A stretch of 64,000 nucleotides of DNA, from NCBI GenBank assembly GCA_016928555.1, contig JAFGKM010000033.1:2509-66508 (forward strand), given 5' to 3'. Source of the stretch: Candidatus Omnitrophota bacterium. Lineage in GTDB: Bacteria > Ratteibacteria > UBA8468 > B48-G9 > JAFGKM01. Positions 1-64,000 of the stretch are shown piece after piece. Made by a program: the position numbers and the translations under genes. A model generated the notes under the pieces. That model was given only the letters and a program-made list of their open reading frames with translations, had not been told where the DNA came from and did not search any database. The first letter of the stretch is position 1. The number at the start of each line of letters is the position of its first letter.

Positions 1-2309
1 GGATGCTGCATGTCGCACAGGTAAGCGCGCAGCTGCCCGCCAATATTCTTTGATAACAGTTTTATCCCCGTAATCTCGCTCATTGCCTCATCTGACAAAC
101 CGTTTTCCGTTATATATCCCGGCGCATATATCCACAGTGCGGTGCGTCCCTTCTGCCTTATAACCCGCCTTATGGATTCTTTTTCCTTCTCATTGAGCGC
201 AAACGTGTCAAGGAAGATGTACAGTTTGTAATCCGGCATATTATCCAGGTCCTGAAGAATATAACTGTCAAACGGCGCTCCTATCTTGGGTATCTGCTCA
301 AAATACTGCTTTGTGAGCACCGGCACGGTGACAGCGTTTGATGAGCGCAGGTATGTTACGGAACGCTGGTTGACTATCACCGCTATCTCAGCATTGCGTT
401 TCCGGTCGCGGTTGAGCGCTTCCTTATGCAGGTCGGCCATCTGTGCTATTGAGGGCATAATATCCTTGTGTTCAAACCAGACATTTCCGAAGTCAAGATA
501 CCACAGCGGGATCCCTTCGCTGATGGTGTAAGCGGAATTACGTTTTAAGATATTGGTTGTTTCCCACAGATTTCTTGCCCTGCCGTATTCAGAGTCTTCG
601 GTTGAAAGATGCGTTCTTGTATCGTCTTCCAGAATATACGTCTTGCCATGCAGGCGGAAAGAAGCCACAGTGGTTATGGGAACGGTTGAACCGCCGGGAT
701 AACGCACCCTGTACTGGTAGGCAGAGCCGCTTCCGTCTATGTGGGGGATATCAAGGAACTTGTCCAGCGCCTGGTGCCCTCGCTGGCTGAAATTGATGCT
801 GGGCCACATGAAGTGATATCCGTAGTGCGCAAATACAATGACTCTTCCGCCGGTAACGCGCTTGATTATCCCTGACATGTACTCTATTGCGGATACAACG
901 CTCTCATCATTGAAGCGTATATAATCTCCTATCCTGTTTCCTTTTCCTGCCGGGTCAAAGAATTCAAACTTGTCGCCTGTCAGCCGGTCGGAAACAGCCG
1001 GTATATCGGCAGTTGCTATGGACGCTTTCCGGTTCCATGCCCTGGACAGCGCTTCGTCGGTTCCGTACTTTTCAGTCAGCCATTTTCTGAATTCCCTGGT
1101 ATTGGTGACGCCGTAGTCATGAAACCGGTTGCCTGACGGATGCTCCCATTCCGGACCGAAAGCGTAAAGCATGTTGTAGCCGATTACCCTGTCGGCGTAA
1201 TCCGACTCCTCAATATGTCTTATGACGGCTTCAAGAAATTCCCCCGTATCTTTTCGCCATTTCTCGGACGAAAAAGATGCATACCACAGTTGTCCGGAAC
1301 CTCCCGCCGAATCTTTCCATATGCACATTTCTGAAGGGTTTGCCGCAATCCACCAGTCCGGCGGATTAAACACAACCCTGCCGATGATGTAAGCATCCGG
1401 CGACGTTGCCAGAATACTGCGCATATCGCTGTCCAGTTTTTCAAAGTCATACTGGCCCGGGCCTTTCCATAAGCCAACCTGACCATACCTGCTTGCCTGT
1501 ATGGCCGGCAATGATATATTTACTCCGGCCGAGGCAAATGTGGGTATATCTCCGGCAAGCTGTGCTCCGCTCCAGTTCTCGGCGCGAGGTTCGGAGAAGT
1601 CATCATGTAAAAGGATCCTTCCGTCAAGGTCTGTCACCTTAACAAAATTTACCGAGGAGATACTGTGATAGGCGCTTATGGTAAGACTGGCAGGCGGCAA
1701 GGGATTTTCGTCTATTTTTTCTCCGACAAGAGTCCCGTTGGCATAGCCGGAGATTTTGCCGCTATTTACAACAAGTTTGAGATTGACAGTTTCGCCTGTT
1801 TTCCAGTTCAGGGGCAGGGTGAACCATTTATCAAATTGAGATGCGCCCGGATGAGCCTTCCATAAATGGACAACATTCACGTCTTTTTCCCTGGATAAAT
1901 GGAAAAAATAACAGCCGGCAGGTGAATAATTGACCCACAGCACTATATTATTGCCGGTTCCGTCAGCGGTGAATTCTTCTATCGCAACCTCCGCCTCCAG
2001 CATGAAACTGTTCCCGAAGGAATTCGTGGATTTGACGCATCGGGATGTCATGCCGTACGTGCCCGGCCGGTTCTGCAGTCTTAGTTTCCCCCCGGAAACA
2101 GCGGGAAGGTTCTCCGCTGACTTAAAAGCATGCGCCTCATGCATCAGCGCGGTTGAAGGCTTGCCATTGATGAAAATAGCAGGTGCGCCCTTCCATTCCT
2201 TAATCTCCGCCCTTGTTTTTCCTTCTCCTTTTGCGGCCGCGGCTGTCAGCATAGTCACCCCCAGCATAAGCGTTACGATATTCAAACCCGTCCGTTTGTT
2301 TCTCTTCAT
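1..2309 (-). CDS. Exported GH42-like (clan GH-A) glycoside hydrolase paralog A with inserted beta-sandwich domain; 3' end runs off the window
   Basis: Not in the ORF track; translated by hand. ATG at 2309 after an AGG/GGAG-rich RBS, signal-peptide-like N-terminus (MKRNKRTGLNIVTLMLGVTMLTAAAA), motifs GAPAIFINGKP, YAFGPEWEHP, LEDDTRTH, KRNSAY. Same frame at both ends and colinear with 6883-9624. Confidence 0.85.
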   Translation of the reverse strand, partial: MKRNKRTGLNIVTLMLGVTMLTAAAAKGEGKTRAEIKEWKGAPAIFINGKPSTALMHEAHAFKSAENLPAVSGGKLRLQNRPGTYGMTSRCVKSTNSFGNSFMLEAEVAIEEFTADGTGNNIVLWVNYSPAGCYFFHLSREKDVNVVHLWKAHPGASQFDKWFTLPLNWKTGETVNLKLVVNSGKISGYANGTLVGEKIDENPLPPASLTISAYHSISSVNFVKVTDLDGRILLHDDFSEPRAENWSGAQLAGDIPTFASAGVNISLPAIQASRYGQVGLWKGPGQYDFEKLDSDMRSILATSPDAYIIGRVVFNPPDWWIAANPSEMCIWKDSAGGSGQLWYASFSSEKWRKDTGEFLEAVIRHIEESDYADRVIGYNMLYAFGPEWEHPSGNRFHDYGVTNTREFRKWLTEKYGTDEALSRAWNRKASIATADIPAVSDRLTGDKFEFFDPAGKGNRIGDYIRFNDESVVSAIEYMSGIIKRVTGGRVIVFAHYGYHFMWPSINFSQRGHQALDKFLDIPHIDGSGSAYQYRVRYPGGSTVPITTVASFRLHGKTYILEDDTRTHLSTEDSEYGRARNLWETTNILKRNSAYTISEGIPLWYLDFGNVWFEHKDIMPSIAQMADLHKEALNRDRKRNAEIAVIVNQRSVTYLRSSNAVTVPVLTKQYFEQIPKIGAPFDSYILQDLDNMPDYKLYIFLDTFALNEKEKESIRRVIRQKGRTALWIYAPGYITENGLSDEAMSEITGIKLLSKNIGGQLRAYLCDMQH

Positions 2310-2325
2310 TTTCCTCCCCCGTTTT

Positions 2326-2381
2326 AGAAAAAAGCCCCCTGCACGTTTATCATTAACTGCTCTTGCTTTTCTGCAGGGGGC
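2326..2381 (-). terminator. Intrinsic terminator-like hairpin between DUF1559-A and GH paralog A
   Basis: 10-bp stem GCCCCCTGCA (2334-2343) / TGCAGGGGGC (2372-2381) with 28-nt loop, followed on the minus strand by a T-run. Confidence 0.5.
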
Positions 2382-2386
2382 GGGTA

Positions 2387-3178
2387 TTACTCGAAATCCC
2401 AGAGGTTGTTCACGTTGCCGATACTTGTTGCTCCGCCCGCAAAAGGATAATGCAGGTAAGGGTTATTTGTTGATGTATAGGACTGGCAGCTCTTTGGTAC
2501 CGGAAGCGAATGCACAGAGGCATGGGCGTCGGCCCACAGGACGCAAACGGAACTGTTATGTCTTCCGTCAACACATCCGTTGTAGCTGTTGCGGACCCAC
2601 CACGGCCCTACGATATAATACCCGTACACTCCAACTGTGGTATCGTGATTCAAAGTGCTATCAGTAACAATTATCGTCTCGGACGGCCTCTTGATCCTGG
2701 GATATCTTACGGAGGAGTAATACCTTTCAATTGCAGGCGTGCCGCTCGGCTTCCAGTAAGCGGCTCCGATGTAGTAATGGTTGTAGCCGTAATGGCAATA
2801 CCATTTTCCTGAACTGCTTGTCCATGGCCTCTTGGCGTAGGATATTGTAAATTCATTTGAAGGACAATAGTAAATGGCCTCGCCCGGAAGATATTGCAGT
2901 TTTACCATCCTTGAATGCCATCCGATTGCAGGAGTATCTCCGCCCGTTTGCATATTCGGCATATAATCCATGTTGTCCTGTACGTACATCATAAAGGCCA
3001 GTCCCATCTGTTTCAGGTTGTTTATGCATACCGCCTGCCTTGCTTTTTCCCTTGCCTGTGACAGCGCCGGAAGAAGCATCGCCGCCAGAATGGCTATAAT
3101 GGCTACAACCACCAGAAGTTCTATAAGAGTGAAACCTCTGCCTCCAGCAAGTTTTCTGCGGATAGATTTTCTTTCCAT
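2387..3178 (-). CDS. DUF1559 prepilin-type N-terminal cleavage/methylation protein A
   Basis: G|[42 protein letters not shown]-terminal H-X9-DG-like [14 protein letters not shown]; start moved to 3178 (AAGGAGG RBS). Confidence 0.92.
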
Positions 3179-3237
3179 TTGCTTTCCCTCCTTTTCAATT
3201 TTTCGAAATCGCATACGCCAACTGTCATCCCAACTTT

Positions 3238-3266
3238 CTTATAACATATTTCTTTTAATTTGTCAA
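3238..3266 (-). promoter_or_regulatory. sigma70 promoter for DUF1559-A / GH-A unit
   Basis: TTGACA-N17-TATAAG with extended -10 TG on the minus strand. Confidence 0.7.
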
Positions 3267-3386
3267 GGCTTTTACAAAGCTTTTATAAAAATCGTTTTCG
3301 AATGAACAAAAAATCTTTCAGTAAAATTAAATATTTCTTTTTTTGCCTTTTGCCGGTTCAATCAGAAAGCCCCTGTTTTTTATATT

Positions 3387-5906
3387 TCAAAGGATTTCAA
3401 CATTCCGTTTACGTATTCCTGATAAAGGCAGTTTCAGAGCCTTCCCGAAGCCGACAGGATGCTGGAACGGCAGGCATTGCGAAAAGCGCACGGGGCATTT
3501 TTTGCAGGCAACGGCGTTTCTTGACAGGTCCTCGTAACCCGCAACCCACGCGGAAATTTCAGTTCCTGTTTCAGAGACGCCTTCCAGCGTGAGCCATATG
3601 CCGAACTGTCCCCCGTACGGTATGCGTGCGGAGAAATATCTTTCACCTTTGTTTATAGGAAAATCCATATTCCTCTTTTCTCCGTAGCCCGGGATTCCGG
3701 CGGAGATGGCTGTAACCGGCAGGAGATATTCGGATGTGCCGTCCATGGACCTTGATATGACTGCGCGCACTTTTATATCTGATTTTTCTTTAGCTTTTAT
3801 GCAGAACTGCAATTCGGAATCCTTCATTTTGTACGGTATCTCCAGCCGCCACATGTATTGAACGCCGTTGGGAAGTTTTTTCTTTTCCGCCGCCGCGCAT
3901 TTCATGGAATTAATTCGCTGTAAGGGATGAACCATCGGCTGTACTGATTTTGTAACTGTTGCGGAAGCGGGGAAGTAGCTCAAAAAATCCTTTCCTTTCT
4001 TCTTTACCATATACGGCAGGCTGTAAGGTTTTTTCCGTTTAACGGAAAAAAATATCACAATCTTTATCTCGTTGGCGAGGAAAGTGATACCTTTTTCCGG
4101 TTTAAGCGTCTCATAGCAGGGATAAAATTGTTCCGTGCTTTTGACTCTGTGGATTTCAATGTCTGACGGATTGAATTTGACGGTCTGCGGCACGGGGAGA
4201 GGGTTTCTCAATATGCACCATGATTCTTCTTTGCCCGGCTGGAGGAATCCGTACACCTCTCCGCGGCCGGGGTGTCCCAGTATCATCCTGCCGTGCGGCA
4301 CGAAGATGTGTTTTGCGTAAGTGCGACAGAATTCCATAACCTGTTTCAAGCTCTCCGCCTGCCAGTCCTCAAGGGCTTCAGGCGTTAAGGTATAGGCGAT
4401 TTGAGTACTGCCCCGCATGCAGTGCATCCATGCGGTATTGACCCAGGAAGCGGGGTCTTCGGGATAAGGGTTCTGGAGTGCGTTCGGAAACTTGAAATTA
4501 TCGAGGCAATCAAGCGGCAGGGGCGTTTTATCCCGCTGAAAAATGTTGTAGTACATCAGGTCCCTGTGGGTGGTGGATGCGGCGCGCTGCGTCCTGCCGG
4601 GAAGCGAACTGAATTCGGAATCCCCCGAATCCGAAAGATGGATATGGCTTGCATGCGGCATCCACCATGGCGAAGGCCACCAGCCGTTGCGCGTTACAAT
4701 CGCAGGGTTAATCTTCCGCAGTTCTGCGGCGATGCGGAAAAAGACATTCAGCGTCGCCTGCCTTACATGGTTCCGGGTAGGATATATTTCGTTAAACTTC
4801 TCATTGGTCGCGCAGTCATTGTCCCAGTCTATCTTGAGGTGTTTTACCTTCACTCTACGCACAAGTTCGCAAAATCTCTTCTCCACGGCTTTTGAAAACC
4901 TGCCGTCCATCATAACCCCGAAGCCGTCTCCGCTGTAAGTGGAGCTGTTGCCTGCGCCCGTTTCAAAACCCTGTTTTTTCATATATTCGGTTGCAATGCC
5001 CATAGGCCCGTTGTGGCTGACCCACAGACTCAACCCGCTTTTGTTTTTTTCCGCAAGTTTGCGCAATTTTATAAGACCGGCATCGCCTCCGACTTCTTTT
5101 TTCGCCTTAAAAATGCTCATCCTGTCCTGCCATCCGGCATCCAGCGTAAACAGGTCGGGCTTCAGACCGAGAGAAAAAAATGCCTTGAAATACATCTCGT
5201 AAACTTCATAGGAAGTCAGATAGCTGTACATGTTTTCATTATCTCTCGGGTCGGACCAGAACGTGCAGAAGATGAAAAGCGGTTTTTTGAGCAGGGGCAG
5301 GCGTATGGAGTCAAGATATTCGTCAAAGGTTTCGCGTGCGTTTTCTCCCCAGCCGAAGACTGCGGATACCTCTTGGAGCTTATTACCGTTCCAGACGGGA
5401 TGATGTACCAGCCGAAATTCCTCTTTATTGGATGAAAGGCGGTTGAATCCTGCCGGATGCTCCAGTCCCGTAAAGAAATGTTTTCCAATCAGCGGGTAGC
5501 CGCATCCCGGCATCGTTGCCGCCATGTCGGATTCGGAAAGGGTTGTCGGAATGTAGCCGCATGAACGCATATCGTCCGGGGGAATAACCTGCCGGTCAAC
5601 CTCCGCAAAATCAGGCGTGGGAAGTTTTTTCCCTGAGGAAACGGAGACGTTTTTTATAAACCATGAATTTTTTGAAAGGGTAATTGCTACGGTAAAAAGG
5701 AGCCCGTTTTCCTCAAAAGACTGGGAAATCCTGTTTTTTGAAACTGCTGGTTTGTCCAGCGGCACCGTCGGAGAAATCTTTTTCCCCCCTGTGGAGACGG
5801 ATACCGCCGGCCAGTCCATTTGAATTGTTTGCGACAACTTTTTATTGTGTACTGATAATTTACTGCCGTTTAACGAGATTGACAAATACGTGTTTTCTAT
5901 CTCCAT
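3387..5906 (-). CDS. Hypothetical glycoside hydrolase, clan GH-D-like (GH27/GH36 alpha-galactosidase-type barrel)
   Basis: 839-aa ORF; LFTLDAGWQD and HLKIDWD resemble the DDGW and KxD nucleophile motifs of clan GH-D. Confidence 0.6.
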   Translation of the reverse strand: MEIENTYLSISLNGSKLSVHNKKLSQTIQMDWPAVSVSTGGKKISPTVPLDKPAVSKNRISQSFEENGLLFTVAITLSKNSWFIKNVSVSSGKKLPTPDFAEVDRQVIPPDDMRSCGYIPTTLSESDMAATMPGCGYPLIGKHFFTGLEHPAGFNRLSSNKEEFRLVHHPVWNGNKLQEVSAVFGWGENARETFDEYLDSIRLPLLKKPLFIFCTFWSDPRDNENMYSYLTSYEVYEMYFKAFFSLGLKPDLFTLDAGWQDRMSIFKAKKEVGGDAGLIKLRKLAEKNKSGLSLWVSHNGPMGIATEYMKKQGFETGAGNSSTYSGDGFGVMMDGRFSKAVEKRFCELVRRVKVKHLKIDWDNDCATNEKFNEIYPTRNHVRQATLNVFFRIAAELRKINPAIVTRNGWWPSPWWMPHASHIHLSDSGDSEFSSLPGRTQRAASTTHRDLMYYNIFQRDKTPLPLDCLDNFKFPNALQNPYPEDPASWVNTAWMHCMRGSTQIAYTLTPEALEDWQAESLKQVMEFCRTYAKHIFVPHGRMILGHPGRGEVYGFLQPGKEESWCILRNPLPVPQTVKFNPSDIEIHRVKSTEQFYPCYETLKPEKGITFLANEIKIVIFFSVKRKKPYSLPYMVKKKGKDFLSYFPASATVTKSVQPMVHPLQRINSMKCAAAEKKKLPNGVQYMWRLEIPYKMKDSELQFCIKAKEKSDIKVRAVISRSMDGTSEYLLPVTAISAGIPGYGEKRNMDFPINKGERYFSARIPYGGQFGIWLTLEGVSETGTEISAWVAGYEDLSRNAVACKKCPVRFSQCLPFQHPVGFGKALKLPLSGIRKRNVEIL

Positions 5907-5928
5907 ATTAATGTTCCCGATTTAATTT

Positions 5929-6864
5929 TTATATCTGTTTTATGCAGGCGTCCGCTATCTCTGATAATGACCCCGTTGCAAGGCAGATACATTTATCCGC
6001 CCCCCCGTAGTACAAACGCAGTTCGTCTTTTTCCCCATCGGCTATCGCCCCGCATGCAAAAACCACATTATTGCTGACCCCGTTTATCTCATAATCCTTT
6101 TCCGGCGTCAACAGATAACTGATAGTTTTTCCTATTATCCTGCATGGATTTTCAATGTCCAGAAGAACAGCTCCGAGGCTGTAAAAATCAATACCTAAGG
6201 TTGTCCTGACGCCGTGAATAATGACCAGCCATCCTTTATCCGTCTTAATGGGCGGTGTAGGTCCTATCTTCTCACCTGCCCATCTTGTGTATCCAGGCGC
6301 AAGAAGAGGGCGGTAGCATCCCCAGTGTATCAGGTCGGGGGAGGAAGAGAGCCAGATGGAGCCGAACCCCCTTCCTGCCCGGGGACGGTCCAGTTTATAA
6401 TACTTGCCGCCGATTTTCTCGGGGAAAAGGGACGCTCCGCGGTTTTGCGGCAGGGTGATAATCTCAATTACCTCATAAGATTTGAAATCTTTTGTTTTTC
6501 CCAAAACGGTGCAGGGCACATCGTATTTCGCCGTGCCGACAGGTGTTAGAATATAGTAGGTATCGCCTATCTTTGTCACGCGGTTGTCAATAATGTGCTG
6601 GTTGACAATGTCATACGGGAACGGCTTATCGGCAAGGTTGATGAAGGAGCGGTCGTCAATTTTAAAGTGTATGCCGTCTTCGCTCTCGGCAACGCGAGTT
6701 TCCCCTCCCATGCTATTAAAGAAGCACATGGAAAGCAATAACACGGTCTTGTTTTTATACATCGCCGGACTTGGATTGAAAATCTGCGACACTCCGGGAT
6801 AATCCTCGGGTTTTATGAGAGGATTTGCGGGATGCCTTTTCAACATCTTCGTCGCGTCTTTCAT
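5929..6864 (-). CDS. GH130 family glycosidase/phosphorylase (DUF377)
   Basis: IFNPSP, DNRVTKI, KIGPTPPIKTDKGWLVIIHGV, NVVFACG, LYYGGAD motifs. Confidence 0.9.
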   Translation of the reverse strand: MKDATKMLKRHPANPLIKPEDYPGVSQIFNPSPAMYKNKTVLLLSMCFFNSMGGETRVAESEDGIHFKIDDRSFINLADKPFPYDIVNQHIIDNRVTKIGDTYYILTPVGTAKYDVPCTVLGKTKDFKSYEVIEIITLPQNRGASLFPEKIGGKYYKLDRPRAGRGFGSIWLSSSPDLIHWGCYRPLLAPGYTRWAGEKIGPTPPIKTDKGWLVIIHGVRTTLGIDFYSLGAVLLDIENPCRIIGKTISYLLTPEKDYEINGVSNNVVFACGAIADGEKDELRLYYGGADKCICLATGSLSEIADACIKQI

Positions 6865-6882
6865 TTCATGGCCTCCGGGCTG

Positions 6883-9624
6883 TTATTCCAGCCACCACAT
6901 CTTAGTTTCATATTGTTTCAGTTCGGTGTCAAAAGAGTCCGTTTTTTCCGATATCACTTCTCCAGTGAATGCGTCCACAACCCTGGCGGGCTTGGGCAGT
7001 TTTATCGTCCGCTTGCCTGCATAAGCCGCATGTATGGATACCATGGAATTGTTGGTGCACAGGAAGTCATTTCCTTCGCTGTATATATGAACTCCTGCAT
7101 ACCTGGCAATACCGCGCAAAAGGTCGGCAGGCATATCCGGCACACCGCACCAGACAGAACGCCAGTTTTCAAACTCCTTCACGGCCAGCCCTGTATCATA
7201 TTCCACGCCCCATCTTTCGTATCCCCTGCTGTTAAGGACAGGAGATGCGTGCAGCATGCCCAGTATTCTGGCATCCTTATCCCTGCTGGTGATAATCGGG
7301 CCTATTGGTTCCTGTGTTTCCCACTCCAGCCCCGGGGAACAATCGGCGGTTATGGGATGCTGCATGTCGCACAGGTAAGCGCGCAGCTGGCCGCCTATGT
7401 CCTTTGACAGCAGTTTTATGCCGGTAATCTCGCTCATCGCCTCGTCTGATAAACCGTCTTCCGTTATATAGCCCGGCGCATATATCCACAGTGCAGTGCG
7501 TCCCTTTTGTCTCACAACGCGCCTTATGGATTCTTTTTCCTTCTCATTGAGCGCAAACGTGTCAAGGAAGATGTATAGTTTGTAATCCGGCATATTGTCC
7601 ATGTCCTGCAGCAGGTAACTGTCAAACGGCGCTCCTATCTTGGGTATCTGCTCAAAATACTGCTTTGTGAGCACCGGCACGGTGACAGCGTTTGACGAGC
7701 GCAGGTATGTCACGGAGCGCTGGTTGACTATCACGGCTATCTCGGCGTTGCGCCGCCGGTCCTTTTTCAGCGCCTCTTTGTGAAGTTCGGCCGTCTTTGC
7801 AACCGAGGGCATAACTTCAGGATGTTCGTACCACCTTAGGCCGAAATCAAGGTACCATAACGGTATCCCTTCGCTTATCGCATATGCTGAGTTGCGCTTT
7901 AATACATTGTCGGTCTCCCACTGTGTTTTTGTCCTTCCGTATTCCTGGTCTTCCGTGGATATATGCGTTCTCGTATCATCTTCCAGAAGATATGTCTTCC
8001 CGCGCAGGCGGAAGGAAGCCACCGTGGTTATGGGAACGGTGGAGCCGCCGGGATAGCGCACCCTGTACTGGTAAGCCGACCCGCTGCCGTCAATATACGG
8101 GATATTCAGAAACCTGTCCAGCGCCTGGTGCCCCCGCTGGCTGAAATTGATGCTGGGCCACATGAAATGATACCCGTAATGCGCAAAGACAAGGACCCTG
8201 TCGCCGGTAACGCGCTTTATTATCCCGGACATATGTTCTATCGCGGATACAACGCTCTCGTCATTAAACCTTATGTAATCTCCTATCCTGTTTCCTTTGC
8301 CTGCCGGATTGAAGAATTCAAACTTGTCGCCTGTCAGCCGGTCGGATACCTCGGGGATATTCGCGGCTGCTATGGATGCCTCCTGTTTCCATGCCTTTGA
8401 CAGCGCCTTGTCGGTCCCGTACTTTTCAGCCAGCCATTTCCTGAATTCTTTTGTGTTGGTTATTCCGTAGTCGTGGAAGCGGTTGCCTGAAGGATGCTCC
8501 CACTCCGGTCCGGAGGCGTAAAGCATGTTATAGCCGATTACCCTGTCGGCGTAATCCGATTCCTCAATATGCCTTATGATGTCCTCCAGCGCTTTTCCCG
8601 TATCATTCCGCCACTTTTCAGAAGGGAAGGAAGCATATTTCAAAGCGCCTGAATTGCCCGCCGCATCCCTCCACACGCACATCTCCGAAGGATTTGCCTC
8701 AATCCACCATGCGGGCGGAAGAAGTCTGACTCTCCCTATGAGGAATGTGCCGGCAGTTCCTTCCTGAAGAAGTCTCCGCATATAAAGGTCCAGCTCTTTG
8801 AAATTATATTTGTCCGGACCCTGCCAGAGAGATTCAAACCTTATCTGCGGCATGGCTATATCCAGAGCGGAAGAAAAAAGAGGGAAAGGGTTGGTCAGGT
8901 TGGCGCCGCTCCAGTTTTCGGCACGCGGCGCTGAAAAATCGTCTTGGAAAATGATGCTTCCGTCGGGAGCGGTGACCTTTATGAAATTTACGGTTGAAAC
9001 AGTGTGATATACGCTTATGGTGAGTGGAGCGGGGGGGAGCGGCTTGTCGTCCTGCTTTTCGCCTACAAGCGTTCCGTTGGCATAGCCGGTTATTTTGCCT
9101 TCGTTTACTACAAGCTTGAGGTTTACCGGCTCGCCCGGCTCCCAGTTGACGGGAGCCGAGAACCACTTATAAAAGTCATTTGCTCCGGGATGCGCCTTCC
9201 AGAGGTTGACGACATTTCCTTCCTTTTCCCTGCACAGGTGGAAGAAATAACAGCCTTCGCCGGAATTGTTGATCCAGAATGCGATATTGTTGTTCAGTCC
9301 CTCGCTGGTAAACTCGTCAACCGTGACTTCTGCTTCAATCGTGAAGTTTTTTCCAAAAGAATCCGTAGATTTGACGGAACGGCCGCCGTAGTAACCCGGG
9401 CGGTTTTGAAGGTGCAGGCTTCCTTCCGCCACATTGGTCAAAGAGACGGGCTGTGCCTCATACATCAGCCCGGTTACCGGCTTGCCGTTTATGAAGATGG
9501 CGGGCGCACCGTTCAGCTCCTTTATCTCTGCCATTGTTTCCCCCTCGCCGGTGACTGCCGCGCATGAAGCGAGAAAAAACACCCCAAGCATAGCCGGCAG
9601 AACCTTGAAAATATTTTTATCCAT
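6883..9624 (-). CDS. GH42-like (clan GH-A) glycoside hydrolase paralog B, predicted lipoprotein, beta-galactosidase trimerisation-like C-terminus
   Basis: Lipobox-like FLASC; YASGPEWEHP, LEDDTRTH; C-terminal ARYAGVHIY motif typical of these proteins. Confidence 0.8.
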   Translation of the reverse strand: MDKNIFKVLPAMLGVFFLASCAAVTGEGETMAEIKELNGAPAIFINGKPVTGLMYEAQPVSLTNVAEGSLHLQNRPGYYGGRSVKSTDSFGKNFTIEAEVTVDEFTSEGLNNNIAFWINNSGEGCYFFHLCREKEGNVVNLWKAHPGANDFYKWFSAPVNWEPGEPVNLKLVVNEGKITGYANGTLVGEKQDDKPLPPAPLTISVYHTVSTVNFIKVTAPDGSIIFQDDFSAPRAENWSGANLTNPFPLFSSALDIAMPQIRFESLWQGPDKYNFKELDLYMRRLLQEGTAGTFLIGRVRLLPPAWWIEANPSEMCVWRDAAGNSGALKYASFPSEKWRNDTGKALEDIIRHIEESDYADRVIGYNMLYASGPEWEHPSGNRFHDYGITNTKEFRKWLAEKYGTDKALSKAWKQEASIAAANIPEVSDRLTGDKFEFFNPAGKGNRIGDYIRFNDESVVSAIEHMSGIIKRVTGDRVLVFAHYGYHFMWPSINFSQRGHQALDRFLNIPYIDGSGSAYQYRVRYPGGSTVPITTVASFRLRGKTYLLEDDTRTHISTEDQEYGRTKTQWETDNVLKRNSAYAISEGIPLWYLDFGLRWYEHPEVMPSVAKTAELHKEALKKDRRRNAEIAVIVNQRSVTYLRSSNAVTVPVLTKQYFEQIPKIGAPFDSYLLQDMDNMPDYKLYIFLDTFALNEKEKESIRRVVRQKGRTALWIYAPGYITEDGLSDEAMSEITGIKLLSKDIGGQLRAYLCDMQHPITADCSPGLEWETQEPIGPIITSRDKDARILGMLHASPVLNSRGYERWGVEYDTGLAVKEFENWRSVWCGVPDMPADLLRGIARYAGVHIYSEGNDFLCTNNSMVSIHAAYAGKRTIKLPKPARVVDAFTGEVISEKTDSFDTELKQYETKMWWLE

Positions 9625-9676
9625 AAAGGACTCCTTTTTCCGCCAGAGGTTTTTACGATTGCAGTGTGGACGTTAA

Positions 9677-9710
9677 ACAAAAGCGCCACCGTCAAAGATG
9701 GCGCTTTTGT
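9677..9710 (-). terminator. Intrinsic (possibly bidirectional) terminator between DUF1559-B and GH paralog B
   Basis: ACAAAAGCGCCA-N10-TGGCGCTTTTGT 12-bp stem with A/T tracts on both sides. Confidence 0.75.
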
Positions 9711-9750
9711 CTAAATGATACTACCTTTCCCTCAAATATGCAATGTCAGA

Positions 9751-10503
9751 TTACTCTCTGTCCCAGAGGTTGTTTGCGCTTCCGATGCTTGATGCCCCTC
9801 CCGCGAACGGGTAGTAGAGGTAAGGGTTATTCGTTGAACTGTATCCCTTGGCAGTTTCCGGAGCCGATGTTGCGTGCGTGGATACATGTCCGTCGCACCA
9901 AAGAACAGTCGCGGCCTGGGAATGCCTGGCATCGACAATCCCCATCCAGTTTGCCGTGCTTGGAGTGGACCACCAGGGACTTACAATATAATATCCCTGT
10001 ATGCCTGTATTGGCGATGATGCAATAGGTGTCATCCGTAAGAAGGATTGTCTTTGACTGCTGTTTGACCTGCCCGAGTTTTGCGGGGGTATATCTCAGAG
10101 GGTCTCCGCTGGCCAGCCAGTAGGTGTTGCCGATATAATAGTAGTTGTATCCGTAGTGAGTGTTATAGCCGATGCTGCTGTTATAGAATGCATGCCTCAT
10201 TGAAGGACAGGCGAAGGCTTTGAGACTATTGACATAACCACCCTTCAGCAGTTGTCCGTGCCATGCATATGCCGCTGTATTGGTTCCGGTTGGATCTCTT
10301 GTGTCAGACGGCGGGAAATACTCGTTGTAGTCCTGCAGGTACATCATGAAAGAGAGTCCCAGCTGTTTCAGGTTGTTTATGCACACCGCCTGCCTTGCCT
10401 TCTCTCTCGCCTTGGACAGCGCCGGAAGAAGCATCGCTGCCAATATAGCTATGATTGCCACCACCACCAGTAACTCTATCAGCGTAAATCCTTTTCTTTT
10501 CAT
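9751..10503 (-). CDS. DUF1559 prepilin-type N-terminal cleavage/methylation protein B
   Basis: MKRKG|[46 protein letters not shown]; paralog of 2387-3178. Confidence 0.92.
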
Positions 10504-10522
10504 AGGCTTTCCTCCTTGCTTT

Positions 10523-10600
10523 TGTCATCCCGTACTTGATACGGGATCTCATCCTTTATTCTCTATCCTTGATCCCTTCCTACTATCCGAAGGGATGACA
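10523..10600. repeat. REP/RPE-like palindromic element
   Basis: TGTCATCCC-GTACTTGATAC-GGGATC ... GATCCC-N15-GGGATGACA: two internal hairpins framed by inverted termini. Confidence 0.65.
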
Positions 10601-10653
10601 CAAAACGTCACTTATCACTAAACACTTTATTTCTGTCGTCACCTCCTTTTTCG

Positions 10654-11094
10654 TTATTCCGCTTCAATCAACTGTACAGGTCCCGCAACATCCATGCTCT
10701 TCTGGCCTTCCGGCAGTACCGGAACCATTGCGTTCGCTACAGCTCCGCAAACCGGGCATTTGGGCCATGTGGGCGGAGTTATTTCGCCCATTACTTGAGG
10801 AGAAGCAGGCATTTCTTCCGTACTCTCAATAATAGGTTTTTCTTTCACTCCAAAGACAGCCTCGCAGTTCAGGCATTTCAGAGCAGGATAGGCATTATTG
10901 CCTTTGCTGAAAGGAGAACTCGTGGGATATTCAACAGCCGCATTTGATGATATTCTTTTAACGAACACCTTGTTTGCCTGCGTATCCACAAGAATTCTTT
11001 CATAACTGGCTTGCTGGCCCATGGATTTTACCAGCGCCGCAAGCGCAATAAGAATGACAACAACAAGAACTATTTGTTTTCCTTTGTTCTTCAT
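10654..11094 (-). CDS. Small membrane-anchored protein with two CxxC motifs (putative Zn-ribbon), first gene of DUF1559-B unit
   Basis: Basic N-terminus then hydrophobic helix (IVLVVVILIALAALV); CLNC and CPVCG motifs; GGAG RBS. Confidence 0.75.
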   Translation of the reverse strand: MKNKGKQIVLVVVILIALAALVKSMGQQASYERILVDTQANKVFVKRISSNAAVEYPTSSPFSKGNNAYPALKCLNCEAVFGVKEKPIIESTEEMPASPQVMGEITPPTWPKCPVCGAVANAMVPVLPEGQKSMDVAGPVQLIEAE

Positions 11095-11165
11095 CCTGTT
11101 CAGTCTCCTTATACTTTAATAAGAAAACGCATTCGTTGTATTTTCTCTTATCTATATTCAAGAGC

Positions 11166-11194
11166 ATTATAACATGTAATCATTAATCTGTCAA
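11166..11194 (-). promoter_or_regulatory. Consensus sigma70 promoter
   Basis: TTGACA-N17-TATAAT with extended -10 TG on the minus strand. Confidence 0.8.
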
Positions 11195-11312
11195 GCCCCT
11201 TTTTAAATCGTTTTCGCATAAATTGACAAGGAATCTCTGAAAAACTTTCTGTGTCGTCATTGAATGAAGAAGCTTATGCTTGATGCTTGTCATTACCTTT
11301 TCAGTAACTTAA

Positions 11313-14027
11313 TTATCCCATGAAGAGCCAGCCTGAGTCGGCGGGATTGTCCGTCCCAAACCGCAGTCTGTATTCCCATGGATGCAGAGAAATCCACGCG
11401 GCATTGCCGTGAATGACGTTTATTCTCATTGGCCTATCCGTTGAATAATAACCTTCAAAAACTACAAAAGGGATTGACATGACGGCTTTCCATGATTTAT
11501 TACTCTTTGAAATTACCGTTCGCCACCGGTTATCTTCAATAGTCTTAAAATTATCATGACGCGTATCCCCATTTTTAGATACTTGAAAGGTCTGCGCAGG
11601 CCACAGCCGGCACGGTTCAATTTTCAGCGTTATCTGACCATCGCCATCCTTGCATTGGACTTCAAAGGAGATATTATCCCTGTCATGCCATGCTTTCCAC
11701 TTTGTTCTTCCATCATCAAGCGTTTCCCACAGACTGCTGTTTTTTTCTCTGGCTGCAGTGTATTTTTTCCCTTCAGGAGCTTCCCCCGTATATACGGAAA
11801 AAAGTTTTTCTCCGGCATCTATCATTTTTTCAACTTCAGGGAAATCTTCCCGGAGAAGGTCTTTCAGAATTTCTGCGCGCCATTTGAGTTTCGCCGGAAA
11901 ATATTTGTAACCCTCGGCTTCCGAGTGGAAGCCAAGCCTGGAATCCGTGAGACACAGCTCCCTGAGCGATAAAGAATTTTTTATTTCGGCAGAGACAATA
12001 CCCTTCATAATCTCCAAACTGTTCTTCTGTTCTGCAATATCCAGATAAGGAAGCGCTTCTCGCAAATCATAAAAACGGAAAAAGTTGTAAGCACTGCTGA
12101 ACTGGATGTTTAAAGCCTTGGCCAGGCCGATATCAAGCATGCGTTCGTGGTTATTGCTGTATTCCGGTTCAATCGCTTGAAGGATTTTTACTCCCCTGTC
12201 CCAGTTTTCAGCCATCTGTTTAAGAAGCACAAGTATTTCCTGCAGGGTATGGTCGTAACAGATGCATTCACCTATCCTGTCCCCGCTTTCCTGCGGGAAA
12301 GTAAACTTCCAGCTCGGCGATATCGGGGCATCAACGGGTTTCAGGTAAAGTTGCCACACCACAGAATTATGGACAGGTCCGTACCATGCAAAACTCAAAT
12401 TGAAAGGAAAACTTGAATATCCCTTTTGGAACCATTTCCATGCGCTTGCCGCTTTTTCAGCGTCTGTTCCCCAATCTCTATGCGCAAGTTTTAAAAGGAA
12501 TTCGTCTTCATCCGGCGGAAACGGGAGAAAAGAAAGTTCGCCGGCAGCTTTGTTCATCAGTCCCGGGTAATTGCCGAAATACCAGCACTGCATAACGGAG
12601 GTTACCTTAAGCTTCCGCATCGCACTGTATTTTTTGTATAGATTTCCCGGCACCGGAACAAAAGGCACGGTTGCAACTTCATGGGAACAGCCTACCTGTA
12701 TCTTTGCCGAGACGCAGGCTCCGTTTCTTGCGGCGCTTTTTGCGCAATCTTTAAAAATCCTGCCCGGACCCGGCCATGCGAGCCAGTAGTCAAGCAGAAG
12801 GCGTTCCTTGCCTGCCTGTATTTCTTTTCCGCCGGATTCAAAATTATATTGGAATATTACGTCGTCCGGCATGTTGGCGGCTATTTCCCTGATAACCTTT
12901 TCAGTTTCTCCTGCCGAATTTTTGTCTTTTCCGTGTATTGCCGGCACATACAGCCATGAAATCATTTCTGCTGCGGGGTTTGCCCTGTGCATGCCTGCAG
13001 CTATTGCGGATGCCGTATCGTAAAAAACCTCCCATGGTTTTCTTTTTGAGCATCTGGGGCAGTTATTGTTGAAGAAATTCGCTGTGCTTGAATAACAGTG
13101 GGTCGGTCTTTCCCCGAGATTTATGTCTATAATGCCGCCTAGGCCCGGCACGGAAGAAAAGAGGTAATAAGCGGATTCTTCAAGATATTCCCGTCCTTCC
13201 CTGGAAGAAGTGCAGAAGTATGTTGTATCTCCCTGTCGGTGTCCCGCAAAATATTTGTTTTTGTTCAATTCTTCCGCAGGCAGAAGATATTCGGGGGTTT
13301 TCCCGAAACCGCGGGGTTCAATGCAGAAAAGATATAATTTTATTCCGTACAGAGCGCATTTTGTGACGGTTTTGTTGAGTTTTTCAAGACGCCTGAATCT
13401 ATCTCTGCCGTGTCCGGGAAAGAATTTTGAAGGGCATAAATCGCTGAACTGTACCGTGAGCCATAGGCCGTTAACAGCTTCATGTGCGAGGCGGTTCAGG
13501 TATTCTTCCGGATAATAGTCGGTATCGTCAGCAAGTTCATCGCGGTTCATCGGCGGGCGTTTTATCGGGCCGAAAAAACACCTGGATATCCTGGTTTTTA
13601 TAAAAGGGCTTCTTTTGTATCCGCCGGTTTTAAGAAACGGGCCTCCGCTCCTTTGAATCTCGTCCTCTACGAAAACAAGGCCCCTGCGGATGCCTTCCGT
13701 ATCGCCGGCAATTATTCTGCAGGAATCTTCGGCAACATCCACCGTGAAGCTTTCAAAAGAACGGGTCCGGGCTTTTTCGGTAATGATTTTATACGGCCCT
13801 CTGCCTATACCGCATGCTTTCAGAAACTGCCTGAAGTCCGCGTATGCGGATAAGAGGTTTTTATCTGCGAAAAGGAAGTCCAATGCTACACCGCATTTGA
13901 GAACCGCTTCCCCTTCTTTTTTTTGATTACGGTTTAAAAGGATTTTTTTGTGAAGGGGCGTTTGCAGTTCCCGTATGAATTTCCAGTTTTTTTCAGCCGG
14001 CTGTCCGGGGCTCTGTCCTGCAGGCAT
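11313..14027 (-). CDS. Large hypothetical protein, glycoside hydrolase-like (GH20/GH67-type N-terminal domain, barrel, C-terminal CBM9/DOMON-like tail)
   Basis: Long ORF; start placed at 14027 (GAGGGA RBS just after the upstream stop); IIAGDTEGIRRGLVFVE resembles GH20/67 domain 2; family assignment tentative. Confidence 0.55.
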   Translation of the reverse strand: MPAGQSPGQPAEKNWKFIRELQTPLHKKILLNRNQKKEGEAVLKCGVALDFLFADKNLLSAYADFRQFLKACGIGRGPYKIITEKARTRSFESFTVDVAEDSCRIIAGDTEGIRRGLVFVEDEIQRSGGPFLKTGGYKRSPFIKTRISRCFFGPIKRPPMNRDELADDTDYYPEEYLNRLAHEAVNGLWLTVQFSDLCPSKFFPGHGRDRFRRLEKLNKTVTKCALYGIKLYLFCIEPRGFGKTPEYLLPAEELNKNKYFAGHRQGDTTYFCTSSREGREYLEESAYYLFSSVPGLGGIIDINLGERPTHCYSSTANFFNNNCPRCSKRKPWEVFYDTASAIAAGMHRANPAAEMISWLYVPAIHGKDKNSAGETEKVIREIAANMPDDVIFQYNFESGGKEIQAGKERLLLDYWLAWPGPGRIFKDCAKSAARNGACVSAKIQVGCSHEVATVPFVPVPGNLYKKYSAMRKLKVTSVMQCWYFGNYPGLMNKAAGELSFLPFPPDEDEFLLKLAHRDWGTDAEKAASAWKWFQKGYSSFPFNLSFAWYGPVHNSVVWQLYLKPVDAPISPSWKFTFPQESGDRIGECICYDHTLQEILVLLKQMAENWDRGVKILQAIEPEYSNNHERMLDIGLAKALNIQFSSAYNFFRFYDLREALPYLDIAEQKNSLEIMKGIVSAEIKNSLSLRELCLTDSRLGFHSEAEGYKYFPAKLKWRAEILKDLLREDFPEVEKMIDAGEKLFSVYTGEAPEGKKYTAAREKNSSLWETLDDGRTKWKAWHDRDNISFEVQCKDGDGQITLKIEPCRLWPAQTFQVSKNGDTRHDNFKTIEDNRWRTVISKSNKSWKAVMSIPFVVFEGYYSTDRPMRINVIHGNAAWISLHPWEYRLRFGTDNPADSGWLFMG

Positions 14028-14037
14028 TTTGTTTCCC

Positions 14038-16854
14038 TCAGTTTGACTCCAGCCACCACATCTTTGTTTCATATTTTTCAAGATTAACGGAAAATGAAGT
14101 TGTTTTTTCAGAGACAACCTCTCCGCTGAATGCATCAACTACCTTTACCGGTACGGGCAATTTTATCGTTCGTTTGCCGGCATATCTCGCATGTATGGAC
14201 AACATGGATTTGTTTGCGCACAGGAAGTCTTCGCTGTCGCTGTATACATGCACGCCTGCGTACTCTGCTATACCGCGAAGCAAAGAAGCGGGTAGATTTG
14301 GGACGCCGCACCATATTGACCGCCAACTGCCGTTTTCTTTGACCGCTAACCCGGGGCCGTATTCCATCCCTGTTTTAAACGTCCCGTCGGGATGAGTGCC
14401 TGAGTATGCCGCGTACATGCCCAAAACATCGGCCTGGTTGTCCGCGCATTTAATAATCGGTCCCATATGCCGGTCCACTCCGAAACGCAGTCCCGGCGGG
14501 CATCTTCTTGTGATTGGATGGTCAAAGTCGCAGAGGTATAAACTCAGTTGCCCTCCTGCATCCTGAGGTTCCAGTTCAATCCCCGTTAATTCCGCCATCG
14601 CTTCTTTGCTGAATCCTTCTTCAGTAACGTATCCCGGAGCAAATATCCACAATGCGGTTGCGTGTTCCCGCCTGACTTTTTCCATGACCGTTTTCCTCTG
14701 CTCATCAGTCATGTAGAAAGTGTCAAGAAAGATGTACAGCTTGTACTGCGGTATCCGAGCAATATCCTCAATCAGATACATGTCAAAAGGCGCTCCAATC
14801 CTCGACATTTCATTGTAGACCTGATGCGGCATAAGGTTGTTCAACAGCGAAGCGGTATTGGAGTCCGCCTTAAGGAAAAAATGCGAACGCTGGCTCACAA
14901 TCACGGCAATTTCAGCGTTCCGGGAGCGGTCGCGCCGCAAAGATTCTTCGCCTATCTTTTCAATCCTGCCTATGTTTTCCATCGTAGCCCTGTCTTCCAG
15001 CCAGCCCAGCCCCCAATCCACCCACCAAAGGGATTCTGCCTCAGATAAGGCATAGGCAAAATTGCGCTTGTGAACATTGACCGTTTCCTCAGCCGTGTTT
15101 GTACGGCCGTAACTCGTGTTCTCACCTGAGATGTGCGTGCGGGTATCGTCCTCCCCCCAGAAGAATTTGCCGTGCAGGCGCATTGAACCGGCAACTCCCG
15201 AACCATACATGGACATCCCTCCCGGCTGGCGTTCGCGGTATTGAAAGGGTGCGCAGAGTGCATCAACATCGGGAGATTCCAGCACGCTCAGCATGGCGTG
15301 GTGTCCGCGGCTGTTATAGTTCACTGGAGCGTCTGCGGGTATGTGGTATCCGAAGAAAAACAGCGTAAGCCGCTTCCTGTCAGTTTCCTCCTTGATGGCT
15401 TTTGCAAAAAAACATATAAGGTCGGAGACGCTCTCAGCATTGAACTGAAGGTAATCCGCAACCTTGTTGGCGCCTCTTGCCGGGTCCTTGAAGTTATAAA
15501 AATCTCCCTGTCTGCGTTCTTCCGCCGTAGGAATATCGGCAGTGTTGAGCGTAACGCTTTTATCGCGCCAAGATTTTTGCAGCCCGTCATCGGTTCCGTA
15601 CCTGGCTTTCAGCCAACCGCGGAACGTCCGGCGCGATACCTCGCTGTAATCATAAAACCTCTCGCCGCTCTCAAAGAGCCATTCATACCTGCCGTAGTCA
15701 AGGTTATAGCCGATAATTCTTTCCCCGAAGGTAGAGCTGTTATGATGGCGGATAACCTGCCTGACCGCCTCGCCCCCCTCTTCTCTCCATGTTTCTGACG
15801 GATAGCTCACAAAACGCATACTGACGAGCGCCTTGCCGTTGGAATCAAGCACCTCCTCGTCTGTATGCGAGTTTATCCACCAGTCAGGGGGAAGCAGACG
15901 CCACCGTATGAGAAAACGCGCCTCTGCATCGCTCTCAAGAATGTTTTTGAATTTTTTATCCATGCTGGAAAAATTGAAAGCGTTCGGTCCGTACCACACC
16001 CCGTACCGGAAGTCGAGAGTGACCAGGTAGATGTGTACGCCCTGACCGGAAAAAGCCATGCCTGATTCAGGCGGGCCAAGAGTCTTGATTTGCCCCGGAT
16101 TTGCCAGGTCCCCCCTCCACAGTTTCGGGTTTGCCATGGTAAAATCATCTTCAAACAGCACTTTGCCGTCAATGGTTGAAATACGTATGTCGTCAACCGT
16201 ACTGCATGTATGGAAAACGCTGAATGCGGCTTGACTGACAGGCAAAGGCTCTTCTAAGTCTTCCTTTTCGGCAACAGGATTTCCATCCACGAACGCGGAA
16301 ATTTTATTTCCGTCAATAACCATTTTAAGGCGGTAAAGCCTGCCGGTTTCCCAGTTGAATGGAATGTTAAACCACCGCTCATAGTCGCGGTGATATTTTA
16401 AAAAAGAGATGCATCTTTCGCCTGAAACTTCTTCCAGCCCCAGGAAGTAAAAACTCCGGCCAGCACTAGCCTGGATTGAGACGTTTGCGCCTCCTTCAAA
16501 TACTTCCCTGACGGCAACAGCCGCTTCAATTACAACCGGGCCGTCCAATTTGCAGTTTGCCGTCAGAGAGCGGTTCGTGTACCAGTTCGGCAGGCATGTC
16601 AGCACAAGCCGTCCATTTTCCACATACGGCCTCGGCTTTGTCTCCTCCCCCATGAGTCCCGTGCGCGTCTTGCCGTCCAGGTAAAAAGCAGGGGAACCGT
16701 TAAGCATTTTTATTTCCGCTTTAGGCCCCGGACAGGGAACTTTTTGCGGATAAGGTACAGCCGCCTGTATGCCTGCGGCTTCAGAAGAGACAAAAAGCAA
16801 ATTACCAAACAGCGCAAAATACCACATGTACCGCATCAATTTTGTTTTTGACAT
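14038..16854 (-). CDS. Exported GH42-like glycoside hydrolase paralog C with inserted beta-sandwich domain
   Basis: Signal peptide; NGSPAFYLDGK, YGRYEW, GEDDTRTH, KRNFAY; colinear with paralogs A and B but more diverged. Confidence 0.8.
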   Translation of the reverse strand: MSKTKLMRYMWYFALFGNLLFVSSEAAGIQAAVPYPQKVPCPGPKAEIKMLNGSPAFYLDGKTRTGLMGEETKPRPYVENGRLVLTCLPNWYTNRSLTANCKLDGPVVIEAAVAVREVFEGGANVSIQASAGRSFYFLGLEEVSGERCISFLKYHRDYERWFNIPFNWETGRLYRLKMVIDGNKISAFVDGNPVAEKEDLEEPLPVSQAAFSVFHTCSTVDDIRISTIDGKVLFEDDFTMANPKLWRGDLANPGQIKTLGPPESGMAFSGQGVHIYLVTLDFRYGVWYGPNAFNFSSMDKKFKNILESDAEARFLIRWRLLPPDWWINSHTDEEVLDSNGKALVSMRFVSYPSETWREEGGEAVRQVIRHHNSSTFGERIIGYNLDYGRYEWLFESGERFYDYSEVSRRTFRGWLKARYGTDDGLQKSWRDKSVTLNTADIPTAEERRQGDFYNFKDPARGANKVADYLQFNAESVSDLICFFAKAIKEETDRKRLTLFFFGYHIPADAPVNYNSRGHHAMLSVLESPDVDALCAPFQYRERQPGGMSMYGSGVAGSMRLHGKFFWGEDDTRTHISGENTSYGRTNTAEETVNVHKRNFAYALSEAESLWWVDWGLGWLEDRATMENIGRIEKIGEESLRRDRSRNAEIAVIVSQRSHFFLKADSNTASLLNNLMPHQVYNEMSRIGAPFDMYLIEDIARIPQYKLYIFLDTFYMTDEQRKTVMEKVRREHATALWIFAPGYVTEEGFSKEAMAELTGIELEPQDAGGQLSLYLCDFDHPITRRCPPGLRFGVDRHMGPIIKCADNQADVLGMYAAYSGTHPDGTFKTGMEYGPGLAVKENGSWRSIWCGVPNLPASLLRGIAEYAGVHVYSDSEDFLCANKSMLSIHARYAGKRTIKLPVPVKVVDAFSGEVVSEKTTSFSVNLEKYETKMWWLESN

Positions 16855-16910
16855 AACCGCTCCCTGTTAAAAAAATATAGGGACCTTTTCCTCTTCCTGT
16901 TTTCAATAGC

Positions 16911-16939
16911 TTTATAACATTCAGGCGCAAATTTGTAAA
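16911..16939 (-). promoter_or_regulatory. sigma70 promoter for GH paralog C unit
   Basis: TTTACA-N17-TATAAA with extended -10 TG on the minus strand. Confidence 0.6.
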
Positions 16940-16978
16940 GGTTTTTAAAAAACGGTTTAAAATAAAGTAAAATTGCTG

Positions 16979-17006
16979 TTGACAGAAAGAACCGGAGGTA
17001 TATAAT
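16979..17006 (+). promoter_or_regulatory. Divergent sigma70 promoter for 17089-19032
   Basis: TTGACA-N16-TATAAT. Confidence 0.6.
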
Positions 17007-17029
17007 ATGCAGAATAAAAAAATTCTTTT

Positions 17030-17068
17030 AAATCCCCTCCTTGGAAAAAGGAGGGATAGGGAGGATTT
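17030..17068. repeat. C-rich/G-rich hairpin repeat (family A)
   Basis: AAATCCCCTCCTTGGAAAAAGGAGGGATAGGGAGGATTT; related copies at 19196, 19409, 35598, 43321, 44580. Confidence 0.6.
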
Positions 17069-17088
17069 GCGCGGGGGAGAGCGAACAA

Positions 17089-19032
17089 ATGAAGAAAATA
17101 GAAAAGACTGCAAAAGGGTGGCGGTTGAAGGGCGGCAATCTTATACTGGATATTGACGGCGCTTCGGGAGAACTGAAATCTCTAATTGTTGATACAGGCA
17201 GGAAATTCGTATGGACTCCTGATAAGGGAACTGTCTCCGTTTCCGACGACTTTACGGGAAAGAAATATACCGGCAAGGATATTAAGAGAATAAAATTTGA
17301 ACTCAAAGGAGATGTTTTAACTCTTTCAAAATATTTCAAGGATGCGCCTTTTCTGTTGACTGAAAAATACAGCGTTGAAGACGAAGTTATCCACTGGACT
17401 TCGCGGCTGGATATGGACAAGGGCGAATTCCGCTCCTGCTCAATAGTTTATTCAATACCGTGGCCCCAGCCCGCGTACGGAAATAACTTGTGGGCGGCGA
17501 AGGATAACATGCCTTCGGAACTGGGGCGTTTCGGCGGCTTTGCGTTTGAGTACGGGGAGATTACCAGCGGAATTCTCATCCCCGCGCTGTGCGCCTGGCG
17601 CAAGAAGGAGGATGCAGGCCTTCTCCTTGCCATGCCTTTTGATTTCAAAGCGCCCCGTTTCCGGTTTGTCGGCGGTTTCCGCGAGCCGGCTCTTTATGTC
17701 AGGTACGACTGGCTGGCGCTTAAGGCAGGCAAGCCTGCTGAAGCGAGCCTTCTCCTTCGCGCCGCTTCCGGCGGCTGGCGTCCGTCGCTCGGCTGGCTCT
17801 ATAAAAGGTTCAGGGAATATTTTGAGCCGCGTTCCAAGAACATCCATAACCTGTGGGGCGGCCATATATGCGGTACATACGACGTCCCTTTGAAGAAAGC
17901 GCGCATAATGGCGGAGCTCGGCTGTAAGTGGCATGAGATTCATGCACATTTCCCCTTTTACGGAAACTACCATCCGGAAGGAATGAAAAGTTGGAGTACC
18001 GGCCATCCGATGCGCGTTTCCAAAGCCCATCCGGATATTTCGGTTGAACTCATCAAAAAGAGTATAAAGAACCTGCATAATGCCGGAGTGGCGGCAATGC
18101 CTTACATTCAGGTTGCAGGAGACGGGGACGATAAATTGCCGGCGGCTATTTTGAATAGGTCGCTCATAAAGGATATTTACGGGGAAAAGGTTTCGGCATG
18201 GCCCGGAACACACATGATGAACTCCGACCTGTCTCTTCCTTTCGGAAAAGATATGGTAAGGCAGATAAAAGGTATGGTCTCCCGCTATCCGGAGATGGAC
18301 GGCGTTTTTCTTGACCAGGCGTGCTACAATTTTCTTGACACCGCCCACAGCGACGGGATTACCGCGGTCGGCAACAGGCCGGCCTATATGACCGGCTTCA
18401 ATTATGCGCCTCAGCTGGAATTGCTTTCAGGCTTACTGCATCCTGAAAAGGTCATCATCGGCAATGGACCGTTCAGCATAGGGATTATGAAATATATTGA
18501 CGGGTTCATGGCGGAATGTGAAAGCTGGCTGAACGACCATTTGCAGTATTATGCCATTGCAAAACCGATGTTCTTCCTTACGTGGGGGAAAAGCGGCCGC
18601 TCTCTTGAAAAAATGTTCCAGAGCTGTATTTTTTACGGCGCCGGGTTTACGAGCAACCCCGAGGTTTACAAATCTTCAAAGGATATATTTGACATGTACA
18701 TGCCTGTGCTCCAATTGTTATACAGGCGGCGCTGGGTTTTTGAGAACAACCCCATTGAAGTGCCGTATGGATATAAAGGCAGTCTCTTTTCCAGTTCGAG
18801 GGGGACGCTTGTCGCAGGCATTGTGAGCGAAACGGTGCGCACTATGCCGCCTCCGTTCCGGTCGGAGACGGTTCATATCAATGCAAAGGCGGCGAAGAAG
18901 ACGCACAGGGTTGTTCTGCACGAACCGGGGCAGAAGCCGAGGGATATAAAGTTTTCCTGCAAAGAGGAGGGGCTGGAGTTTGATGTTCCGGGAGCAACTG
19001 TCGCCGCCGTAGCCGAACTCATAACGGCTTAA
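17089..19032 (+). CDS. Hypothetical cytoplasmic glycoside hydrolase-like protein (DUF6259-like barrel)
   Basis: 647 aa from ATG 17089; the upstream in-frame TTG lies in a repeat. MDGVFLDQ resembles the nucleophile strand of retaining GH barrels; no signal peptide. Confidence 0.5.
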   Translation: MKKIEKTAKGWRLKGGNLILDIDGASGELKSLIVDTGRKFVWTPDKGTVSVSDDFTGKKYTGKDIKRIKFELKGDVLTLSKYFKDAPFLLTEKYSVEDEVIHWTSRLDMDKGEFRSCSIVYSIPWPQPAYGNNLWAAKDNMPSELGRFGGFAFEYGEITSGILIPALCAWRKKEDAGLLLAMPFDFKAPRFRFVGGFREPALYVRYDWLALKAGKPAEASLLLRAASGGWRPSLGWLYKRFREYFEPRSKNIHNLWGGHICGTYDVPLKKARIMAELGCKWHEIHAHFPFYGNYHPEGMKSWSTGHPMRVSKAHPDISVELIKKSIKNLHNAGVAAMPYIQVAGDGDDKLPAAILNRSLIKDIYGEKVSAWPGTHMMNSDLSLPFGKDMVRQIKGMVSRYPEMDGVFLDQACYNFLDTAHSDGITAVGNRPAYMTGFNYAPQLELLSGLLHPEKVIIGNGPFSIGIMKYIDGFMAECESWLNDHLQYYAIAKPMFFLTWGKSGRSLEKMFQSCIFYGAGFTSNPEVYKSSKDIFDMYMPVLQLLYRRRWVFENNPIEVPYGYKGSLFSSSRGTLVAGIVSETVRTMPPPFRSETVHINAKAAKKTHRVVLHEPGQKPRDIKFSCKEEGLEFDVPGATVAAVAELITA

Positions 19033-19191
19033 TTCCATCCGGACAGCGTCGTTAACTTCGTCGGAAGCCGCGTCAACATACATTAAGTATGTCTCCTTGC
19101 TTCCTCCTTGTTGCCTTGCTCTCCGGCGGACTTAAACCGTTATTGTTACAGGTAATAACTCATAACGGCTTAATTCCATCCGGACAGCGTC
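19016..19191 (+). repeat. 35-bp exact direct repeat (19016-19050 and 19157-19191) duplicating the gene 3' end, bracketing a structured element
   Basis: AACTCATAACGGCTTAATTCCATCCGGACAGCGTC occurs twice with 106 bp between; contains the TAA stop of 17089-19032. Confidence 0.9.
19052..19122. repeat. Structured intergenic element, related copy at 56150-56221
   Basis: TTAACTTCGTCG...ACATAC-ATTAA-GTATGT-CTCCTTGCTTCCTCCTTGTTGCC. Confidence 0.6.
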
Positions 19192-19351
19192 TCTAAATCC
19201 ACCCTAACCCTCCTTTACGAAAGTAGGGGACCTCTAAATCCACCCTAACCCTCCTTTACGAAAGTAGGGGACCTCTAAATCCACCCTAACCCTCCTTTAC
19301 GAAAGTAGGGGATTATTTCCCCCTTTGTAAAAGGGGGATTAAGGGGGATTT
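19191..19351 (+). repeat. Three tandem 41-bp copies of the left arm of a family A hairpin element, then its right arm
   Basis: CTCTAAATCCACCCTAACCCTCCTTTACGAAAGTAGGGGAC starts at 19191, 19232, 19273 with no spacers, followed by TTCCCCCTTTGTAAAAGGGGGATTAAGGGGGATTT. Confidence 0.9.
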
Positions 19352-19408
19352 ACGGGCTCACCGATTCGCCCTTAATGCTAAACGGTGCTCATTATTCTTC
19401 GCACCAGC

Positions 19409-19476
19409 ACCCCTCTTTTGTTAAAGGAGGGAAATATTGTATCCCCCCTTTGCAAAAGGGGGGCATGGGGGGATTT
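19409..19476. repeat. C-rich/G-rich hairpin repeat (family A)
   Basis: CCCTCTTTTGTTAAAGGAGGG...ATCCCCCCTTTGCAAAAGGGGGGCATGGGGGGATTT. Confidence 0.7.
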
Positions 19477-19522
19477 TCCTCTCGTTTCTGACTCTTTGCA
19501 GCCGTATTCTCCTCAGAAAACA

Positions 19523-19552
19523 TTGACGGATAAGGCCTGCCTGTGTTACAAT
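19523..19552 (+). promoter_or_regulatory. Promoter of DUF6922/AbiEii pair
   Basis: TTGACG-N18-TACAAT with extended -10 TG. Confidence 0.5.
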
Positions 19553-19591
19553 TCACATTGGTAAATAAGGTTGGGAATGTTCCTCTGCGGG

Positions 19592-19903
19592 ATGAAAAAA
19601 ATGAAGAAATTGCCGAGTTTTCTCAAAAAGTATTTTTGGGATGTTTCCTTTGAAAAAATAGACCTGCAGAAAAACAGGGAATATGTTTTGAAGCGCATTC
19701 TGGATTACGGCGACGAAAGAGCGGTCGCATGGATGTACAGGAATTTTAAAAAATCCGAAATAAAAAAGACTCTATCCGAATTCCGCGGATATTCCCAAAA
19801 AAGCGCCAATTACTGGGCTCTTATGCTCAATGTACCGAGGGAAGAGGTTTTATGTTTGAAAAAACGCTCATCAAAGGAGCAAAGGACGTTCTGGCCGCAT
19901 TAG
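19592..19903 (+). CDS. DUF6922-family protein (putative type IV TA antitoxin partner)
   Basis: FLKKYFWDVSFEKIDLQKNREYVLKRILDYGD..AV.W pattern, directly upstream of an AbiEii gene. Confidence 0.8.
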   Translation: MKKMKKLPSFLKKYFWDVSFEKIDLQKNREYVLKRILDYGDERAVAWMYRNFKKSEIKKTLSEFRGYSQKSANYWALMLNVPREEVLCLKKRSSKEQRTFWPH

Positions 19904-20478
19904 CCCGTTCGGGACTTCTGGAAAACGCATATCTGGCAGGAGGGACTGCGGCGGCGCTTCAGTTGGGCCACCGCATTTCAGTTAATTTTGATTTTTTCAC
20001 AAGGGAAGACTTCATTCCCAGGGTTTTTTCCTCCGAACTTTCAAAAGCGGGTTCATTCAGGGAAGAACAAGCAGGCAAAGGAACTGTTTTGGGAGAGTTT
20101 AACGGCATACGATTCAGTCTATTCCTATACAATTATCCCTTGCTTTTCCCTCCTGTAAAATATCTTTCTTTTGACATAGCCGACATTCGCGATATTGCCG
20201 CCATGAAGGTAGATGCCGTGGCCGCACGCGGAGTAAAGCGGGATTTTATTGATTTGTATTTTATATGCAAGGCAGGATACGGGCTGACTGAAATCAGGGG
20301 TTTTTACGATAAAAAATACGGTAAACTTGCTTCCAACCGCATACATATCCAGAAAAGCCTTGTGTTTTTTAACGATGCCGAGCCGGATGAAATGCCGGAG
20401 ATGCTGGAAAATATCCGGTGGGCGGACGTGAAAAATTTTTTTGAAACGGAAGTAAAAAAACTGGGAGTTCCTTTTTAA
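19852..20478 (+). CDS. Nucleotidyltransferase, AbiEii/AbiGii toxin family
   Basis: AYLAGGTAAALQLGHRIS.NFDFF, IAAMK..A...RG.KRDFIDLY motifs; first catalytic Asp is Asn. Confidence 0.85.
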   Translation: MFEKTLIKGAKDVLAALARSGLLENAYLAGGTAAALQLGHRISVNFDFFTREDFIPRVFSSELSKAGSFREEQAGKGTVLGEFNGIRFSLFLYNYPLLFPPVKYLSFDIADIRDIAAMKVDAVAARGVKRDFIDLYFICKAGYGLTEIRGFYDKKYGKLASNRIHIQKSLVFFNDAEPDEMPEMLENIRWADVKNFFETEVKKLGVPF

Positions 20479-20525
20479 CGGTTTTTATATAATTCGGCTG
20501 TTTTATTCCTTTCTGTGACCTCCTC

Positions 20526-20558
20526 TTGACAATATGTATATGTATAAGTATACTTATA
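20526..20558 (+). promoter_or_regulatory. TA promoter with palindromic operator over the -10
   Basis: TTGACA-N17-TATACT; perfect 16-bp palindrome TATAAGTATACTTATA at 20543-20558. Confidence 0.8.
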
Positions 20559-20579
20559 TAAAAAAGAGAGGCTATTAAA

Positions 20580-20810
20580 ATGGATAGAAAACTTACGCTT
20601 TTGATTGATGAAAAAGTTTGCAGAGAACTGCGGTTCCTGGTGCCGAAAAGGAAAATGAGCAAGTTTGTGGAAGAAGCCCTGAAAAAGAGAATTGAGCAGT
20701 TAAGGGAAGATGACCCTGTGGCAAAAGGGTTTCAAATGATGGGGAAAGACAGGCAGAGAGAAAAAGAGGCGGATGAATGGAGCGAGGCGGGTATAGCTGA
20801 GGAATTTTGA
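20580..20810 (+). CDS. Ribbon-helix-helix antitoxin (MazE/CopG-like)
   Basis: 76 aa, KLTLLIDE..MSKFVEEALK RHH pattern, acidic EADEW tail; TGATG overlap with toxin. Confidence 0.8.
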   Translation: MDRKLTLLIDEKVCRELRFLVPKRKMSKFVEEALKKRIEQLREDDPVAKGFQMMGKDRQREKEADEWSEAGIAEEF

Positions 20811-21138
20811 TGGAGATAAAGAGAAGCGACATTTTTTGGGTTAATCTTGAGCCGTCTGTAGGCGGGGAAGTAAAGAAAACCCGTCCTGCAGTTGTTGTTA
20901 GTACAGACAGGGCAAATCCCTACCTTAACAGGGTGGTTGTAGTCCCTCTTTCTTCCAGAACCGAAAAAGTATATCCTTCAGAGGTTAAAGTTTCCATGGA
21001 AGGCAAGGAGCATAAAGCAATGGCAGACCAGTTAAGGGTTGTTTCAAAAAAGAGGATGACGTCAAAGATAGGTGTTTTATCCTCGGAAGACATGAAAAAA
21101 ATAGAAGAGAAAATAAAACTGTTTTTGGAGCTGATATA

Positions 21139-21139
<1 letters not shown>
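20810..21139 (+). CDS. mazF: PemK/MazF family endoribonuclease toxin
   Basis: RSDIFWVNLEP.VG.E.KKTRPAVVVS, VVVPLSS, MADQLRVVSK.R; stop overlaps gltX start (TAATG). Confidence 0.9.
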
Positions 21140-23108
<1,969 letters not shown>

Positions 23109-23111
23109 TAA

Positions 23112-24509
23112 ATGATAAGATTCTATAACACCTTGACGAGGAATAAAGAGGAGTTCAAGCCCATCAAAGAAGGCAACGCCGGGCTTTACACATGCGGGCC
23201 TACCGTATATGACCTGGCGCACATAGGCAATTTCAGGGCGTATATCTTTGAAGACCTTCTGCACAGGTATCTTGAATACGGCGGGTATAAAGTGTTGAGG
23301 GTGATGAACATCACGGATGTTGACGACAAAACCATCGCCGGATGCGAGAAAGAGAGTGTGAGTTTAAAGGAATATACGGACAGGTATCTCACCGCTTTTC
23401 TTGAAGATATGGAGATACTGCGGCTGAAAAAGCCGGATTACCTGCCGAGAGCGACAGAACATATCCCCGAAATGGTATCCCTTGTAAAGAAACTGCTGGA
23501 CAAGGGATATGCGTACGAAAAGGACGGCGCGGTATATTTCAGCATAGCAAAATTTCCTTCTTACGGGAAGATGGCAGGGATAGACCTTTCCGAAATAAAG
23601 TCCGGGGCGAGGGTGGACGTCGACGAATACGAGAAAGAGGATGTGCGCGATTTCGCGTTATGGAAGGAAGAGAAAGAGAGCGTATTCTGGGATACGGAAC
23701 TGGGCAGGGGCAGGCCCGGTTGGCATATAGAGTGCTCTGCAATGAGTATGAAGTATCTCGGGGAGAGTTTTGACATACATACCGGAGGCGTTGACAATAT
23801 CTTCCCCCACCATGAAAACGAGATTGCCCAGAGTGAAGCGGCGACGGGAAAAAAGTTTGTGAACTACTGGATGCACTGCGCCCATCTTCTGGTGAACGGC
23901 GAGAAGATGTCAAAGTCCAAAGGCAATTTTTATACGCTGAGGGATATTTTGAAAAAGGGATACAACCCCGTTGCCGTAAGATACCTCCTGCTCTCCGCCC
24001 ATTACAGGGACCCGCTTAATTTTTCCGAGAAAGCGCTCAAGCAGGCGGAGAATACCGTGAGCAATTATAACGCATTTTACCAGTCCCTTGATTTCTGCAA
24101 ATCCGGCATAGGCAATAAAGAGATAAAAGCAGATATAGAGAAAGCAAGAAAAGATTTTACGGCCGGACTTTCCGACGACCTTAACATATCGGCCGCCCTT
24201 GCCGGAATTTTCAACCTTATAAAAACCGTAAACATAGCCGTTTCCGAAGGAACCCTCGGGCCTGAAGATGCAGGCGATATAAAGGGTTTTCTTGAGGAGA
24301 CAGACAATGTGCTGGTCATCCTGGATAAAGAGGAAAGAAAATTGTCCGGAGAACAGCAGAACCTGATAAAAGAAAGGGAGCAGGCAAGGAAAGACAAGGA
24401 CTTTAAGAAATCTGACGAGATAAGGGATGTTTTCAAATCGCAGGGCATTCTTCTTGAAGATACACTATACGGAACCCGCTGGAAAACCGTCAAAAAGGGT
24501 ATAAAGTGA
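23112..24509 (+). CDS. cysS: Cysteine--tRNA ligase
   Basis: YTCGPTVY...HIGN, GRPGWHIEC, HTGGVDNIFPHHENE, KMSKS. Confidence 0.97.
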   Translation: MIRFYNTLTRNKEEFKPIKEGNAGLYTCGPTVYDLAHIGNFRAYIFEDLLHRYLEYGGYKVLRVMNITDVDDKTIAGCEKESVSLKEYTDRYLTAFLEDMEILRLKKPDYLPRATEHIPEMVSLVKKLLDKGYAYEKDGAVYFSIAKFPSYGKMAGIDLSEIKSGARVDVDEYEKEDVRDFALWKEEKESVFWDTELGRGRPGWHIECSAMSMKYLGESFDIHTGGVDNIFPHHENEIAQSEAATGKKFVNYWMHCAHLLVNGEKMSKSKGNFYTLRDILKKGYNPVAVRYLLLSAHYRDPLNFSEKALKQAENTVSNYNAFYQSLDFCKSGIGNKEIKADIEKARKDFTAGLSDDLNISAALAGIFNLIKTVNIAVSEGTLGPEDAGDIKGFLEETDNVLVILDKEERKLSGEQQNLIKEREQARKDKDFKKSDEIRDVFKSQGILLEDTLYGTRWKTVKKGIK

Positions 24510-25012
24510 AACGGTACATTTCTAACTTCCTCCTTAATTTTTTCCCTCTCCGCCTGGGGGAGAGGGTCAGGGTGAGGGGGAAGGGCATTACCCTTCTTGA
24601 AATACTTGTGGTCATGGCGATTATCGCCGTTTTATCCGCCATTGCCACACCCGCATTGGGAAATGCAAGGCGACGCGCCATGTCGGTAAAGACAGAGTCT
24701 GTTATCGCATCCATTGAAGCGGCGCTATCCATGTACGGAACGGACTTCGGAGACTATCCCGCATTTGAAGGAGAAGGGACCGGGAGTCTTACTGAGCTTC
24801 TTCAGGGCCCCGTTGAAAGCAGGTTCTGGAAAGGCCCTTACATGAGATTTAAAACTGCGGATATTGACGGGGGAAATAACATCCTTGACGCTTGGAAAAC
24901 TCCTCTCTCTTACAGATATCCCCAGGATGGACATACAAATGTTCCTTATATAATTATCTCTGCCGGGCCTGACAGGGAGATGGGAACCGCCGATGATATC
25001 GGCAACTGGTGA
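24506..25012 (+). CDS. GspG-like pseudopilin with palindromic repeat inside its leader
   Basis: G|ITLLEILVVMAII; WKGPY, DAW.TP..Y, IISAGPD...GT.DDIGNW GspG C-terminal motifs. Confidence 0.85.
   Translation: MKRYISNFLLNFFPLRLGERVRVRGKGITLLEILVVMAIIAVLSAIATPALGNARRRAMSVKTESVIASIEAALSMYGTDFGDYPAFEGEGTGSLTELLQGPVESRFWKGPYMRFKTADIDGGNNILDAWKTPLSYRYPQDGHTNVPYIIISAGPDREMGTADDIGNW
24544..24580 (+). repeat. Family B hairpin element in frame in prepilin leader
   Basis: CCCTCTCC-GCCTGG-GGGAGAGGG-TCAGGGTGAGGGG translates as PLRLGERVRVRG; related to intergenic copies at 38459 and 39739. Confidence 0.75.
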
Positions 25013-25055
25013 AAATATCATTTGTGGGAAAGGTCTCCTGACCTTGATATTAGCC

Positions 25056-25115
25056 GGTAGCCGCAGGTCTTTAGCCTGCGAACCATGAAAGGTAGCCGCA
25101 GGTCTTTAGCCTGCG
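25056..25115 (+). repeat. Two tandem GTAG-type REP sequences
   Basis: GGTAGCCGCAGGTCTTTAGCCTGCG at 25056 and 25091 (GTAG foot plus CGCAGG/CCTGCG stem). Confidence 0.85.
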
Positions 25116-25152
25116 TCGGCATCAGGAGATGTCTCCCACGGGGAGTTTTATT

Positions 25153-26013
25153 ATGAAGAAAATCTACGGATGCTTACCGATGTTACTGCTTATCTCCTGC
25201 TGTTTTTTCACAGGGGACTTGTATCCGTCGCCGCTTTTTCCCACGGTTATCAATCCGCGTAACGCCGCAGGGAGAGAGACCTTCAGTTTTGCCGTTGTGG
25301 GGGACAGCCAGCCGTCCGGCGAAACGGGAAAACAGCCGGAGGTTTTCAAAAGGATAATAGAAGAGATAAATAAATCCGGCGCGGATTTCATGGTTCATCT
25401 CGGGGACAAGATATACGGAAGCAAAGATGTAAATGTAGTCAGGCGGCAATACGCTGAATATGGCGATGTTATCAAAAAACTGAAAATACCCGTGCATTAC
25501 GTTGTCGGAAATCACGAGATAAACGGCGTCAAAGAGAACGAGGAATTGCACAAGGAAAAATTCGGGACTCTTTATTTCTCTTTTGAGCACAAAAACTGCT
25601 TTTTCATCGTCCTCAACACCGAATTTGTCGGAAGCGAAGCAGCGGTAAAGGGGGAGCAGTTGTCATGGCTGAAGTCCGAACTTGAGAAGGGCAGGGGATG
25701 CAGGCACATATTTGTTTTTCTTCACAGGCCGCTGTTTTCAGTCCTTTTTGCTAAAAAGAACGATGCACAACAATTTTCCTCTAAAGAACACAGGGATTTG
25801 CTCGCGGGACTCTTCAATAAATATAACGTGAGCGCTGTTTTTGCCGGGCACGAGCACATTTTCCATTCAGAAAGGCATAACGGCCTTCTGCAAATTATAT
25901 CAGGCGGCGGAGGAGGCCCCTTTCATTTTGCCCCCGCTTTTCACCACTACCTCATCGTTGAAGTAACCGGCACAACCGCCGTTATCCGCCCCATTGTCGT
26001 AGGTAAGGAATGA
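25153..26013 (+). CDS. Exported calcineurin-like metallophosphoesterase
   Basis: GDSQ, HLGD, GNHE, FLHRP, AGHEH motifs; signal-like N-terminus; GGGAG RBS. Confidence 0.88.
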   Translation: MKKIYGCLPMLLLISCCFFTGDLYPSPLFPTVINPRNAAGRETFSFAVVGDSQPSGETGKQPEVFKRIIEEINKSGADFMVHLGDKIYGSKDVNVVRRQYAEYGDVIKKLKIPVHYVVGNHEINGVKENEELHKEKFGTLYFSFEHKNCFFIVLNTEFVGSEAAVKGEQLSWLKSELEKGRGCRHIFVFLHRPLFSVLFAKKNDAQQFSSKEHRDLLAGLFNKYNVSAVFAGHEHIFHSERHNGLLQIISGGGGGPFHFAPAFHHYLIVEVTGTTAVIRPIVVGKE

Positions 26014-26045
26014 TATTCTTAGTTACGAGATAAGGTAGAGATACC

Positions 26046-27713
26046 ATGAAAATAAAAGAAAAACTTGAATATTTGTATACCATGGGGCCGCGCGCTTCCG
26101 GAAGCTGGGAAGAGCTGAAAGCCGCTGAATATATCAGGGAAACGTTCATAAAAGCAGGAATTAACGCCCGGATAGAAACATTTGAAAGCCCCTCGCATCT
26201 TGCACTGCGTTCAACCTTGAAGGTTCCTGACAACGGCAGGGTCTTTACTTCATTGCCTACCCAGTTTTCGCCTGCCGGAAAGGCAATCGGGGAATTGATT
26301 TACCTTGGCGTTTTTGATACTCCGTTTATTGACAGGGCGGATTTAAAAGGCAAAATAGGGCTTATTATTCCTTCATCCGGCGCTTTTAATCACGGAGAGC
26401 GGATTGATTTTATTCTTGACCTGGAACAGAGGGGGCTTGCCGGGTTGATAGTGGGATGCCCCTCCATGGATTTGATAAACGCCAAGATTATCCGTTATCC
26501 TGAAATCAAAAAACTTCCGAGTGTTGCTGTTTCATGGAGGACAGGTTCCGAACTGAAGAGGCTGGAAGGAAAAGATGTTTACATGGAAGTGGAACATGAT
26601 AAACGCATGCGCAATGAATCGCAAAATGTCGTTGTAGAAATTCCGGGTGAGAGCGCATATTGGCTTACAGTTTCAGCCCATTACGATACGGCGGCGTTCT
26701 GTCCCGGAGCATCCGATGATGGCGGCGGCACTGCTGTCGTAATGGAACTGGCGGAAACTTTTGCAGGGAAAAAGCTTCCTGCCACACTCTATTTCGTATT
26801 TACCGGAAGCGAGGAGTATGGCGGTCTTGACATGGTCGGAGCGGGGAGCAAAGCGTTTTACAGGAAACATTCCGGCGAGATAGAGAATTGCATCGCTCAT
26901 ATAGACGTTGACGATATAGGGAATCTTCTCGGCTGCGTCCACCTTTACACGGCAGGGCCCGCATCTTTTATGAAAGCGTTGAAAGCGGTTCCTTCTCCTT
27001 TCAAATATGCCATAAAAAAGAAAACCATGCCCTCGTGCGACCATGGAGCGGCTGTCATGTTCGGGATACCTTATATCTGGCTTTCCGACCATTTCGAACA
27101 GCGTCCTCAGTTTCACACTCCCGAGGACAAGATTGAATATATGGATTTGGAGAAACTGGAATTATATTACAAATATATAACAGATGTTATCAAAAAATTC
27201 GTTTCCGCAAGGCCTTTTTACCCGTATGTAAAGGAAGGAGAAAAACTGATAAGGCCGGCATATTTCAAGGATATCCCCGATATCCTCAATATTACCAGAG
27301 ATGCCTTTGGCCCTGTGAGCATGAACAAGATGCAACAGGATTTTTTCAATGAGAAAATCGGCGGTAAAGAGTGGCATGAATATAAAAACGCCGCAGTAGA
27401 GGCTTCTTTGAAGGACGATATATACAATGCCGTTGTATGCGAGATTAACGGGAAAGTTGTAGGGTATGCCACGGTTTTTTATGATGCCGAAAGTGGGATT
27501 GCAAATATAGGGAATAACGCCGTTTATACCGATTGGCAAGGGAAAGGAATAGGAAAGGCGATGCAGGCTGAAATAAAAAGAAGGATGAAGGAAGAAGGAT
27601 ATGAAAAATTTGCCGTCACGACCCTTTCAAATGACATAGCCGCCCAGAAAATATATGAGAAACTGGGGTATTCAAAATATATAGAAGCCTTTCATTATTT
27701 GAAAGGTTTTTGA
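26046..27713 (+). CDS. M28 family aminopeptidase (PA domain) fused to C-terminal GNAT acetyltransferase
   Basis: SAHYD, GASDDGGG, GSEEYG, CDH, QFHTPED (M28); WQGKGIG and AQKIYEKLGY (GNAT). Confidence 0.8.
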   Translation: MKIKEKLEYLYTMGPRASGSWEELKAAEYIRETFIKAGINARIETFESPSHLALRSTLKVPDNGRVFTSLPTQFSPAGKAIGELIYLGVFDTPFIDRADLKGKIGLIIPSSGAFNHGERIDFILDLEQRGLAGLIVGCPSMDLINAKIIRYPEIKKLPSVAVSWRTGSELKRLEGKDVYMEVEHDKRMRNESQNVVVEIPGESAYWLTVSAHYDTAAFCPGASDDGGGTAVVMELAETFAGKKLPATLYFVFTGSEEYGGLDMVGAGSKAFYRKHSGEIENCIAHIDVDDIGNLLGCVHLYTAGPASFMKALKAVPSPFKYAIKKKTMPSCDHGAAVMFGIPYIWLSDHFEQRPQFHTPEDKIEYMDLEKLELYYKYITDVIKKFVSARPFYPYVKEGEKLIRPAYFKDIPDILNITRDAFGPVSMNKMQQDFFNEKIGGKEWHEYKNAAVEASLKDDIYNAVVCEINGKVVGYATVFYDAESGIANIGNNAVYTDWQGKGIGKAMQAEIKRRMKEEGYEKFAVTTLSNDIAAQKIYEKLGYSKYIEAFHYLKGF

Positions 27714-27805
27714 TGCAGGCGTTCTTTAGCGATCATGCTCTGCGGGGTGTTGCTTATTTCTTATTGAAGTAACCGGCAAAAATGTCATTATCCACTCCAT
27801 CCCAG

Positions 27806-28813
27806 TTAACTGACGGCGTTTATCAGGTTGTTTCTATCTGCGTTTATTGAGTCCAGCATTTGTATGAGGGCGTTGTCCAGCATTGCGGGTTTGTCGGAAT
27901 CCGGCATTTTTCGCATGGCGCGTATCCGGGCTCCCAGTATGACCTCTTTAATTGCGGAAGGCAGATTTTCCGCATCTGTCCGCGTAAATGTAAACTCTTT
28001 CCTGTAGGCATCCATGAAAACCTTTGTACCGGATAAATCCACTTTACAGGGTTGTACGAGAGACCGTATATCGCTTCCGTCAACAGGGGAATTCCTTGTG
28101 AAGCAGAAGAATACGATGCCTCTTGAAATATCATAGAGGGTATTTTGATAGGATGTCCAGTCAAAATCAAAGATTCCGCCCACATAGCCGTTTTTGAATT
28201 TGACGTTTGTGTTTGTGTAATCTCCGTGGACTATGCTGTGTGTCAGTTTTGCGGTGTTAAAATCCTTTATCAGCGCTTCAAGCTCTGCGTAAACTCTTTT
28301 TATTATATCTCTGTCCGCGAAAATTTCCGGCAGTCTTTTTACGTGGCTCTCGAGCTCGCTTTTCAAAAGAGAAGGGTGGAACTCCCTCCTCCAAGGTTTT
28401 TTCCCGTCAGGAGAGAAATTTTGAAGGGTTTTATGAATGCGTCCCAGCGTGGATGCGGCGTTTGCAATCTGATGTTTATCTCCGGGCGTGAAATCTTCCA
28501 GTCCCTCAACGAACTCAAAAAGTTCGTAAACATCTTCTCCGGAACGGAAGAATCGTTCTCCGCCGGAGGTTTTTTCCGGAAGGGCGACGGGAAAGCCGTT
28601 CTTTCTCAGAAACAGAATCACCGAATGGTCAAAACGGATAACGTCGGGGGGACAGAATTCCCTCCTCCGCTGTTTCAGCAGGTATTTTTCGGCAGGCGTT
28701 TGCACAATATATTTCGGTGCAGCCGTCCCCTCTCTGATGGGGTCAACTCTTGACACTTGACAAACCCATTGTTTCAAAATTGTTGAATAGGGCATAAGGG
28801 AAGAATTATTCAT
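27806..28813 (-). CDS. Aminoglycoside/homoserine kinase II-like phosphotransferase
   Basis: YLLKQR, IVHGDY...NV, IFDFDW. Confidence 0.8.
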   Translation of the reverse strand: MNNSSLMPYSTILKQWVCQVSRVDPIREGTAAPKYIVQTPAEKYLLKQRRREFCPPDVIRFDHSVILFLRKNGFPVALPEKTSGGERFFRSGEDVYELFEFVEGLEDFTPGDKHQIANAASTLGRIHKTLQNFSPDGKKPWRREFHPSLLKSELESHVKRLPEIFADRDIIKRVYAELEALIKDFNTAKLTHSIVHGDYTNTNVKFKNGYVGGIFDFDWTSYQNTLYDISRGIVFFCFTRNSPVDGSDIRSLVQPCKVDLSGTKVFMDAYRKEFTFTRTDAENLPSAIKEVILGARIRAMRKMPDSDKPAMLDNALIQMLDSINADRNNLINAVS

Positions 28814-28882
28814 TATTCTATTGAAAAAGATAAACGGTAAAAAGAATTTTAATAAATATATAAAAATGACGGAGAAAATTTG

Positions 28883-30481
28883 TCAAGTGTCAAGAGTTGA
28901 CCCCATGAACAGAAGACGCGCCTGAATGATGACAGGGTTGCTCTTTATCTTATTCAGGGTTTCCGGCGACAGGGCGCTGTCAATATTAAGGAGAATTACC
29001 GCTTTCCCGCCCGCTTCCTTTCTTCCGACGGTCATGTCGGCGATGTTGATTCCGGCTTCCGTCAGCACCGCGGAGATATGCGCGACGGCGCCCGGCTTGT
29101 CATAGTTTTCACACAGCAGAAGGTATCCGTTGGGAGAAGCGTCAACGTGGTAATCGCCTATCCTGATGATGCGCGGGTCTTTTTTTGAAAAGAGGGTTCC
29201 CGCTACGGAACTTGCGCCTTTTGTCGTATGCACTTCAATCTTTATAAGGTTGGCGAAGTCCTCAACGTCCCTGCTTTTTGTCTCCGTAATCTTTATGCCC
29301 CGTTCCTGGGCTATGAACATGGAGTTCACATAATTTACCGAGCCGGGCACGGTCGGTTCAAGAAGTCCCTTGAGCAGTGAAAGGGTTATCGGCTGTGACG
29401 GGTATTCGGCGGTTTCGCCTCCGTAAAGGATGTTCAGCCGTTCAATATTGCCGTCAATCATGTGCGACTGGAAACAGCCGAGTTTTTCCGCAAGCGTTAT
29501 GTACGGCTGTATCTCCTGCAGTATGGACGGCTCAACGTACGGGAAATTCACCGCGTTTTCCACCACGTTGTCCTTAAGGACTTTTTTAACCTGCCGCGCT
29601 ATCTGCAGGGAGACGTTTGTCTGCGCCTCATGGGTTGAGGCGCCGAGGTGAGGGGTTGCGATTAATTCGTCCAGTTCCAGAAGAGGGCTGTCCACGGACG
29701 GTTCCTTTTCAAAAACGTCAAGCGCGCATCCTGCGACTTTTTTCTCTTTTATCGCCTTGTATAGAGCATCCTCGTCAATAATGCCTCCGCGGGAGCAGTT
29801 GATAATCCTGACTCCGGTTTTCATTTTGGCGAAGGCGTCTGCTCCTATCAGGTGATGTGTTTCTTTCGTGAGCGAAAGATGAAGGGTGATGTAATCCGCC
29901 TGCCCGAGAAGCTCGTCAAGGGAGACGAGTTTCACGGAGAGTTTTTTTGCTTTTTCAACCGAGACAAACGGGTCGTACGCGATGACCTCCATCCCGAATG
30001 CCGCCGCCCTTACGGCGACCGCACTGCCTATCCTGCCCAGCCCTATAATACCCAGCGTCTTGCCGTAAAGTTCCGTTCCGCTCAACTTGCTTTTTTCCCA
30101 CTTCCTGGAGCGAAGGGAAGAAACCGCCTGGTATATATTGCGGGACAAAGCCATAATGAGAGTCATTGCAAGTTCCGCTGTTGAAATTGTGTTCGCATCC
30201 GGGGCGTTCATAACTATTATGCCCTGTTTCGTAGCGGCGGGCACGTCAATGTTGTCCACGCCTACGCCGGCCCTTCCGATTACTTTCAGGTTTTTACCCG
30301 CCTTTATGACTTTCTCGTTCACCTTTGTGCGGCTTCTTACTATAAGCGCATCAAAGTTCCCCAGGCATTTTATGATTTCTTCTTCAGAAGGATTGACCAT
30401 GTAGGTAACTTCAAGGCCGTTCTCTTTCAGCAGATTCAGCGCATCTTCCCCGAATTGTTCCGTTATCAGTATTTTCGCCAT
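28883..30481 (-). CDS. serA: D-3-phosphoglycerate dehydrogenase
   Basis: IGRAGVGVDNID, GLGRIG, INCSRGG, TPHLGAST, C-terminal ASB/ACT domains. Confidence 0.96.
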   Translation of the reverse strand: MAKILITEQFGEDALNLLKENGLEVTYMVNPSEEEIIKCLGNFDALIVRSRTKVNEKVIKAGKNLKVIGRAGVGVDNIDVPAATKQGIIVMNAPDANTISTAELAMTLIMALSRNIYQAVSSLRSRKWEKSKLSGTELYGKTLGIIGLGRIGSAVAVRAAAFGMEVIAYDPFVSVEKAKKLSVKLVSLDELLGQADYITLHLSLTKETHHLIGADAFAKMKTGVRIINCSRGGIIDEDALYKAIKEKKVAGCALDVFEKEPSVDSPLLELDELIATPHLGASTHEAQTNVSLQIARQVKKVLKDNVVENAVNFPYVEPSILQEIQPYITLAEKLGCFQSHMIDGNIERLNILYGGETAEYPSQPITLSLLKGLLEPTVPGSVNYVNSMFIAQERGIKITETKSRDVEDFANLIKIEVHTTKGASSVAGTLFSKKDPRIIRIGDYHVDASPNGYLLLCENYDKPGAVAHISAVLTEAGINIADMTVGRKEAGGKAVILLNIDSALSPETLNKIKSNPVIIQARLLFMGSTLDT

Positions 30482-30644
30482 AGCTGTCAGTCTCCTTTTT
30501 ACCGCAAAGGTATTTTACTATAAAATCTCGCGAAATAAAATTCGGACAATAATTATAAATGGTGTAGAAATCAATCAAAATATTAAGTCTCTGACTGAAA
30601 CCGGCAGGTTAGAAATCGAGATTTTAATAGAGGCCTTTTTTGCT

Positions 30645-30899
30645 TTAAGGTTTCATTCCTCTGCGGGAAATATAATCGTTAAATTCCTCTGAAGTGGCGA
30701 AATCGGGTTTCTTGAGGCGCTCCCGTATTACTCTGAGGTCATTTTCATCCTCAATAACCTCCAGCAATTTTTCCCTGATTGCCTGAGAAACAAAAAAACT
30801 CATCTTCACGCCATGCTCTGCGCAGTATTTATCAAGAGATTCCTTAAGAACGGAAGGAATCCTTGCGCCTATAAGTTTTTCCTTTGCAGTGTCTGGCAT
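30645..30899 (-). CDS. RHH antitoxin-like protein (DUF6290/RelB-like), no adjacent toxin
   Basis: IGARIP..LKE.LD.YC...MS.FV..AI.EKL..IED..DL pattern. Confidence 0.65.
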   Translation of the reverse strand: MPDTAKEKLIGARIPSVLKESLDKYCAEHGVKMSFFVSQAIREKLLEVIEDENDLRVIRERLKKPDFATSEEFNDYISRRGMKP

Positions 30900-30926
30900 C
30901 TTTCTCCTTTGTTATTGTTTGCAAGC

Positions 30927-30957
30927 AAATGATAGCATAAGATATCATATTTGTCAA
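30927..30957 (-). promoter_or_regulatory. Promoter with overlapping inverted repeat (autoregulatory operator)
   Basis: TTGACA-N17-TATCAT on the minus strand; ATGATA-N8-TATCAT inverted repeat over the -10 and spacer. Confidence 0.6.
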
Positions 30958-31021
30958 ATTATTGGCGGAGTAAAATTTTAAGATGGAAGGAAAATCCGGA
31001 TTATGTTATTATAAAAGACAA

Positions 31022-31468
31022 ATGAAAAGAGGATTTGGAAAAGGGTTCAGCATGCTGGAACTGCTGATAGTCCTCTTAGTTTTATCCCTCCTTTTGCTTC
31101 CTACCATGGCATACTTCAACAGGTATCACCGTGCCATGCTTTTTGATTCAACCGCGGAAAAAATCGTTGAGGCGGTGGGGCTTGCGAGGGAATACGCCGT
31201 TAACGAAAGAAAGGAATTTTACGTAGTTTTCGGAGAAGAGGGGTTTATTGTTTTGAGGGAAAACAAAGAACCGGTGTGCAAGGAGCAGAAGTTTCCGGCA
31301 AATGTTGCGGTTAATAAAAAATCCGCGGGTTTTGACCCTGTGATTTTAAAACCTGACGGCACGGCGCAGACGGCCGGCTATCTCATACTGGGCGATTCTG
31401 TTGACAAAAAGGAAGTGAAGATTGTTCTTCACAACCTTACCGGCAGGTGTTTTATAGCCCGAGAATAG
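31022..31468 (+). CDS. Minor pseudopilin, GspH/FimT-like
   Basis: MKRGFGKG|FSMLELLIVLL; AREYAV; C-terminal V.F.PDG. Confidence 0.8.
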   Translation: MKRGFGKGFSMLELLIVLLVLSLLLLPTMAYFNRYHRAMLFDSTAEKIVEAVGLAREYAVNERKEFYVVFGEEGFIVLRENKEPVCKEQKFPANVAVNKKSAGFDPVILKPDGTAQTAGYLILGDSVDKKEVKIVLHNLTGRCFIARE

Positions 31469-31472
31469 AACT

Positions 31473-31955
31473 ATGTGCAAAAAAAGATACAGCGGTGCAA
31501 TTAATTTCAAAAATGTAGCAGTGCGATTCATCGCACATTTTCTTCGTGGCATAAATGCCACCGCTACAAAATATATATCATGCGGAAATATGCACGCAGG
31601 GATTACTTTTATAAGCGTTCTTGTCGCTTTTTTCATACTGGCGGTGGGCATCATAACCATTCTGCGGGTTTACCCCGCCATAGACAACCTTTCAGGCAGG
31701 GCGAAAAACTATGTTTCCGTTTCCATGGTAGCGGACAGGATTTTTGCCGTGATTGAAAATGTATACGGCGATGCCCATGGGCCTGCCGTGCCGTCTTTCA
31801 TTGAGGGGGTTGACGAAGAGTTTGCCGAATACGGCTATTCCGTATGGTTTGAAGAGGAAAAGCAGAGTTTGTACAGGGCTGATATTGAGATTCTTTTTAA
31901 GAGAGAGGGGAAGAGTGAGAAAGAATATTTTCAGGAGACTTTCCGGCGGAGGTAA
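31473..31955 (+). CDS. Minor pseudopilin, GspI/PilV-like (Ser instead of Glu at +5); alternative start 31590
   Basis: G|ITFISVLVAFFILAVG hydrophobic helix; position in an H-I-J-K-like cluster. Confidence 0.65.
   Translation: MCKKRYSGAINFKNVAVRFIAHFLRGINATATKYISCGNMHAGITFISVLVAFFILAVGIITILRVYPAIDNLSGRAKNYVSVSMVADRIFAVIENVYGDAHGPAVPSFIEGVDEEFAEYGYSVWFEEEKQSLYRADIEILFKREGKSEKEYFQETFRRR
31514..31568. repeat. GTAG-type REP doublet, inverted copy at 49604-49656
   Basis: TGTAGCAGTGCGATTCATCGCAC-N9-GTGGCATAAATGCCACCGCTACA. Confidence 0.85.
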
Positions 31956-32544
31956 AGGGGTTACGCTTCTGGAGATGGTAATATCTCTCATAATTTTCTG
32001 CATCGCCGTTCTTTCCGCGGTAACCATCTTCAGAAACTCGCTTTACAGGTTCGGCAGTCAGTCCGCCGAGAAGAAGATTTACTCCGAGGCGTCCCGCACG
32101 TTCGGGTACATTGAGAAATACCTGACTTCGGCGATGTGCAACGACATGAAAGGGGGCATGCGGATAAATTTCAAAGGGGAGAAAGAACGGATGCGGTTCG
32201 TGTCCCCTTTTTCCGAAGGGCCTGAATCCGACCTTGCGAAGTTCGGGGTATATTTTGATTCCGGAGCGCGCGCCGTTAAGGTTGCGGTGGAAAGGGTGGA
32301 CAGGGCAAACCCTGATTTCCGGTTTTCTCACGGGTTTCCGGGAGCGCAGGTTGCCGGCGAAGGGATAAGCGCCTTTGCTCTTTCGTTTTCCGGCGGCTCT
32401 TCATGGAAGGACGAATGGAACACTGAAAACATGGAAAATCCCGTTCTCCCCCGGCTTGTAAAGATTGAACTCACCTGTTTTTCAGGCAAAATTGAAGGAG
32501 TGAGAAGTGAAAAAACTTTCACCAAACTTATCAGGATTGACTGA
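31915..32544 (+). CDS. Minor pseudopilin, GspJ/PilW-like
   Basis: GTG start after GAGGGG; G|VTLLEMVISLIIF; C-terminal W.DEW......LPRLVKIEL GspJ motif. Confidence 0.8.
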   Translation: MRKNIFRRLSGGGKGVTLLEMVISLIIFCIAVLSAVTIFRNSLYRFGSQSAEKKIYSEASRTFGYIEKYLTSAMCNDMKGGMRINFKGEKERMRFVSPFSEGPESDLAKFGVYFDSGARAVKVAVERVDRANPDFRFSHGFPGAQVAGEGISAFALSFSGGSSWKDEWNTENMENPVLPRLVKIELTCFSGKIEGVRSEKTFTKLIRID

Positions 32545-34663
32545 CAAAAAAGGCGTCTCCGTCATTCTGACGCTGATGGTGCTCCTTATACTTTTTGCTT
32601 TCACCGCCGCAATGCTTTTTTTCTTCAACTGCTGGCAGAAAACAGCCCATAAGATGTACATCGGCAAGGATGCGCAGAGGCTTGCAAAAACAGGCATGGA
32701 GGCGGCGATATGGGAGATAGACAACGACGATACGCAATATGACGCCTTTACCGACACGTGGCGGACGAACTTTGAAGGGGATGACGTTGACCTCAACGAT
32801 GACGGAGCGCCTGACGCCCGCTGGCTGGAGGTGAAGGACAGGGAAGGCAATGTCATCGGCAGGTACGCGGTTCTTGTGGAGGATGAAAGCGGCAAGATAA
32901 ACGTCAATTACAGCGGAATGCCCGGAAGAATTCCTTCCTATGACGTGACGGACATAGATATTTTCAGCAGCATCATTGGAAAAGGGTGTGCGGAAGGCAT
33001 TGCGGGATACAGAAAAAAAAGGCCCTTTATTGACCCTGCCGATGTGAAACTTGTCAAGGGCGTTAATCAGGAGGCGTATGACAAAATTAAAAATTATATC
33101 ACCTGTTTCTCCTACGACCTGAACGTTAACAGGGAAGGGAAGTACAGGCTTAATCTGAATGACGCGCCTTTTGAAAAAATTTGCGGCGTTTTGAGAAACC
33201 TCGGGTATGATAACAGCCTTGCTTTGCAGATTGCGCTCAACATCGCCGCTTACAGGGGCAAAAGCAGGGTGCCACCCGTCTTTGAACTTGACGGGGATAA
33301 ACTTTTCGGCGTGAACAAAACGCCCTGTTTTAACGAGGTGGATGCGGTCAGGCCGTGGCGGAAGATATTCCTGGGCGAAACGATAATATTCAAAGAAGAG
33401 GGCGGGCAGTTCATAGAGCTCTTTAACCCGTATTCCGAGGCGCTGGACATAGGCAGTTGGAAGATAACGGGGCTGGTTACTCTCTTTTCCGGCATGTGGA
33501 AGGATGTTCTGCAGGAATCGCAGGATATACTTGACGATGTTACCGACGGAGAGACCGATATAGCGCCGGAAAGGGTGAAGAAAATAATAGACAACGTGGT
33601 TGCCGCCAACGTGATTATCCCGGGCGGGAAGAAAATTCCGCCGCGCTCTTTCTTTACAATCGGCGACCTGATAAGCATAATGATAGTGGTAATACCCGGG
33701 GAGCCGCCGATTGTTATCCCTCTTTTCATCCCCATACAGGAGCCGGGCGGATGCGGGCACTACGAGCCGATTCTTGCGCTGAACCCGGGGTCACTAGGTT
33801 TTCTCACCGATATTCTTGAGATGGTACCTTTCCTTTCCACCCTCGGGCTGGACTGCACACTGCGGTTATACGACAAAAAAGATAATCTCACAGAAGAGAC
33901 GGAGTATATCATAGACCTTCCCCAGACAACGGTGCAGAAAAATGACCCGAGGATGTTCGGAAAATTTGACTGGCTTCCGGGGCCTCCAACGCCGGGGAAG
34001 CTCAACGTAACGTTTCAGCCGTGGATAGGATGGGAGTTCGGCAAGGTTGACTGGCTTTTAAACTGGCCCTCGTCATTCAACGTGAAAAACGGCAGGTTTG
34101 TTTCTCTCGGCGAGCTGTCCTTAATCCACAAGAAAGAGCACTGGAAAACTCTTGATTTCTGGAAGACCGGCTACGACAGGCCCGTGCTGGATTATTTCAC
34201 CGTTGTTGAAAGGTCCGAAGAGCCGACGTTCGGCCGACTGAACATCAACACGTCTTCCCCAGCCGTGCTTGCCTGCCTTCCTCTCGTGGACGAAAAACTT
34301 GCGAAGGCGATTGCCGGAGCGGGTCCGTATAAGGACATATCGGAGGTGCTGGGGAAATACGGAAAAGGGTTTTCTCCGGCGGAGGTTTTGTCAAGGGGTA
34401 TAACAAAGTACGGTTTTGATTTCAGGGACAGCGATTTTGACTTCATGATAGACACGGAGAAAGAGAAAGAACTTATTTTTTCAAGGATTATAAACCTTAT
34501 AACCGTCAGGAGCAATGTCTTCAAAATAACCGCGCTGGGGCAAAAGGTGCTAAATGTAGATAATCATGGTAAAATAGAAGAACAGATTATAGCGGAGAAA
34601 AAAATAACCGTATGGTATGACAGGAAAAAGAAAAGGATTATCCATAAAAAGGAGCTTCAGTAA
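32507..34663 (+). CDS. GspK-like minor pseudopilin with HhH repeats and lamin-tail-domain-like insertion
   Basis: KKG|VSVILTLMVL, AKTGMEAAI, DESGKINVN, RLNINT, ITVRSNVFKITALG; FNEV...FIELFNP...DIGSWKI insertion. Confidence 0.8.
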   Translation: MKKLSPNLSGLTDKKGVSVILTLMVLLILFAFTAAMLFFFNCWQKTAHKMYIGKDAQRLAKTGMEAAIWEIDNDDTQYDAFTDTWRTNFEGDDVDLNDDGAPDARWLEVKDREGNVIGRYAVLVEDESGKINVNYSGMPGRIPSYDVTDIDIFSSIIGKGCAEGIAGYRKKRPFIDPADVKLVKGVNQEAYDKIKNYITCFSYDLNVNREGKYRLNLNDAPFEKICGVLRNLGYDNSLALQIALNIAAYRGKSRVPPVFELDGDKLFGVNKTPCFNEVDAVRPWRKIFLGETIIFKEEGGQFIELFNPYSEALDIGSWKITGLVTLFSGMWKDVLQESQDILDDVTDGETDIAPERVKKIIDNVVAANVIIPGGKKIPPRSFFTIGDLISIMIVVIPGEPPIVIPLFIPIQEPGGCGHYEPILALNPGSLGFLTDILEMVPFLSTLGLDCTLRLYDKKDNLTEETEYIIDLPQTTVQKNDPRMFGKFDWLPGPPTPGKLNVTFQPWIGWEFGKVDWLLNWPSSFNVKNGRFVSLGELSLIHKKEHWKTLDFWKTGYDRPVLDYFTVVERSEEPTFGRLNINTSSPAVLACLPLVDEKLAKAIAGAGPYKDISEVLGKYGKGFSPAEVLSRGITKYGFDFRDSDFDFMIDTEKEKELIFSRIINLITVRSNVFKITALGQKVLNVDNHGKIEEQIIAEKKITVWYDRKKKRIIHKKELQ

Positions 34664-34680
34664 AAAGCGGAGGAAGGCGG

Positions 34681-35577
34681 ATGAAGAAACTTAATATAAA
34701 AAGAATAACGGTTGTTTTTAAAAACCGCAAAACAAGAAGGATAATAATCATTTTGCTTGCAGCCGCTTTAGTCTCCTCGGCCGTTTTTTTCCTTATATCC
34801 TCAAAAAACAGGAATGTGCTTGCAGTAGTCAACGGATACCGGGTTACCGTAAGCGACCTTATGGTTGAGGTGGAAGTTTCGCCGGCCTTTTACAAGGAAT
34901 TTCTCAAGGCAAACCCCCAGGCGGTTCTTGATGATTATATCAATCAGGTTCTGCTCTTCAGAGAGGCGAAAAAGTATGAGAGAGAGCTGAAGAAGGGCGT
35001 TGAGGGCAAGATGAAAAACTACTACATGAAGATGCTTACCCAGGAGTATGTCGAAAAAAAACTTGTTAAAAAGGTGGAAATCGCCGATGAAGAAATTGCC
35101 GAATACTACAATGCGCACCTTGAGGATTTTGTCATCCCGGAAAGGGTGCGGCTCTTTGAGATAGTCCTTCCTTCCCAGCAGGCGGCCGAGGCCGTCAGGC
35201 GCAGGCTCAGTTTCGGTGAATCTTTTGAGGAGCTTGCGAGAAGGGAATCAATAACCCTTAGCCGCGAAAAAAACGGCGACCTGGGTTGGATTGACGTCAG
35301 GAAACTGGAGCCGGAGATATCGGTACTGGTTACAAGGATAAACCCGGGCGATATCCTTGCCAACATAATAAAGACCGAAGTGGGCTACCACATAATCAAG
35401 CTGGCAAGCAAGACTGAAAGAAGAATGCTTACCATGCAGGAAGCTTCTACGGAGATAAGAAGCATGATGATGTCGCAGGGCAAGAAACGCGAGGTGGATG
35501 CCCTTATAGCCGCAATGAGGGAAAAAGGCAATATCAGGGTTTTTCCTGACAGGGTTGAAAAACTTAAAACAAACTGA
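34681..35577 (+). CDS. PpiC/parvulin-type peptidylprolyl isomerase (PrsA-like)
   Basis: N-terminal TM helix, VVNG..VT, SFEELARRES, GDLGW, TEVGYHIIK. Confidence 0.88.
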   Translation: MKKLNIKRITVVFKNRKTRRIIIILLAAALVSSAVFFLISSKNRNVLAVVNGYRVTVSDLMVEVEVSPAFYKEFLKANPQAVLDDYINQVLLFREAKKYERELKKGVEGKMKNYYMKMLTQEYVEKKLVKKVEIADEEIAEYYNAHLEDFVIPERVRLFEIVLPSQQAAEAVRRRLSFGESFEELARRESITLSREKNGDLGWIDVRKLEPEISVLVTRINPGDILANIIKTEVGYHIIKLASKTERRMLTMQEASTEIRSMMMSQGKKREVDALIAAMREKGNIRVFPDRVEKLKTN

Positions 35578-35597
35578 AAACCGGAGGTAAAACGAAT

Positions 35598-35646
35598 AAA
35601 TTCCCCGGCCTCACCCTTTTGAAAAGGGGGAATTTAAGGGGGATTT
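35598..35646. repeat. C-rich/G-rich hairpin repeat (family A)
   Basis: AAATTCCCC...CCCTTTTGAAAAGGGGGAATTTAAGGGGGATTT. Confidence 0.65.
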
Positions 35647-35661
35647 GGACAAGGAGCTGCA

Positions 35662-36483
35662 ATGTCTACTTTACAAAAGATTATATCGGCAACAACGGTT
35701 GTTTTTCTGGCAGGAGCGGCGTGTTGTGAAAATATGTCCGTTGTTATGGTCGGAAACAAGGTGATTCTTGAAAGCGACGTTAGGGCAAAGATGGGCGAAA
35801 TAAACAAGGATTATGAAAATGCCCTCCGCGAACTGGTTGTTGAAAGGATGCTTGTTTTTCAGGCGGAGCAGGAAGGAATAGCAGCAACGCCTGAAGAGGT
35901 CGCTTTTGAAACGGCAAGGATAAAGGCCAATTTTCCCGATGAACAGGCATTTCTTGAGGGGCTGGCAAAGGAAAACCTGCCTTATGATATTTTTGTAAAA
36001 AAGGTTGAGGAGAACATAAAGTCAAGAAAACTGGTCAGGAAGAACATTACTGAAAAAGTGCAAATAACAATCCCTGAGATTACCGCAAAGATGAAGGAAC
36101 TGGAAGAAGCTGGCAGTTCTGCTTACAACGTAAGGATGAAGTGGTTTGAGGACGAAGCTTCTGCCGAAGCTTTTTTCAGCGGGTTTGACGCCTCAAAAGA
36201 AAGCGATATGAGCGAGGTTATCAAACTTTCCGCAGGAGACATTATGCCTGCCGTGCTTGCTGAAATAGAAAAACTGTCGGCCGGGGAGATAAGCAAACCT
36301 TTCAAGGTTGGAGACAGATACCTTGTCGTACTGCTTAAAGATACCGTGCAGGGAGAAAAGCCGGATGATTATTTGTTGTATAACAGGGCAAAGATTATAC
36401 TGCAGAACACCAAATTTTCTCAGGAATTTGACAGGTACCTGAAGGAATTGCAGGGAAAGATACCTGTTTTTTATACTAACTGA
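35662..36483 (+). CDS. SurA N-terminal domain protein with degenerate PPIase domain
   Basis: VGNKVILESDV, LVVERMLVFQAEQ.GI; upstream of pdxA-rsmA as in the conserved surA-pdxA-ksgA order. Confidence 0.75.
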   Translation: MSTLQKIISATTVVFLAGAACCENMSVVMVGNKVILESDVRAKMGEINKDYENALRELVVERMLVFQAEQEGIAATPEEVAFETARIKANFPDEQAFLEGLAKENLPYDIFVKKVEENIKSRKLVRKNITEKVQITIPEITAKMKELEEAGSSAYNVRMKWFEDEASAEAFFSGFDASKESDMSEVIKLSAGDIMPAVLAEIEKLSAGEISKPFKVGDRYLVVLLKDTVQGEKPDDYLLYNRAKIILQNTKFSQEFDRYLKELQGKIPVFYTN

Positions 36484-36510
36484 CACCGGTTTGATTTCCA
36501 ATTAATCCTT

Positions 36511-36567
36511 GGCAGCCGCAGGTTCCTCCTTCGCCAAGGCTTTGGAGGATAAACTTCAGCTTGCGTC
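36511..36567 (+). repeat. GTAG-type REP with 30-nt insert; second copy 43427-43483
   Basis: GGCAGCCGCAGGT[TCCTCCTTCGCCAAGGCTTTGGAGGATAAA]CTTCAGCTTGCGTC. Confidence 0.85.
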
Positions 36568-36585
36568 TGGATTATCCCGAATAAA

Positions 36586-37545
36586 ATGAATTGCAAAAGA
36601 GGAAAGAAAGTAATAGGCGTTTCACTGGGGGACCCTGCCGGCATCGGACCTGAACTTTTGTTGAAAGCCCTTCCCGAAATAAAGAAAATAAAAGGGGCCG
36701 AGCCTCTTGTAATAGGCGATGCGGCCGTCATTGAAAAAAACGCCTGCTTTTTCGGAACTAAAGCCAAGCCGAATATTTACAGCCCTGATGTTATCCGAAA
36801 CGGCGTTTTTCCCCGGAGTAAAGATTCAAAAATCTGCGGAAAGGCATCCTTTATTTATGTTGAAGAAGCAATTGAACTCTGGAAAAAACGCCGGATTGAC
36901 GCGCTTGTCACACTGCCCATTTCAAAAAAAGCATGGCATATGGCGGGATTTCTTTATTCCGGACATACAGAATTGCTTGCGGAAAGGCTTAAGGCGAAAA
37001 AATACGCCATGATAATGATTGCCGACAGGCTGAGAGTTCTGCTTGTCACCGCCCATATACCCTTAAAAGACGTTTCAAAGTCAATAACCACGGGTCTTAT
37101 AGTTGACAAGCTCATTACGGGATATGACTTTCTTGTCCGGTCGGGAGTAAAGAAGCCTGTCATAGGGATTGCCTCGGTTAACCCTCACGGCGGGGAAGGC
37201 GGTATTCTCGGCACTGAAGAAAAAGAAGCCATAATCCCGGCTGTTGCGGCCCTGCGTAAAAAAGGAATAGCCTGCAAAGGTCCGTTTCCCGCCGATGCGA
37301 TATTTAAAAAAGCCCTCGCCGGCGATATGGATATGGTTGCGGCAATGTATCATGACCAGGCGCTTATCCCGCTTAAAACGTTTTATTTTGACAAGCTTGT
37401 GAATTGCACGGCAGGCCTGGCTATGGTGCGGACGAGTCCGGGGCACGGCACCGGTTTTGACATCGCATACAAGGGGAAGGCGAACCCTTCCTCTTTTATT
37501 GAAGCTTATAAAACGGCGGTTTCTCTGACAAAAAAACTGTGCTGA
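36586..37545 (+). CDS. pdxA: 4-hydroxythreonine-4-phosphate dehydrogenase
   Basis: GDPAGIGPE, GHTE, NPHGGEGG.LG.EE, MYHDQ, RTSPGHGT. Confidence 0.95.
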   Translation: MNCKRGKKVIGVSLGDPAGIGPELLLKALPEIKKIKGAEPLVIGDAAVIEKNACFFGTKAKPNIYSPDVIRNGVFPRSKDSKICGKASFIYVEEAIELWKKRRIDALVTLPISKKAWHMAGFLYSGHTELLAERLKAKKYAMIMIADRLRVLLVTAHIPLKDVSKSITTGLIVDKLITGYDFLVRSGVKKPVIGIASVNPHGGEGGILGTEEKEAIIPAVAALRKKGIACKGPFPADAIFKKALAGDMDMVAAMYHDQALIPLKTFYFDKLVNCTAGLAMVRTSPGHGTGFDIAYKGKANPSSFIEAYKTAVSLTKKLC

Positions 37546-37552
37546 GGAACAC

Positions 37553-38401
37553 ATGGAATTTCTGACATTAACAAAAACCCTGAAACTGCTGGAAGAGAAA
37601 AACATAAACTTGAAGAAATATCTCGGCCAGCATTTTCTCATAGACAGGAACTGCAGGGACAAAACCCTGTCCTTTGCCGATTTCAATGAAAAGGATACCG
37701 TGGTTGAGATAGGCCCCGGCTTCGGAGCGCTTACCGACGGTTTCATTGAGAAGGTAAAAGAAGTATACGCGTTTGAGATAGACCCGGCATTCTGCGAAAT
37801 TCTTAAAGAGCGGTTTCTACCCCTGGGGAATTTCCGTCTGCTTCAACAGGATTTTCTTGACACTCCCGCAGAATGGTGGGATTCGATGAACGGCAAGGTA
37901 AAGGTAATCAGCAACACGCCCTATTACATCAGCTCGCCGATAGTCTTCCGCATTCTGGAACTCCGAAAGAATGTAGAGCTCGCCCTGCTGACCGTACAGA
38001 AAGAGGTCGGGGAGAGGTTTACGGCCTCCCCGGGCAGTAAAAATTACGGGGCAATTTCCGTGCTTATGTCCATTTACTGCCATGCGAAAATATGTTATTC
38101 TTTGAAAAGAGACGTTTTCTTTCCAAAGCCGGAAGTCAGTTCGGTTGCGGTGAAGATAGTTCCTCTTGAAAACCCGAAATTCAATATAGTCGACGAACGC
38201 AAGTTCTGTGAGTTTTTGCCTCTTATTTTCAGTTTCAGAAGGAAAAAAGTGCCCAATGTGGCGAACAAAATTTTCAAGGCGGACAAAAAAGCTTTTATGA
38301 AAGCGCTTGAAAGGGTAAACATCTCTCCGGATGAAAGGGCTGAAAACCTTCCCCCCGGGGATATATACAAAATTTTTACAATTATTAACCCCTCATCGTA
38401 A
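37553..38401 (+). CDS. rsmA: 16S rRNA adenine dimethyltransferase
   Basis: LGQHFL, VEIGPGFG, NTPYYISS, VQKEV, FFPKP.V.S. Confidence 0.95.
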   Translation: MEFLTLTKTLKLLEEKNINLKKYLGQHFLIDRNCRDKTLSFADFNEKDTVVEIGPGFGALTDGFIEKVKEVYAFEIDPAFCEILKERFLPLGNFRLLQQDFLDTPAEWWDSMNGKVKVISNTPYYISSPIVFRILELRKNVELALLTVQKEVGERFTASPGSKNYGAISVLMSIYCHAKICYSLKRDVFFPKPEVSSVAVKIVPLENPKFNIVDERKFCEFLPLIFSFRRKKVPNVANKIFKADKKAFMKALERVNISPDERAENLPPGDIYKIFTIINPSS

Positions 38402-38402
38402 T

Positions 38403-38537
38403 TGTTATTGCGAGGAGTGGAACGACGAATCAATCTCAATTAGATTGCCGCTGAATATTCACCCCCTCCTTTTATCCTCCCCCCTCGAGGGGGAGGAAGA
38501 TAGGTGGGGGGGCAACCTTTTTCAGGCTCGCAATGAC
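38403..38537. repeat. RPE-like GTCATTGCGAG element carrying a nested family B hairpin
   Basis: TGTTATTGCGAGGAGTGGAACGACGAATCAATCTCAATTAGATTGCCGC-[hairpin]-CTCGCAATGAC; uninterrupted version at 46968-47038. Confidence 0.85.
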
Positions 38538-38571
38538 TAATACGTTGGGGTTAAATACAGGAGAACAAATT

Positions 38572-39738
38572 ATGGCTATGTGGATAGGCATTAACAGAAA
38601 AGCGAGGATTTGTTACGGGTTTGACGACATATCTCTCATGCCCGGCAAGATTACCATCAATCCGGAAGAGGTGGATATAACAACATCCATAGGCGGCGTT
38701 ACGCTTGATATCCCGGTAATAGCGGCCGCTATGGACGGCGTTGTTGACCCCATGTTTGCCGTGGCATTCGGTAAACTCGGAGGCCTTGCCGTTTTAAATC
38801 TCATGGGTATCTATACCAGATACGAGAACCCGTATGAAGTTCTGGAAAAAATCATAACCTGTCCCCATGAAAAATCAACCGCTTTCATCCAGAGCGTTTA
38901 CAGGGAGCCGATAAAGGAAAAGCTCGTGGGAGAAAGGGTTGAACAGATAAAAAAATCCGGCGTTGTCTGTTCCGTGAGCTGTATACCCCAGTATGCGGAT
39001 AAGTTCATAGGAATATGCAGGGAAGCCGGCGTGGACATTTTCATGATACAGTCTACGGTAACAACCGCAAGGCACATAGCATCTTCTTACAAACCGCTTG
39101 ATATCGCTTCTTTCTGCAAAACGGCGAAGGTGCCCGTGGTTGTCGGCAACTGCGTTACTTTTGACGTGACCATGGAGCTGATAGAAACAGGTGCGGCGGG
39201 GATACTTGTAGGGATAGGGCCCGGAGCCGCATGTACATCAAGGGAGGTTTTGGGTCTGGGGATTCCGCAGGTTACGGCTACAGCCGACTGCGCCTATGCA
39301 CGGGACATGTATTACAAGAGGACAGGTAAATACGTGCCGATGATAACAGACGGCGGCATGGTAAGCAGTGGGGATATATGCAAGGCGTTTGCCTCCGGAG
39401 CGGATGCGGTCATGATAGGTTCGGCATTTGTCAAATCCGATGAATCTCCGGGCAAGGGATATCACTGGGGCATGGCCACATCTGACGAGAACCTGCCGAG
39501 AGGCACAAGGGTTAACGTAGGCGTTTCATGCACGCTTAAGGAGATACTCTTCGGGCCCGCGAAAGTTGACGACGGTTCCCAGAACCTCATGGGCGCCCTG
39601 AAACTTTCCATGGGCTCTCTTGGAGCGAAAAACATAAAAGAGATGCAGATGGTTGAACTGGCTGTAACGCCTTCCATCAAGACAGAAGGGAAGATATACC
39701 AGTCGCTCATAAAATCAATGGGAAAAAACAAAAAATAA
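38572..39738 (+). CDS. GuaB3-family IMP dehydrogenase-related protein (no CBS domains)
   Basis: YGFDDI, AAAMDGV, GIGPGAACTSR, ITDGG, WGMAT; start 38572 after CAGGAG. Confidence 0.88.
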   Translation: MAMWIGINRKARICYGFDDISLMPGKITINPEEVDITTSIGGVTLDIPVIAAAMDGVVDPMFAVAFGKLGGLAVLNLMGIYTRYENPYEVLEKIITCPHEKSTAFIQSVYREPIKEKLVGERVEQIKKSGVVCSVSCIPQYADKFIGICREAGVDIFMIQSTVTTARHIASSYKPLDIASFCKTAKVPVVVGNCVTFDVTMELIETGAAGILVGIGPGAACTSREVLGLGIPQVTATADCAYARDMYYKRTGKYVPMITDGGMVSSGDICKAFASGADAVMIGSAFVKSDESPGKGYHWGMATSDENLPRGTRVNVGVSCTLKEILFGPAKVDDGSQNLMGALKLSMGSLGAKNIKEMQMVELAVTPSIKTEGKIYQSLIKSMGKNKK

Positions 39739-39811
39739 CTCCCCTGTTCTCCTCTCTCCTTGGGGGAGAGGATTAAGGTGAGGGGGCAACCTTTTTCAGG
39801 CTCGCAATGAC
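39739..39811. repeat. Family B hairpin plus right end of RPE-like element
   Basis: GGGGGCAACCTTTTTCAGGCTCGCAATGAC identical at 38508-38537 and 39782-39811. Confidence 0.85.
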
Positions 39812-39832
39812 AAAAACGTCGGTTTCAAATAA

Positions 39833-42800
39833 ATGAAAGAATTCGTACACCTCCATTTGCATACCGAGTACAGCCTGCTTGACGGCATGTGCAGGATAGC
39901 CGGCGTCACTCAGCTCGCCCATAAATACGGCATGAAAGCGCTTGCCGTTACCGACCACGGAACAATGGCGGGCGTCCTGAAGTTCTATGAAGAAGCTCTC
40001 CGCCACGGCTTGAAACCCATCATCGGCTCCGAGATGTACATCGCTCCCGGAAGCAGGTTTGACCAGAAATATGACAGCAAGAAAGAGGCGTATTTCCACA
40101 TAACCCTTCTTGCCTCAAATGACCGGGGATACCGTAACCTCCTCAAACTCTCAACGCTTTCATATACCGAGGGGTTTTATTATAAGCAGAGAATAGACAG
40201 GGAGCTCCTTGAGAAATATTCGGAGGGGCTGATAATACTGGGCGGATGCCTCAAGGGAGAAGCAAGCAGCAATCTTCTCAACGGCGATTTTGAAAGAGCG
40301 GCCGAGATAGTCGGGCTGTACCAGGATATCGCCGGCAGGGAGAATTTTTACCTGGAGATTATGGACAACAAACTGCCCGACCAGGAAAAGGCGAATAAGC
40401 TTCTGATAGAGCTTGCAGGGAAGACCGGTGCGGGTTTAGTTGCAACAAATGACTGCCACTACCTGAAAAAGGAAGACGCTTTTGCCCATGAGGTGCTGCT
40501 GTGTGTCCAAACGGGGGCGCATATTGAAGATAAAGACAGAATGAGATTCAACACCGACGAATTCTATTTCAAAACCCCCGAGGAGATGCATGCCGCCTTC
40601 AAAGATGTCCCCGAGGCGCTGACAAACACCGTCAAAATCAGTGAAAAATGCAATGTTAAAATAGACATCGGAGAGCATCACCTCCCCATTTTTTCGCCGC
40701 CCGAAGGTAAAACGCCCGAGCTGTATCTTGAAGAACTAATACTCAAGGGGCTTGCCGAAAGGTTCGGTTTAGACTGCAAAAAAATTGACGCGCCAGACGT
40801 TAAAAATGAAATTACCGAGAGGACAAAATACGAATTTGACGTGATTAAAAAGATGGGTTTTCCGAGTTATTTCCTCATAATACAGGACTTTGTCAATGAG
40901 GCAAAAAGAAAAAATATCAAGGTGGGCCCCGGCAGAGGGTCTGCCGCCGGAAGCCTTGTCGCATACCTTCTCGGGATTACAGAGATAAACCCCCTTCCTT
41001 ACAACCTTATCTTTGAAAGGTTCCTCAACCCCGAAAGGATAAGCCTGCCGGATATCGACGTTGATTTCTGCGACAGGCGCAGGGAGGAAGTTATCTCCTA
41101 CATAAGAGAAAAATACGGGACGGAGAACGTTGCGCAGATAGGCACTTACGGGAGAATGGCGGCAAGGGCTGTCCTTCGGGACGTGGGGCGCGCCCTCGGG
41201 TTCAGCTACAGCGAGGTAGACCGCCTGGCGAAACTGATATCCCCTGAACCGGGCGTTACGCTTGAAGACGAAATAAAATCCAATCCGGAAATAAAAAACA
41301 TAATAGAAAACGATGAAAGGGTGAAGCATCTTTTTGACATATCCCTTAAGCTTGAAGGACTTGCGAGGCACTCCTCAACCCATGCCGCCGGGCTGGTCAT
41401 AACCGAAAAGCCCGTTTATGAATATGCCCCTTTATTCCGCGGTCCGAAGGGCGAAGTCGCAACCCAGTTTGAGATGGAGGGCGTTGAAAAAATAGGATTG
41501 CTCAAGGTGGATATCCTCGGATTAAAAACCCTTTCCGTCATAGAGGATACGCTGAATCTCGTGAAGGAAAGGCACGGGGTGGAGATAAAGGATTTTCCCC
41601 TTGACGACGGCAAGACATACCGCCTGCTTTCAATGGGCGAATCTCTGGGCATATTCCAGCTTGAAAGCAAGGGGATGCAGGACCTTCTGAAAGAAAGCCG
41701 GCCGCAGATTTTTGAGGATATTATTGCAATTCTTGCGCTGTACCGTCCCGGTCCGATGAAAAGCGGCATGGTAAGAGAATATATAAAGAGGAAAAACGAC
41801 CCTTCAAAGATTGAATATGACCATCCGCTCCTTGAATCCATCCTGAAAACCACCTATGGCGTTATCCTTTACCAGGAGCAGGTCATGGAGATAGCCCACA
41901 AGTTCGCCGGTTTCTCCATGGGGGAGGCGGACGAATTGAGAAAGGCGATGGGCAAAAAGATAGCGTCGGTTATGGATGAAAATCGCGAAAAATTCGTTGA
42001 AGGGGCGCATAAAAACGGCGTTCCGAAGGCAAAAGCCGATAAGATATTTGAGCAGATTTCAAAGTTTGCAGGATACGGATTCAACAAATCCCACAGCACC
42101 GGCTATGCCCTAATCTCCTACCAGACTGCTTTTTTAAAGGCTAACTACCCGCTGGAGTTTATGACTTCTTTGTTGAACAGCGAAGCGGGAGACTTCACAA
42201 AGATTGCCGAATACATAGACGAATGCGACAGGATGAAGATATGGGTATTGCCCCCCGATGCGATGGAGAGCGGCGAAGGGTTCAGGATTTTCAGCAACGA
42301 CATTATCTTCGGGCTCTCCGCGATAAAAAACGTGGGTTCCGGGGCGGTAAAGTCCATCCTTGAGGCAAGGGAAAAAGGTCCCTTCAAATCCCTCTTTGAT
42401 TTCTGCGAGAGGGTAAACCTGCGCACCGTCAATAAAAAGGTGGTGGAAAGCCTGATAAAATCAGGCGCCTTTGATTATTTTGAAATTCCCCGCTCCCAGA
42501 TGTATGCCGCGATTGACGACGCAATCAGCCGCGGTTCCAAGATGCAGAAAAAGGCCGCCGAAGGGCAGATGGAGATATTCGGTTTCGACAGCGGCGGAAT
42601 AACCGCTGTTATAGATAAAAGCGTGCTCACGTCGCTTCCCGAATGGTCGGAAACCCGCCTCCTTTCCTACGAAAAAGAGATGCTCGGGGTTTACCTCACG
42701 GGTCATCCCCTTGAAAGATACGCATCCATAATGAAGATGTTCTCCAACGTTTCGGTATCAAGGCTTAACGAAGAATTAAGAGACGGCATCGTTGTCAGCG

Positions 42801-43285
42801 TCGGCGGCATACTGACCGACATAAAAAGGACCAATACGAAAAAGGGTGAGAGAATGGGATGGGGCGACCTTGAAGACCTAACCGGAAGGGTTCGGGTGCT
42901 TTTTTATCCGAGAACATACGAATCTTTCGGCTCTCTCATACGCAAAGGTTCCATAGTTTTCGTCAAGGGGCGGCTGGAGAAAAGGGACGGGATAACTATT
43001 GTCGCCGACGAGGTTGCAAACCTGAACACGGCGAAAGACAAGTTTTTATCCAATGTGGAGATTGACATAAAACTGCCTCTGGATGAAGCCAAAATGCAGA
43101 AACTCCGGGAACTCTTCGTAAAGAACAAGGGAAACTGCCCCCTGTACTTTAACCTCATCACCGAAAAAGGCGATAAAAAAGCCAAGGTTAAGGCGAACGG
43201 ATACACCGTAAACCCAGACATTGAGTTTATTGAAGAGGTGAAGGGGATTCTCGGAAGTTCTGCCTCAGTCCACCTCGGCATTTAA
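39833..43285 (+). CDS. dnaE: DNA polymerase III alpha subunit
   Basis: FVHLHLHTEYSLLDG, GRGSAAGSLVAY, PDIDVDF, RPGP, FAGYGFNKSH. Confidence 0.98.
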   Translation: MKEFVHLHLHTEYSLLDGMCRIAGVTQLAHKYGMKALAVTDHGTMAGVLKFYEEALRHGLKPIIGSEMYIAPGSRFDQKYDSKKEAYFHITLLASNDRGYRNLLKLSTLSYTEGFYYKQRIDRELLEKYSEGLIILGGCLKGEASSNLLNGDFERAAEIVGLYQDIAGRENFYLEIMDNKLPDQEKANKLLIELAGKTGAGLVATNDCHYLKKEDAFAHEVLLCVQTGAHIEDKDRMRFNTDEFYFKTPEEMHAAFKDVPEALTNTVKISEKCNVKIDIGEHHLPIFSPPEGKTPELYLEELILKGLAERFGLDCKKIDAPDVKNEITERTKYEFDVIKKMGFPSYFLIIQDFVNEAKRKNIKVGPGRGSAAGSLVAYLLGITEINPLPYNLIFERFLNPERISLPDIDVDFCDRRREEVISYIREKYGTENVAQIGTYGRMAARAVLRDVGRALGFSYSEVDRLAKLISPEPGVTLEDEIKSNPEIKNIIENDERVKHLFDISLKLEGLARHSSTHAAGLVITEKPVYEYAPLFRGPKGEVATQFEMEGVEKIGLLKVDILGLKTLSVIEDTLNLVKERHGVEIKDFPLDDGKTYRLLSMGESLGIFQLESKGMQDLLKESRPQIFEDIIAILALYRPGPMKSGMVREYIKRKNDPSKIEYDHPLLESILKTTYGVILYQEQVMEIAHKFAGFSMGEADELRKAMGKKIASVMDENREKFVEGAHKNGVPKAKADKIFEQISKFAGYGFNKSHSTGYALISYQTAFLKANYPLEFMTSLLNSEAGDFTKIAEYIDECDRMKIWVLPPDAMESGEGFRIFSNDIIFGLSAIKNVGSGAVKSILEAREKGPFKSLFDFCERVNLRTVNKKVVESLIKSGAFDYFEIPRSQMYAAIDDAISRGSKMQKKAAEGQMEIFGFDSGGITAVIDKSVLTSLPEWSETRLLSYEKEMLGVYLTGHPLERYASIMKMFSNVSVSRLNEELRDGIVVSVGGILTDIKRTNTKKGERMGWGDLEDLTGRVRVLFYPRTYESFGSLIRKGSIVFVKGRLEKRDGITIVADEVANLNTAKDKFLSNVEIDIKLPLDEAKMQKLRELFVKNKGNCPLYFNLITEKGDKKAKVKANGYTVNPDIEFIEEVKGILGSSASVHLGI

Positions 43286-43320
43286 TCTCCACTTCCCCTT
43301 CCTATAGCTTCGTTTTCTCC

Positions 43321-43371
43321 GAAATTCCCTCTTAATCCCCCCTTTGTAAAAGGGGGGTATGGGGGGATTTT
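43321..43371. repeat. C-rich/G-rich hairpin repeat (family A)
   Basis: GAAATTCCCTCTTAATCCCCCTTTGTAAAAGGGGGGTATGGGGGGATTTTC. Confidence 0.75.
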
Positions 43372-43426
43372 CCTCTTCTCCTCTATAGTAAAATTGGAAG
43401 CGGGCACTTCTCTTTCCTTTCTTTGC

Positions 43427-43483
43427 GGTAGCCGCAGGTTCCCCCTTCGCCAAGGCTTCGGAGGATAAACTTCAGCCTGCGTC
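43427..43483 (+). repeat. GTAG-type REP with 30-nt insert
   Basis: GGTAGCCGCAGGT[TCCCCCTTCGCCAAGGCTTCGGAGGATAAA]CTTCAGCCTGCGTC. Confidence 0.85.
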
Positions 43484-43532
43484 TTTTCCTTGCCTGATTC
43501 AGCATAATTTGTTATTATCATACTACCTAATT

Positions 43533-44570
43533 ATGAAAATGGAAGCGGTGATAAGGACGGTGTGGAGGGAGAAGGGCAGGCTATATATAATTGACCAGAG
43601 GCTGTTGCCTGACAAGGAGAAGACTGTTGAACTTAAGAATATCAGGGATGTGTGGTCTGCCATAAGAAATTTGAGCATCAGGGGGGCGCCTGCGATAGGG
43701 TGCGTTGCGGCTTACGGCGTAGCCCTGTCTGCCTTGAAAACAAAAACCGGAGACAGAAAAATCTTTGTAAAGACAGTTGAGAGAGATATAAAGTATCTTG
43801 CAACCTCCAGGCCTACCGCATATAACCTGTTTTTTGCGCTTGACCGGATGGAGAAGGTTTTGAAGGATGCCGGAAATGTTTCCGTCGCGGAGTTGAAAAA
43901 GAGGCTGGCTGACGAAGCGGATGCAATATACGAAGAAGACTTAAAATGCTGTTATAAAATTGGGGTGAACGGCGCTTCCCTGATAAAGAACGGCATGAAC
44001 GTCCTTACCCACTGCAATGCCGGAGCGCTTGCCACTTCGGGGTTTGGGACGGCGCTCTCTGTTTTTTTCGTTGCAAAAAGCAAGGGGAAAAAGTTCCATG
44101 TTTTTGTTGATGAGACCAGGCCTGTTCTGCAGGGAGCGCGGCTGACGGCGTGGGAATTGAAGAAGGCAGGCATTCCGTACACCCTGATATGCGATAACAT
44201 GGCGGGTTATCTTATGCAGCAGGGGAAGATTGACATGGCGGTTACAGGTGCGGACAGGATAGCGGCTAACGGCGATACCGCCAATAAGATAGGGACTTAT
44301 TCGCTGGCTGTGCTGGCGCATTACCACAAGGTTGATTTTTACGTTGCGGCGCCTTTCTCTACCTTTGACCCCTGCGTGAAAAACGGGAAGGGGATAGTTG
44401 TTGAAGAGAGGGGCGGAGACGAGGTCAGGAATATAAGAGGGGTGTGTTTGTCTCCGAAGGATGCGCCGGTTTACAACCCTGCTTTTGATATAACGCCTGC
44501 AGGGCTTATAAAGGGTTTCATCACGGAAAATGGTATAATAAAAAGACCGGGGTTCGGGACTCGGGATTAG
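43533..44570 (+). CDS. mtnA: S-methyl-5-thioribose-1-phosphate isomerase
   Basis: IDQRLLP, IRGAPAIG, SRPTA.NL, THCNAGALAT, ETRP.LQGARLT, NPAFD.TP. Confidence 0.95.
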   Translation: MKMEAVIRTVWREKGRLYIIDQRLLPDKEKTVELKNIRDVWSAIRNLSIRGAPAIGCVAAYGVALSALKTKTGDRKIFVKTVERDIKYLATSRPTAYNLFFALDRMEKVLKDAGNVSVAELKKRLADEADAIYEEDLKCCYKIGVNGASLIKNGMNVLTHCNAGALATSGFGTALSVFFVAKSKGKKFHVFVDETRPVLQGARLTAWELKKAGIPYTLICDNMAGYLMQQGKIDMAVTGADRIAANGDTANKIGTYSLAVLAHYHKVDFYVAAPFSTFDPCVKNGKGIVVEERGGDEVRNIRGVCLSPKDAPVYNPAFDITPAGLIKGFITENGIIKRPGFGTRD

Positions 44571-44675
44571 GGACTCGGGGAAAATCCCCCCATGCCCCCC
44601 TTTACTAAAGGGGGGATTAATAGGGGATTTCTAAAGTATTTCACGAATTCCGGATCGCGGAACCCGAATCCCGAT
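44549..44675. repeat. Heptamer-repeat arms around a family A hairpin
   Basis: GGGTTCG-GGACTCG-GGATTAG-GGACTCG (44549-44580), hairpin 44580-44631, inverted-like CCCGAATCCCGA near 44663-44674. Confidence 0.55.
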
Positions 44676-44682
44676 TTTTTAA

Positions 44683-44755
44683 GGGCGGTTGGCTCAGCGG
44701 TTAGAGCACTTGCTTCACACGCAAGGGGTCACAGGTTCGAGTCCTGTACCGCCCA
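44683..44755 (+). tRNA. tRNA-Val (anticodon CAC), CCA not encoded
   Basis: GGGCGGT/ACCGCCC acceptor stem, D-arm GCTCAGCGGTTAGAGC, anticodon arm CTTGC-TTCACAC-GCAAG, T-loop GGTTCGAGTCC. Confidence 0.96.
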
Positions 44756-44780
44756 CTTTTTTTTTGAGATAATATATATT

Positions 44781-45530
44781 ATGGACAGAAGGTTTGAGCT
44801 TGCTCTTAAATTGTCAGAAAAGGCAGGTGCTTTTTTAAGGGGCAGCAGGGATAATCCCGAAGTGGCGCAGACATTTGCCTATGACGTCAAGTTAAAACAG
44901 GACAGGGAGAGCGAAGAGATAGTAATAAGCGGTATTGAGAGGGAGTTTCCTGAAGACGGGTATATATCCGAAGAAAGGGGCGGCAAAGACAGCCGTTCCG
45001 GTTATGTCTGGGTGATTGACCCGCTTGACGGAACGGTTAATTATTCAAGAGGCATTCCGCACTGCTGTGTCTCAATTGCGTGCAGGGATGGTGTTAAAAA
45101 TGAATTCGGCGTTGTTTATGACTTTTTCAGGCGTGAGATGTTTACCGGCAGGAAGGGCGGAGGGGCGTTTCTTAACGGAAACAAGATAAAAACAAGCGAA
45201 ACATCCGGTTTGAAGGATGCCGTTATTTGTTTCGGGCTGATGAAGGGAGAAGAGGAGATTGAATCTGGCATGGCCGTTCTTAAATCAGTCGCCCTGAGGG
45301 TGAAGAAGATACGGACAATGGGTTCTGCGGCCCTTGACCTGTGTTACGTGGCGGCAGGACGGATAGATCTTTTCATGGAAGTCGGGCTTCAGCCGTGGGA
45401 TACGGCCGCGGGCAAAATAATAACAGAAGAGGCGGAAGGCAGGTACATAGAGATGGATAAGTTTGGCATGACGCTGAGTTGTGCTGATAACGGAAAGATT
45501 GATGCGGAGGATTTATGCGGAAATCTGTAA
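44781..45530 (+). CDS. suhB: Inositol monophosphatase family protein
   Basis: SEE, WVIDPLDGTVNY, GSAALDLCYVA.G, PWDTAAG; start moved to 44781 because the track start overlaps the tRNA. Confidence 0.88.
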   Translation: MDRRFELALKLSEKAGAFLRGSRDNPEVAQTFAYDVKLKQDRESEEIVISGIEREFPEDGYISEERGGKDSRSGYVWVIDPLDGTVNYSRGIPHCCVSIACRDGVKNEFGVVYDFFRREMFTGRKGGGAFLNGNKIKTSETSGLKDAVICFGLMKGEEEIESGMAVLKSVALRVKKIRTMGSAALDLCYVAAGRIDLFMEVGLQPWDTAAGKIITEEAEGRYIEMDKFGMTLSCADNGKIDAEDLCGNL

Positions 45531-46948
45531 AGAATATAAACATTAAAAATACTGTGAAGGATACGGTTGAAACTATAGTTAAACCGGTTGTAAAGCCTGT
45601 AACCGGCCTGGTTGACGTTTTTAATTTTTTCATGAAAAAGGTTGAAGAGAAGGGTCTTCACAGGAAGGGCGATGTGGAAATTGACGGGTTTGTAAACGTT
45701 TTGCTTGACGAAATGAAGGATGTTGAACAGGGGATATTCGCCTTTTTCAGCGAGATGCTGTTTATGCAGCATCTTTCCGAGAAAATGGCGCAGGTTGAGA
45801 ACGAAGTTACGCTTGTGAGCATACTTGCCGAAAGGGTGAAGGAATTTTTGAAACCCGGGTTCATTGAGGTTTTTTTATGCGGCGAGGATAAAACTTCTTT
45901 TCATCTTGCGTACCACTATCCGGCGGAAAAAGAGTTTAACCCTGCCGGGGTGAAAGAAATTGCGGCGGAGTGTTTCAACAAGGGGGAAAGCTCAATATAC
46001 AATAACAGAAAAATCGACGGGAAGAGTTTTTCTGTCCTCACCGCTCCTTTGAGGACAACGCGCGACAGGTTCGGGACGATTGTAGTCGGTAGGAAGGGCA
46101 AGAATAGTTTGAGCTCCAAAGATATAACGCTTGTCATAGCGGGTGCGACCGTGGTAAGTTTCTCCATAAGCAACATAAAGCTGGTAAACAGCATAATCAA
46201 AAATGAACGGCTCGTTACAATAGGAGAAACCATAGGCGGGCTTTCACACGATATAAAGAATATCCTCACCAGCCTTGAAAGCGGCATCGCCATTATGGAT
46301 ATTGCCCTCGGGAAGAACGATGCGCCGAAACTGCAGGATAAATGCCTTTGCAGACAGTGCAAAATGTCGTCCGAATGCATGGAAGATTTCAGAATGCTGA
46401 CAGAGGGCAGTAAAGCCGTGAAGAACGGGTATGAGAGAATGAAAGAGCTTGTCCTTTCCATGATTGACTATTCAAGGGAAAGGGAAATATCGCTGAGCCC
46501 CGTCAATATAAACAGGCTTATCAAGGATTTTCTGGATACCAAAAGAGAAGAGCTTAGAGAGAAGAAAATAAAGCTGGCGGAGGATTTTGACGTCAGGATA
46601 AAGGAAGTTGAGGCAGACCCCTTGAGGGTTGAGCGGATGATAGGCAATCTTGTGAATAACGCCATTGATGCGGTGAAAGGGAAAACAGGCATAATAAAAA
46701 CAGGTACGAAATTTTCCTCTGACAGGAAGCATGTTCTTCTATGGGTTGAGGATAATGGCTGCGGAATACCCGACGAAAGCCTTAAAAAAATATTTGACGT
46801 TTTTTATTCCACCAAAGGTTCAAAAGGAACCGGATTCGGACTGGCGATAGTGCAGAAGGTTGTTAGAGAGCACGGCGGTACTATTGAGGTGAAATCCGTT
46901 GTAAACAAGGGGACGAAATTTCTGATTAAAATTCCCATTGGAAGATAA
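45515..46948 (+). CDS. Cytoplasmic sensor histidine kinase (GAF-like + HisKA + HATPase)
   Basis: LSHDIKN H-box, NLVNNAIDA, VEDNGCGI, FYSTKG.KGTGFGL. Confidence 0.9.
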   Translation: MRKSVKNINIKNTVKDTVETIVKPVVKPVTGLVDVFNFFMKKVEEKGLHRKGDVEIDGFVNVLLDEMKDVEQGIFAFFSEMLFMQHLSEKMAQVENEVTLVSILAERVKEFLKPGFIEVFLCGEDKTSFHLAYHYPAEKEFNPAGVKEIAAECFNKGESSIYNNRKIDGKSFSVLTAPLRTTRDRFGTIVVGRKGKNSLSSKDITLVIAGATVVSFSISNIKLVNSIIKNERLVTIGETIGGLSHDIKNILTSLESGIAIMDIALGKNDAPKLQDKCLCRQCKMSSECMEDFRMLTEGSKAVKNGYERMKELVLSMIDYSREREISLSPVNINRLIKDFLDTKREELREKKIKLAEDFDVRIKEVEADPLRVERMIGNLVNNAIDAVKGKTGIIKTGTKFSSDRKHVLLWVEDNGCGIPDESLKKIFDVFYSTKGSKGTGFGLAIVQKVVREHGGTIEVKSVVNKGTKFLIKIPIGR

Positions 46949-46967
46949 AGCGAAATCCCCCACTGCT

Positions 46968-47038
46968 TGTCATTGCGAGGAGCGGAACGACGAAGCAATC
47001 TCAATTAGATTGCCGCGTAAAAGGCACTCGCAATGACA
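46968..47038. repeat. RPE-like palindromic element (uninterrupted)
   Basis: TGTCATTGCGAG...GAAGCAATC...GATTGC...CTCGCAATGACA terminal inverted repeats. Confidence 0.85.
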
Positions 47039-47068
47039 AAGAACGGGTTCGGGTTAAAGGAGGCATAA

Positions 47069-47389
47069 ATGGTAAGTTTTGAACAGTTCAAGGAAATGGA
47101 GATAAAAATAGGCAGGGTTCTGGAGGTTGAGGAGGTTGAAGGCGCTGACAAGCTTTATCTTCTTACCGTTGATATCGGCGAGGAGACGAGGAAGATGGTT
47201 GCCGGAATAAAACTGTGGTACAAAAGGGAAGAACTTGTCGGCAAAAACGTCGTGGTTCTTGCCAACCTGGAGCCCAAGGTCATAAGGGGCGTTGAGAGCA
47301 ATGGCATGGTTCTTGCCACCCTGAACGGCGACAGGTTTTCAGTTCTTACCACGGAAAGAGATATGCCTCCGGGAAGCAGGGTTTCGTAG
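47069..47389 (+). CDS. Stand-alone tRNA-binding OB-fold protein (MetRS C-terminal/Trbp111/CsaA-like)
   Basis: IKIGRVL, ADKLY, VAGI, VLANL.P..IRGVESNGM. Confidence 0.88.
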   Translation: MVSFEQFKEMEIKIGRVLEVEEVEGADKLYLLTVDIGEETRKMVAGIKLWYKREELVGKNVVVLANLEPKVIRGVESNGMVLATLNGDRFSVLTTERDMPPGSRVS

Positions 47390-47412
47390 ATATAAAAGGG
47401 AGGCGGAGAAAA

Positions 47413-48039
47413 ATGAAAAAGGTTTATGTCATCGGCGACAGTATTTCAATCAGTTACGGCCCCTATCTTGAAAAATACCTGAAGGGCGTTATGGCCTATT
47501 CGCGCAAGGAAGGCGTGGATAAGGCATTGCAGAACCTTGACGCCGCCATGGGCGCCAACGGCGGGGATTCTTCAAACGTCCTGGCTTTTCTTGAGTATAA
47601 ATTGAATTCCGGGGGGATTGAAGCAGACCTGATGCTTTTCAACTGCGGACTGCATGATATCAAAACCGACCCGGCGACAGGTAAAAAGCAGGTGCCGGTT
47701 GAAAAATACAGGGAGAATCTTAACAGAATAATTGAGATTGCCGCGAAGTTGAAGATTGAACCTGTATGGATACGCACCACTCCGTGCGATGAAAAAGTGC
47801 ATAATAAGAAAAACAGCTCTTTCTACCGTTTTTCGGCAGATTGCAATGAGTATAATGCCGCGGCTGATGAAATTATGAGGAAGAGAAAGGTGCCTGTTAT
47901 AGACCTTTATACTTTGACGTTCAATCTGGGTTCGGACATTTACTGCGACCACGTGCATTTTAATGAGAGCATACGCGAAAAACAGGGCGCTTTTATTGCG
48001 GGCTGGCTGTATTCATGGCTGGAAAGGCAGGATAAATAA
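47413..48039 (+). CDS. SGNH/GDSL hydrolase
   Basis: IGDSIS, NCGLHD, D.VHF. Confidence 0.88.
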   Translation: MKKVYVIGDSISISYGPYLEKYLKGVMAYSRKEGVDKALQNLDAAMGANGGDSSNVLAFLEYKLNSGGIEADLMLFNCGLHDIKTDPATGKKQVPVEKYRENLNRIIEIAAKLKIEPVWIRTTPCDEKVHNKKNSSFYRFSADCNEYNAAADEIMRKRKVPVIDLYTLTFNLGSDIYCDHVHFNESIREKQGAFIAGWLYSWLERQDK

Positions 48040-48048
48040 TCGGCTGGT

Positions 48049-48921
48049 TTATCTTCCTGATGAAATGAAACCGATTATTTTGTAGATTAGTTTTGCCGCA
48101 AGGAAAGAAGAGTGCGTAAATCTTTTTGACGGTGAAAGCTCCACCACGTCAAAACCCGCTATTCTTACATCGCTTCTCATAATAAAATTTTTTAAGAAAT
48201 CAATAGTTTCATGCCACTGAAAGCCTCCCGGTTCAGGCGTTCCCGTGTCGGGCATAACTGACGGGTCAAGAAAGTCAACGTCAAAGGTAATATAATACGT
48301 GCCGGAAGGCAGTGTTTTATTGAAGGCGGTGCCCCATTTTTTCCCTGCCATCCGGTATGCCCAAAAGATTTTTACCTGTTTGTTGTTTTGCAGAAACTCT
48401 TTTTCTTCACTGCAGACGCTCCTTATTCCCGCGGAGAACAGCCTGCATCCGGATTCTGCAATTCTTCTTGAAACACAGGCATGGCTGAATTTTGTCCCCT
48501 CGTATTTATCCCGCAGATCCCCGTGAGCGTCAAAACACAAAACATTTATGTCCGGATGTTTCTTCCTGCATGCATCAAAAAGCCCCAAGGATACGGTGTG
48601 TTCGCCGCCCAAACCTATAACTGTTTTGTTCTTCTTGAAGTATTCTTCCGCCGCCCTGCTTATCTTTGCCGTCATCTTCAGACCTTTGCAGTCAGGTATG
48701 ACGGCGGGCAGGGTTTTTATCCCCGCAGTGAACGGCTCGGTATCCAGTTCTTCGTCGTATAATTCAAGATATCTTGAGGCAAAAAGAATGCTTTCCGGTC
48801 CTTTTGCGGTTCCTTTCATGCAGGAGGTGGTTGCTTCAAAGGGGATAGGCAGGATTACAAAACGGGCATTATCTTCAGGCACGTCAGGCAATCCGAGAAA
48901 ATTTCGAGTAGTCCTGTTCAT
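48049..48921 (-). CDS. speB: Agmatinase
   Basis: GGEH, FDAHGD, DVDFLDP..MP.TGTPEPGG, DVVELSP; start moved to 48921. Confidence 0.9.
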   Translation of the reverse strand: MNRTTRNFLGLPDVPEDNARFVILPIPFEATTSCMKGTAKGPESILFASRYLELYDEELDTEPFTAGIKTLPAVIPDCKGLKMTAKISRAAEEYFKKNKTVIGLGGEHTVSLGLFDACRKKHPDINVLCFDAHGDLRDKYEGTKFSHACVSRRIAESGCRLFSAGIRSVCSEEKEFLQNNKQVKIFWAYRMAGKKWGTAFNKTLPSGTYYITFDVDFLDPSVMPDTGTPEPGGFQWHETIDFLKNFIMRSDVRIAGFDVVELSPSKRFTHSSFLAAKLIYKIIGFISSGR

Positions 48922-48947
48922 TTTAACAGATGAAAAGAGAATTGCTG

Positions 48948-49496
48948 TCAGAGGATAAAAACCGCCGCCGCTATAACTGATGTCCACAGGCCGTTTTTAT
49001 CGCCTATAGCCGACTGCGTAATGTTGGTTGTTTTAACTATCCGGTTGGACATTTTCCATATTTCCTTTTTTTCGTCATAAGACGAATCCGGGTCAAATTC
49101 AACGCCCAGAATGGTAGCCAGCATTGTTGCGGCAAGGTCTTCGGCGTAATCACCCGCCTTATTGTCCGTTTCGCCGAACCCTTCATGTTCTGAGAGATAC
49201 CCGTACTGGTCGCTGTTTTTCGGGATGGCAATTCCGACGGATGACGTTATCAGCCGGTGCGGCTCATTTGTCGAGTTTCTGCTGATTACGGTATAAATTA
49301 TCTGTCCAGGCTCAAGCTGTTCAAGACCTGCTTTTTTGGGGATGAGTTTGCAGTTGGGCGGGAATATGCTTGAGATGGATACGAGGTTAAACTGTGCAAT
49401 GCCCGCTTCTCTCAGTGCGCGCTCAAAGCTCGTCAATTTCTCCTTGTCCTTGCCGACGCCTTTCGTTAAGAATACTTTTCTCGGTACCAATTCCAT
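48948..49496 (-). CDS. Pyruvoyl-dependent arginine decarboxylase
   Basis: SFERAL..AGI..FNLV.ISSI.PP (Ser-Ser autocleavage site), GYLSE. Confidence 0.9.
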   Translation of the reverse strand: MELVPRKVFLTKGVGKDKEKLTSFERALREAGIAQFNLVSISSIFPPNCKLIPKKAGLEQLEPGQIIYTVISRNSTNEPHRLITSSVGIAIPKNSDQYGYLSEHEGFGETDNKAGDYAEDLAATMLATILGVEFDPDSSYDEKKEIWKMSNRIVKTTNITQSAIGDKNGLWTSVIAAAVFIL

Positions 49497-49603
49497 TTCT
49501 CTCCTTTACCCCGAACTCTTACATGCTAAGCTTTCTAAGTGAGGGGTTTAAGATTTTGCTTTTTCTACTTTCCCCCCGTGTCTTAGTGGATAGTGATTAG
49601 TTA

Positions 49604-49656
49604 TGTAGCGGTGGCATTTATGCCACTGCATCAGTGCGATGAATCGCACCGCTACA
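49604..49656. repeat. GTAG-type REP doublet
   Basis: Reverse complement matches 31514-31568 except for one base and the spacer. Confidence 0.85.
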
Positions 49657-49659
49657 AAC

Positions 49660-50688
49660 TCACTCGCCACTTGATTTTAAGCACAAAGGGTCTTCCTCCA
49701 TGAAATCCCCCGTAATGCTGTATGCAAGCGCCCTGCATCCCGTACAGTTGCTAATTTTACACTCTTTGCATTTCCCTTTCAAGAGAGATTTATTCCTAAG
49801 GGTTTTCAATGTTTCGGAATGCTCCCAGATTTCCGCCAGAGAAGTTTCTTTAAGATTCCCTATTTTTAGCGGGAATCTTCTGCAGGGGAAGACCGTTCCG
49901 TCCGGCATCACGGCTATGCCGTCAACCCCGACTATGCACGGGGCTCCGAAAAGACGAAACCTGTTTTTTTTGCCGTCCATCCTGACCATAAAGCCTCTGT
50001 ACGGCAGAAGACTTTCCATGTCGGGCTCTATACCGCATTTTTCACACAGGAGAGTTACGGTTTTTTCCCATTCCTCCCGCGAAATAACGCTTCCTCCGGA
50101 TATTTCCCTGCCTCTTCCCCAGGGTATAAAACGTTCAATTATAAGTTTGTTAAGGTTATAATTTTCCATAAACTCAAACAATGGAGTTATCTCTTCCGTA
50201 TTCTCTTTTGCAAGGGTGAACATCAGGATTTTGTCTGTTCCGGGAAGGCGTTCTTTTATCATACGGCAGGATTCCGTAAATTTTTCGTAAGTTCCTTCCC
50301 CTCTGAAGAACTCATAGCTCTTCTTTGACGCTCCTTCTGCGGAGATTTTAAGCGCTTTCAGTTTTCCGCATCTTTCAAGAAAAGCCGTATTTTTTCCGTC
50401 GAGGAAAAAACCGTTTGTTATAATTCCCAGCTCTGCAACGGCGTCTGAACCTGACGCGAGCGAAAACAGTTCCTTCCAGTTTTTGTGAAGCAACGGTTCT
50501 CCTCCGGTTATGTCAAGAACAAGTTTTTTCTTCCGGGATTTTACAAATTTCTCCATGTTGAAAAAGATTTTTTCCATTGCGGCGAAAGGAAGGTTATTTT
50601 TTGCGTTGAATACGTCCTGGTAGCAATGCCTGCATCTCAGGTTGCACAGGTCGGTGATGTGCCACTGTATATGAAAGGTGTTTTCCAT
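49660..50688 (-). CDS. Radical SAM/SPASM domain protein
   Basis: CNLRCRHC, TGGEP, SPASM C.VG...PC...C..C....C.GCRA...DPLC; start 50688 overlaps upstream stop (TAATG). Confidence 0.9.
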   Translation of the reverse strand: MENTFHIQWHITDLCNLRCRHCYQDVFNAKNNLPFAAMEKIFFNMEKFVKSRKKKLVLDITGGEPLLHKNWKELFSLASGSDAVAELGIITNGFFLDGKNTAFLERCGKLKALKISAEGASKKSYEFFRGEGTYEKFTESCRMIKERLPGTDKILMFTLAKENTEEITPLFEFMENYNLNKLIIERFIPWGRGREISGGSVISREEWEKTVTLLCEKCGIEPDMESLLPYRGFMVRMDGKKNRFRLFGAPCIVGVDGIAVMPDGTVFPCRRFPLKIGNLKETSLAEIWEHSETLKTLRNKSLLKGKCKECKISNCTGCRALAYSITGDFMEEDPLCLKSSGE

Positions 50689-51911
50689 TATAGGTGCCGG
50701 CCTGCAAAATTTATGTACTGTTCCCAATCGTATGAGGTTGCGTTATGTTTGCCGGAACGCACGTGGTAGCAGATAAAGTTTCCTACGGGATGATTGACAG
50801 GCGGCATGTCGGCAACCCCCAAACCCGGTTTTCCGAAGAGGGCATAAACCGGTTCAGCGTGTTTTGCGGAAAGGAATTCTCCTCTCGGGTCCGCCCACAA
50901 GTCCTCTTCCGCGCTTGCCGCGTATAAGGGGCGCGGCGCGATAAGGGATATCAGTTCATGCTGGTCTACCGGCAGGCTGTCTTCCCTGTCGTTATATTTT
51001 TTGTAATTTTCGCAGAACCAGTGAGGGAAATAGTTGTTTATGTGATAAAGGGTTTCTCCGAAACGGCGCCTGCTTAACGCGGCGCCCCCGCATCCGGAAT
51101 TATTGGAGATTGCGGCGGCAAAACGTTCATCCTGCGCTCCCGCCCAGAGCGCCGTTTTCCCCAGCCTTGAGTGTCCCATTACTATTACCCTGCGGGCGTC
51201 AATATCCCCGTCCTGTACAAAATAATCCATCGCGCGGCTCAATCCCCATGCCCATGCCCCGATTGCCCCCCAGTCCGCCGGTCCGAATTCGGCATTTTTA
51301 CCCTGCGGATGGAAAAATGCGCGTATTCCGTCCCGCCATCCCGCCGGATGGTCGGGTTCCAAGTCCCCGTAATAAATGGTTGCAAGTCCACAGCCGCCGT
51401 CTATGATTTTATCAACCTGCCACCGCCCGGCGTTTATTCCCCTTGTTTCTCCGGTTGCCCGGTTGTTTACTATCCCTTTTCCGTCCGGACGCATCCATCT
51501 GCAGGAGATTTTTATTCCCGCGTCGTTACAGACGGTATGGTTGCCGAAGAAGTTAAGCCCGAGAAAGACCGGCACGGGTTTTTTTGCACCGGAAGACAGG
51601 TAAATCAGTATGTCCATGGAGTATTTACCGCCTCTGTGAGAAAAATATACCGAGACTTCTTTGCGGACGGCTTTGCCTCCCAGGGCGTTTTTATCAGAAG
51701 AAGTTATTTTAAACTCCGTGTTTACAGGCAGGGAAAAGCTGTGTCCGTAGACATGTTCTCTGAAAAGTTCCAGAATTTCGGGCCTTCGTTTTGCCTTCCA
51801 TGAGAAAACATCCGCAACCCTTGTGCCGTCATTGCATAAAAGCGGGTCCGGCAGGATATACCCGGGAACTTTTTCCTCGCTGTAATTAACCTCTTTCAGT
51901 CTGTCGCCCAT
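50688..51911 (-). CDS. CE15 glucuronoyl esterase-like alpha/beta hydrolase
   Basis: WGAIGAWAWG.SR..D, GHSRLGK, SGCGGA, D.H.L..LIAPRP, WADP.GE. Confidence 0.88.
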   Translation of the reverse strand: MGDRLKEVNYSEEKVPGYILPDPLLCNDGTRVADVFSWKAKRRPEILELFREHVYGHSFSLPVNTEFKITSSDKNALGGKAVRKEVSVYFSHRGGKYSMDILIYLSSGAKKPVPVFLGLNFFGNHTVCNDAGIKISCRWMRPDGKGIVNNRATGETRGINAGRWQVDKIIDGGCGLATIYYGDLEPDHPAGWRDGIRAFFHPQGKNAEFGPADWGAIGAWAWGLSRAMDYFVQDGDIDARRVIVMGHSRLGKTALWAGAQDERFAAAISNNSGCGGAALSRRRFGETLYHINNYFPHWFCENYKKYNDREDSLPVDQHELISLIAPRPLYAASAEEDLWADPRGEFLSAKHAEPVYALFGKPGLGVADMPPVNHPVGNFICYHVRSGKHNATSYDWEQYINFAGRHL

Positions 51912-52011
51912 GTTTTTTCCTCCGGTGTCCGGAGCTCTATGTATGAAATCAAATCGGTATTGTAATAAATATACAGTCTATATTATAATAAGTCAAAAAA
52001 GGAAAAGGATT

Positions 52012-52860
52012 ATGTTTAAAAATCTGCCGTTGTGGATATTCAGTCCTGATATCGGCTTGCGTGAGAAGCTCCGGCTTGCCGTGCTCGGGGAGTTTGAAGG
52101 GATTGATATAGATATCAGAGAGGCGGTTGAACTTTCTGAAAAATACTCCCCTTCTTATGTCAAAGGCATGCTGGATTCTTTTAATTTGAAAGCAGGGGCT
52201 TGGGAACTGCCGTTTGCCCTGGATGCCGAAGAGAAAACTTATAAAGCTGGCATGGAAGAACTTGAAAAATACGGACGCATAGCCGCAGAAATCGGAGCGT
52301 CCGCGGCGATTGCAATCGCGGGAGCCGAAGTTTTAGAAAAAGACTTCAGGGAGAACTCGGGCTTTTGCCGGGAGCGGCTGAATTCAATAGCCGGGATTTT
52401 GAACGGCTTTGGATGCAGAGTCGCTATTGATTTCGTATCAGAAAAATCTTCTGCGGGCTGTCATTTCTCTCTTGAGCAGGTGTTGGAAATGTATAACTCC
52501 GTGAAATCCGGAAAAGCGGGGATAATAATTGACGCTTATTACTGGCATCTTTACGGGAGCAGTATTGAAAGATTGAAAAAAACGGCGGGTGATTCAGGGG
52601 TTTATGCAAGGCTGTGCGATACGGCTGCGGATAATGCCGCCGGCAATAAAACCGGCAGGGGAATATACCTGCCCGGGGAAACCGGCGTTATTGACCTTCC
52701 AGTTTTTTTAACCGCTCTGGCTGAGAGTGGTTATAAAGGACCTGTTTCTCCCATGATGCCGGACAGAAATATTCTGACACTTCCCTCCGAAATGGCGGTA
52801 AGACTGTTGGGAGGTTCTTTTAAGAGGGTATGGAAAGTTTTTAAAGAAAAAGAGGGTTAG
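52012..52860 (+). CDS. Sugar phosphate isomerase/epimerase-family TIM barrel, metal ligands apparently degenerate
   Basis: LPGETGVIDL..FL..L...GY.GPV; expected E/D-x-x-H/H/E ligands replaced. Confidence 0.7.
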   Translation: MFKNLPLWIFSPDIGLREKLRLAVLGEFEGIDIDIREAVELSEKYSPSYVKGMLDSFNLKAGAWELPFALDAEEKTYKAGMEELEKYGRIAAEIGASAAIAIAGAEVLEKDFRENSGFCRERLNSIAGILNGFGCRVAIDFVSEKSSAGCHFSLEQVLEMYNSVKSGKAGIIIDAYYWHLYGSSIERLKKTAGDSGVYARLCDTAADNAAGNKTGRGIYLPGETGVIDLPVFLTALAESGYKGPVSPMMPDRNILTLPSEMAVRLLGGSFKRVWKVFKEKEG

Positions 52861-53686
52861 TCCATGCCTTCTTTCCGTTCCTGCCGGTTATCTCTATCCT
52901 GATGTATATCTCGTTCCCCCGTACAGCGTACTCCGCATGTTCTATCTCCCCTTTCTCGGCGGTAAATCTCTTCCCGGATGAATTGAAAGCTATGAAATCA
53001 ATAGCTTCTGCCGGCGGGCAGGTTACTTTAATCGAGGAACCGGCAATCTCCAGATTTTTGATAATAACGCCCGTTGAGGAGTAGAAACAGCCGTTTTTTA
53101 TGGATGCCAAAATATCCTTTTTCGTGCATGAGTCCGCCTTTGCCATTATAAAACTGTGAGCTGCGTCTTTTCTTGAATGTGTATCGTCGCTGGCAAAACC
53201 CATGATTTTTCTTCCCGTCTGCAGCATCTCGTCAAAATGCACCGTGGAATAGCCTTTTCCCAGTAACCTGTTGCACACGGTATTGAAAACCTCAATGCCC
53301 AGATAACCGTTCAGTCGCAGAAGCTCGCCGGAGGTCACTCCGCTCCAGTAAGGGTGGGCGATGATTACTATTGCGTTCTGCAGGTTCATCCGGTCAATAA
53401 TCTGCTGGTCGGTAAGCCCCTCGCCGTCAAACTCCTCTTGCAATTCTATCCCGACTATGTGATTGCGGCTGTTTTTTTCCGAGCCTCTCAAGAACAGCAT
53501 GTTTTCAGGCGCCTTTGCCTCGGTGATTTTATTATGGTCTGTGATGCATAAAAAATTATAGCCGGCTTTGCCGTAAATTTCCAATACTTCTTCGGGGGTT
53601 GCTTCCCCGTCGGAATTTGTCGTGTGCGTATGCAGGTTCCCTTTATACCAGTTTCCCTTCACCTCGAATGGGTTGACAAAATTCAT
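52841..53686 (-). CDS. PHP-domain metallohydrolase (CehA/McbA-like)
   Basis: KGNLHTHT..SDG, ITDH, AHPYW, ASDDTH. Confidence 0.88.
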   Translation of the reverse strand: MNFVNPFEVKGNWYKGNLHTHTTNSDGEATPEEVLEIYGKAGYNFLCITDHNKITEAKAPENMLFLRGSEKNSRNHIVGIELQEEFDGEGLTDQQIIDRMNLQNAIVIIAHPYWSGVTSGELLRLNGYLGIEVFNTVCNRLLGKGYSTVHFDEMLQTGRKIMGFASDDTHSRKDAAHSFIMAKADSCTKKDILASIKNGCFYSSTGVIIKNLEIAGSSIKVTCPPAEAIDFIAFNSSGKRFTAEKGEIEHAEYAVRGNEIYIRIEITGRNGKKAWTNPLFL

Positions 53687-53712
53687 TATTGCCTCCGTCT
53701 TGTCGGTAAAAA

Positions 53713-55389
53713 TCAGTCTTCGTCTTTTTTGGTTGAATACAGCACTTCGGATATTGTTGTTTTGCCTTCCAGCACTTTTGTTATTCCGTCTTCGCGCAAT
53801 ACCCTCATCCCCGCTTTTTTCGCCAGTTCTTTTACCCTGTCTACTTCAGGGTTTACCATTATCCCTCTTCGGAGGTCCTCGTTTATTATCATCAGTTCAA
53901 AGATTCCTATCCGTCCGCCGAACCCCGTACCGTTGCACATATGGCATCCCTTTCCCCTGAAGAAAGCGTGTTCTGTTTTTCCATCGGGTATGCCGAGCTG
54001 TTTTATCTCTTCTTTTAAAGGGGTGTACCGCTCCCTGCAGTTGACGCAGATGCTTCTTACAAGCCGCTGGTTCAGTACGCCTATAAGCGAAGATGCAATA
54101 AGGTACGGTTCAACGCCCATGTCTATAAGTCTTATTACCGCGCCCGGGGCGGTGTTGGTATGCAGAGTGGAAAAAACCAGCTGTCCGGTCTGGGCGGCGC
54201 GGAAGCTTATTTCCGCGGTTTCCAGGTCGCGGATTTCCCCGACCATCACAACGTCCGGGTCCTGCCTTAAGATAGAACGCAATGCAACTGCAAAGGTAAG
54301 CCCCGATTTTGGATTTATCTGTGTCTGGTCCACGTTCTTCAGGTGATATTCAACGGGGTCCTCCACGGTTATGATTTTTTTATGTATGCCGTCCAGTTCA
54401 TTGAGTGAGGAGTACAGAGTCGTTGTTTTCCCGCTGCCCGTAGGTCCCGTAACCAGCAGTATGCCGTAAGGTTCTTCAAGAAGCATTCTCCATCTGTGAA
54501 GCGTCCGGGGCAGAAACCCGAGCTGTTCAAGCCCTGAAACGATATTCCTCTTGTCCAGTATCCTCATAGCCGCCATCTCTCCGAATATGGTGGGGAACGT
54601 TGAAACGCGCAGGTCTACGTCCCTTCCGGAAAGCTTGAGTTTAAAATAACCGTCCTGAGGAATCCTTTTTTCGGCTATGTCAAGCATAGAAAGAACCTTG
54701 ATGTGCGAAATAATTGCCGAATAAAGCTCCAGAGGAGGCGGGGGGAATTCATAGAGGACGCCGTTGATTCTGTATCTCAGCTTAATCCCTTCCTCTTCTA
54801 TCTCTATATGAGCGTCGGTTGCCTTCGCCTCAACGGCTTTTGCAATTATATCCTCAACCGCCGCAACTGCGGAAGAATCGCTTATTTCTTTCAGATCGGA
54901 GGGCTTGAAAATTCTGCCCGCCGCCTCCATCTTTTCAACGGGAGAAATTATCTTAAGACTGCCCTGTGCAAGGTATCTGTCAAGGCCCGTTTTTATGTCG
55001 GAGTCTTTTGAGAGGCGCGGCTCTATCTCCATTGAGGCAATTTTACCCAGTTCCGTTATCGCTTCTTCGTCCGTCGGGTCAACCATGCCGCAGATAATCT
55101 TTTTGCCGCCCCTGTATACCGGGATGGTCCGGTATTTTCTGCAGGTGAATTCGGGCAGGGAGCTGATGACATTCTTTTCAATATCTATGCCGGAAGGGTT
55201 TATGGGTACGATTTTCAGTTCTTTCAGGACGAAGTTATACCATCTGTCGGCGCTGAGCAATCCGAATTTTATCAGAAGGTAGCCGAACGGAGCGCCTGTT
55301 TTTTCTTTTTCCCCTGCAACAATATCAATCTGGTCTTTTCGGAGGCCTTCTTTCTCCATCAGCAGTTTTATCAGTTCTTCTCTTTTCAT
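53713..55389 (-). CDS. GspE/PilB-family secretion/pilus assembly ATPase
   Basis: AEKRIPQDG, GPTGSGKTTTLY, LRQDPDVVMVGEIRD, STLHTN, C..C...C..C Zn motif. Confidence 0.93.
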   Translation of the reverse strand: MKREELIKLLMEKEGLRKDQIDIVAGEKEKTGAPFGYLLIKFGLLSADRWYNFVLKELKIVPINPSGIDIEKNVISSLPEFTCRKYRTIPVYRGGKKIICGMVDPTDEEAITELGKIASMEIEPRLSKDSDIKTGLDRYLAQGSLKIISPVEKMEAAGRIFKPSDLKEISDSSAVAAVEDIIAKAVEAKATDAHIEIEEEGIKLRYRINGVLYEFPPPPLELYSAIISHIKVLSMLDIAEKRIPQDGYFKLKLSGRDVDLRVSTFPTIFGEMAAMRILDKRNIVSGLEQLGFLPRTLHRWRMLLEEPYGILLVTGPTGSGKTTTLYSSLNELDGIHKKIITVEDPVEYHLKNVDQTQINPKSGLTFAVALRSILRQDPDVVMVGEIRDLETAEISFRAAQTGQLVFSTLHTNTAPGAVIRLIDMGVEPYLIASSLIGVLNQRLVRSICVNCRERYTPLKEEIKQLGIPDGKTEHAFFRGKGCHMCNGTGFGGRIGIFELMIINEDLRRGIMVNPEVDRVKELAKKAGMRVLREDGITKVLEGKTTISEVLYSTKKDED

Positions 55390-55877
55390 AAAAACGGTTC
55401 CACACTCTTTATCAGTTCGGATTCAGACAAGGAACCCGGTGTTATCGGATGGCTTATGCCGTCTCTGTCTATGATAAATGTTGCAGGAATAAACCTTATG
55501 CCGTAAGGCCCTTCTACTTTTCCGTCGCTCATGCAGATAGTATAGTTGATTCCGTAATCCTCAATCATTTTTTTTACTTCTTCCTCCGTACTGTTGAGCG
55601 CAATTCCGATAATCTCCACCCCTTTATCTTTGTGGTTTTTATAAAACTTTACGAAATCCGGGATTTCAGTGCGGCAGGGCGGGCACCATGTAGCCCAGAA
55701 ATTCAGAATTACAACCTTTCCCCTGTAATCTGAAAGATTGACGGCCTTTCCGTTTATATCTTCAAGAGAAAAATTGCGCGTCTGCGCCGGTTCATTCTTA
55801 ACGTCGGTTTTTGTGTCGGCTTTAGTACAGGATGTAAAAGCAAGAACAAGCAATAAAAATATAATCAGTTTTCTCAT
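55386..55877 (-). CDS. TlpA-family thioredoxin-like protein, probable lipoprotein
   Basis: LAFTSC lipobox; LNFWATWCPPC; IPATFIIDR.G. Confidence 0.9.
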   Translation of the reverse strand: MRKLIIFLLLVLAFTSCTKADTKTDVKNEPAQTRNFSLEDINGKAVNLSDYRGKVVILNFWATWCPPCRTEIPDFVKFYKNHKDKGVEIIGIALNSTEEEVKKMIEDYGINYTICMSDGKVEGPYGIRFIPATFIIDRDGISHPITPGSLSESELIKSVEPFL

Positions 55878-55901
55878 TTTGATTTTCCCCTTTCCATGTT
55901 T

Positions 55902-56114
55902 TTACTGTTTTTTGTCTGCCGTCAGAATTGCGAGAGATTCCCGGATGGTCCCCAGATGGGCGATAACACAGCACTCTGCTTTGCTGTCCCACCAGGCGCA
56001 GTGTTCCGCGATGCAGACGTCAAAATCCTCTATGAATTCCGGCACCCCGAAGGTTGCTTCTCCGAGAGGCCTTTTCTGGGACTTGAGTCTTAGTGGACAT
56101 TGCACAGTCATCAC
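55902..56114 (-). CDS. Small Cys-rich hypothetical protein
   Basis: AAGGGG RBS then GTG/ATG; CP...CIAEHCAWW....CC pattern; sits between genes on the same strand. Confidence 0.5.
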   Translation of the reverse strand: MMTVQCPLRLKSQKRPLGEATFGVPEFIEDFDVCIAEHCAWWDSKAECCVIAHLGTIRESLAILTADKKQ

Positions 56115-56149
56115 CCCCTTTCCGCTTCCTCTTCGCGCATACAGGTTCA

Positions 56150-56221
56150 TTAGCTTCGTCGTCAGCTTCCTCGGCGTATTCTCACATACGCCTCGTTGCC
56201 TCCTCCTTGCTGCTTCCCTCT
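56150..56221. repeat. Structured intergenic element, related to 19052-19122
   Basis: TTAGCTTCGTCG...GCGTAT-TCTCAC-ATACGC-CTCGTTGCCTCCTCCTTGCTGC. Confidence 0.6.
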
Positions 56222-56282
56222 ATGCACGAATTGAAAACGGTTTCCGTGTTTGCACCAGGCGCATTATCTTAAAAACACGATA

Positions 56283-57638
56283 CTAAACCAAGAAGGTATC
56301 AACCGTTGCAAGAAATTCTTTTTTTATTTTTTCAAGAGAGCCGGCGTTTTCCGCTTCCATGCGCACGACAAGCGCCGGCTGTGTATTGGACGCCCTGACT
56401 AAAGCCCATCCGTCCGTGAAAAAGACTTTCACTCCGTCAATGTCTGAAATCCTGAGATTTTTGGAAGTGAAATGGCTTTTGATGTTTTCAACCGCTTCAA
56501 ACTTCTTTTCGTCCGGTAACTCAATCCTTATTTCCGGGGTGGCATGGTATTTTTTGACGCCGTACAGCAGGGCGGAAGGCTTTTTCCCCGTCCTGTCCAT
56601 TATCCGCAGTAAGCGCAGGGATGCGTAGACTGCGTCGTCAAAGCCGTAATAATCGTCCGCAAAGTAGAGATGTCCCGAAAGTTCTCCAGCAAGGGGCGCT
56701 TTTTCCGTATGCAGTTTATTCTCTATGAGAGAATGTCCCGTTTTCCACATCACCGGCACGCCTCCGGCTTTTTTAACTTCTTCTTCAAGAGACTTGCTGC
56801 ATTTTACGTCAAAGATGACGCTGGCCCCCGGCGATTTTTTCAGTATCTCTCTTGCATATATAATCAGCAGCTGGTCGCCCCATAAAATGCCGCCGTTTTC
56901 GTCAACAACCCCCAGTCGGTCTCCGTCGCCGTCATAACCCAGCCCTATGTCAAGTTTATTATCCAGAACGGTTTTTATCAAATCCTTAAGGTTTTCAGGT
57001 ACCAGCGGATCCGGAAGGTGGTTGGGAAAAGACGGGTCGCTGTCGGTATAAAGAGGGAACACATCAATGCCGAGCTTTTTGAAAAGAGGGACTATGAGGG
57101 GTCCGAGCGTACCGTTGCCTGTGTCAATCCCTACTCTGAGGGTATTTTTGAAACTGAAATTCTTAAGCATAAAGTCCGCATAATCCCCGTCCGCTTCCAT
57201 GGTGCGGATTTCTCCGTGCCCTTTTTCAAAATCATTTTTCTCGATTAAATCCGCGAGTTTCTGAATATCCTTGCCGTACAGGCTTTTATTGCCTATCACC
57301 ATCTTGACCCCGTTAAATTCGGGAGGGTTGTGGCTTGCCGTAACCATCGCTCCGGCATCAAATCCGTATTTGTGAATCGCAAAATACAGGACGGGCGTGG
57401 GGACTATTCCGACGTCGGCAACATTACAGCCGCTTTCGGAAATCCCTTTTATCATCTTATCTTTCATCTCTGGAGTTGTGAGCCTGTTATCTCCTCCGAT
57501 ACATACGCTCTTCCCTCCATCTTTCTTCACGGCGCTTCCGAAACTTTTTCCCAGATAATAAGGAAGCTCGCCTTTCAGGTCCTCTTCATATACTGCCCTT
57601 ATGTCGTATTCCCTGAATATATTCCTGTTGGGTTCCAT
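56283..57638 (-). CDS. Phosphomannomutase/phosphoglucomutase (AlgC-like)
   Basis: IFREYDIR, TASHNP, DGDGDR, GELSGH, RASNT.P. Confidence 0.93.
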   Translation of the reverse strand: MEPNRNIFREYDIRAVYEEDLKGELPYYLGKSFGSAVKKDGGKSVCIGGDNRLTTPEMKDKMIKGISESGCNVADVGIVPTPVLYFAIHKYGFDAGAMVTASHNPPEFNGVKMVIGNKSLYGKDIQKLADLIEKNDFEKGHGEIRTMEADGDYADFMLKNFSFKNTLRVGIDTGNGTLGPLIVPLFKKLGIDVFPLYTDSDPSFPNHLPDPLVPENLKDLIKTVLDNKLDIGLGYDGDGDRLGVVDENGGILWGDQLLIIYAREILKKSPGASVIFDVKCSKSLEEEVKKAGGVPVMWKTGHSLIENKLHTEKAPLAGELSGHLYFADDYYGFDDAVYASLRLLRIMDRTGKKPSALLYGVKKYHATPEIRIELPDEKKFEAVENIKSHFTSKNLRISDIDGVKVFFTDGWALVRASNTQPALVVRMEAENAGSLEKIKKEFLATVDTFLV

Positions 57639-57677
57639 TCACACCTCCGTTGTAGATTATACCTTTATCGGAAAAAC

Positions 57678-57705
57678 TTGACAAAATTTTATTGAGAGGT
57701 ATAAT
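57678..57705 (+). promoter_or_regulatory. sigma70 promoter for pseudopilin-HAMP pair
   Basis: TTGACA-N16-TATAAT. Confidence 0.55.
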
Positions 57706-57807
57706 TTTAACAAAGAAAACATGAATAACTTATTTAACAAAACTGTATTTGCAAAAAAAACGGGAATATATTAACATATTCCCGGAATTAAAAGGCAGGC
57801 AAATAAA

Positions 57808-58542
57808 ATGAGAAAGGGAATGGCTCTGGTTGAGATACTTGTCAGCGTGGCAATAATTTTTGCGCTGGGATTGATAACTCTTAGACTTGTGGCCTCCGTC
57901 GCGCAGAAATCAAAGTCGGTAGGCGCCCGGGCGCAGATAGCCCAGCTTGCGCTCCTGCTGGAATCCGTCAAGGATGATACGAGTTTATATCCGGTATTTC
58001 TGCAGAATTTGGCATCAACAGCGCCTCCTAATGATATGCAGAAAAAGGGGTGGCACGGTTTCTATACGGCCGAGGTGCCGCTTGATCCATGGGAAAATGC
58101 CTATTTTTATCAGATTCCGCCCACTACGGTATTACCTGCTACCAAGACTAAACCCAGAACGACACCGCCCTCTATTGAGTATATGCTTTTTGAGGCTTCG
58201 CCCGGCAAAGGAACATTGCTTATAACAAACTATGGAACGACTGCCAACCGCATCTGGTTGAACGGAATAGAAGTGGTGCACCCGAGCGAATTGAAGAACA
58301 ATCCCAAACCCCAGATTATAGAGAAGGAGGTAGACCTTCTTGCCGATAACGTCTTTGAGATAAGGCTTACAGGCGGCAAAAACGATTATCTTTTTGTGGA
58401 AGTTTCAGGCTTTATGCCTACGGATAAATACTTTATACTCGGCAGTTACGGAAAAGACGGGAAGGAAGGCGGCGAGGGGTATAACAAAGACATCACATGG
58501 CGTTCGGACACATATCCAAATTTCCAGCGAGGTGAGACATGA
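57808..58542 (+). CDS. GspG-like pseudopilin with a ~100-aa inserted domain
   Basis: MRKG|MALVEIL; W.G.Y, PLDPWENAYFY; SYGKDG.EGGEG..KDI separated from DPW motif by 106 aa. Confidence 0.8.
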   Translation: MRKGMALVEILVSVAIIFALGLITLRLVASVAQKSKSVGARAQIAQLALLLESVKDDTSLYPVFLQNLASTAPPNDMQKKGWHGFYTAEVPLDPWENAYFYQIPPTTVLPATKTKPRTTPPSIEYMLFEASPGKGTLLITNYGTTANRIWLNGIEVVHPSELKNNPKPQIIEKEVDLLADNVFEIRLTGGKNDYLFVEVSGFMPTDKYFILGSYGKDGKEGGEGYNKDITWRSDTYPNFQRGET

Positions 58543-58982
58543 AAAAATTCAGAAGAAGAAAGTATCTGATAAACAAGCCGCTTCAGTTTATATATTCGGG
58601 CATAACTATATACCTTCTGCTCATAGGGATAATAGTTGTCGGGATAGCGACCTATTACATAACCCTTGACACTATACTGAGCCAACTGGAGGCGCAGGGA
58701 GGATTACTGCAGGCATATGAGATAGTGCGCAGTATAAACGCGCTTATAGCAAAACGTGTCGGGATTCTCCTCTTGACGGTTATGGTTTTTGCTTTCGTCC
58801 TTGCGGTCTATTACCTTCACAGGATAGCCGGCCCTGTTTACAGGATTGAAAAGACCCTTAACGATATGGCGGAAGGACAAGAGGTAAGGCCTGTTGTGTT
58901 GAGGAAAAAAGATTTTTTCAAGTCTCTTGCGGAAACGTTGAATAAGGTGATAGAGGGGCAGAAGGGCAGTAAACGGCAGTAG
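58539..58982 (+). CDS. Two-TM membrane protein with HAMP-like C-terminus
   Basis: RR.YLI..PLQ, HRIAGPVYRIEKTL, LRKKDFF..LA. Confidence 0.75.
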   Translation: MKKFRRRKYLINKPLQFIYSGITIYLLLIGIIVVGIATYYITLDTILSQLEAQGGLLQAYEIVRSINALIAKRVGILLLTVMVFAFVLAVYYLHRIAGPVYRIEKTLNDMAEGQEVRPVVLRKKDFFKSLAETLNKVIEGQKGSKRQ

Positions 58983-58985
58983 CCT

Positions 58986-59303
58986 TTAATTATTCTCTAT
59001 GTCAGCCCAGAGTTTTTCCAGCCTGTAGTAAGTTCTCGCCTCGGGGATAAAGATGTGAACCATTATTTCGGCATAGTCAAGAAGAATCCATCTTCCGTTT
59101 TTTAATCCGTCTATTGAAACCGGGGTGTCGTAAAATTCGTCCAGCATGGATTCCGCGAGAGTTCTTGCATGGACGGGCGAGTTTCCTGAAACGATAATGA
59201 AGTAGTCGGTAATCCACGTCTGATTTCCGACAAAAAGTACCTTTATGTCTTCTCCCTTCCTGTCTTCCAGTATCCCCGTTATTTTCTTAATTTTTGCGTT
59301 AAT
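58986..59303 (-). CDS. rsfS: Ribosome silencing factor (Iojap/RsfS), apparent ATT start
   Basis: Hand translation: ILEDRKGEDI, TDYFIIVSGNS..HARTLAE, WILLDY..IMVHIF...R.YY.LEKLWAD; absent from the track because there is no ATG/GTG/TTG near the 5' end. Confidence 0.9.
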   Translation of the reverse strand: MNAKIKKITGILEDRKGEDIKVLFVGNQTWITDYFIIVSGNSPVHARTLAESMLDEFYDTPVSIDGLKNGRWILLDYAEIMVHIFIPEARTYYRLEKLWADIENN

Positions 59304-59507
59304 ATTATGCTCTCCCTTATTTAGATTTTACTATATTATTTTTGAAAAAGAAATATTTTTTGATTTTTTTTATTTGTTATATAATACAGATGAAAAAATA
59401 ATCGTTATTTTGACCGCGGAGATTTTTGATTGATTCCGGAGATTTAAATTCTTCCGGTTTTAACCGTCGCTCGCAATTTCTGCAACCAACGGTTTTACGG
59501 AAGCGGA

Positions 59508-59567
59508 TTGACGGCAAAAACAGCGCGGGTTACAATGTAACAAGTATATGATTGTAATTATTACAAT
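59508..59567 (+). promoter_or_regulatory. nrdDG promoter with two inverted repeats
   Basis: TTGACG-N17-TACAAT; GTTACA-A-TGTAAC (59529-59541) and ATTGTAAT-T-ATTACAAT (59551-59567). Confidence 0.6.
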
Positions 59568-59656
59568 GCAAGGGCTGGTATCTTTTAAAGCGATAAATCA
59601 AAGTCCATCATTATGAAAGAGATGCAGGGTAGAATTCAGGACAAGGAGGTGCCGGA

Positions 59657-61747
59657 ATGTTTGACAGGATAAAGAAAAGAAACGGCGATACAGTGAAGTT
59701 TGAAGCCCAGAAGATTACAAACGCCATCTATAAAGCCGGCCTTGCAACAGGCGAGTTTGAACTGGAAATTGCCAAAAAGCTTACCCTGCGGGTACTTGAC
59801 CTTTGCATTGACATAATAAGAGACAAAATACCTTCCGTTGAAGAAATTCAGGATATAGTTGAAGAAGTCCTGATAGCATCTCCCTATAAGAAGACCGCAA
59901 AAGCATACATCATCTACAGAGATCAGCATGCCAAGTTGAGAGAGATAACTACAAAGGCAAACCTCGACCTTGTAAACCAGTATCTTACAAAAGAGGACTG
60001 GCGGGTAAACGAAAACAGCAATATGAGTTTCTCCCTTCAGGGGCTGAACAATTACGTCTCTTCCGAAGTGACTAAAACCTACTGGCTGAACAGCATCTAT
60101 CCTCCCGAAGTCCGGATTGCATACATAAACGGGGACATTCACATACACGACCTCGGATGCCTTTCTGTTTACTGCGTCGGATGGGACTTGCAGGACCTCC
60201 TCACCGTCGGGTTCCGCGGGGCGCTCGGCAAGATTGAGAGCAATCCCGCAAAGCACTTCCGCACCGCGCTGGGGCAGATTGTTAATTTTTTCTATACCCT
60301 TCAGGGAGAGGCGGCGGGCGCCCAGGCCTTCTCAAATTTTGACACACTGCTGGCCCCCTTTATAAAGTACGACAGGCTGACTTATAAAGAAGTGAAGCAG
60401 GCGCTCCAGGAATTCCTTTTCAACGTCAACGTTCCCACCCGCGTCGGATTTCAAACTCCTTTCACGAATTTGACGATAGACCTGACTGTGCCGTCCATAT
60501 ACAAAGACCAGCCGGTTATCATAGGCGGCGAGCCCATGCGGGAAACCTACAGGGAATTTCAGAACGAGATGGATATGTTCAACAGGGCATTCCTTGAGGT
60601 GATGCTTGAGGGAGACGCAAAAGGGAGAGTTTTTACTTTTCCCATACCCACCTATAACATAACCAAGGATTTCGACTGGAACAATAAAAACATAGAACTC
60701 CTCTGGCAGGTGACGGCAAAATACGGGATTCCGTATTTCAGCAATTTCATCAACTCCGACATGAAGCCGGACGACGTAAGGAGCATGTGCTGCAGGCTTC
60801 GTCTGGATACCGTTGAACTTAGAAAGCGGGGAGGCGGGCTTTTCGGCGCCAATCCTCTGACAGGAAGCATAGGGGTTGTGACGATAAACATGCCCAAGAT
60901 AGGCTATCTTTCGGATTCGCAGGACGAGTTTCTTGAGAGGCTGGGCATACTTATGTCAGCCGCAAAAGAATCTCTTGAGATAAAAAGAAAGATTATAGAG
61001 AAACTGACGGATGAAAATCTTTATCCCTATTCCGCTTTTTACCTGCGAAACGTCAAACAGCGTTTCGGCAAATACTGGATGAACCATTTTGCGACGATAG
61101 GCCTTTCGGGGATGAACGAGGCCTGCATGAACCTGCTCGGCAAGGATATTGGCACCGAAGAGGGATTGCAGTTCAGCGTGAAGGCGATGAAGTTTATGCG
61201 CGAAAAACTTGTTGAATTCCAGGAGGAAACGGGCAATAACTACAATCTTGAAGCCACGCCCGCGGAGGGAACCAGTTACCGGCTTGCCAAGTCGGATAAA
61301 ATGAAATATCCCGATATTATCTGCGCAAACGAAGAAGATTACCGCAAGGGCGCGGAACCGTTTTATACCAACTCCTCGCAGCTTCCCGTAAATTACACGG
61401 AGGATGTTTTTGAATCCCTGGAACTGCAGGATGAACTCCAGACGCTGTACACGGGCGGAACGGTCATCCATCTTTTTACCGGCGAGCGGGTCGATACCAA
61501 CGAGGGAGTAAAAAAACTTGTCAAGGTTATCTGTGAAAAATTCAAGCTTCCTTATTTTACGATTACTCCGACTTTCTCGGTTTGCCCCGAACACGGATAT
61601 ATAAAAGGAGAGGTTTACCGGTGCGACAGATGCAGCAGGGAGACGGAGGTTTATTCAAGGATAGTCGGATATTTAAGGCCCGTCAACCAGTGGAATAAAG
61701 GCAAGGCCGCGGAGTTCAGGATAAGAAAAACGTATGTGCTTAAATGA
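59657..61747 (+). CDS. nrdD: Anaerobic (class III) ribonucleoside-triphosphate reductase with ATP cone
   Basis: IKKRNG ATP cone, IHIHDL, SMCCRL, EATPAEG, YSRIVGY glycyl radical motif. Confidence 0.96.
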   Translation: MFDRIKKRNGDTVKFEAQKITNAIYKAGLATGEFELEIAKKLTLRVLDLCIDIIRDKIPSVEEIQDIVEEVLIASPYKKTAKAYIIYRDQHAKLREITTKANLDLVNQYLTKEDWRVNENSNMSFSLQGLNNYVSSEVTKTYWLNSIYPPEVRIAYINGDIHIHDLGCLSVYCVGWDLQDLLTVGFRGALGKIESNPAKHFRTALGQIVNFFYTLQGEAAGAQAFSNFDTLLAPFIKYDRLTYKEVKQALQEFLFNVNVPTRVGFQTPFTNLTIDLTVPSIYKDQPVIIGGEPMRETYREFQNEMDMFNRAFLEVMLEGDAKGRVFTFPIPTYNITKDFDWNNKNIELLWQVTAKYGIPYFSNFINSDMKPDDVRSMCCRLRLDTVELRKRGGGLFGANPLTGSIGVVTINMPKIGYLSDSQDEFLERLGILMSAAKESLEIKRKIIEKLTDENLYPYSAFYLRNVKQRFGKYWMNHFATIGLSGMNEACMNLLGKDIGTEEGLQFSVKAMKFMREKLVEFQEETGNNYNLEATPAEGTSYRLAKSDKMKYPDIICANEEDYRKGAEPFYTNSSQLPVNYTEDVFESLELQDELQTLYTGGTVIHLFTGERVDTNEGVKKLVKVICEKFKLPYFTITPTFSVCPEHGYIKGEVYRCDRCSRETEVYSRIVGYLRPVNQWNKGKAAEFRIRKTYVLK

Positions 61748-61822
61748 AGGGATTGACCCCGGAGATTTTTGATTTAAACGCTGAAATCTCTGCCAAAATC
61801 ACCGTAATCTGATTATAGTATA

Positions 61823-62512
61823 ATGAAAATAGGCGGTTTGCAAAAAACTTCCCTTATAGACTTTCCCGGAAGAATAAGCTGTATAATCTTCGTGCAGGGA
61901 TGCAATCTGCGCTGTCCTTTCTGCCATAATCCCGAGCTTGTACTGCCCGAAAAATTTATGCCTCCCATGGATACCGCCGAGATAATCTCTTTCCTTGAGA
62001 GGAGAAAAAAATATCTTGAGGGCGCGGTTATCACAGGCGGAGAGCCCTGTTTTGACAGGGATTTTCCCGCCTTTGCAAAGAAGGTCAAGGAGATGGGATA
62101 TCTTGTAAAGCTTGATACCAACGGGACTTTTCCCGCAGTAATCAAAAAGGCAATTGAGGAAAAGATTGTTGATTACATAGCCATGGATATAAAAGGTCCG
62201 CCGGCCAAATACGGGGCGATTGCTGGTGTGAAAGTAAACATCAGAGATGTTGAGGCAAGCATTGCCTTGATAAAAAATTCAGGGTTAAAATATGAATTCA
62301 GAACCACGGTTGTAAAAGACCTTCTGGCGCCAAGCGATTTTGAAGATATAGGCGGGTTAATTAAAGGCGCAGGACTTTACTGCCTGCAAAAATTCGTTCC
62401 GTCCAAAGCCGTTTCTCCGAAAGGCCTTTCTTATAAGACATATTCAGATGAAGAATTTGAAGATATAAAGAAAATTATGTTAAAGTATGTAAAGGAGTGC
62501 CGTGTAAGATAA
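61823..62512 (+). CDS. nrdG: Anaerobic RNR activating enzyme (radical SAM)
   Basis: SLIDFPG, GCNLRCPFCHN, TGGEP, KLDTNG, YEFRTT; follows nrdD. Confidence 0.9.
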   Translation: MKIGGLQKTSLIDFPGRISCIIFVQGCNLRCPFCHNPELVLPEKFMPPMDTAEIISFLERRKKYLEGAVITGGEPCFDRDFPAFAKKVKEMGYLVKLDTNGTFPAVIKKAIEEKIVDYIAMDIKGPPAKYGAIAGVKVNIRDVEASIALIKNSGLKYEFRTTVVKDLLAPSDFEDIGGLIKGAGLYCLQKFVPSKAVSPKGLSYKTYSDEEFEDIKKIMLKYVKECRVR

Positions 62513-62559
62513 CGGATAAAAACATTTTTAAAAATCCCCTTAAAAACGAAAAAAACACA

Positions 62560-63729
62560 ATGAAAATCTGTCATGTAATTACCCGCCTTGTTGTCGGAGG
62601 CGCCCAGGAAAACACTATCTTTACCGTCAACGGGCTGAAGGAAAAAGGTTATGATGTAGACCTTGTAAGCGGCCCCACAACCGGTCCGGAAGGGTCCCTT
62701 GAAAAACAGGTAAACACGGAAAAAGGGATAAGCCTGATTATAGTAAAAGAACTGGTCAGGAACATAAATCCCGTTTATGACATAATATGCCTTTTCAAAC
62801 TCATTATCCTTTTCAGAAAAAAAAGATACGATATAGTTCATACCCACAGCGCCAAAGCCGGGATTCTGGGAAGGATTGCGGCAAAGATTGCCTGCAGGAA
62901 AACGGCAATAATACATACCGTCCACGGCCTTTCCTTCCATGAGTTTCAATCGCCTCTTCGCAATATCCTGTATATAACGGCAGAGAAGATTGCGGCGATA
63001 TTTACCGACCGGTTTATCTGCGTCGGCGGGGTAATGAAGGAAAAATCCTTAAGGGCGGGGATAGGCAGGGAAGGAGAGTATTCAATCGTATACAGCGGTT
63101 TTGACATACGCCCTTATGTAGAAGCGGACAGGCACAGAGAGTTTAAGAGAAAATCCCTCGGGATAAAAGATAATGAAAAAGTCATAGGGATGGTGGGGCG
63201 GCTGTACCATCTCAAAGGACAGGAATATCTTATGGAGGCGTTTGCGGAGGTCGTGAAAGAGCATCCCGATACGAAGCTTCTCATTGTGGGAGACGGGATA
63301 TTGAGAGCGGACCTTGAGGCGTTCGCAAAGGAGAACAACATTTCTCGGAAGGTTATTTTTACCGGCCTGGTGCCTCCCTCCGAAATCCCCGGTTTCATAT
63401 CCGCGATGGATATTCTTGTGCACACCAGTTTAAGGGAGGGCCTGCCGAAAGCCGTGGCGCAGGGTTTTGCGGGCGGAAGGCCTGTTCTTGCGTTTGACGT
63501 TGACGGGGCGAAAGAGCTGGTTGTCAACGATAAGACGGGGTATCTCATTCCGCCGAAAGATACGTCTTTGCTGACGGGAAAAATAAATTTCCTGTTGAAA
63601 AATCCCGGGATATCTTATAAAATGGGAGAGAATGGAAGGGATGTTGTATCAAATCTTTTTCCCGTTGAGAAGATGGTAGGCTCAATAGAAAAAATATATA
63701 TGGAATTGCTTGAGAAAAATGGCAGATAA
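62560..63729 (+). CDS. Glycosyltransferase family 4 (GT-B)
   Basis: ITRL..GGAQEN, VHTHSAKAG, HTVHG, KGQEYL, REGLP. Confidence 0.9.
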   Translation: MKICHVITRLVVGGAQENTIFTVNGLKEKGYDVDLVSGPTTGPEGSLEKQVNTEKGISLIIVKELVRNINPVYDIICLFKLIILFRKKRYDIVHTHSAKAGILGRIAAKIACRKTAIIHTVHGLSFHEFQSPLRNILYITAEKIAAIFTDRFICVGGVMKEKSLRAGIGREGEYSIVYSGFDIRPYVEADRHREFKRKSLGIKDNEKVIGMVGRLYHLKGQEYLMEAFAEVVKEHPDTKLLIVGDGILRADLEAFAKENNISRKVIFTGLVPPSEIPGFISAMDILVHTSLREGLPKAVAQGFAGGRPVLAFDVDGAKELVVNDKTGYLIPPKDTSLLTGKINFLLKNPGISYKMGENGRDVVSNLFPVEKMVGSIEKIYMELLEKNGR

Positions 63730-64000
63730 AAACAATTGCGATTATATTGAAATTGAAAGAAGAGCGGGCAGTCTTGAATGCATATCCGATTTTATTCAGG
63801 AGCGCAGCTTATCAATAAAATTGGGATTCAGGAGGACCTGGGAATTGATGCTTGTCATTGACGAAATATGTTCAAACATACTTTCAAATTCAATGTCTTC
63901 CGACAACACGCTCAAGATAATCTGGAGGTATGACGGAAATAACTGCGTTACGGTTGAAATCCTTGACAGGGGATTCCCGTATAATCCGCTGAATCCGTCG
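63719..64000 (+). CDS. RsbW-like anti-sigma factor / HATPase_c protein, partial
   Basis: Hand translation MADKNNCDYIEI...LVIDEICSNI...VEILDRGFPYNP; runs off the window, so absent from the track. Confidence 0.8.
   Translation, partial: MADKNNCDYIEIERRAGSLECISDFIQERSLSIKLGFRRTWELMLVIDEICSNILSNSMSSDNTLKIIWRYDGNNCVTVEILDRGFPYNPLNPS

Follow-up and report, generated by a model that had tools for sequence, protein, structure and literature searches.

DUF1559 prepilin-like genes paired with exported GH42-like glycosidases in a chromosomal carbohydrate-active-enzyme cluster

Results

The DNA analysed here (the window) is 64,000 nt long, and its first 19 kb form a chromosomal cluster of carbohydrate-active-enzyme genes. 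Ten proteins are encoded in positions 1-19,032, all on the minus strand except for a 663 aa protein (17041..19032, +). The cluster contains two paralogous tandem modules on the minus strand, each headed by a strong sigma-70 promoter and followed by a DUF1559/H-X9-DG prepilin-like gene, a terminator-like hairpin and a gene for a GH42-like enzyme with a signal peptide; the first-pass annotation had described the same pilin-hairpin-enzyme unit, twice and in one orientation. Module A consists of pilin A (263 aa; 2387..3178, −) and GH-A (1..2309, −), a gene cut by the window edge whose full protein has 927 aa (P0002). Module B consists of pilin B (250 aa; 9751..10503, −) and GH-B (913 aa; 6883..9624, −). 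A small protein of 146 aa with an N-terminal transmembrane helix and two CxxC pairs (10654..11094, −), previously assigned to both units, belongs to module B only, module A having no such gene, and its relatives were found in none of the fetched loci.

Promoter A (TTGACA-17-TATAAG with a TGn; 3238..3266, −) is preceded by the 12-mer CGAAAACGATTT (3289-3300). The same 12-mer lies upstream of promoter B (TTGACA-17-TATAAT; 11194..11166, −), which has an extended −10 (TG) and matches the sigma-70 consensus at 12/12 positions, the whole element spanning 11166..11216. The 663 aa gene has its own 12/12 promoter (16979-17006). Downstream of the −10 box and ahead of the ribosome-binding site of pilin A lies the 9-mer GGGATGACA (3223..3231, −), which is common to units A and B and was found in four copies vs 0.29 expected; in the pilin B leader it forms part of the inverted pair TGTCATCCC ... 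GGGATGACA (10523..10600). A GGAGG ribosome-binding site stands ahead of the ATG at 3178, in agreement with the annotated start of pilin A. The hairpins reported between pilin and enzyme are real and terminator-like in both units: hairpin A, in the pilin A/GH-A gap (2328..2381, −), has a 10-bp GC stem, a 28-nt loop and U6, and hairpin B, in the pilin B/GH-B gap (9673..9714, −), has an 18-bp stem and a U-rich tail (z = −2.9).

The predicted cleavage site lies between GGRG and FTLIELLVV in pilin A and between KRKG and FTLIELLVV in pilin B. Both proteins score above the Pfam gathering thresholds of N_methyl and of DUF1559/SBP_bac_10 (PF07596), the H-X9-DG family that is expanded in Planctomycetota, Verrucomicrobiota and Lentisphaerota, and their relatives carry the JGI name 'prepilin-type processing-associated H-X9-DG protein'. 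The match to the DUF1559 profile is limited to positions 2-57 of 268, so the globular part represents a divergent subfamily. Pilin B has the motif H194-x9-D204-G205, whereas the C-terminal motif of pilin A is H-x9-DA, without the DG of the family. Pilins A and B retain what processing and assembly require, a class III signal peptide with G-1, F+1, E+5 and P+22, which is invariant across 83 relatives; R193, H194, N199, D204, G205 and H206 (pilin B numbering) are also conserved. The two pilins are 87% identical over residues 1-60, 41% over 61-215 and 69% over 216-250, bearing out the earlier observation that they are near-identical at the ends and differ in the middle.

The N-terminal helix matches PilA and GspG, and the AF2 model (pLDDT 88), with a 50-residue N-terminal helix and a small sheet, has the predicted shape of a pilin lollipop. 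A two-lobed solute-binding fold of the periplasmic-binding-protein type was considered, and the AF2 model rules against it; the published label of the DUF1559 family, 'solute-binding', has no structural support. By analogy with the archaeal bindosome, whose sugar-binding proteins carry prepilin signals, the pilins could be non-polymerizing, membrane-anchored partners. The class III signal peptide would then be an inner-membrane anchor only, and the globular domain would work in the periplasm on the neighbouring enzyme or its products, as a chaperone, a scaffold or a binding protein; we consider this unlikely. The long-standing solute-binding annotation speaks for such a role, as do the thousands of paralogs, far above the use of any known filament, and the fractionation of Tuwongella DUF1559 proteins with membranes (PMC8567305). 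Against it stand a pilin model that lacks the periplasmic-binding-protein fold, the invariance of E+5 and P+22, which are important for filament assembly, and the absence of an adjacent ABC transporter in the window and in most related loci.

The globular domain contains 16-17% aromatic residues, vs ~9.5% in other window proteins, and evolves three to four times faster than the enzyme (dN 0.64 vs 0.15-0.23). A variable, aromatic-rich domain of this kind favours a proposal in which each pilin, as a lectin-like subunit specific for a glycan, would form part of a T4P/T2SS-like fibre and capture polysaccharide at the surface for its partner enzyme; such a system would be an analogue of a PUL that uses a pilus instead of SusCD. 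Ruminococcus and Caldicellulosiruptor are known to have type IV pilins with affinity for cellulose or xylan, and the terminator between pilin and enzyme favours pilin excess, as for a structural subunit. Glycan capture by the pilin is possible.

All three exported GH42-like paralogs pass PF02449 (GH42), with weak matches that cover just part of the profile. GH-A, with a type I signal peptide, is 77% identical to GH-B, a predicted lipoprotein with the lipobox LASC, and 43% identical to GH-C (14038..16854, −), which has no upstream pilin. The family profile matches GH42 chains at 4e-17, and Foldseek returned the GH42 fold (E 9e-27, TM 0.69). In GH-B an N-terminal beta-sandwich precedes a three-domain body that, like that of GH42 beta-galactosidases and alpha-L-arabinopyranosidases, consists of a TIM barrel, a trimerization-type domain and a beta-sandwich. 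Identity to GH42 enzymes is 12-16%, with half of the barrel only matched by sequence, and the additional ConA-like beta-sandwich (residues 30-245) sets the GH42-like enzyme apart from them. So does the signal peptide or lipobox of the cluster enzymes, GH42 enzymes being mostly cytoplasmic. E374 and E548 are conserved at the glutamate positions after strands 4 and 7; together with the fold match, this makes an active enzyme plausible.

Two cytoplasmic enzymes come after module B: a GH130 of the beta-mannoside phosphorylase or hydrolase type (5929..6864, −; Pfam 2.8e-42), which has no signal peptide, and an 839 aa, distantly GH36-like protein of clan GH-D (3387..5906, −; family profile vs GH36 alpha-galactosidase 2xn0, 3.5e-11) in which K358-x-D360 is invariant. 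The third GH paralog, the GH130 and the GH-D enzyme had thus been recognized correctly in this 19 kb, while two supposed GH-like giants, the 904 aa (11313..14027, −) and 663 aa proteins, have neither a signal peptide nor a detectable family. A domain search found no transporter domain in the 10 proteins of positions 1-19 kb, and no SusC/SusD, TonB-dependent receptor or ABC transporter is among them, as first annotated. Four cluster enzymes lack a signal peptide, and would therefore depend on a transporter in the inner membrane whose genes lie elsewhere. Neither a pilus nor a pseudopilus passes through the inner membrane, so the suggested role of the pilins in glycan uptake is without support, and this also weighs against the lectin-like fibre.

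Genes of the secretion/pilus type are present but scattered in the window: GspE (53713..55389), two GspG-like genes (24506-25012 and 57808-58542) and GspH (30983-31468). The GspG/H/I/J/K set that had been listed with GspE holds less well for J, a weak GspJ-like ORF, and for K, an HHH_3-motif ORF that is K-like by position only. Neither a secretin nor GspF was seen in the window.

The DNA identity between modules A and B (60-90%) spans pilin and GH alike, which makes them a single old block duplication rather than two independent events; the modules are therefore not independent evidence for a pilin-enzyme link. This duplication, the 60-100 DUF1559 copies per genome and the housekeeping genes found downstream of some pilins in a random DUF1559 sample are consistent with a lack of functional coupling, in which DUF1559 genes would merely be very abundant. 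We regard this as very improbable. In Lentisphaerota MAGs, a pilin gene is immediately upstream of 5/9 evaluable GH42-like genes (four independent loci); for independent genes the figure is 4/7, with a background of ~1-2% of genes (binomial P ~1e-6 to 1e-5). Among the 15 clade pilin genes for which the context is available, 14 directly precede a signal-peptide protein (GH42-type, GH123+CBM9, FG-GAP and proteins of unknown function), a rule followed by 9/9 clade pilins of the window and Lentisphaerota loci and by 5/6 of the closest pilin relatives. A pseudopilin in a published induced cluster (PMC13274419) also argues against a lack of coupling, and DUF1559 family genes have been described as 'often flanked by genes with signal peptides' (PMC8567305). 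The same order, pilin first and exported enzyme next, recurs independently in unrelated bacteria and exceeds chance; on this genomic evidence we consider the link real, and the pilin-enzyme linkage suggested at first pass is upheld.

The partners of the pilins bear on the lectin-like fibre from both sides. LacI, GntR or AraC regulators often lie near pilin modules, and such sugar-type regulators favour it, as do clusters such as L073, in which a single pilin accompanies many GHs and a transporter is absent. In the random sample, a neighbour on the same strand lies within 300 nt of 35/46 pilin genes, and these neighbours include sulfatases, beta-helix proteins and esterases; FG-GAP proteins are also partners. 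Strictly, it is the exported protein that the pilin adjoins, and pilins precede non-glycan enzymes and exported proteins of unknown function too, which argues for an enzyme-directed rather than a glycan-directed role. Tandem exported enzymes have one pilin each rather than one per cluster (the window; L080), and no pilin accompanies the cytoplasmic enzymes in these clusters. The grouping of the pilin globular domains follows lineage and not the partner enzyme, and the pilins most closely related to A and B precede GH123/CBM9 proteins or unknowns rather than GH42-like enzymes; the anticipated congruence of pilin and GH trees is therefore absent. Bacteroidota members of the GH42-like family adjoin GH127, not SusCD, which counts against the fibre as a SusCD replacement. 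Overall we find the lectin-like fibre doubtful. Pilins are missing from the family in Acidobacteriota, Chloroflexota, Bacteroidota, Planctomycetota and Armatimonadota, as well as from GH-C and about half of the Lentisphaerota genes, so the pilin is not intrinsically required.

Discussion

Our tentative preference, held at somewhat less than even confidence, is that the pilin is a module-specific, pseudopilin-like accessory of the exported enzyme, acting in export or surface tethering through shared T2SS/T4P machinery. The Klebsiella Pul secreton combines T2SS pseudopilins (GspG/PulG family) with a lipoprotein substrate, the pullulanase PulA. Pilins A and B resemble these pseudopilins in their class III signal peptide and GspG/PilA-matching helix, the pilin is co-located and probably co-regulated with an exported, predicted lipid-anchored glycosidase, and the host genome carries genes of the GspE and GspG-K types. 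Unlike GspG, they score 37-43 bits against TIGR01710 (cut-off 88.85 bits), have no T2SSG domain and carry a globular domain of ~190 aa that is unrelated by sequence or Foldseek. A T2SS has one such protein per secreton, whereas these pilins number in the tens per genome, with a paralog for each enzyme module.

Bacteroidota PULs are similar in having co-localized, probably co-regulated GHs, with surface or lipoprotein enzymes upstream of cytoplasmic ones; the cluster differs in lacking SusC/SusD, a TonB-dependent receptor or another transporter. In the archaeal bindosome (Sulfolobus Bas system), ABC-transporter solute-binding proteins carry prepilin-type signals and serve, as the pilins may here, to acquire sugars and not in motility. 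The bindosome proteins are genuine solute-binding proteins, whereas pilins A and B have a predicted pilin-like fold and no adjacent ABC transporter. The host is probably related to Ratteibacteria/Omnitrophota, unlike classical DUF1559 hosts, and probably lies outside the classical PVC phyla, the group for which the first-pass annotation had noted the DUF1559 expansion. In the Verruconatronum alginivorum proteome, a multi-copy pulG-like pseudopilin with 67 paralogs lies inside an alginate-induced lyase cluster and a further pseudopilin is over-expressed on substrate; the authors proposed T2SS export (PMC13274419). Both clusters place a pseudopilin-type gene among polysaccharide-degrading genes; V. 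alginivorum belongs to a different phylum and its enzymes are of PL families.

The accessory role is consistent with the invariant signal peptide, the helix match and the modelled lollipop, with a partner that is always an exported protein, with one pilin per tandem enzyme and a predicted lipoprotein in GH-B, and with the T2SS-type genes of the window. The alginate-induced pseudopilin (PMC13274419), the close same-strand neighbours in the random sample and a plausibly active GH point the same way. Several observations count against it: a terminator between pilin and enzyme is unlike the need of a 1:1 adaptor, pilin-free family members exist in the window, in Lentisphaerota and in other phyla, the aromatic-rich domain fits glycan binding equally, secretin and GspF were not seen in the window, and the published label is 'solute-binding'.

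Under the accessory model, the pilin-like protein would be cut by the prepilin peptidase of the cell and handled by shared GspE/GspG-K type machinery, into which the near-invariant N-terminal helix would dock, while the fast-evolving, aromatic-rich globular part would provide specificity. The hairpin would let pilin production exceed that of the enzyme. The processed pilin may help the enzyme encoded next to it to cross or leave the envelope, or may tether it on a short fibre at the surface. Import of the products of the exported enzyme would then fall to a transporter whose genes lie elsewhere, leaving the last steps of degradation to the GH130 and GH36-like enzymes in the cytoplasm.

Organization and duplication of the pilin–GH module

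The first-pass annotation described a repeated unit of promoter, pilin gene, hairpin and exported GH42-like gene, and this arrangement was borne out by the ORF listing, domain scans, hairpins and promoters. In unit A, a promoter precedes the DUF1559 prepilin-like gene pilin A (3178..2387, minus strand), and a hairpin separates it from GH-A (2309..1, minus strand), which is interrupted by the window edge. In unit B, the promoter is followed by the gene for a small transmembrane protein (11094..10654, minus strand), pilin B (10503..9751, minus strand), a hairpin and GH-B (9624..6883, minus strand). The small CxxC gene had been counted as part of the unit, which is true of unit B; unit A lacks it. 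Its product contains a single TM helix and a pair of CxxC knuckles, the latter predicted to face the periplasm. Downstream of GH-B lie the genes for GH130 (6864..5929, minus strand; Pfam) and an 839-aa protein (5906..3387, minus strand). The third paralog, GH-C (16854..14038, minus strand), is pilin-less and is followed by a 904-aa gene (14027..11313, minus strand; ORF listing). The ORF listing and domain scans showed that the cluster (1–19032) is co-directional on the minus strand, except for the divergent 663-aa gene (17041..19032, plus strand).

Sequence reading gave a type I signal peptide for GH-A and for GH-C, a lipobox (LASC) for GH-B, and no signal peptide for GH130 or for the 839-, 904- and 663-aa proteins. 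Transporter domains were found in none of the 10 proteins of the cluster in Pfam and NCBIfam scans, and the same 10 proteins include neither the SusC-like TonB-dependent transporter nor the SusD-like lipoprotein of a Bacteroidota-type PUL.

Immediately past the CAZyme cluster is a toxin–antitoxin-like pair, DUF6922/AbiEii nucleotidyltransferase (19571–20478, plus strand). The remainder of the window is ordinary chromosome, including gltX, cysS, serA, dnaE and surA-pdxA-ksgA. A tRNA gene (44683–44755, plus strand) falls within the 5′ end of an ORF of the inositol monophosphatase family (44592–45530), and the gene of this ORF probably starts only after the tRNA.

FTLIELLVV, the strict prepilin motif, appears just twice in the 64 kb, each time directly upstream of a GH42-like gene. 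A near-consensus sigma-70 promoter heads each module, and the intergenic pilin–GH hairpins proved to be real in both units and resemble intrinsic terminators. Both −35 boxes have the 12-mer CGAAAACGATTT upstream (3289–3300 and 11205–11216, minus strand). A second element, GGGATGACA, is present in both pilin leaders and occurs four times in the window as a whole, where 0.29 copies would be expected; sites were located at 3223–3231 (minus strand), 10523–10531 (minus strand) and 10592–10600 (plus strand), the last two forming an inverted pair that precedes pilin B. Both elements may be operator sites for a regulator encoded out of sight. No riboswitch or known RNA was detected in the leaders with Rfam.

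DNA identity of 60–90% spans both the pilin and GH genes of units A and B, indicating one old block duplication (dS >1), and the window therefore counts as one independent observation rather than two. As the first-pass annotation had stated, the two pilins are alike at their ends and unlike in between, with identities of 87% (residues 1–60), 41% (61–215) and 69% (216–250). Between the units, dN is 0.64 for the globular part of the pilin and 0.15–0.23 for the enzyme, so that the pilin has diverged three to four times faster; as dS between the modules is saturated (>1), dN/dS is uninformative on positive selection. Over their 3′ parts, GH-A and GH-B (1–900 versus 7310–8200; GH-B residues 621–760) share 95% protein identity with a dS of 0.39, compared with >1 in the rest of the block, which suggests homogenization of these parts by gene conversion.

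The DUF1559 proteins are of pilin type

Both proteins begin with a class III signal peptide, KRKG|FTLIELLVV in pilin B and GGRG|FTLIELLVV in pilin A, with Gly(−1), Phe(+1) and Glu(+5) in place, and both exceed the cut-offs of N_methyl (Pfam) and TIGR02532 (NCBIfam). Searches with pilin B brought up more than 7,900 relatives. Across 83 relatives the F, T, L, I and E of the prepilin motif are invariant, as are G−1, F+1, E+5 and P+22 (P27), all retained by pilin B. The AF2 model of pilin B (pLDDT 88, pTM 0.86) predicts a 50-residue helix (8–58) with a small sheet (strands 117–120, 153–160, 188–190, 197–202 and 207–211), extended loops and a C-terminal tail without regular structure. This is the lollipop fold, in which a long N-terminal helix packs on an antiparallel sheet. 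The pilin B profile matches PilA, geopilin and GspG over the N-terminal helix only, and Foldseek found no relative for the globular part.

Both proteins pass DUF1559/SBP_bac_10 (PF07596), at 38.7 and 59.7 bits (gathering score 23.3), covering only profile positions 2–57 of 268. The H-X9-DG signature of pilin B (H194-x9-D204-G205, within conserved R193-H194, N199 and D204-G205-H206) was assigned by reading the motif, the NCBIfam scan having given no H-X9-DG model; among the 83 relatives, H194 and D204 never vary, and at least 90% conserve G205. Pilin A has the variant H-x9-D-A.

Two other identities were rejected. A solute-binding fold of two alpha/beta lobes, as suggested by the Pfam name SBP_bac_10 and in earlier papers, does not agree with the AF2 model, in which a long helix carries one small sheet, and Foldseek returned no binding-protein match. 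GspG was rejected on TIGR01710 scores of 42.6 and 37.1 bits (cut-off 88.85), restricted to residues 1–65, with no T2SSG match.

The globular parts of the pilins contain 16–17% aromatic residues, compared with ~9.5% in other window proteins. The model of the first-pass annotation, a fibre that captures glycans, is compatible with such a variable, aromatic-rich head and with a terminator that favours an excess of pilin over enzyme; we regard it as a tentative possibility.

Genes of T2SS type are scattered across the window. They comprise GspG-like genes outside the cluster (24506–25012 and 57808–58542), GspH (30983–31468), followed by an ORF without assignment, a weak J-like ORF, an HHH_3-containing ORF that is K-like by position only, and the T2SS-type ATPase GspE (53713..55389, minus strand). 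This ATPase has an MshEN domain, a c-di-GMP-binding type of domain, and is solitary, with no adjoining GspF or secretin. No prepilin peptidase gene was seen within the 64-kb window.

Enzymes of the cluster

GH-A, GH-B and GH-C pass PF02449 (GH42) weakly and over a partial profile (40 bits vs 21). The AF2 model of GH-B (pLDDT 90.6) has an N-terminal beta-sandwich (residues 30–245) and a three-domain body; the body superposes on the GH42 structure 3tts (Foldseek E 9e-27, TMt 0.69, ~735 columns), with 12–16% identity to GH42 structures. A family profile of GH-B searched against the PDB retrieved GH42 chains at 4e-17. These modelled and profile matches show a GH42-type fold for the enzymes. E374 and E548, candidates for the catalytic acid/base and nucleophile, are conserved in 21 and 20 of 23 sequences, respectively, and follow the predicted strands 4 (362–368) and 7 (544–549).

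The GH130 assignment was confirmed (PF04041, 2.8e-42, profile positions 31–318 of 320), with scores below the NCBIfam equivalog cut-offs. As a single sequence, the 839-aa protein had no family match. A profile of 40 relatives, taken from a search of 1.84 billion representatives, reached GH36 alpha-galactosidases at 3.5e-11, with K358-x-D360 invariant, which supports the earlier GH-D call. The family has ~440 representative clusters, is matched by no Pfam model and is tied to GH36 by profile only; it may represent a new family of clan GH-D. For the 904- and 663-aa proteins, which the first-pass annotation had called GH-like, searches of Pfam, NCBIfam and PDB sequences had no hits and lent that label no support.

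Pilin-led exported proteins in other genomes

A scan of 185,579 species genomes yielded 141 relatives of the GH42-like family in more than ten phyla, the closest labelled Armatimonadia. ORFs were called in 80 kept loci of these relatives and searched with pilin B. Among these 80 loci, pilin relatives were confined to Lentisphaerota, in which five of nine evaluable GH42-like genes had a pilin immediately upstream on the same strand (L003, L073, L079, L080 and L081). As L079 and L081 are orthologous, this amounts to four of seven independent cases. Published genomes contain 60–100 DUF1559 copies, ~1–2% of genes, and against this background the binomial probability of 4/7 is ~1e-6 to 1e-5. That there is no functional coupling of any kind between pilin and enzyme strikes us as improbable.

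Locus L080 repeats the window architecture, in the order LacI, amidohydrolase, pilin, GH42 (1290 aa), pilin and GH42-like (983 aa). At locus L073 the cluster is of rhamnogalacturonan type (AraC, GH106, pilin, GH42-like, GH43, GH78, GH2-like, GH78), and no transporter was found in it. The closest pilin relatives with genomic context lead other proteins: a GntR-type regulator, pilin and CBM9+GH123 in L170; pilin, CBM9+GH123 and an 870-aa protein in L171; LacI, pilin and a 1656-aa protein in L165, with a divergent pilin, 421-aa, 628-aa and CBM9 protein; and pilin followed by a 491-aa protein in L167. Signal peptides are present in the partners in these four loci; the exception is L168, where the pilin precedes a DJ-1/PfpI protein without one. 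The order of pilin first and exported protein next is thus recurrent. In L165 (5984–12741; see also L164), the operons on either side of the LacI gene are divergent and each is headed by a pilin (pilin, 1656-aa, 681-aa; pilin, 421-aa, 628-aa, CBM9); their large proteins all have signal peptides and match no Pfam family.

For background, 35 of 46 genes in a random metagenomic draw of the whole DUF1559 family, as distinct from close pilin relatives, had a same-strand gene within 300 nt, and neighbours included sulfatases, beta-helix proteins, esterases and CarboxypepD_reg proteins. The small CxxC, GH130, 839-, 904- and 663-aa proteins had homologs in none of 167 fetched loci, so that neither the pilin nor the GH has a conserved partner among them.

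Linkage without co-phylogeny

The idea that pilin and GH trees would be congruent found no support. In a tree of the globular domain, pilins group by lineage and not by partner enzyme. Pilins A and B share 30–40% identity with pilins preceding GH123 or unknown proteins, but only 15–30% with those found in front of GH42-like genes in Lentisphaerota. Furthermore, the GH family is pilin-less in Acidobacteriota, Chloroflexota, Bacteroidota, Planctomycetota, Verrucomicrobiota and Armatimonadota. The linkage therefore exists without co-phylogeny, and the sequence comparisons point to a lineage-level habit covering many exported enzymes rather than an ancient pilin–GH42 partnership.

We also considered whether the pilin could be a functional replacement for SusCD, based on the GH family belonging to SusCD PULs in Bacteroidota. 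This argument was rejected: neither SusC nor SusD was among the common neighbours of the Bacteroidota GH42-like genes, and the recurrent neighbour was instead a GH127 beta-L-arabinofuranosidase-type protein (5 of 51 neighbouring proteins scanned, from seven loci; Bacteroidota loci L018, L029, L031, L035, L070 and others). The GH127 neighbourhood hints at the substrate of the GH42-like family.

The label ‘PVC bacterium’ is only loosely right for the host: in the NCBI taxonomy, Omnitrophota is within the PVC group and Ratteibacteria is an unplaced candidate phylum. The best named relatives of DnaE are from Candidatus Ratteibacteria (75%) and Omnitrophica (74%), and those of pilin B are from Calescamantes, Ratteibacteria and Omnitrophota. 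An origin in Armatimonadota, suggested by the Armatimonadia label of the nearest GH relatives, was discarded on these DnaE identities for a Ratteibacteria/Omnitrophota-like host.

Possible functions of the module

Only four papers in a full-text search mentioned DUF1559, and they describe an expanded family whose function is unknown or ‘solute-binding’. The Tuwongella proteome study reports that genes of this kind frequently neighbour signal-peptide genes and that their products are recovered with the membranes (PMC8567305). In Verruconatronum alginivorum (2026), a pulG-like pseudopilin with 67 paralogs lies inside an alginate-induced lyase cluster and a further pseudopilin is over-expressed on alginate; the authors suggest T2SS export (PMC13274419). 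Our full-text literature search found no tested function for DUF1559/H-X9-DG proteins. The association of pilin and enzyme has thus been glimpsed in print, without analysis or a tested mechanism.

From gene order and sequence features, the module appears to represent a pseudopilin-family protein acting as an operon-specific accessory of exported hydrolases. We favour, short of an even chance, a role in which the module pilin serves its enzyme, either by export through, or by tethering on, a shared T2SS/T4P-like apparatus. An enzyme-directed role is favoured because the partner is nearly always an exported protein, because each exported enzyme in tandem has its own pilin and cytoplasmic enzymes have none, and because the partners include non-glycosidases. 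A membrane-anchored partner that does not polymerize is an unlikely alternative form of the pilin.

Of the earlier interpretation as a pilus-coupled uptake system, the linkage of pilin and exported enzyme stands, whereas co-phylogeny and uptake are unsupported. The GH130 and GH36-like enzymes are cytoplasmic and imply an inner-membrane transporter encoded elsewhere.

More speculatively, and we consider this rather unlikely, DUF1559/H-X9-DG proteins could be substrate-induced and mutually exchangeable subunits of a single heteropolymeric envelope fibre, to which each CAZyme operon would add its own subunit. By displaying changing glycan-binding heads or tethered enzymes, the fibre would constitute a ‘pilus-PUL’ through which Lentisphaerota, Omnitrophota-like bacteria and related groups organize SusCD-less capture of polysaccharides.

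DUF1559/H-X9-DG is among the largest uncharacterized paralog families in bacteria, with 60–100 copies in each Planctomycetota, Verrucomicrobiota and Lentisphaerota genome. Our analysis offers this family a specific role, open to testing, in the way that polysaccharide degraders lacking SusCD put their enzymes to use: the pilin systematically leads Sec-exported hydrolases, with one pilin per exported enzyme, sugar-type regulators often adjoin, and the residues needed for pilus assembly are retained. It also delimits a divergent GH36-like family and a widespread divergent GH42-type family (141 loci, >10 phyla) without a characterized member. The main value of the finding is that a very large orphan family becomes experimentally approachable.
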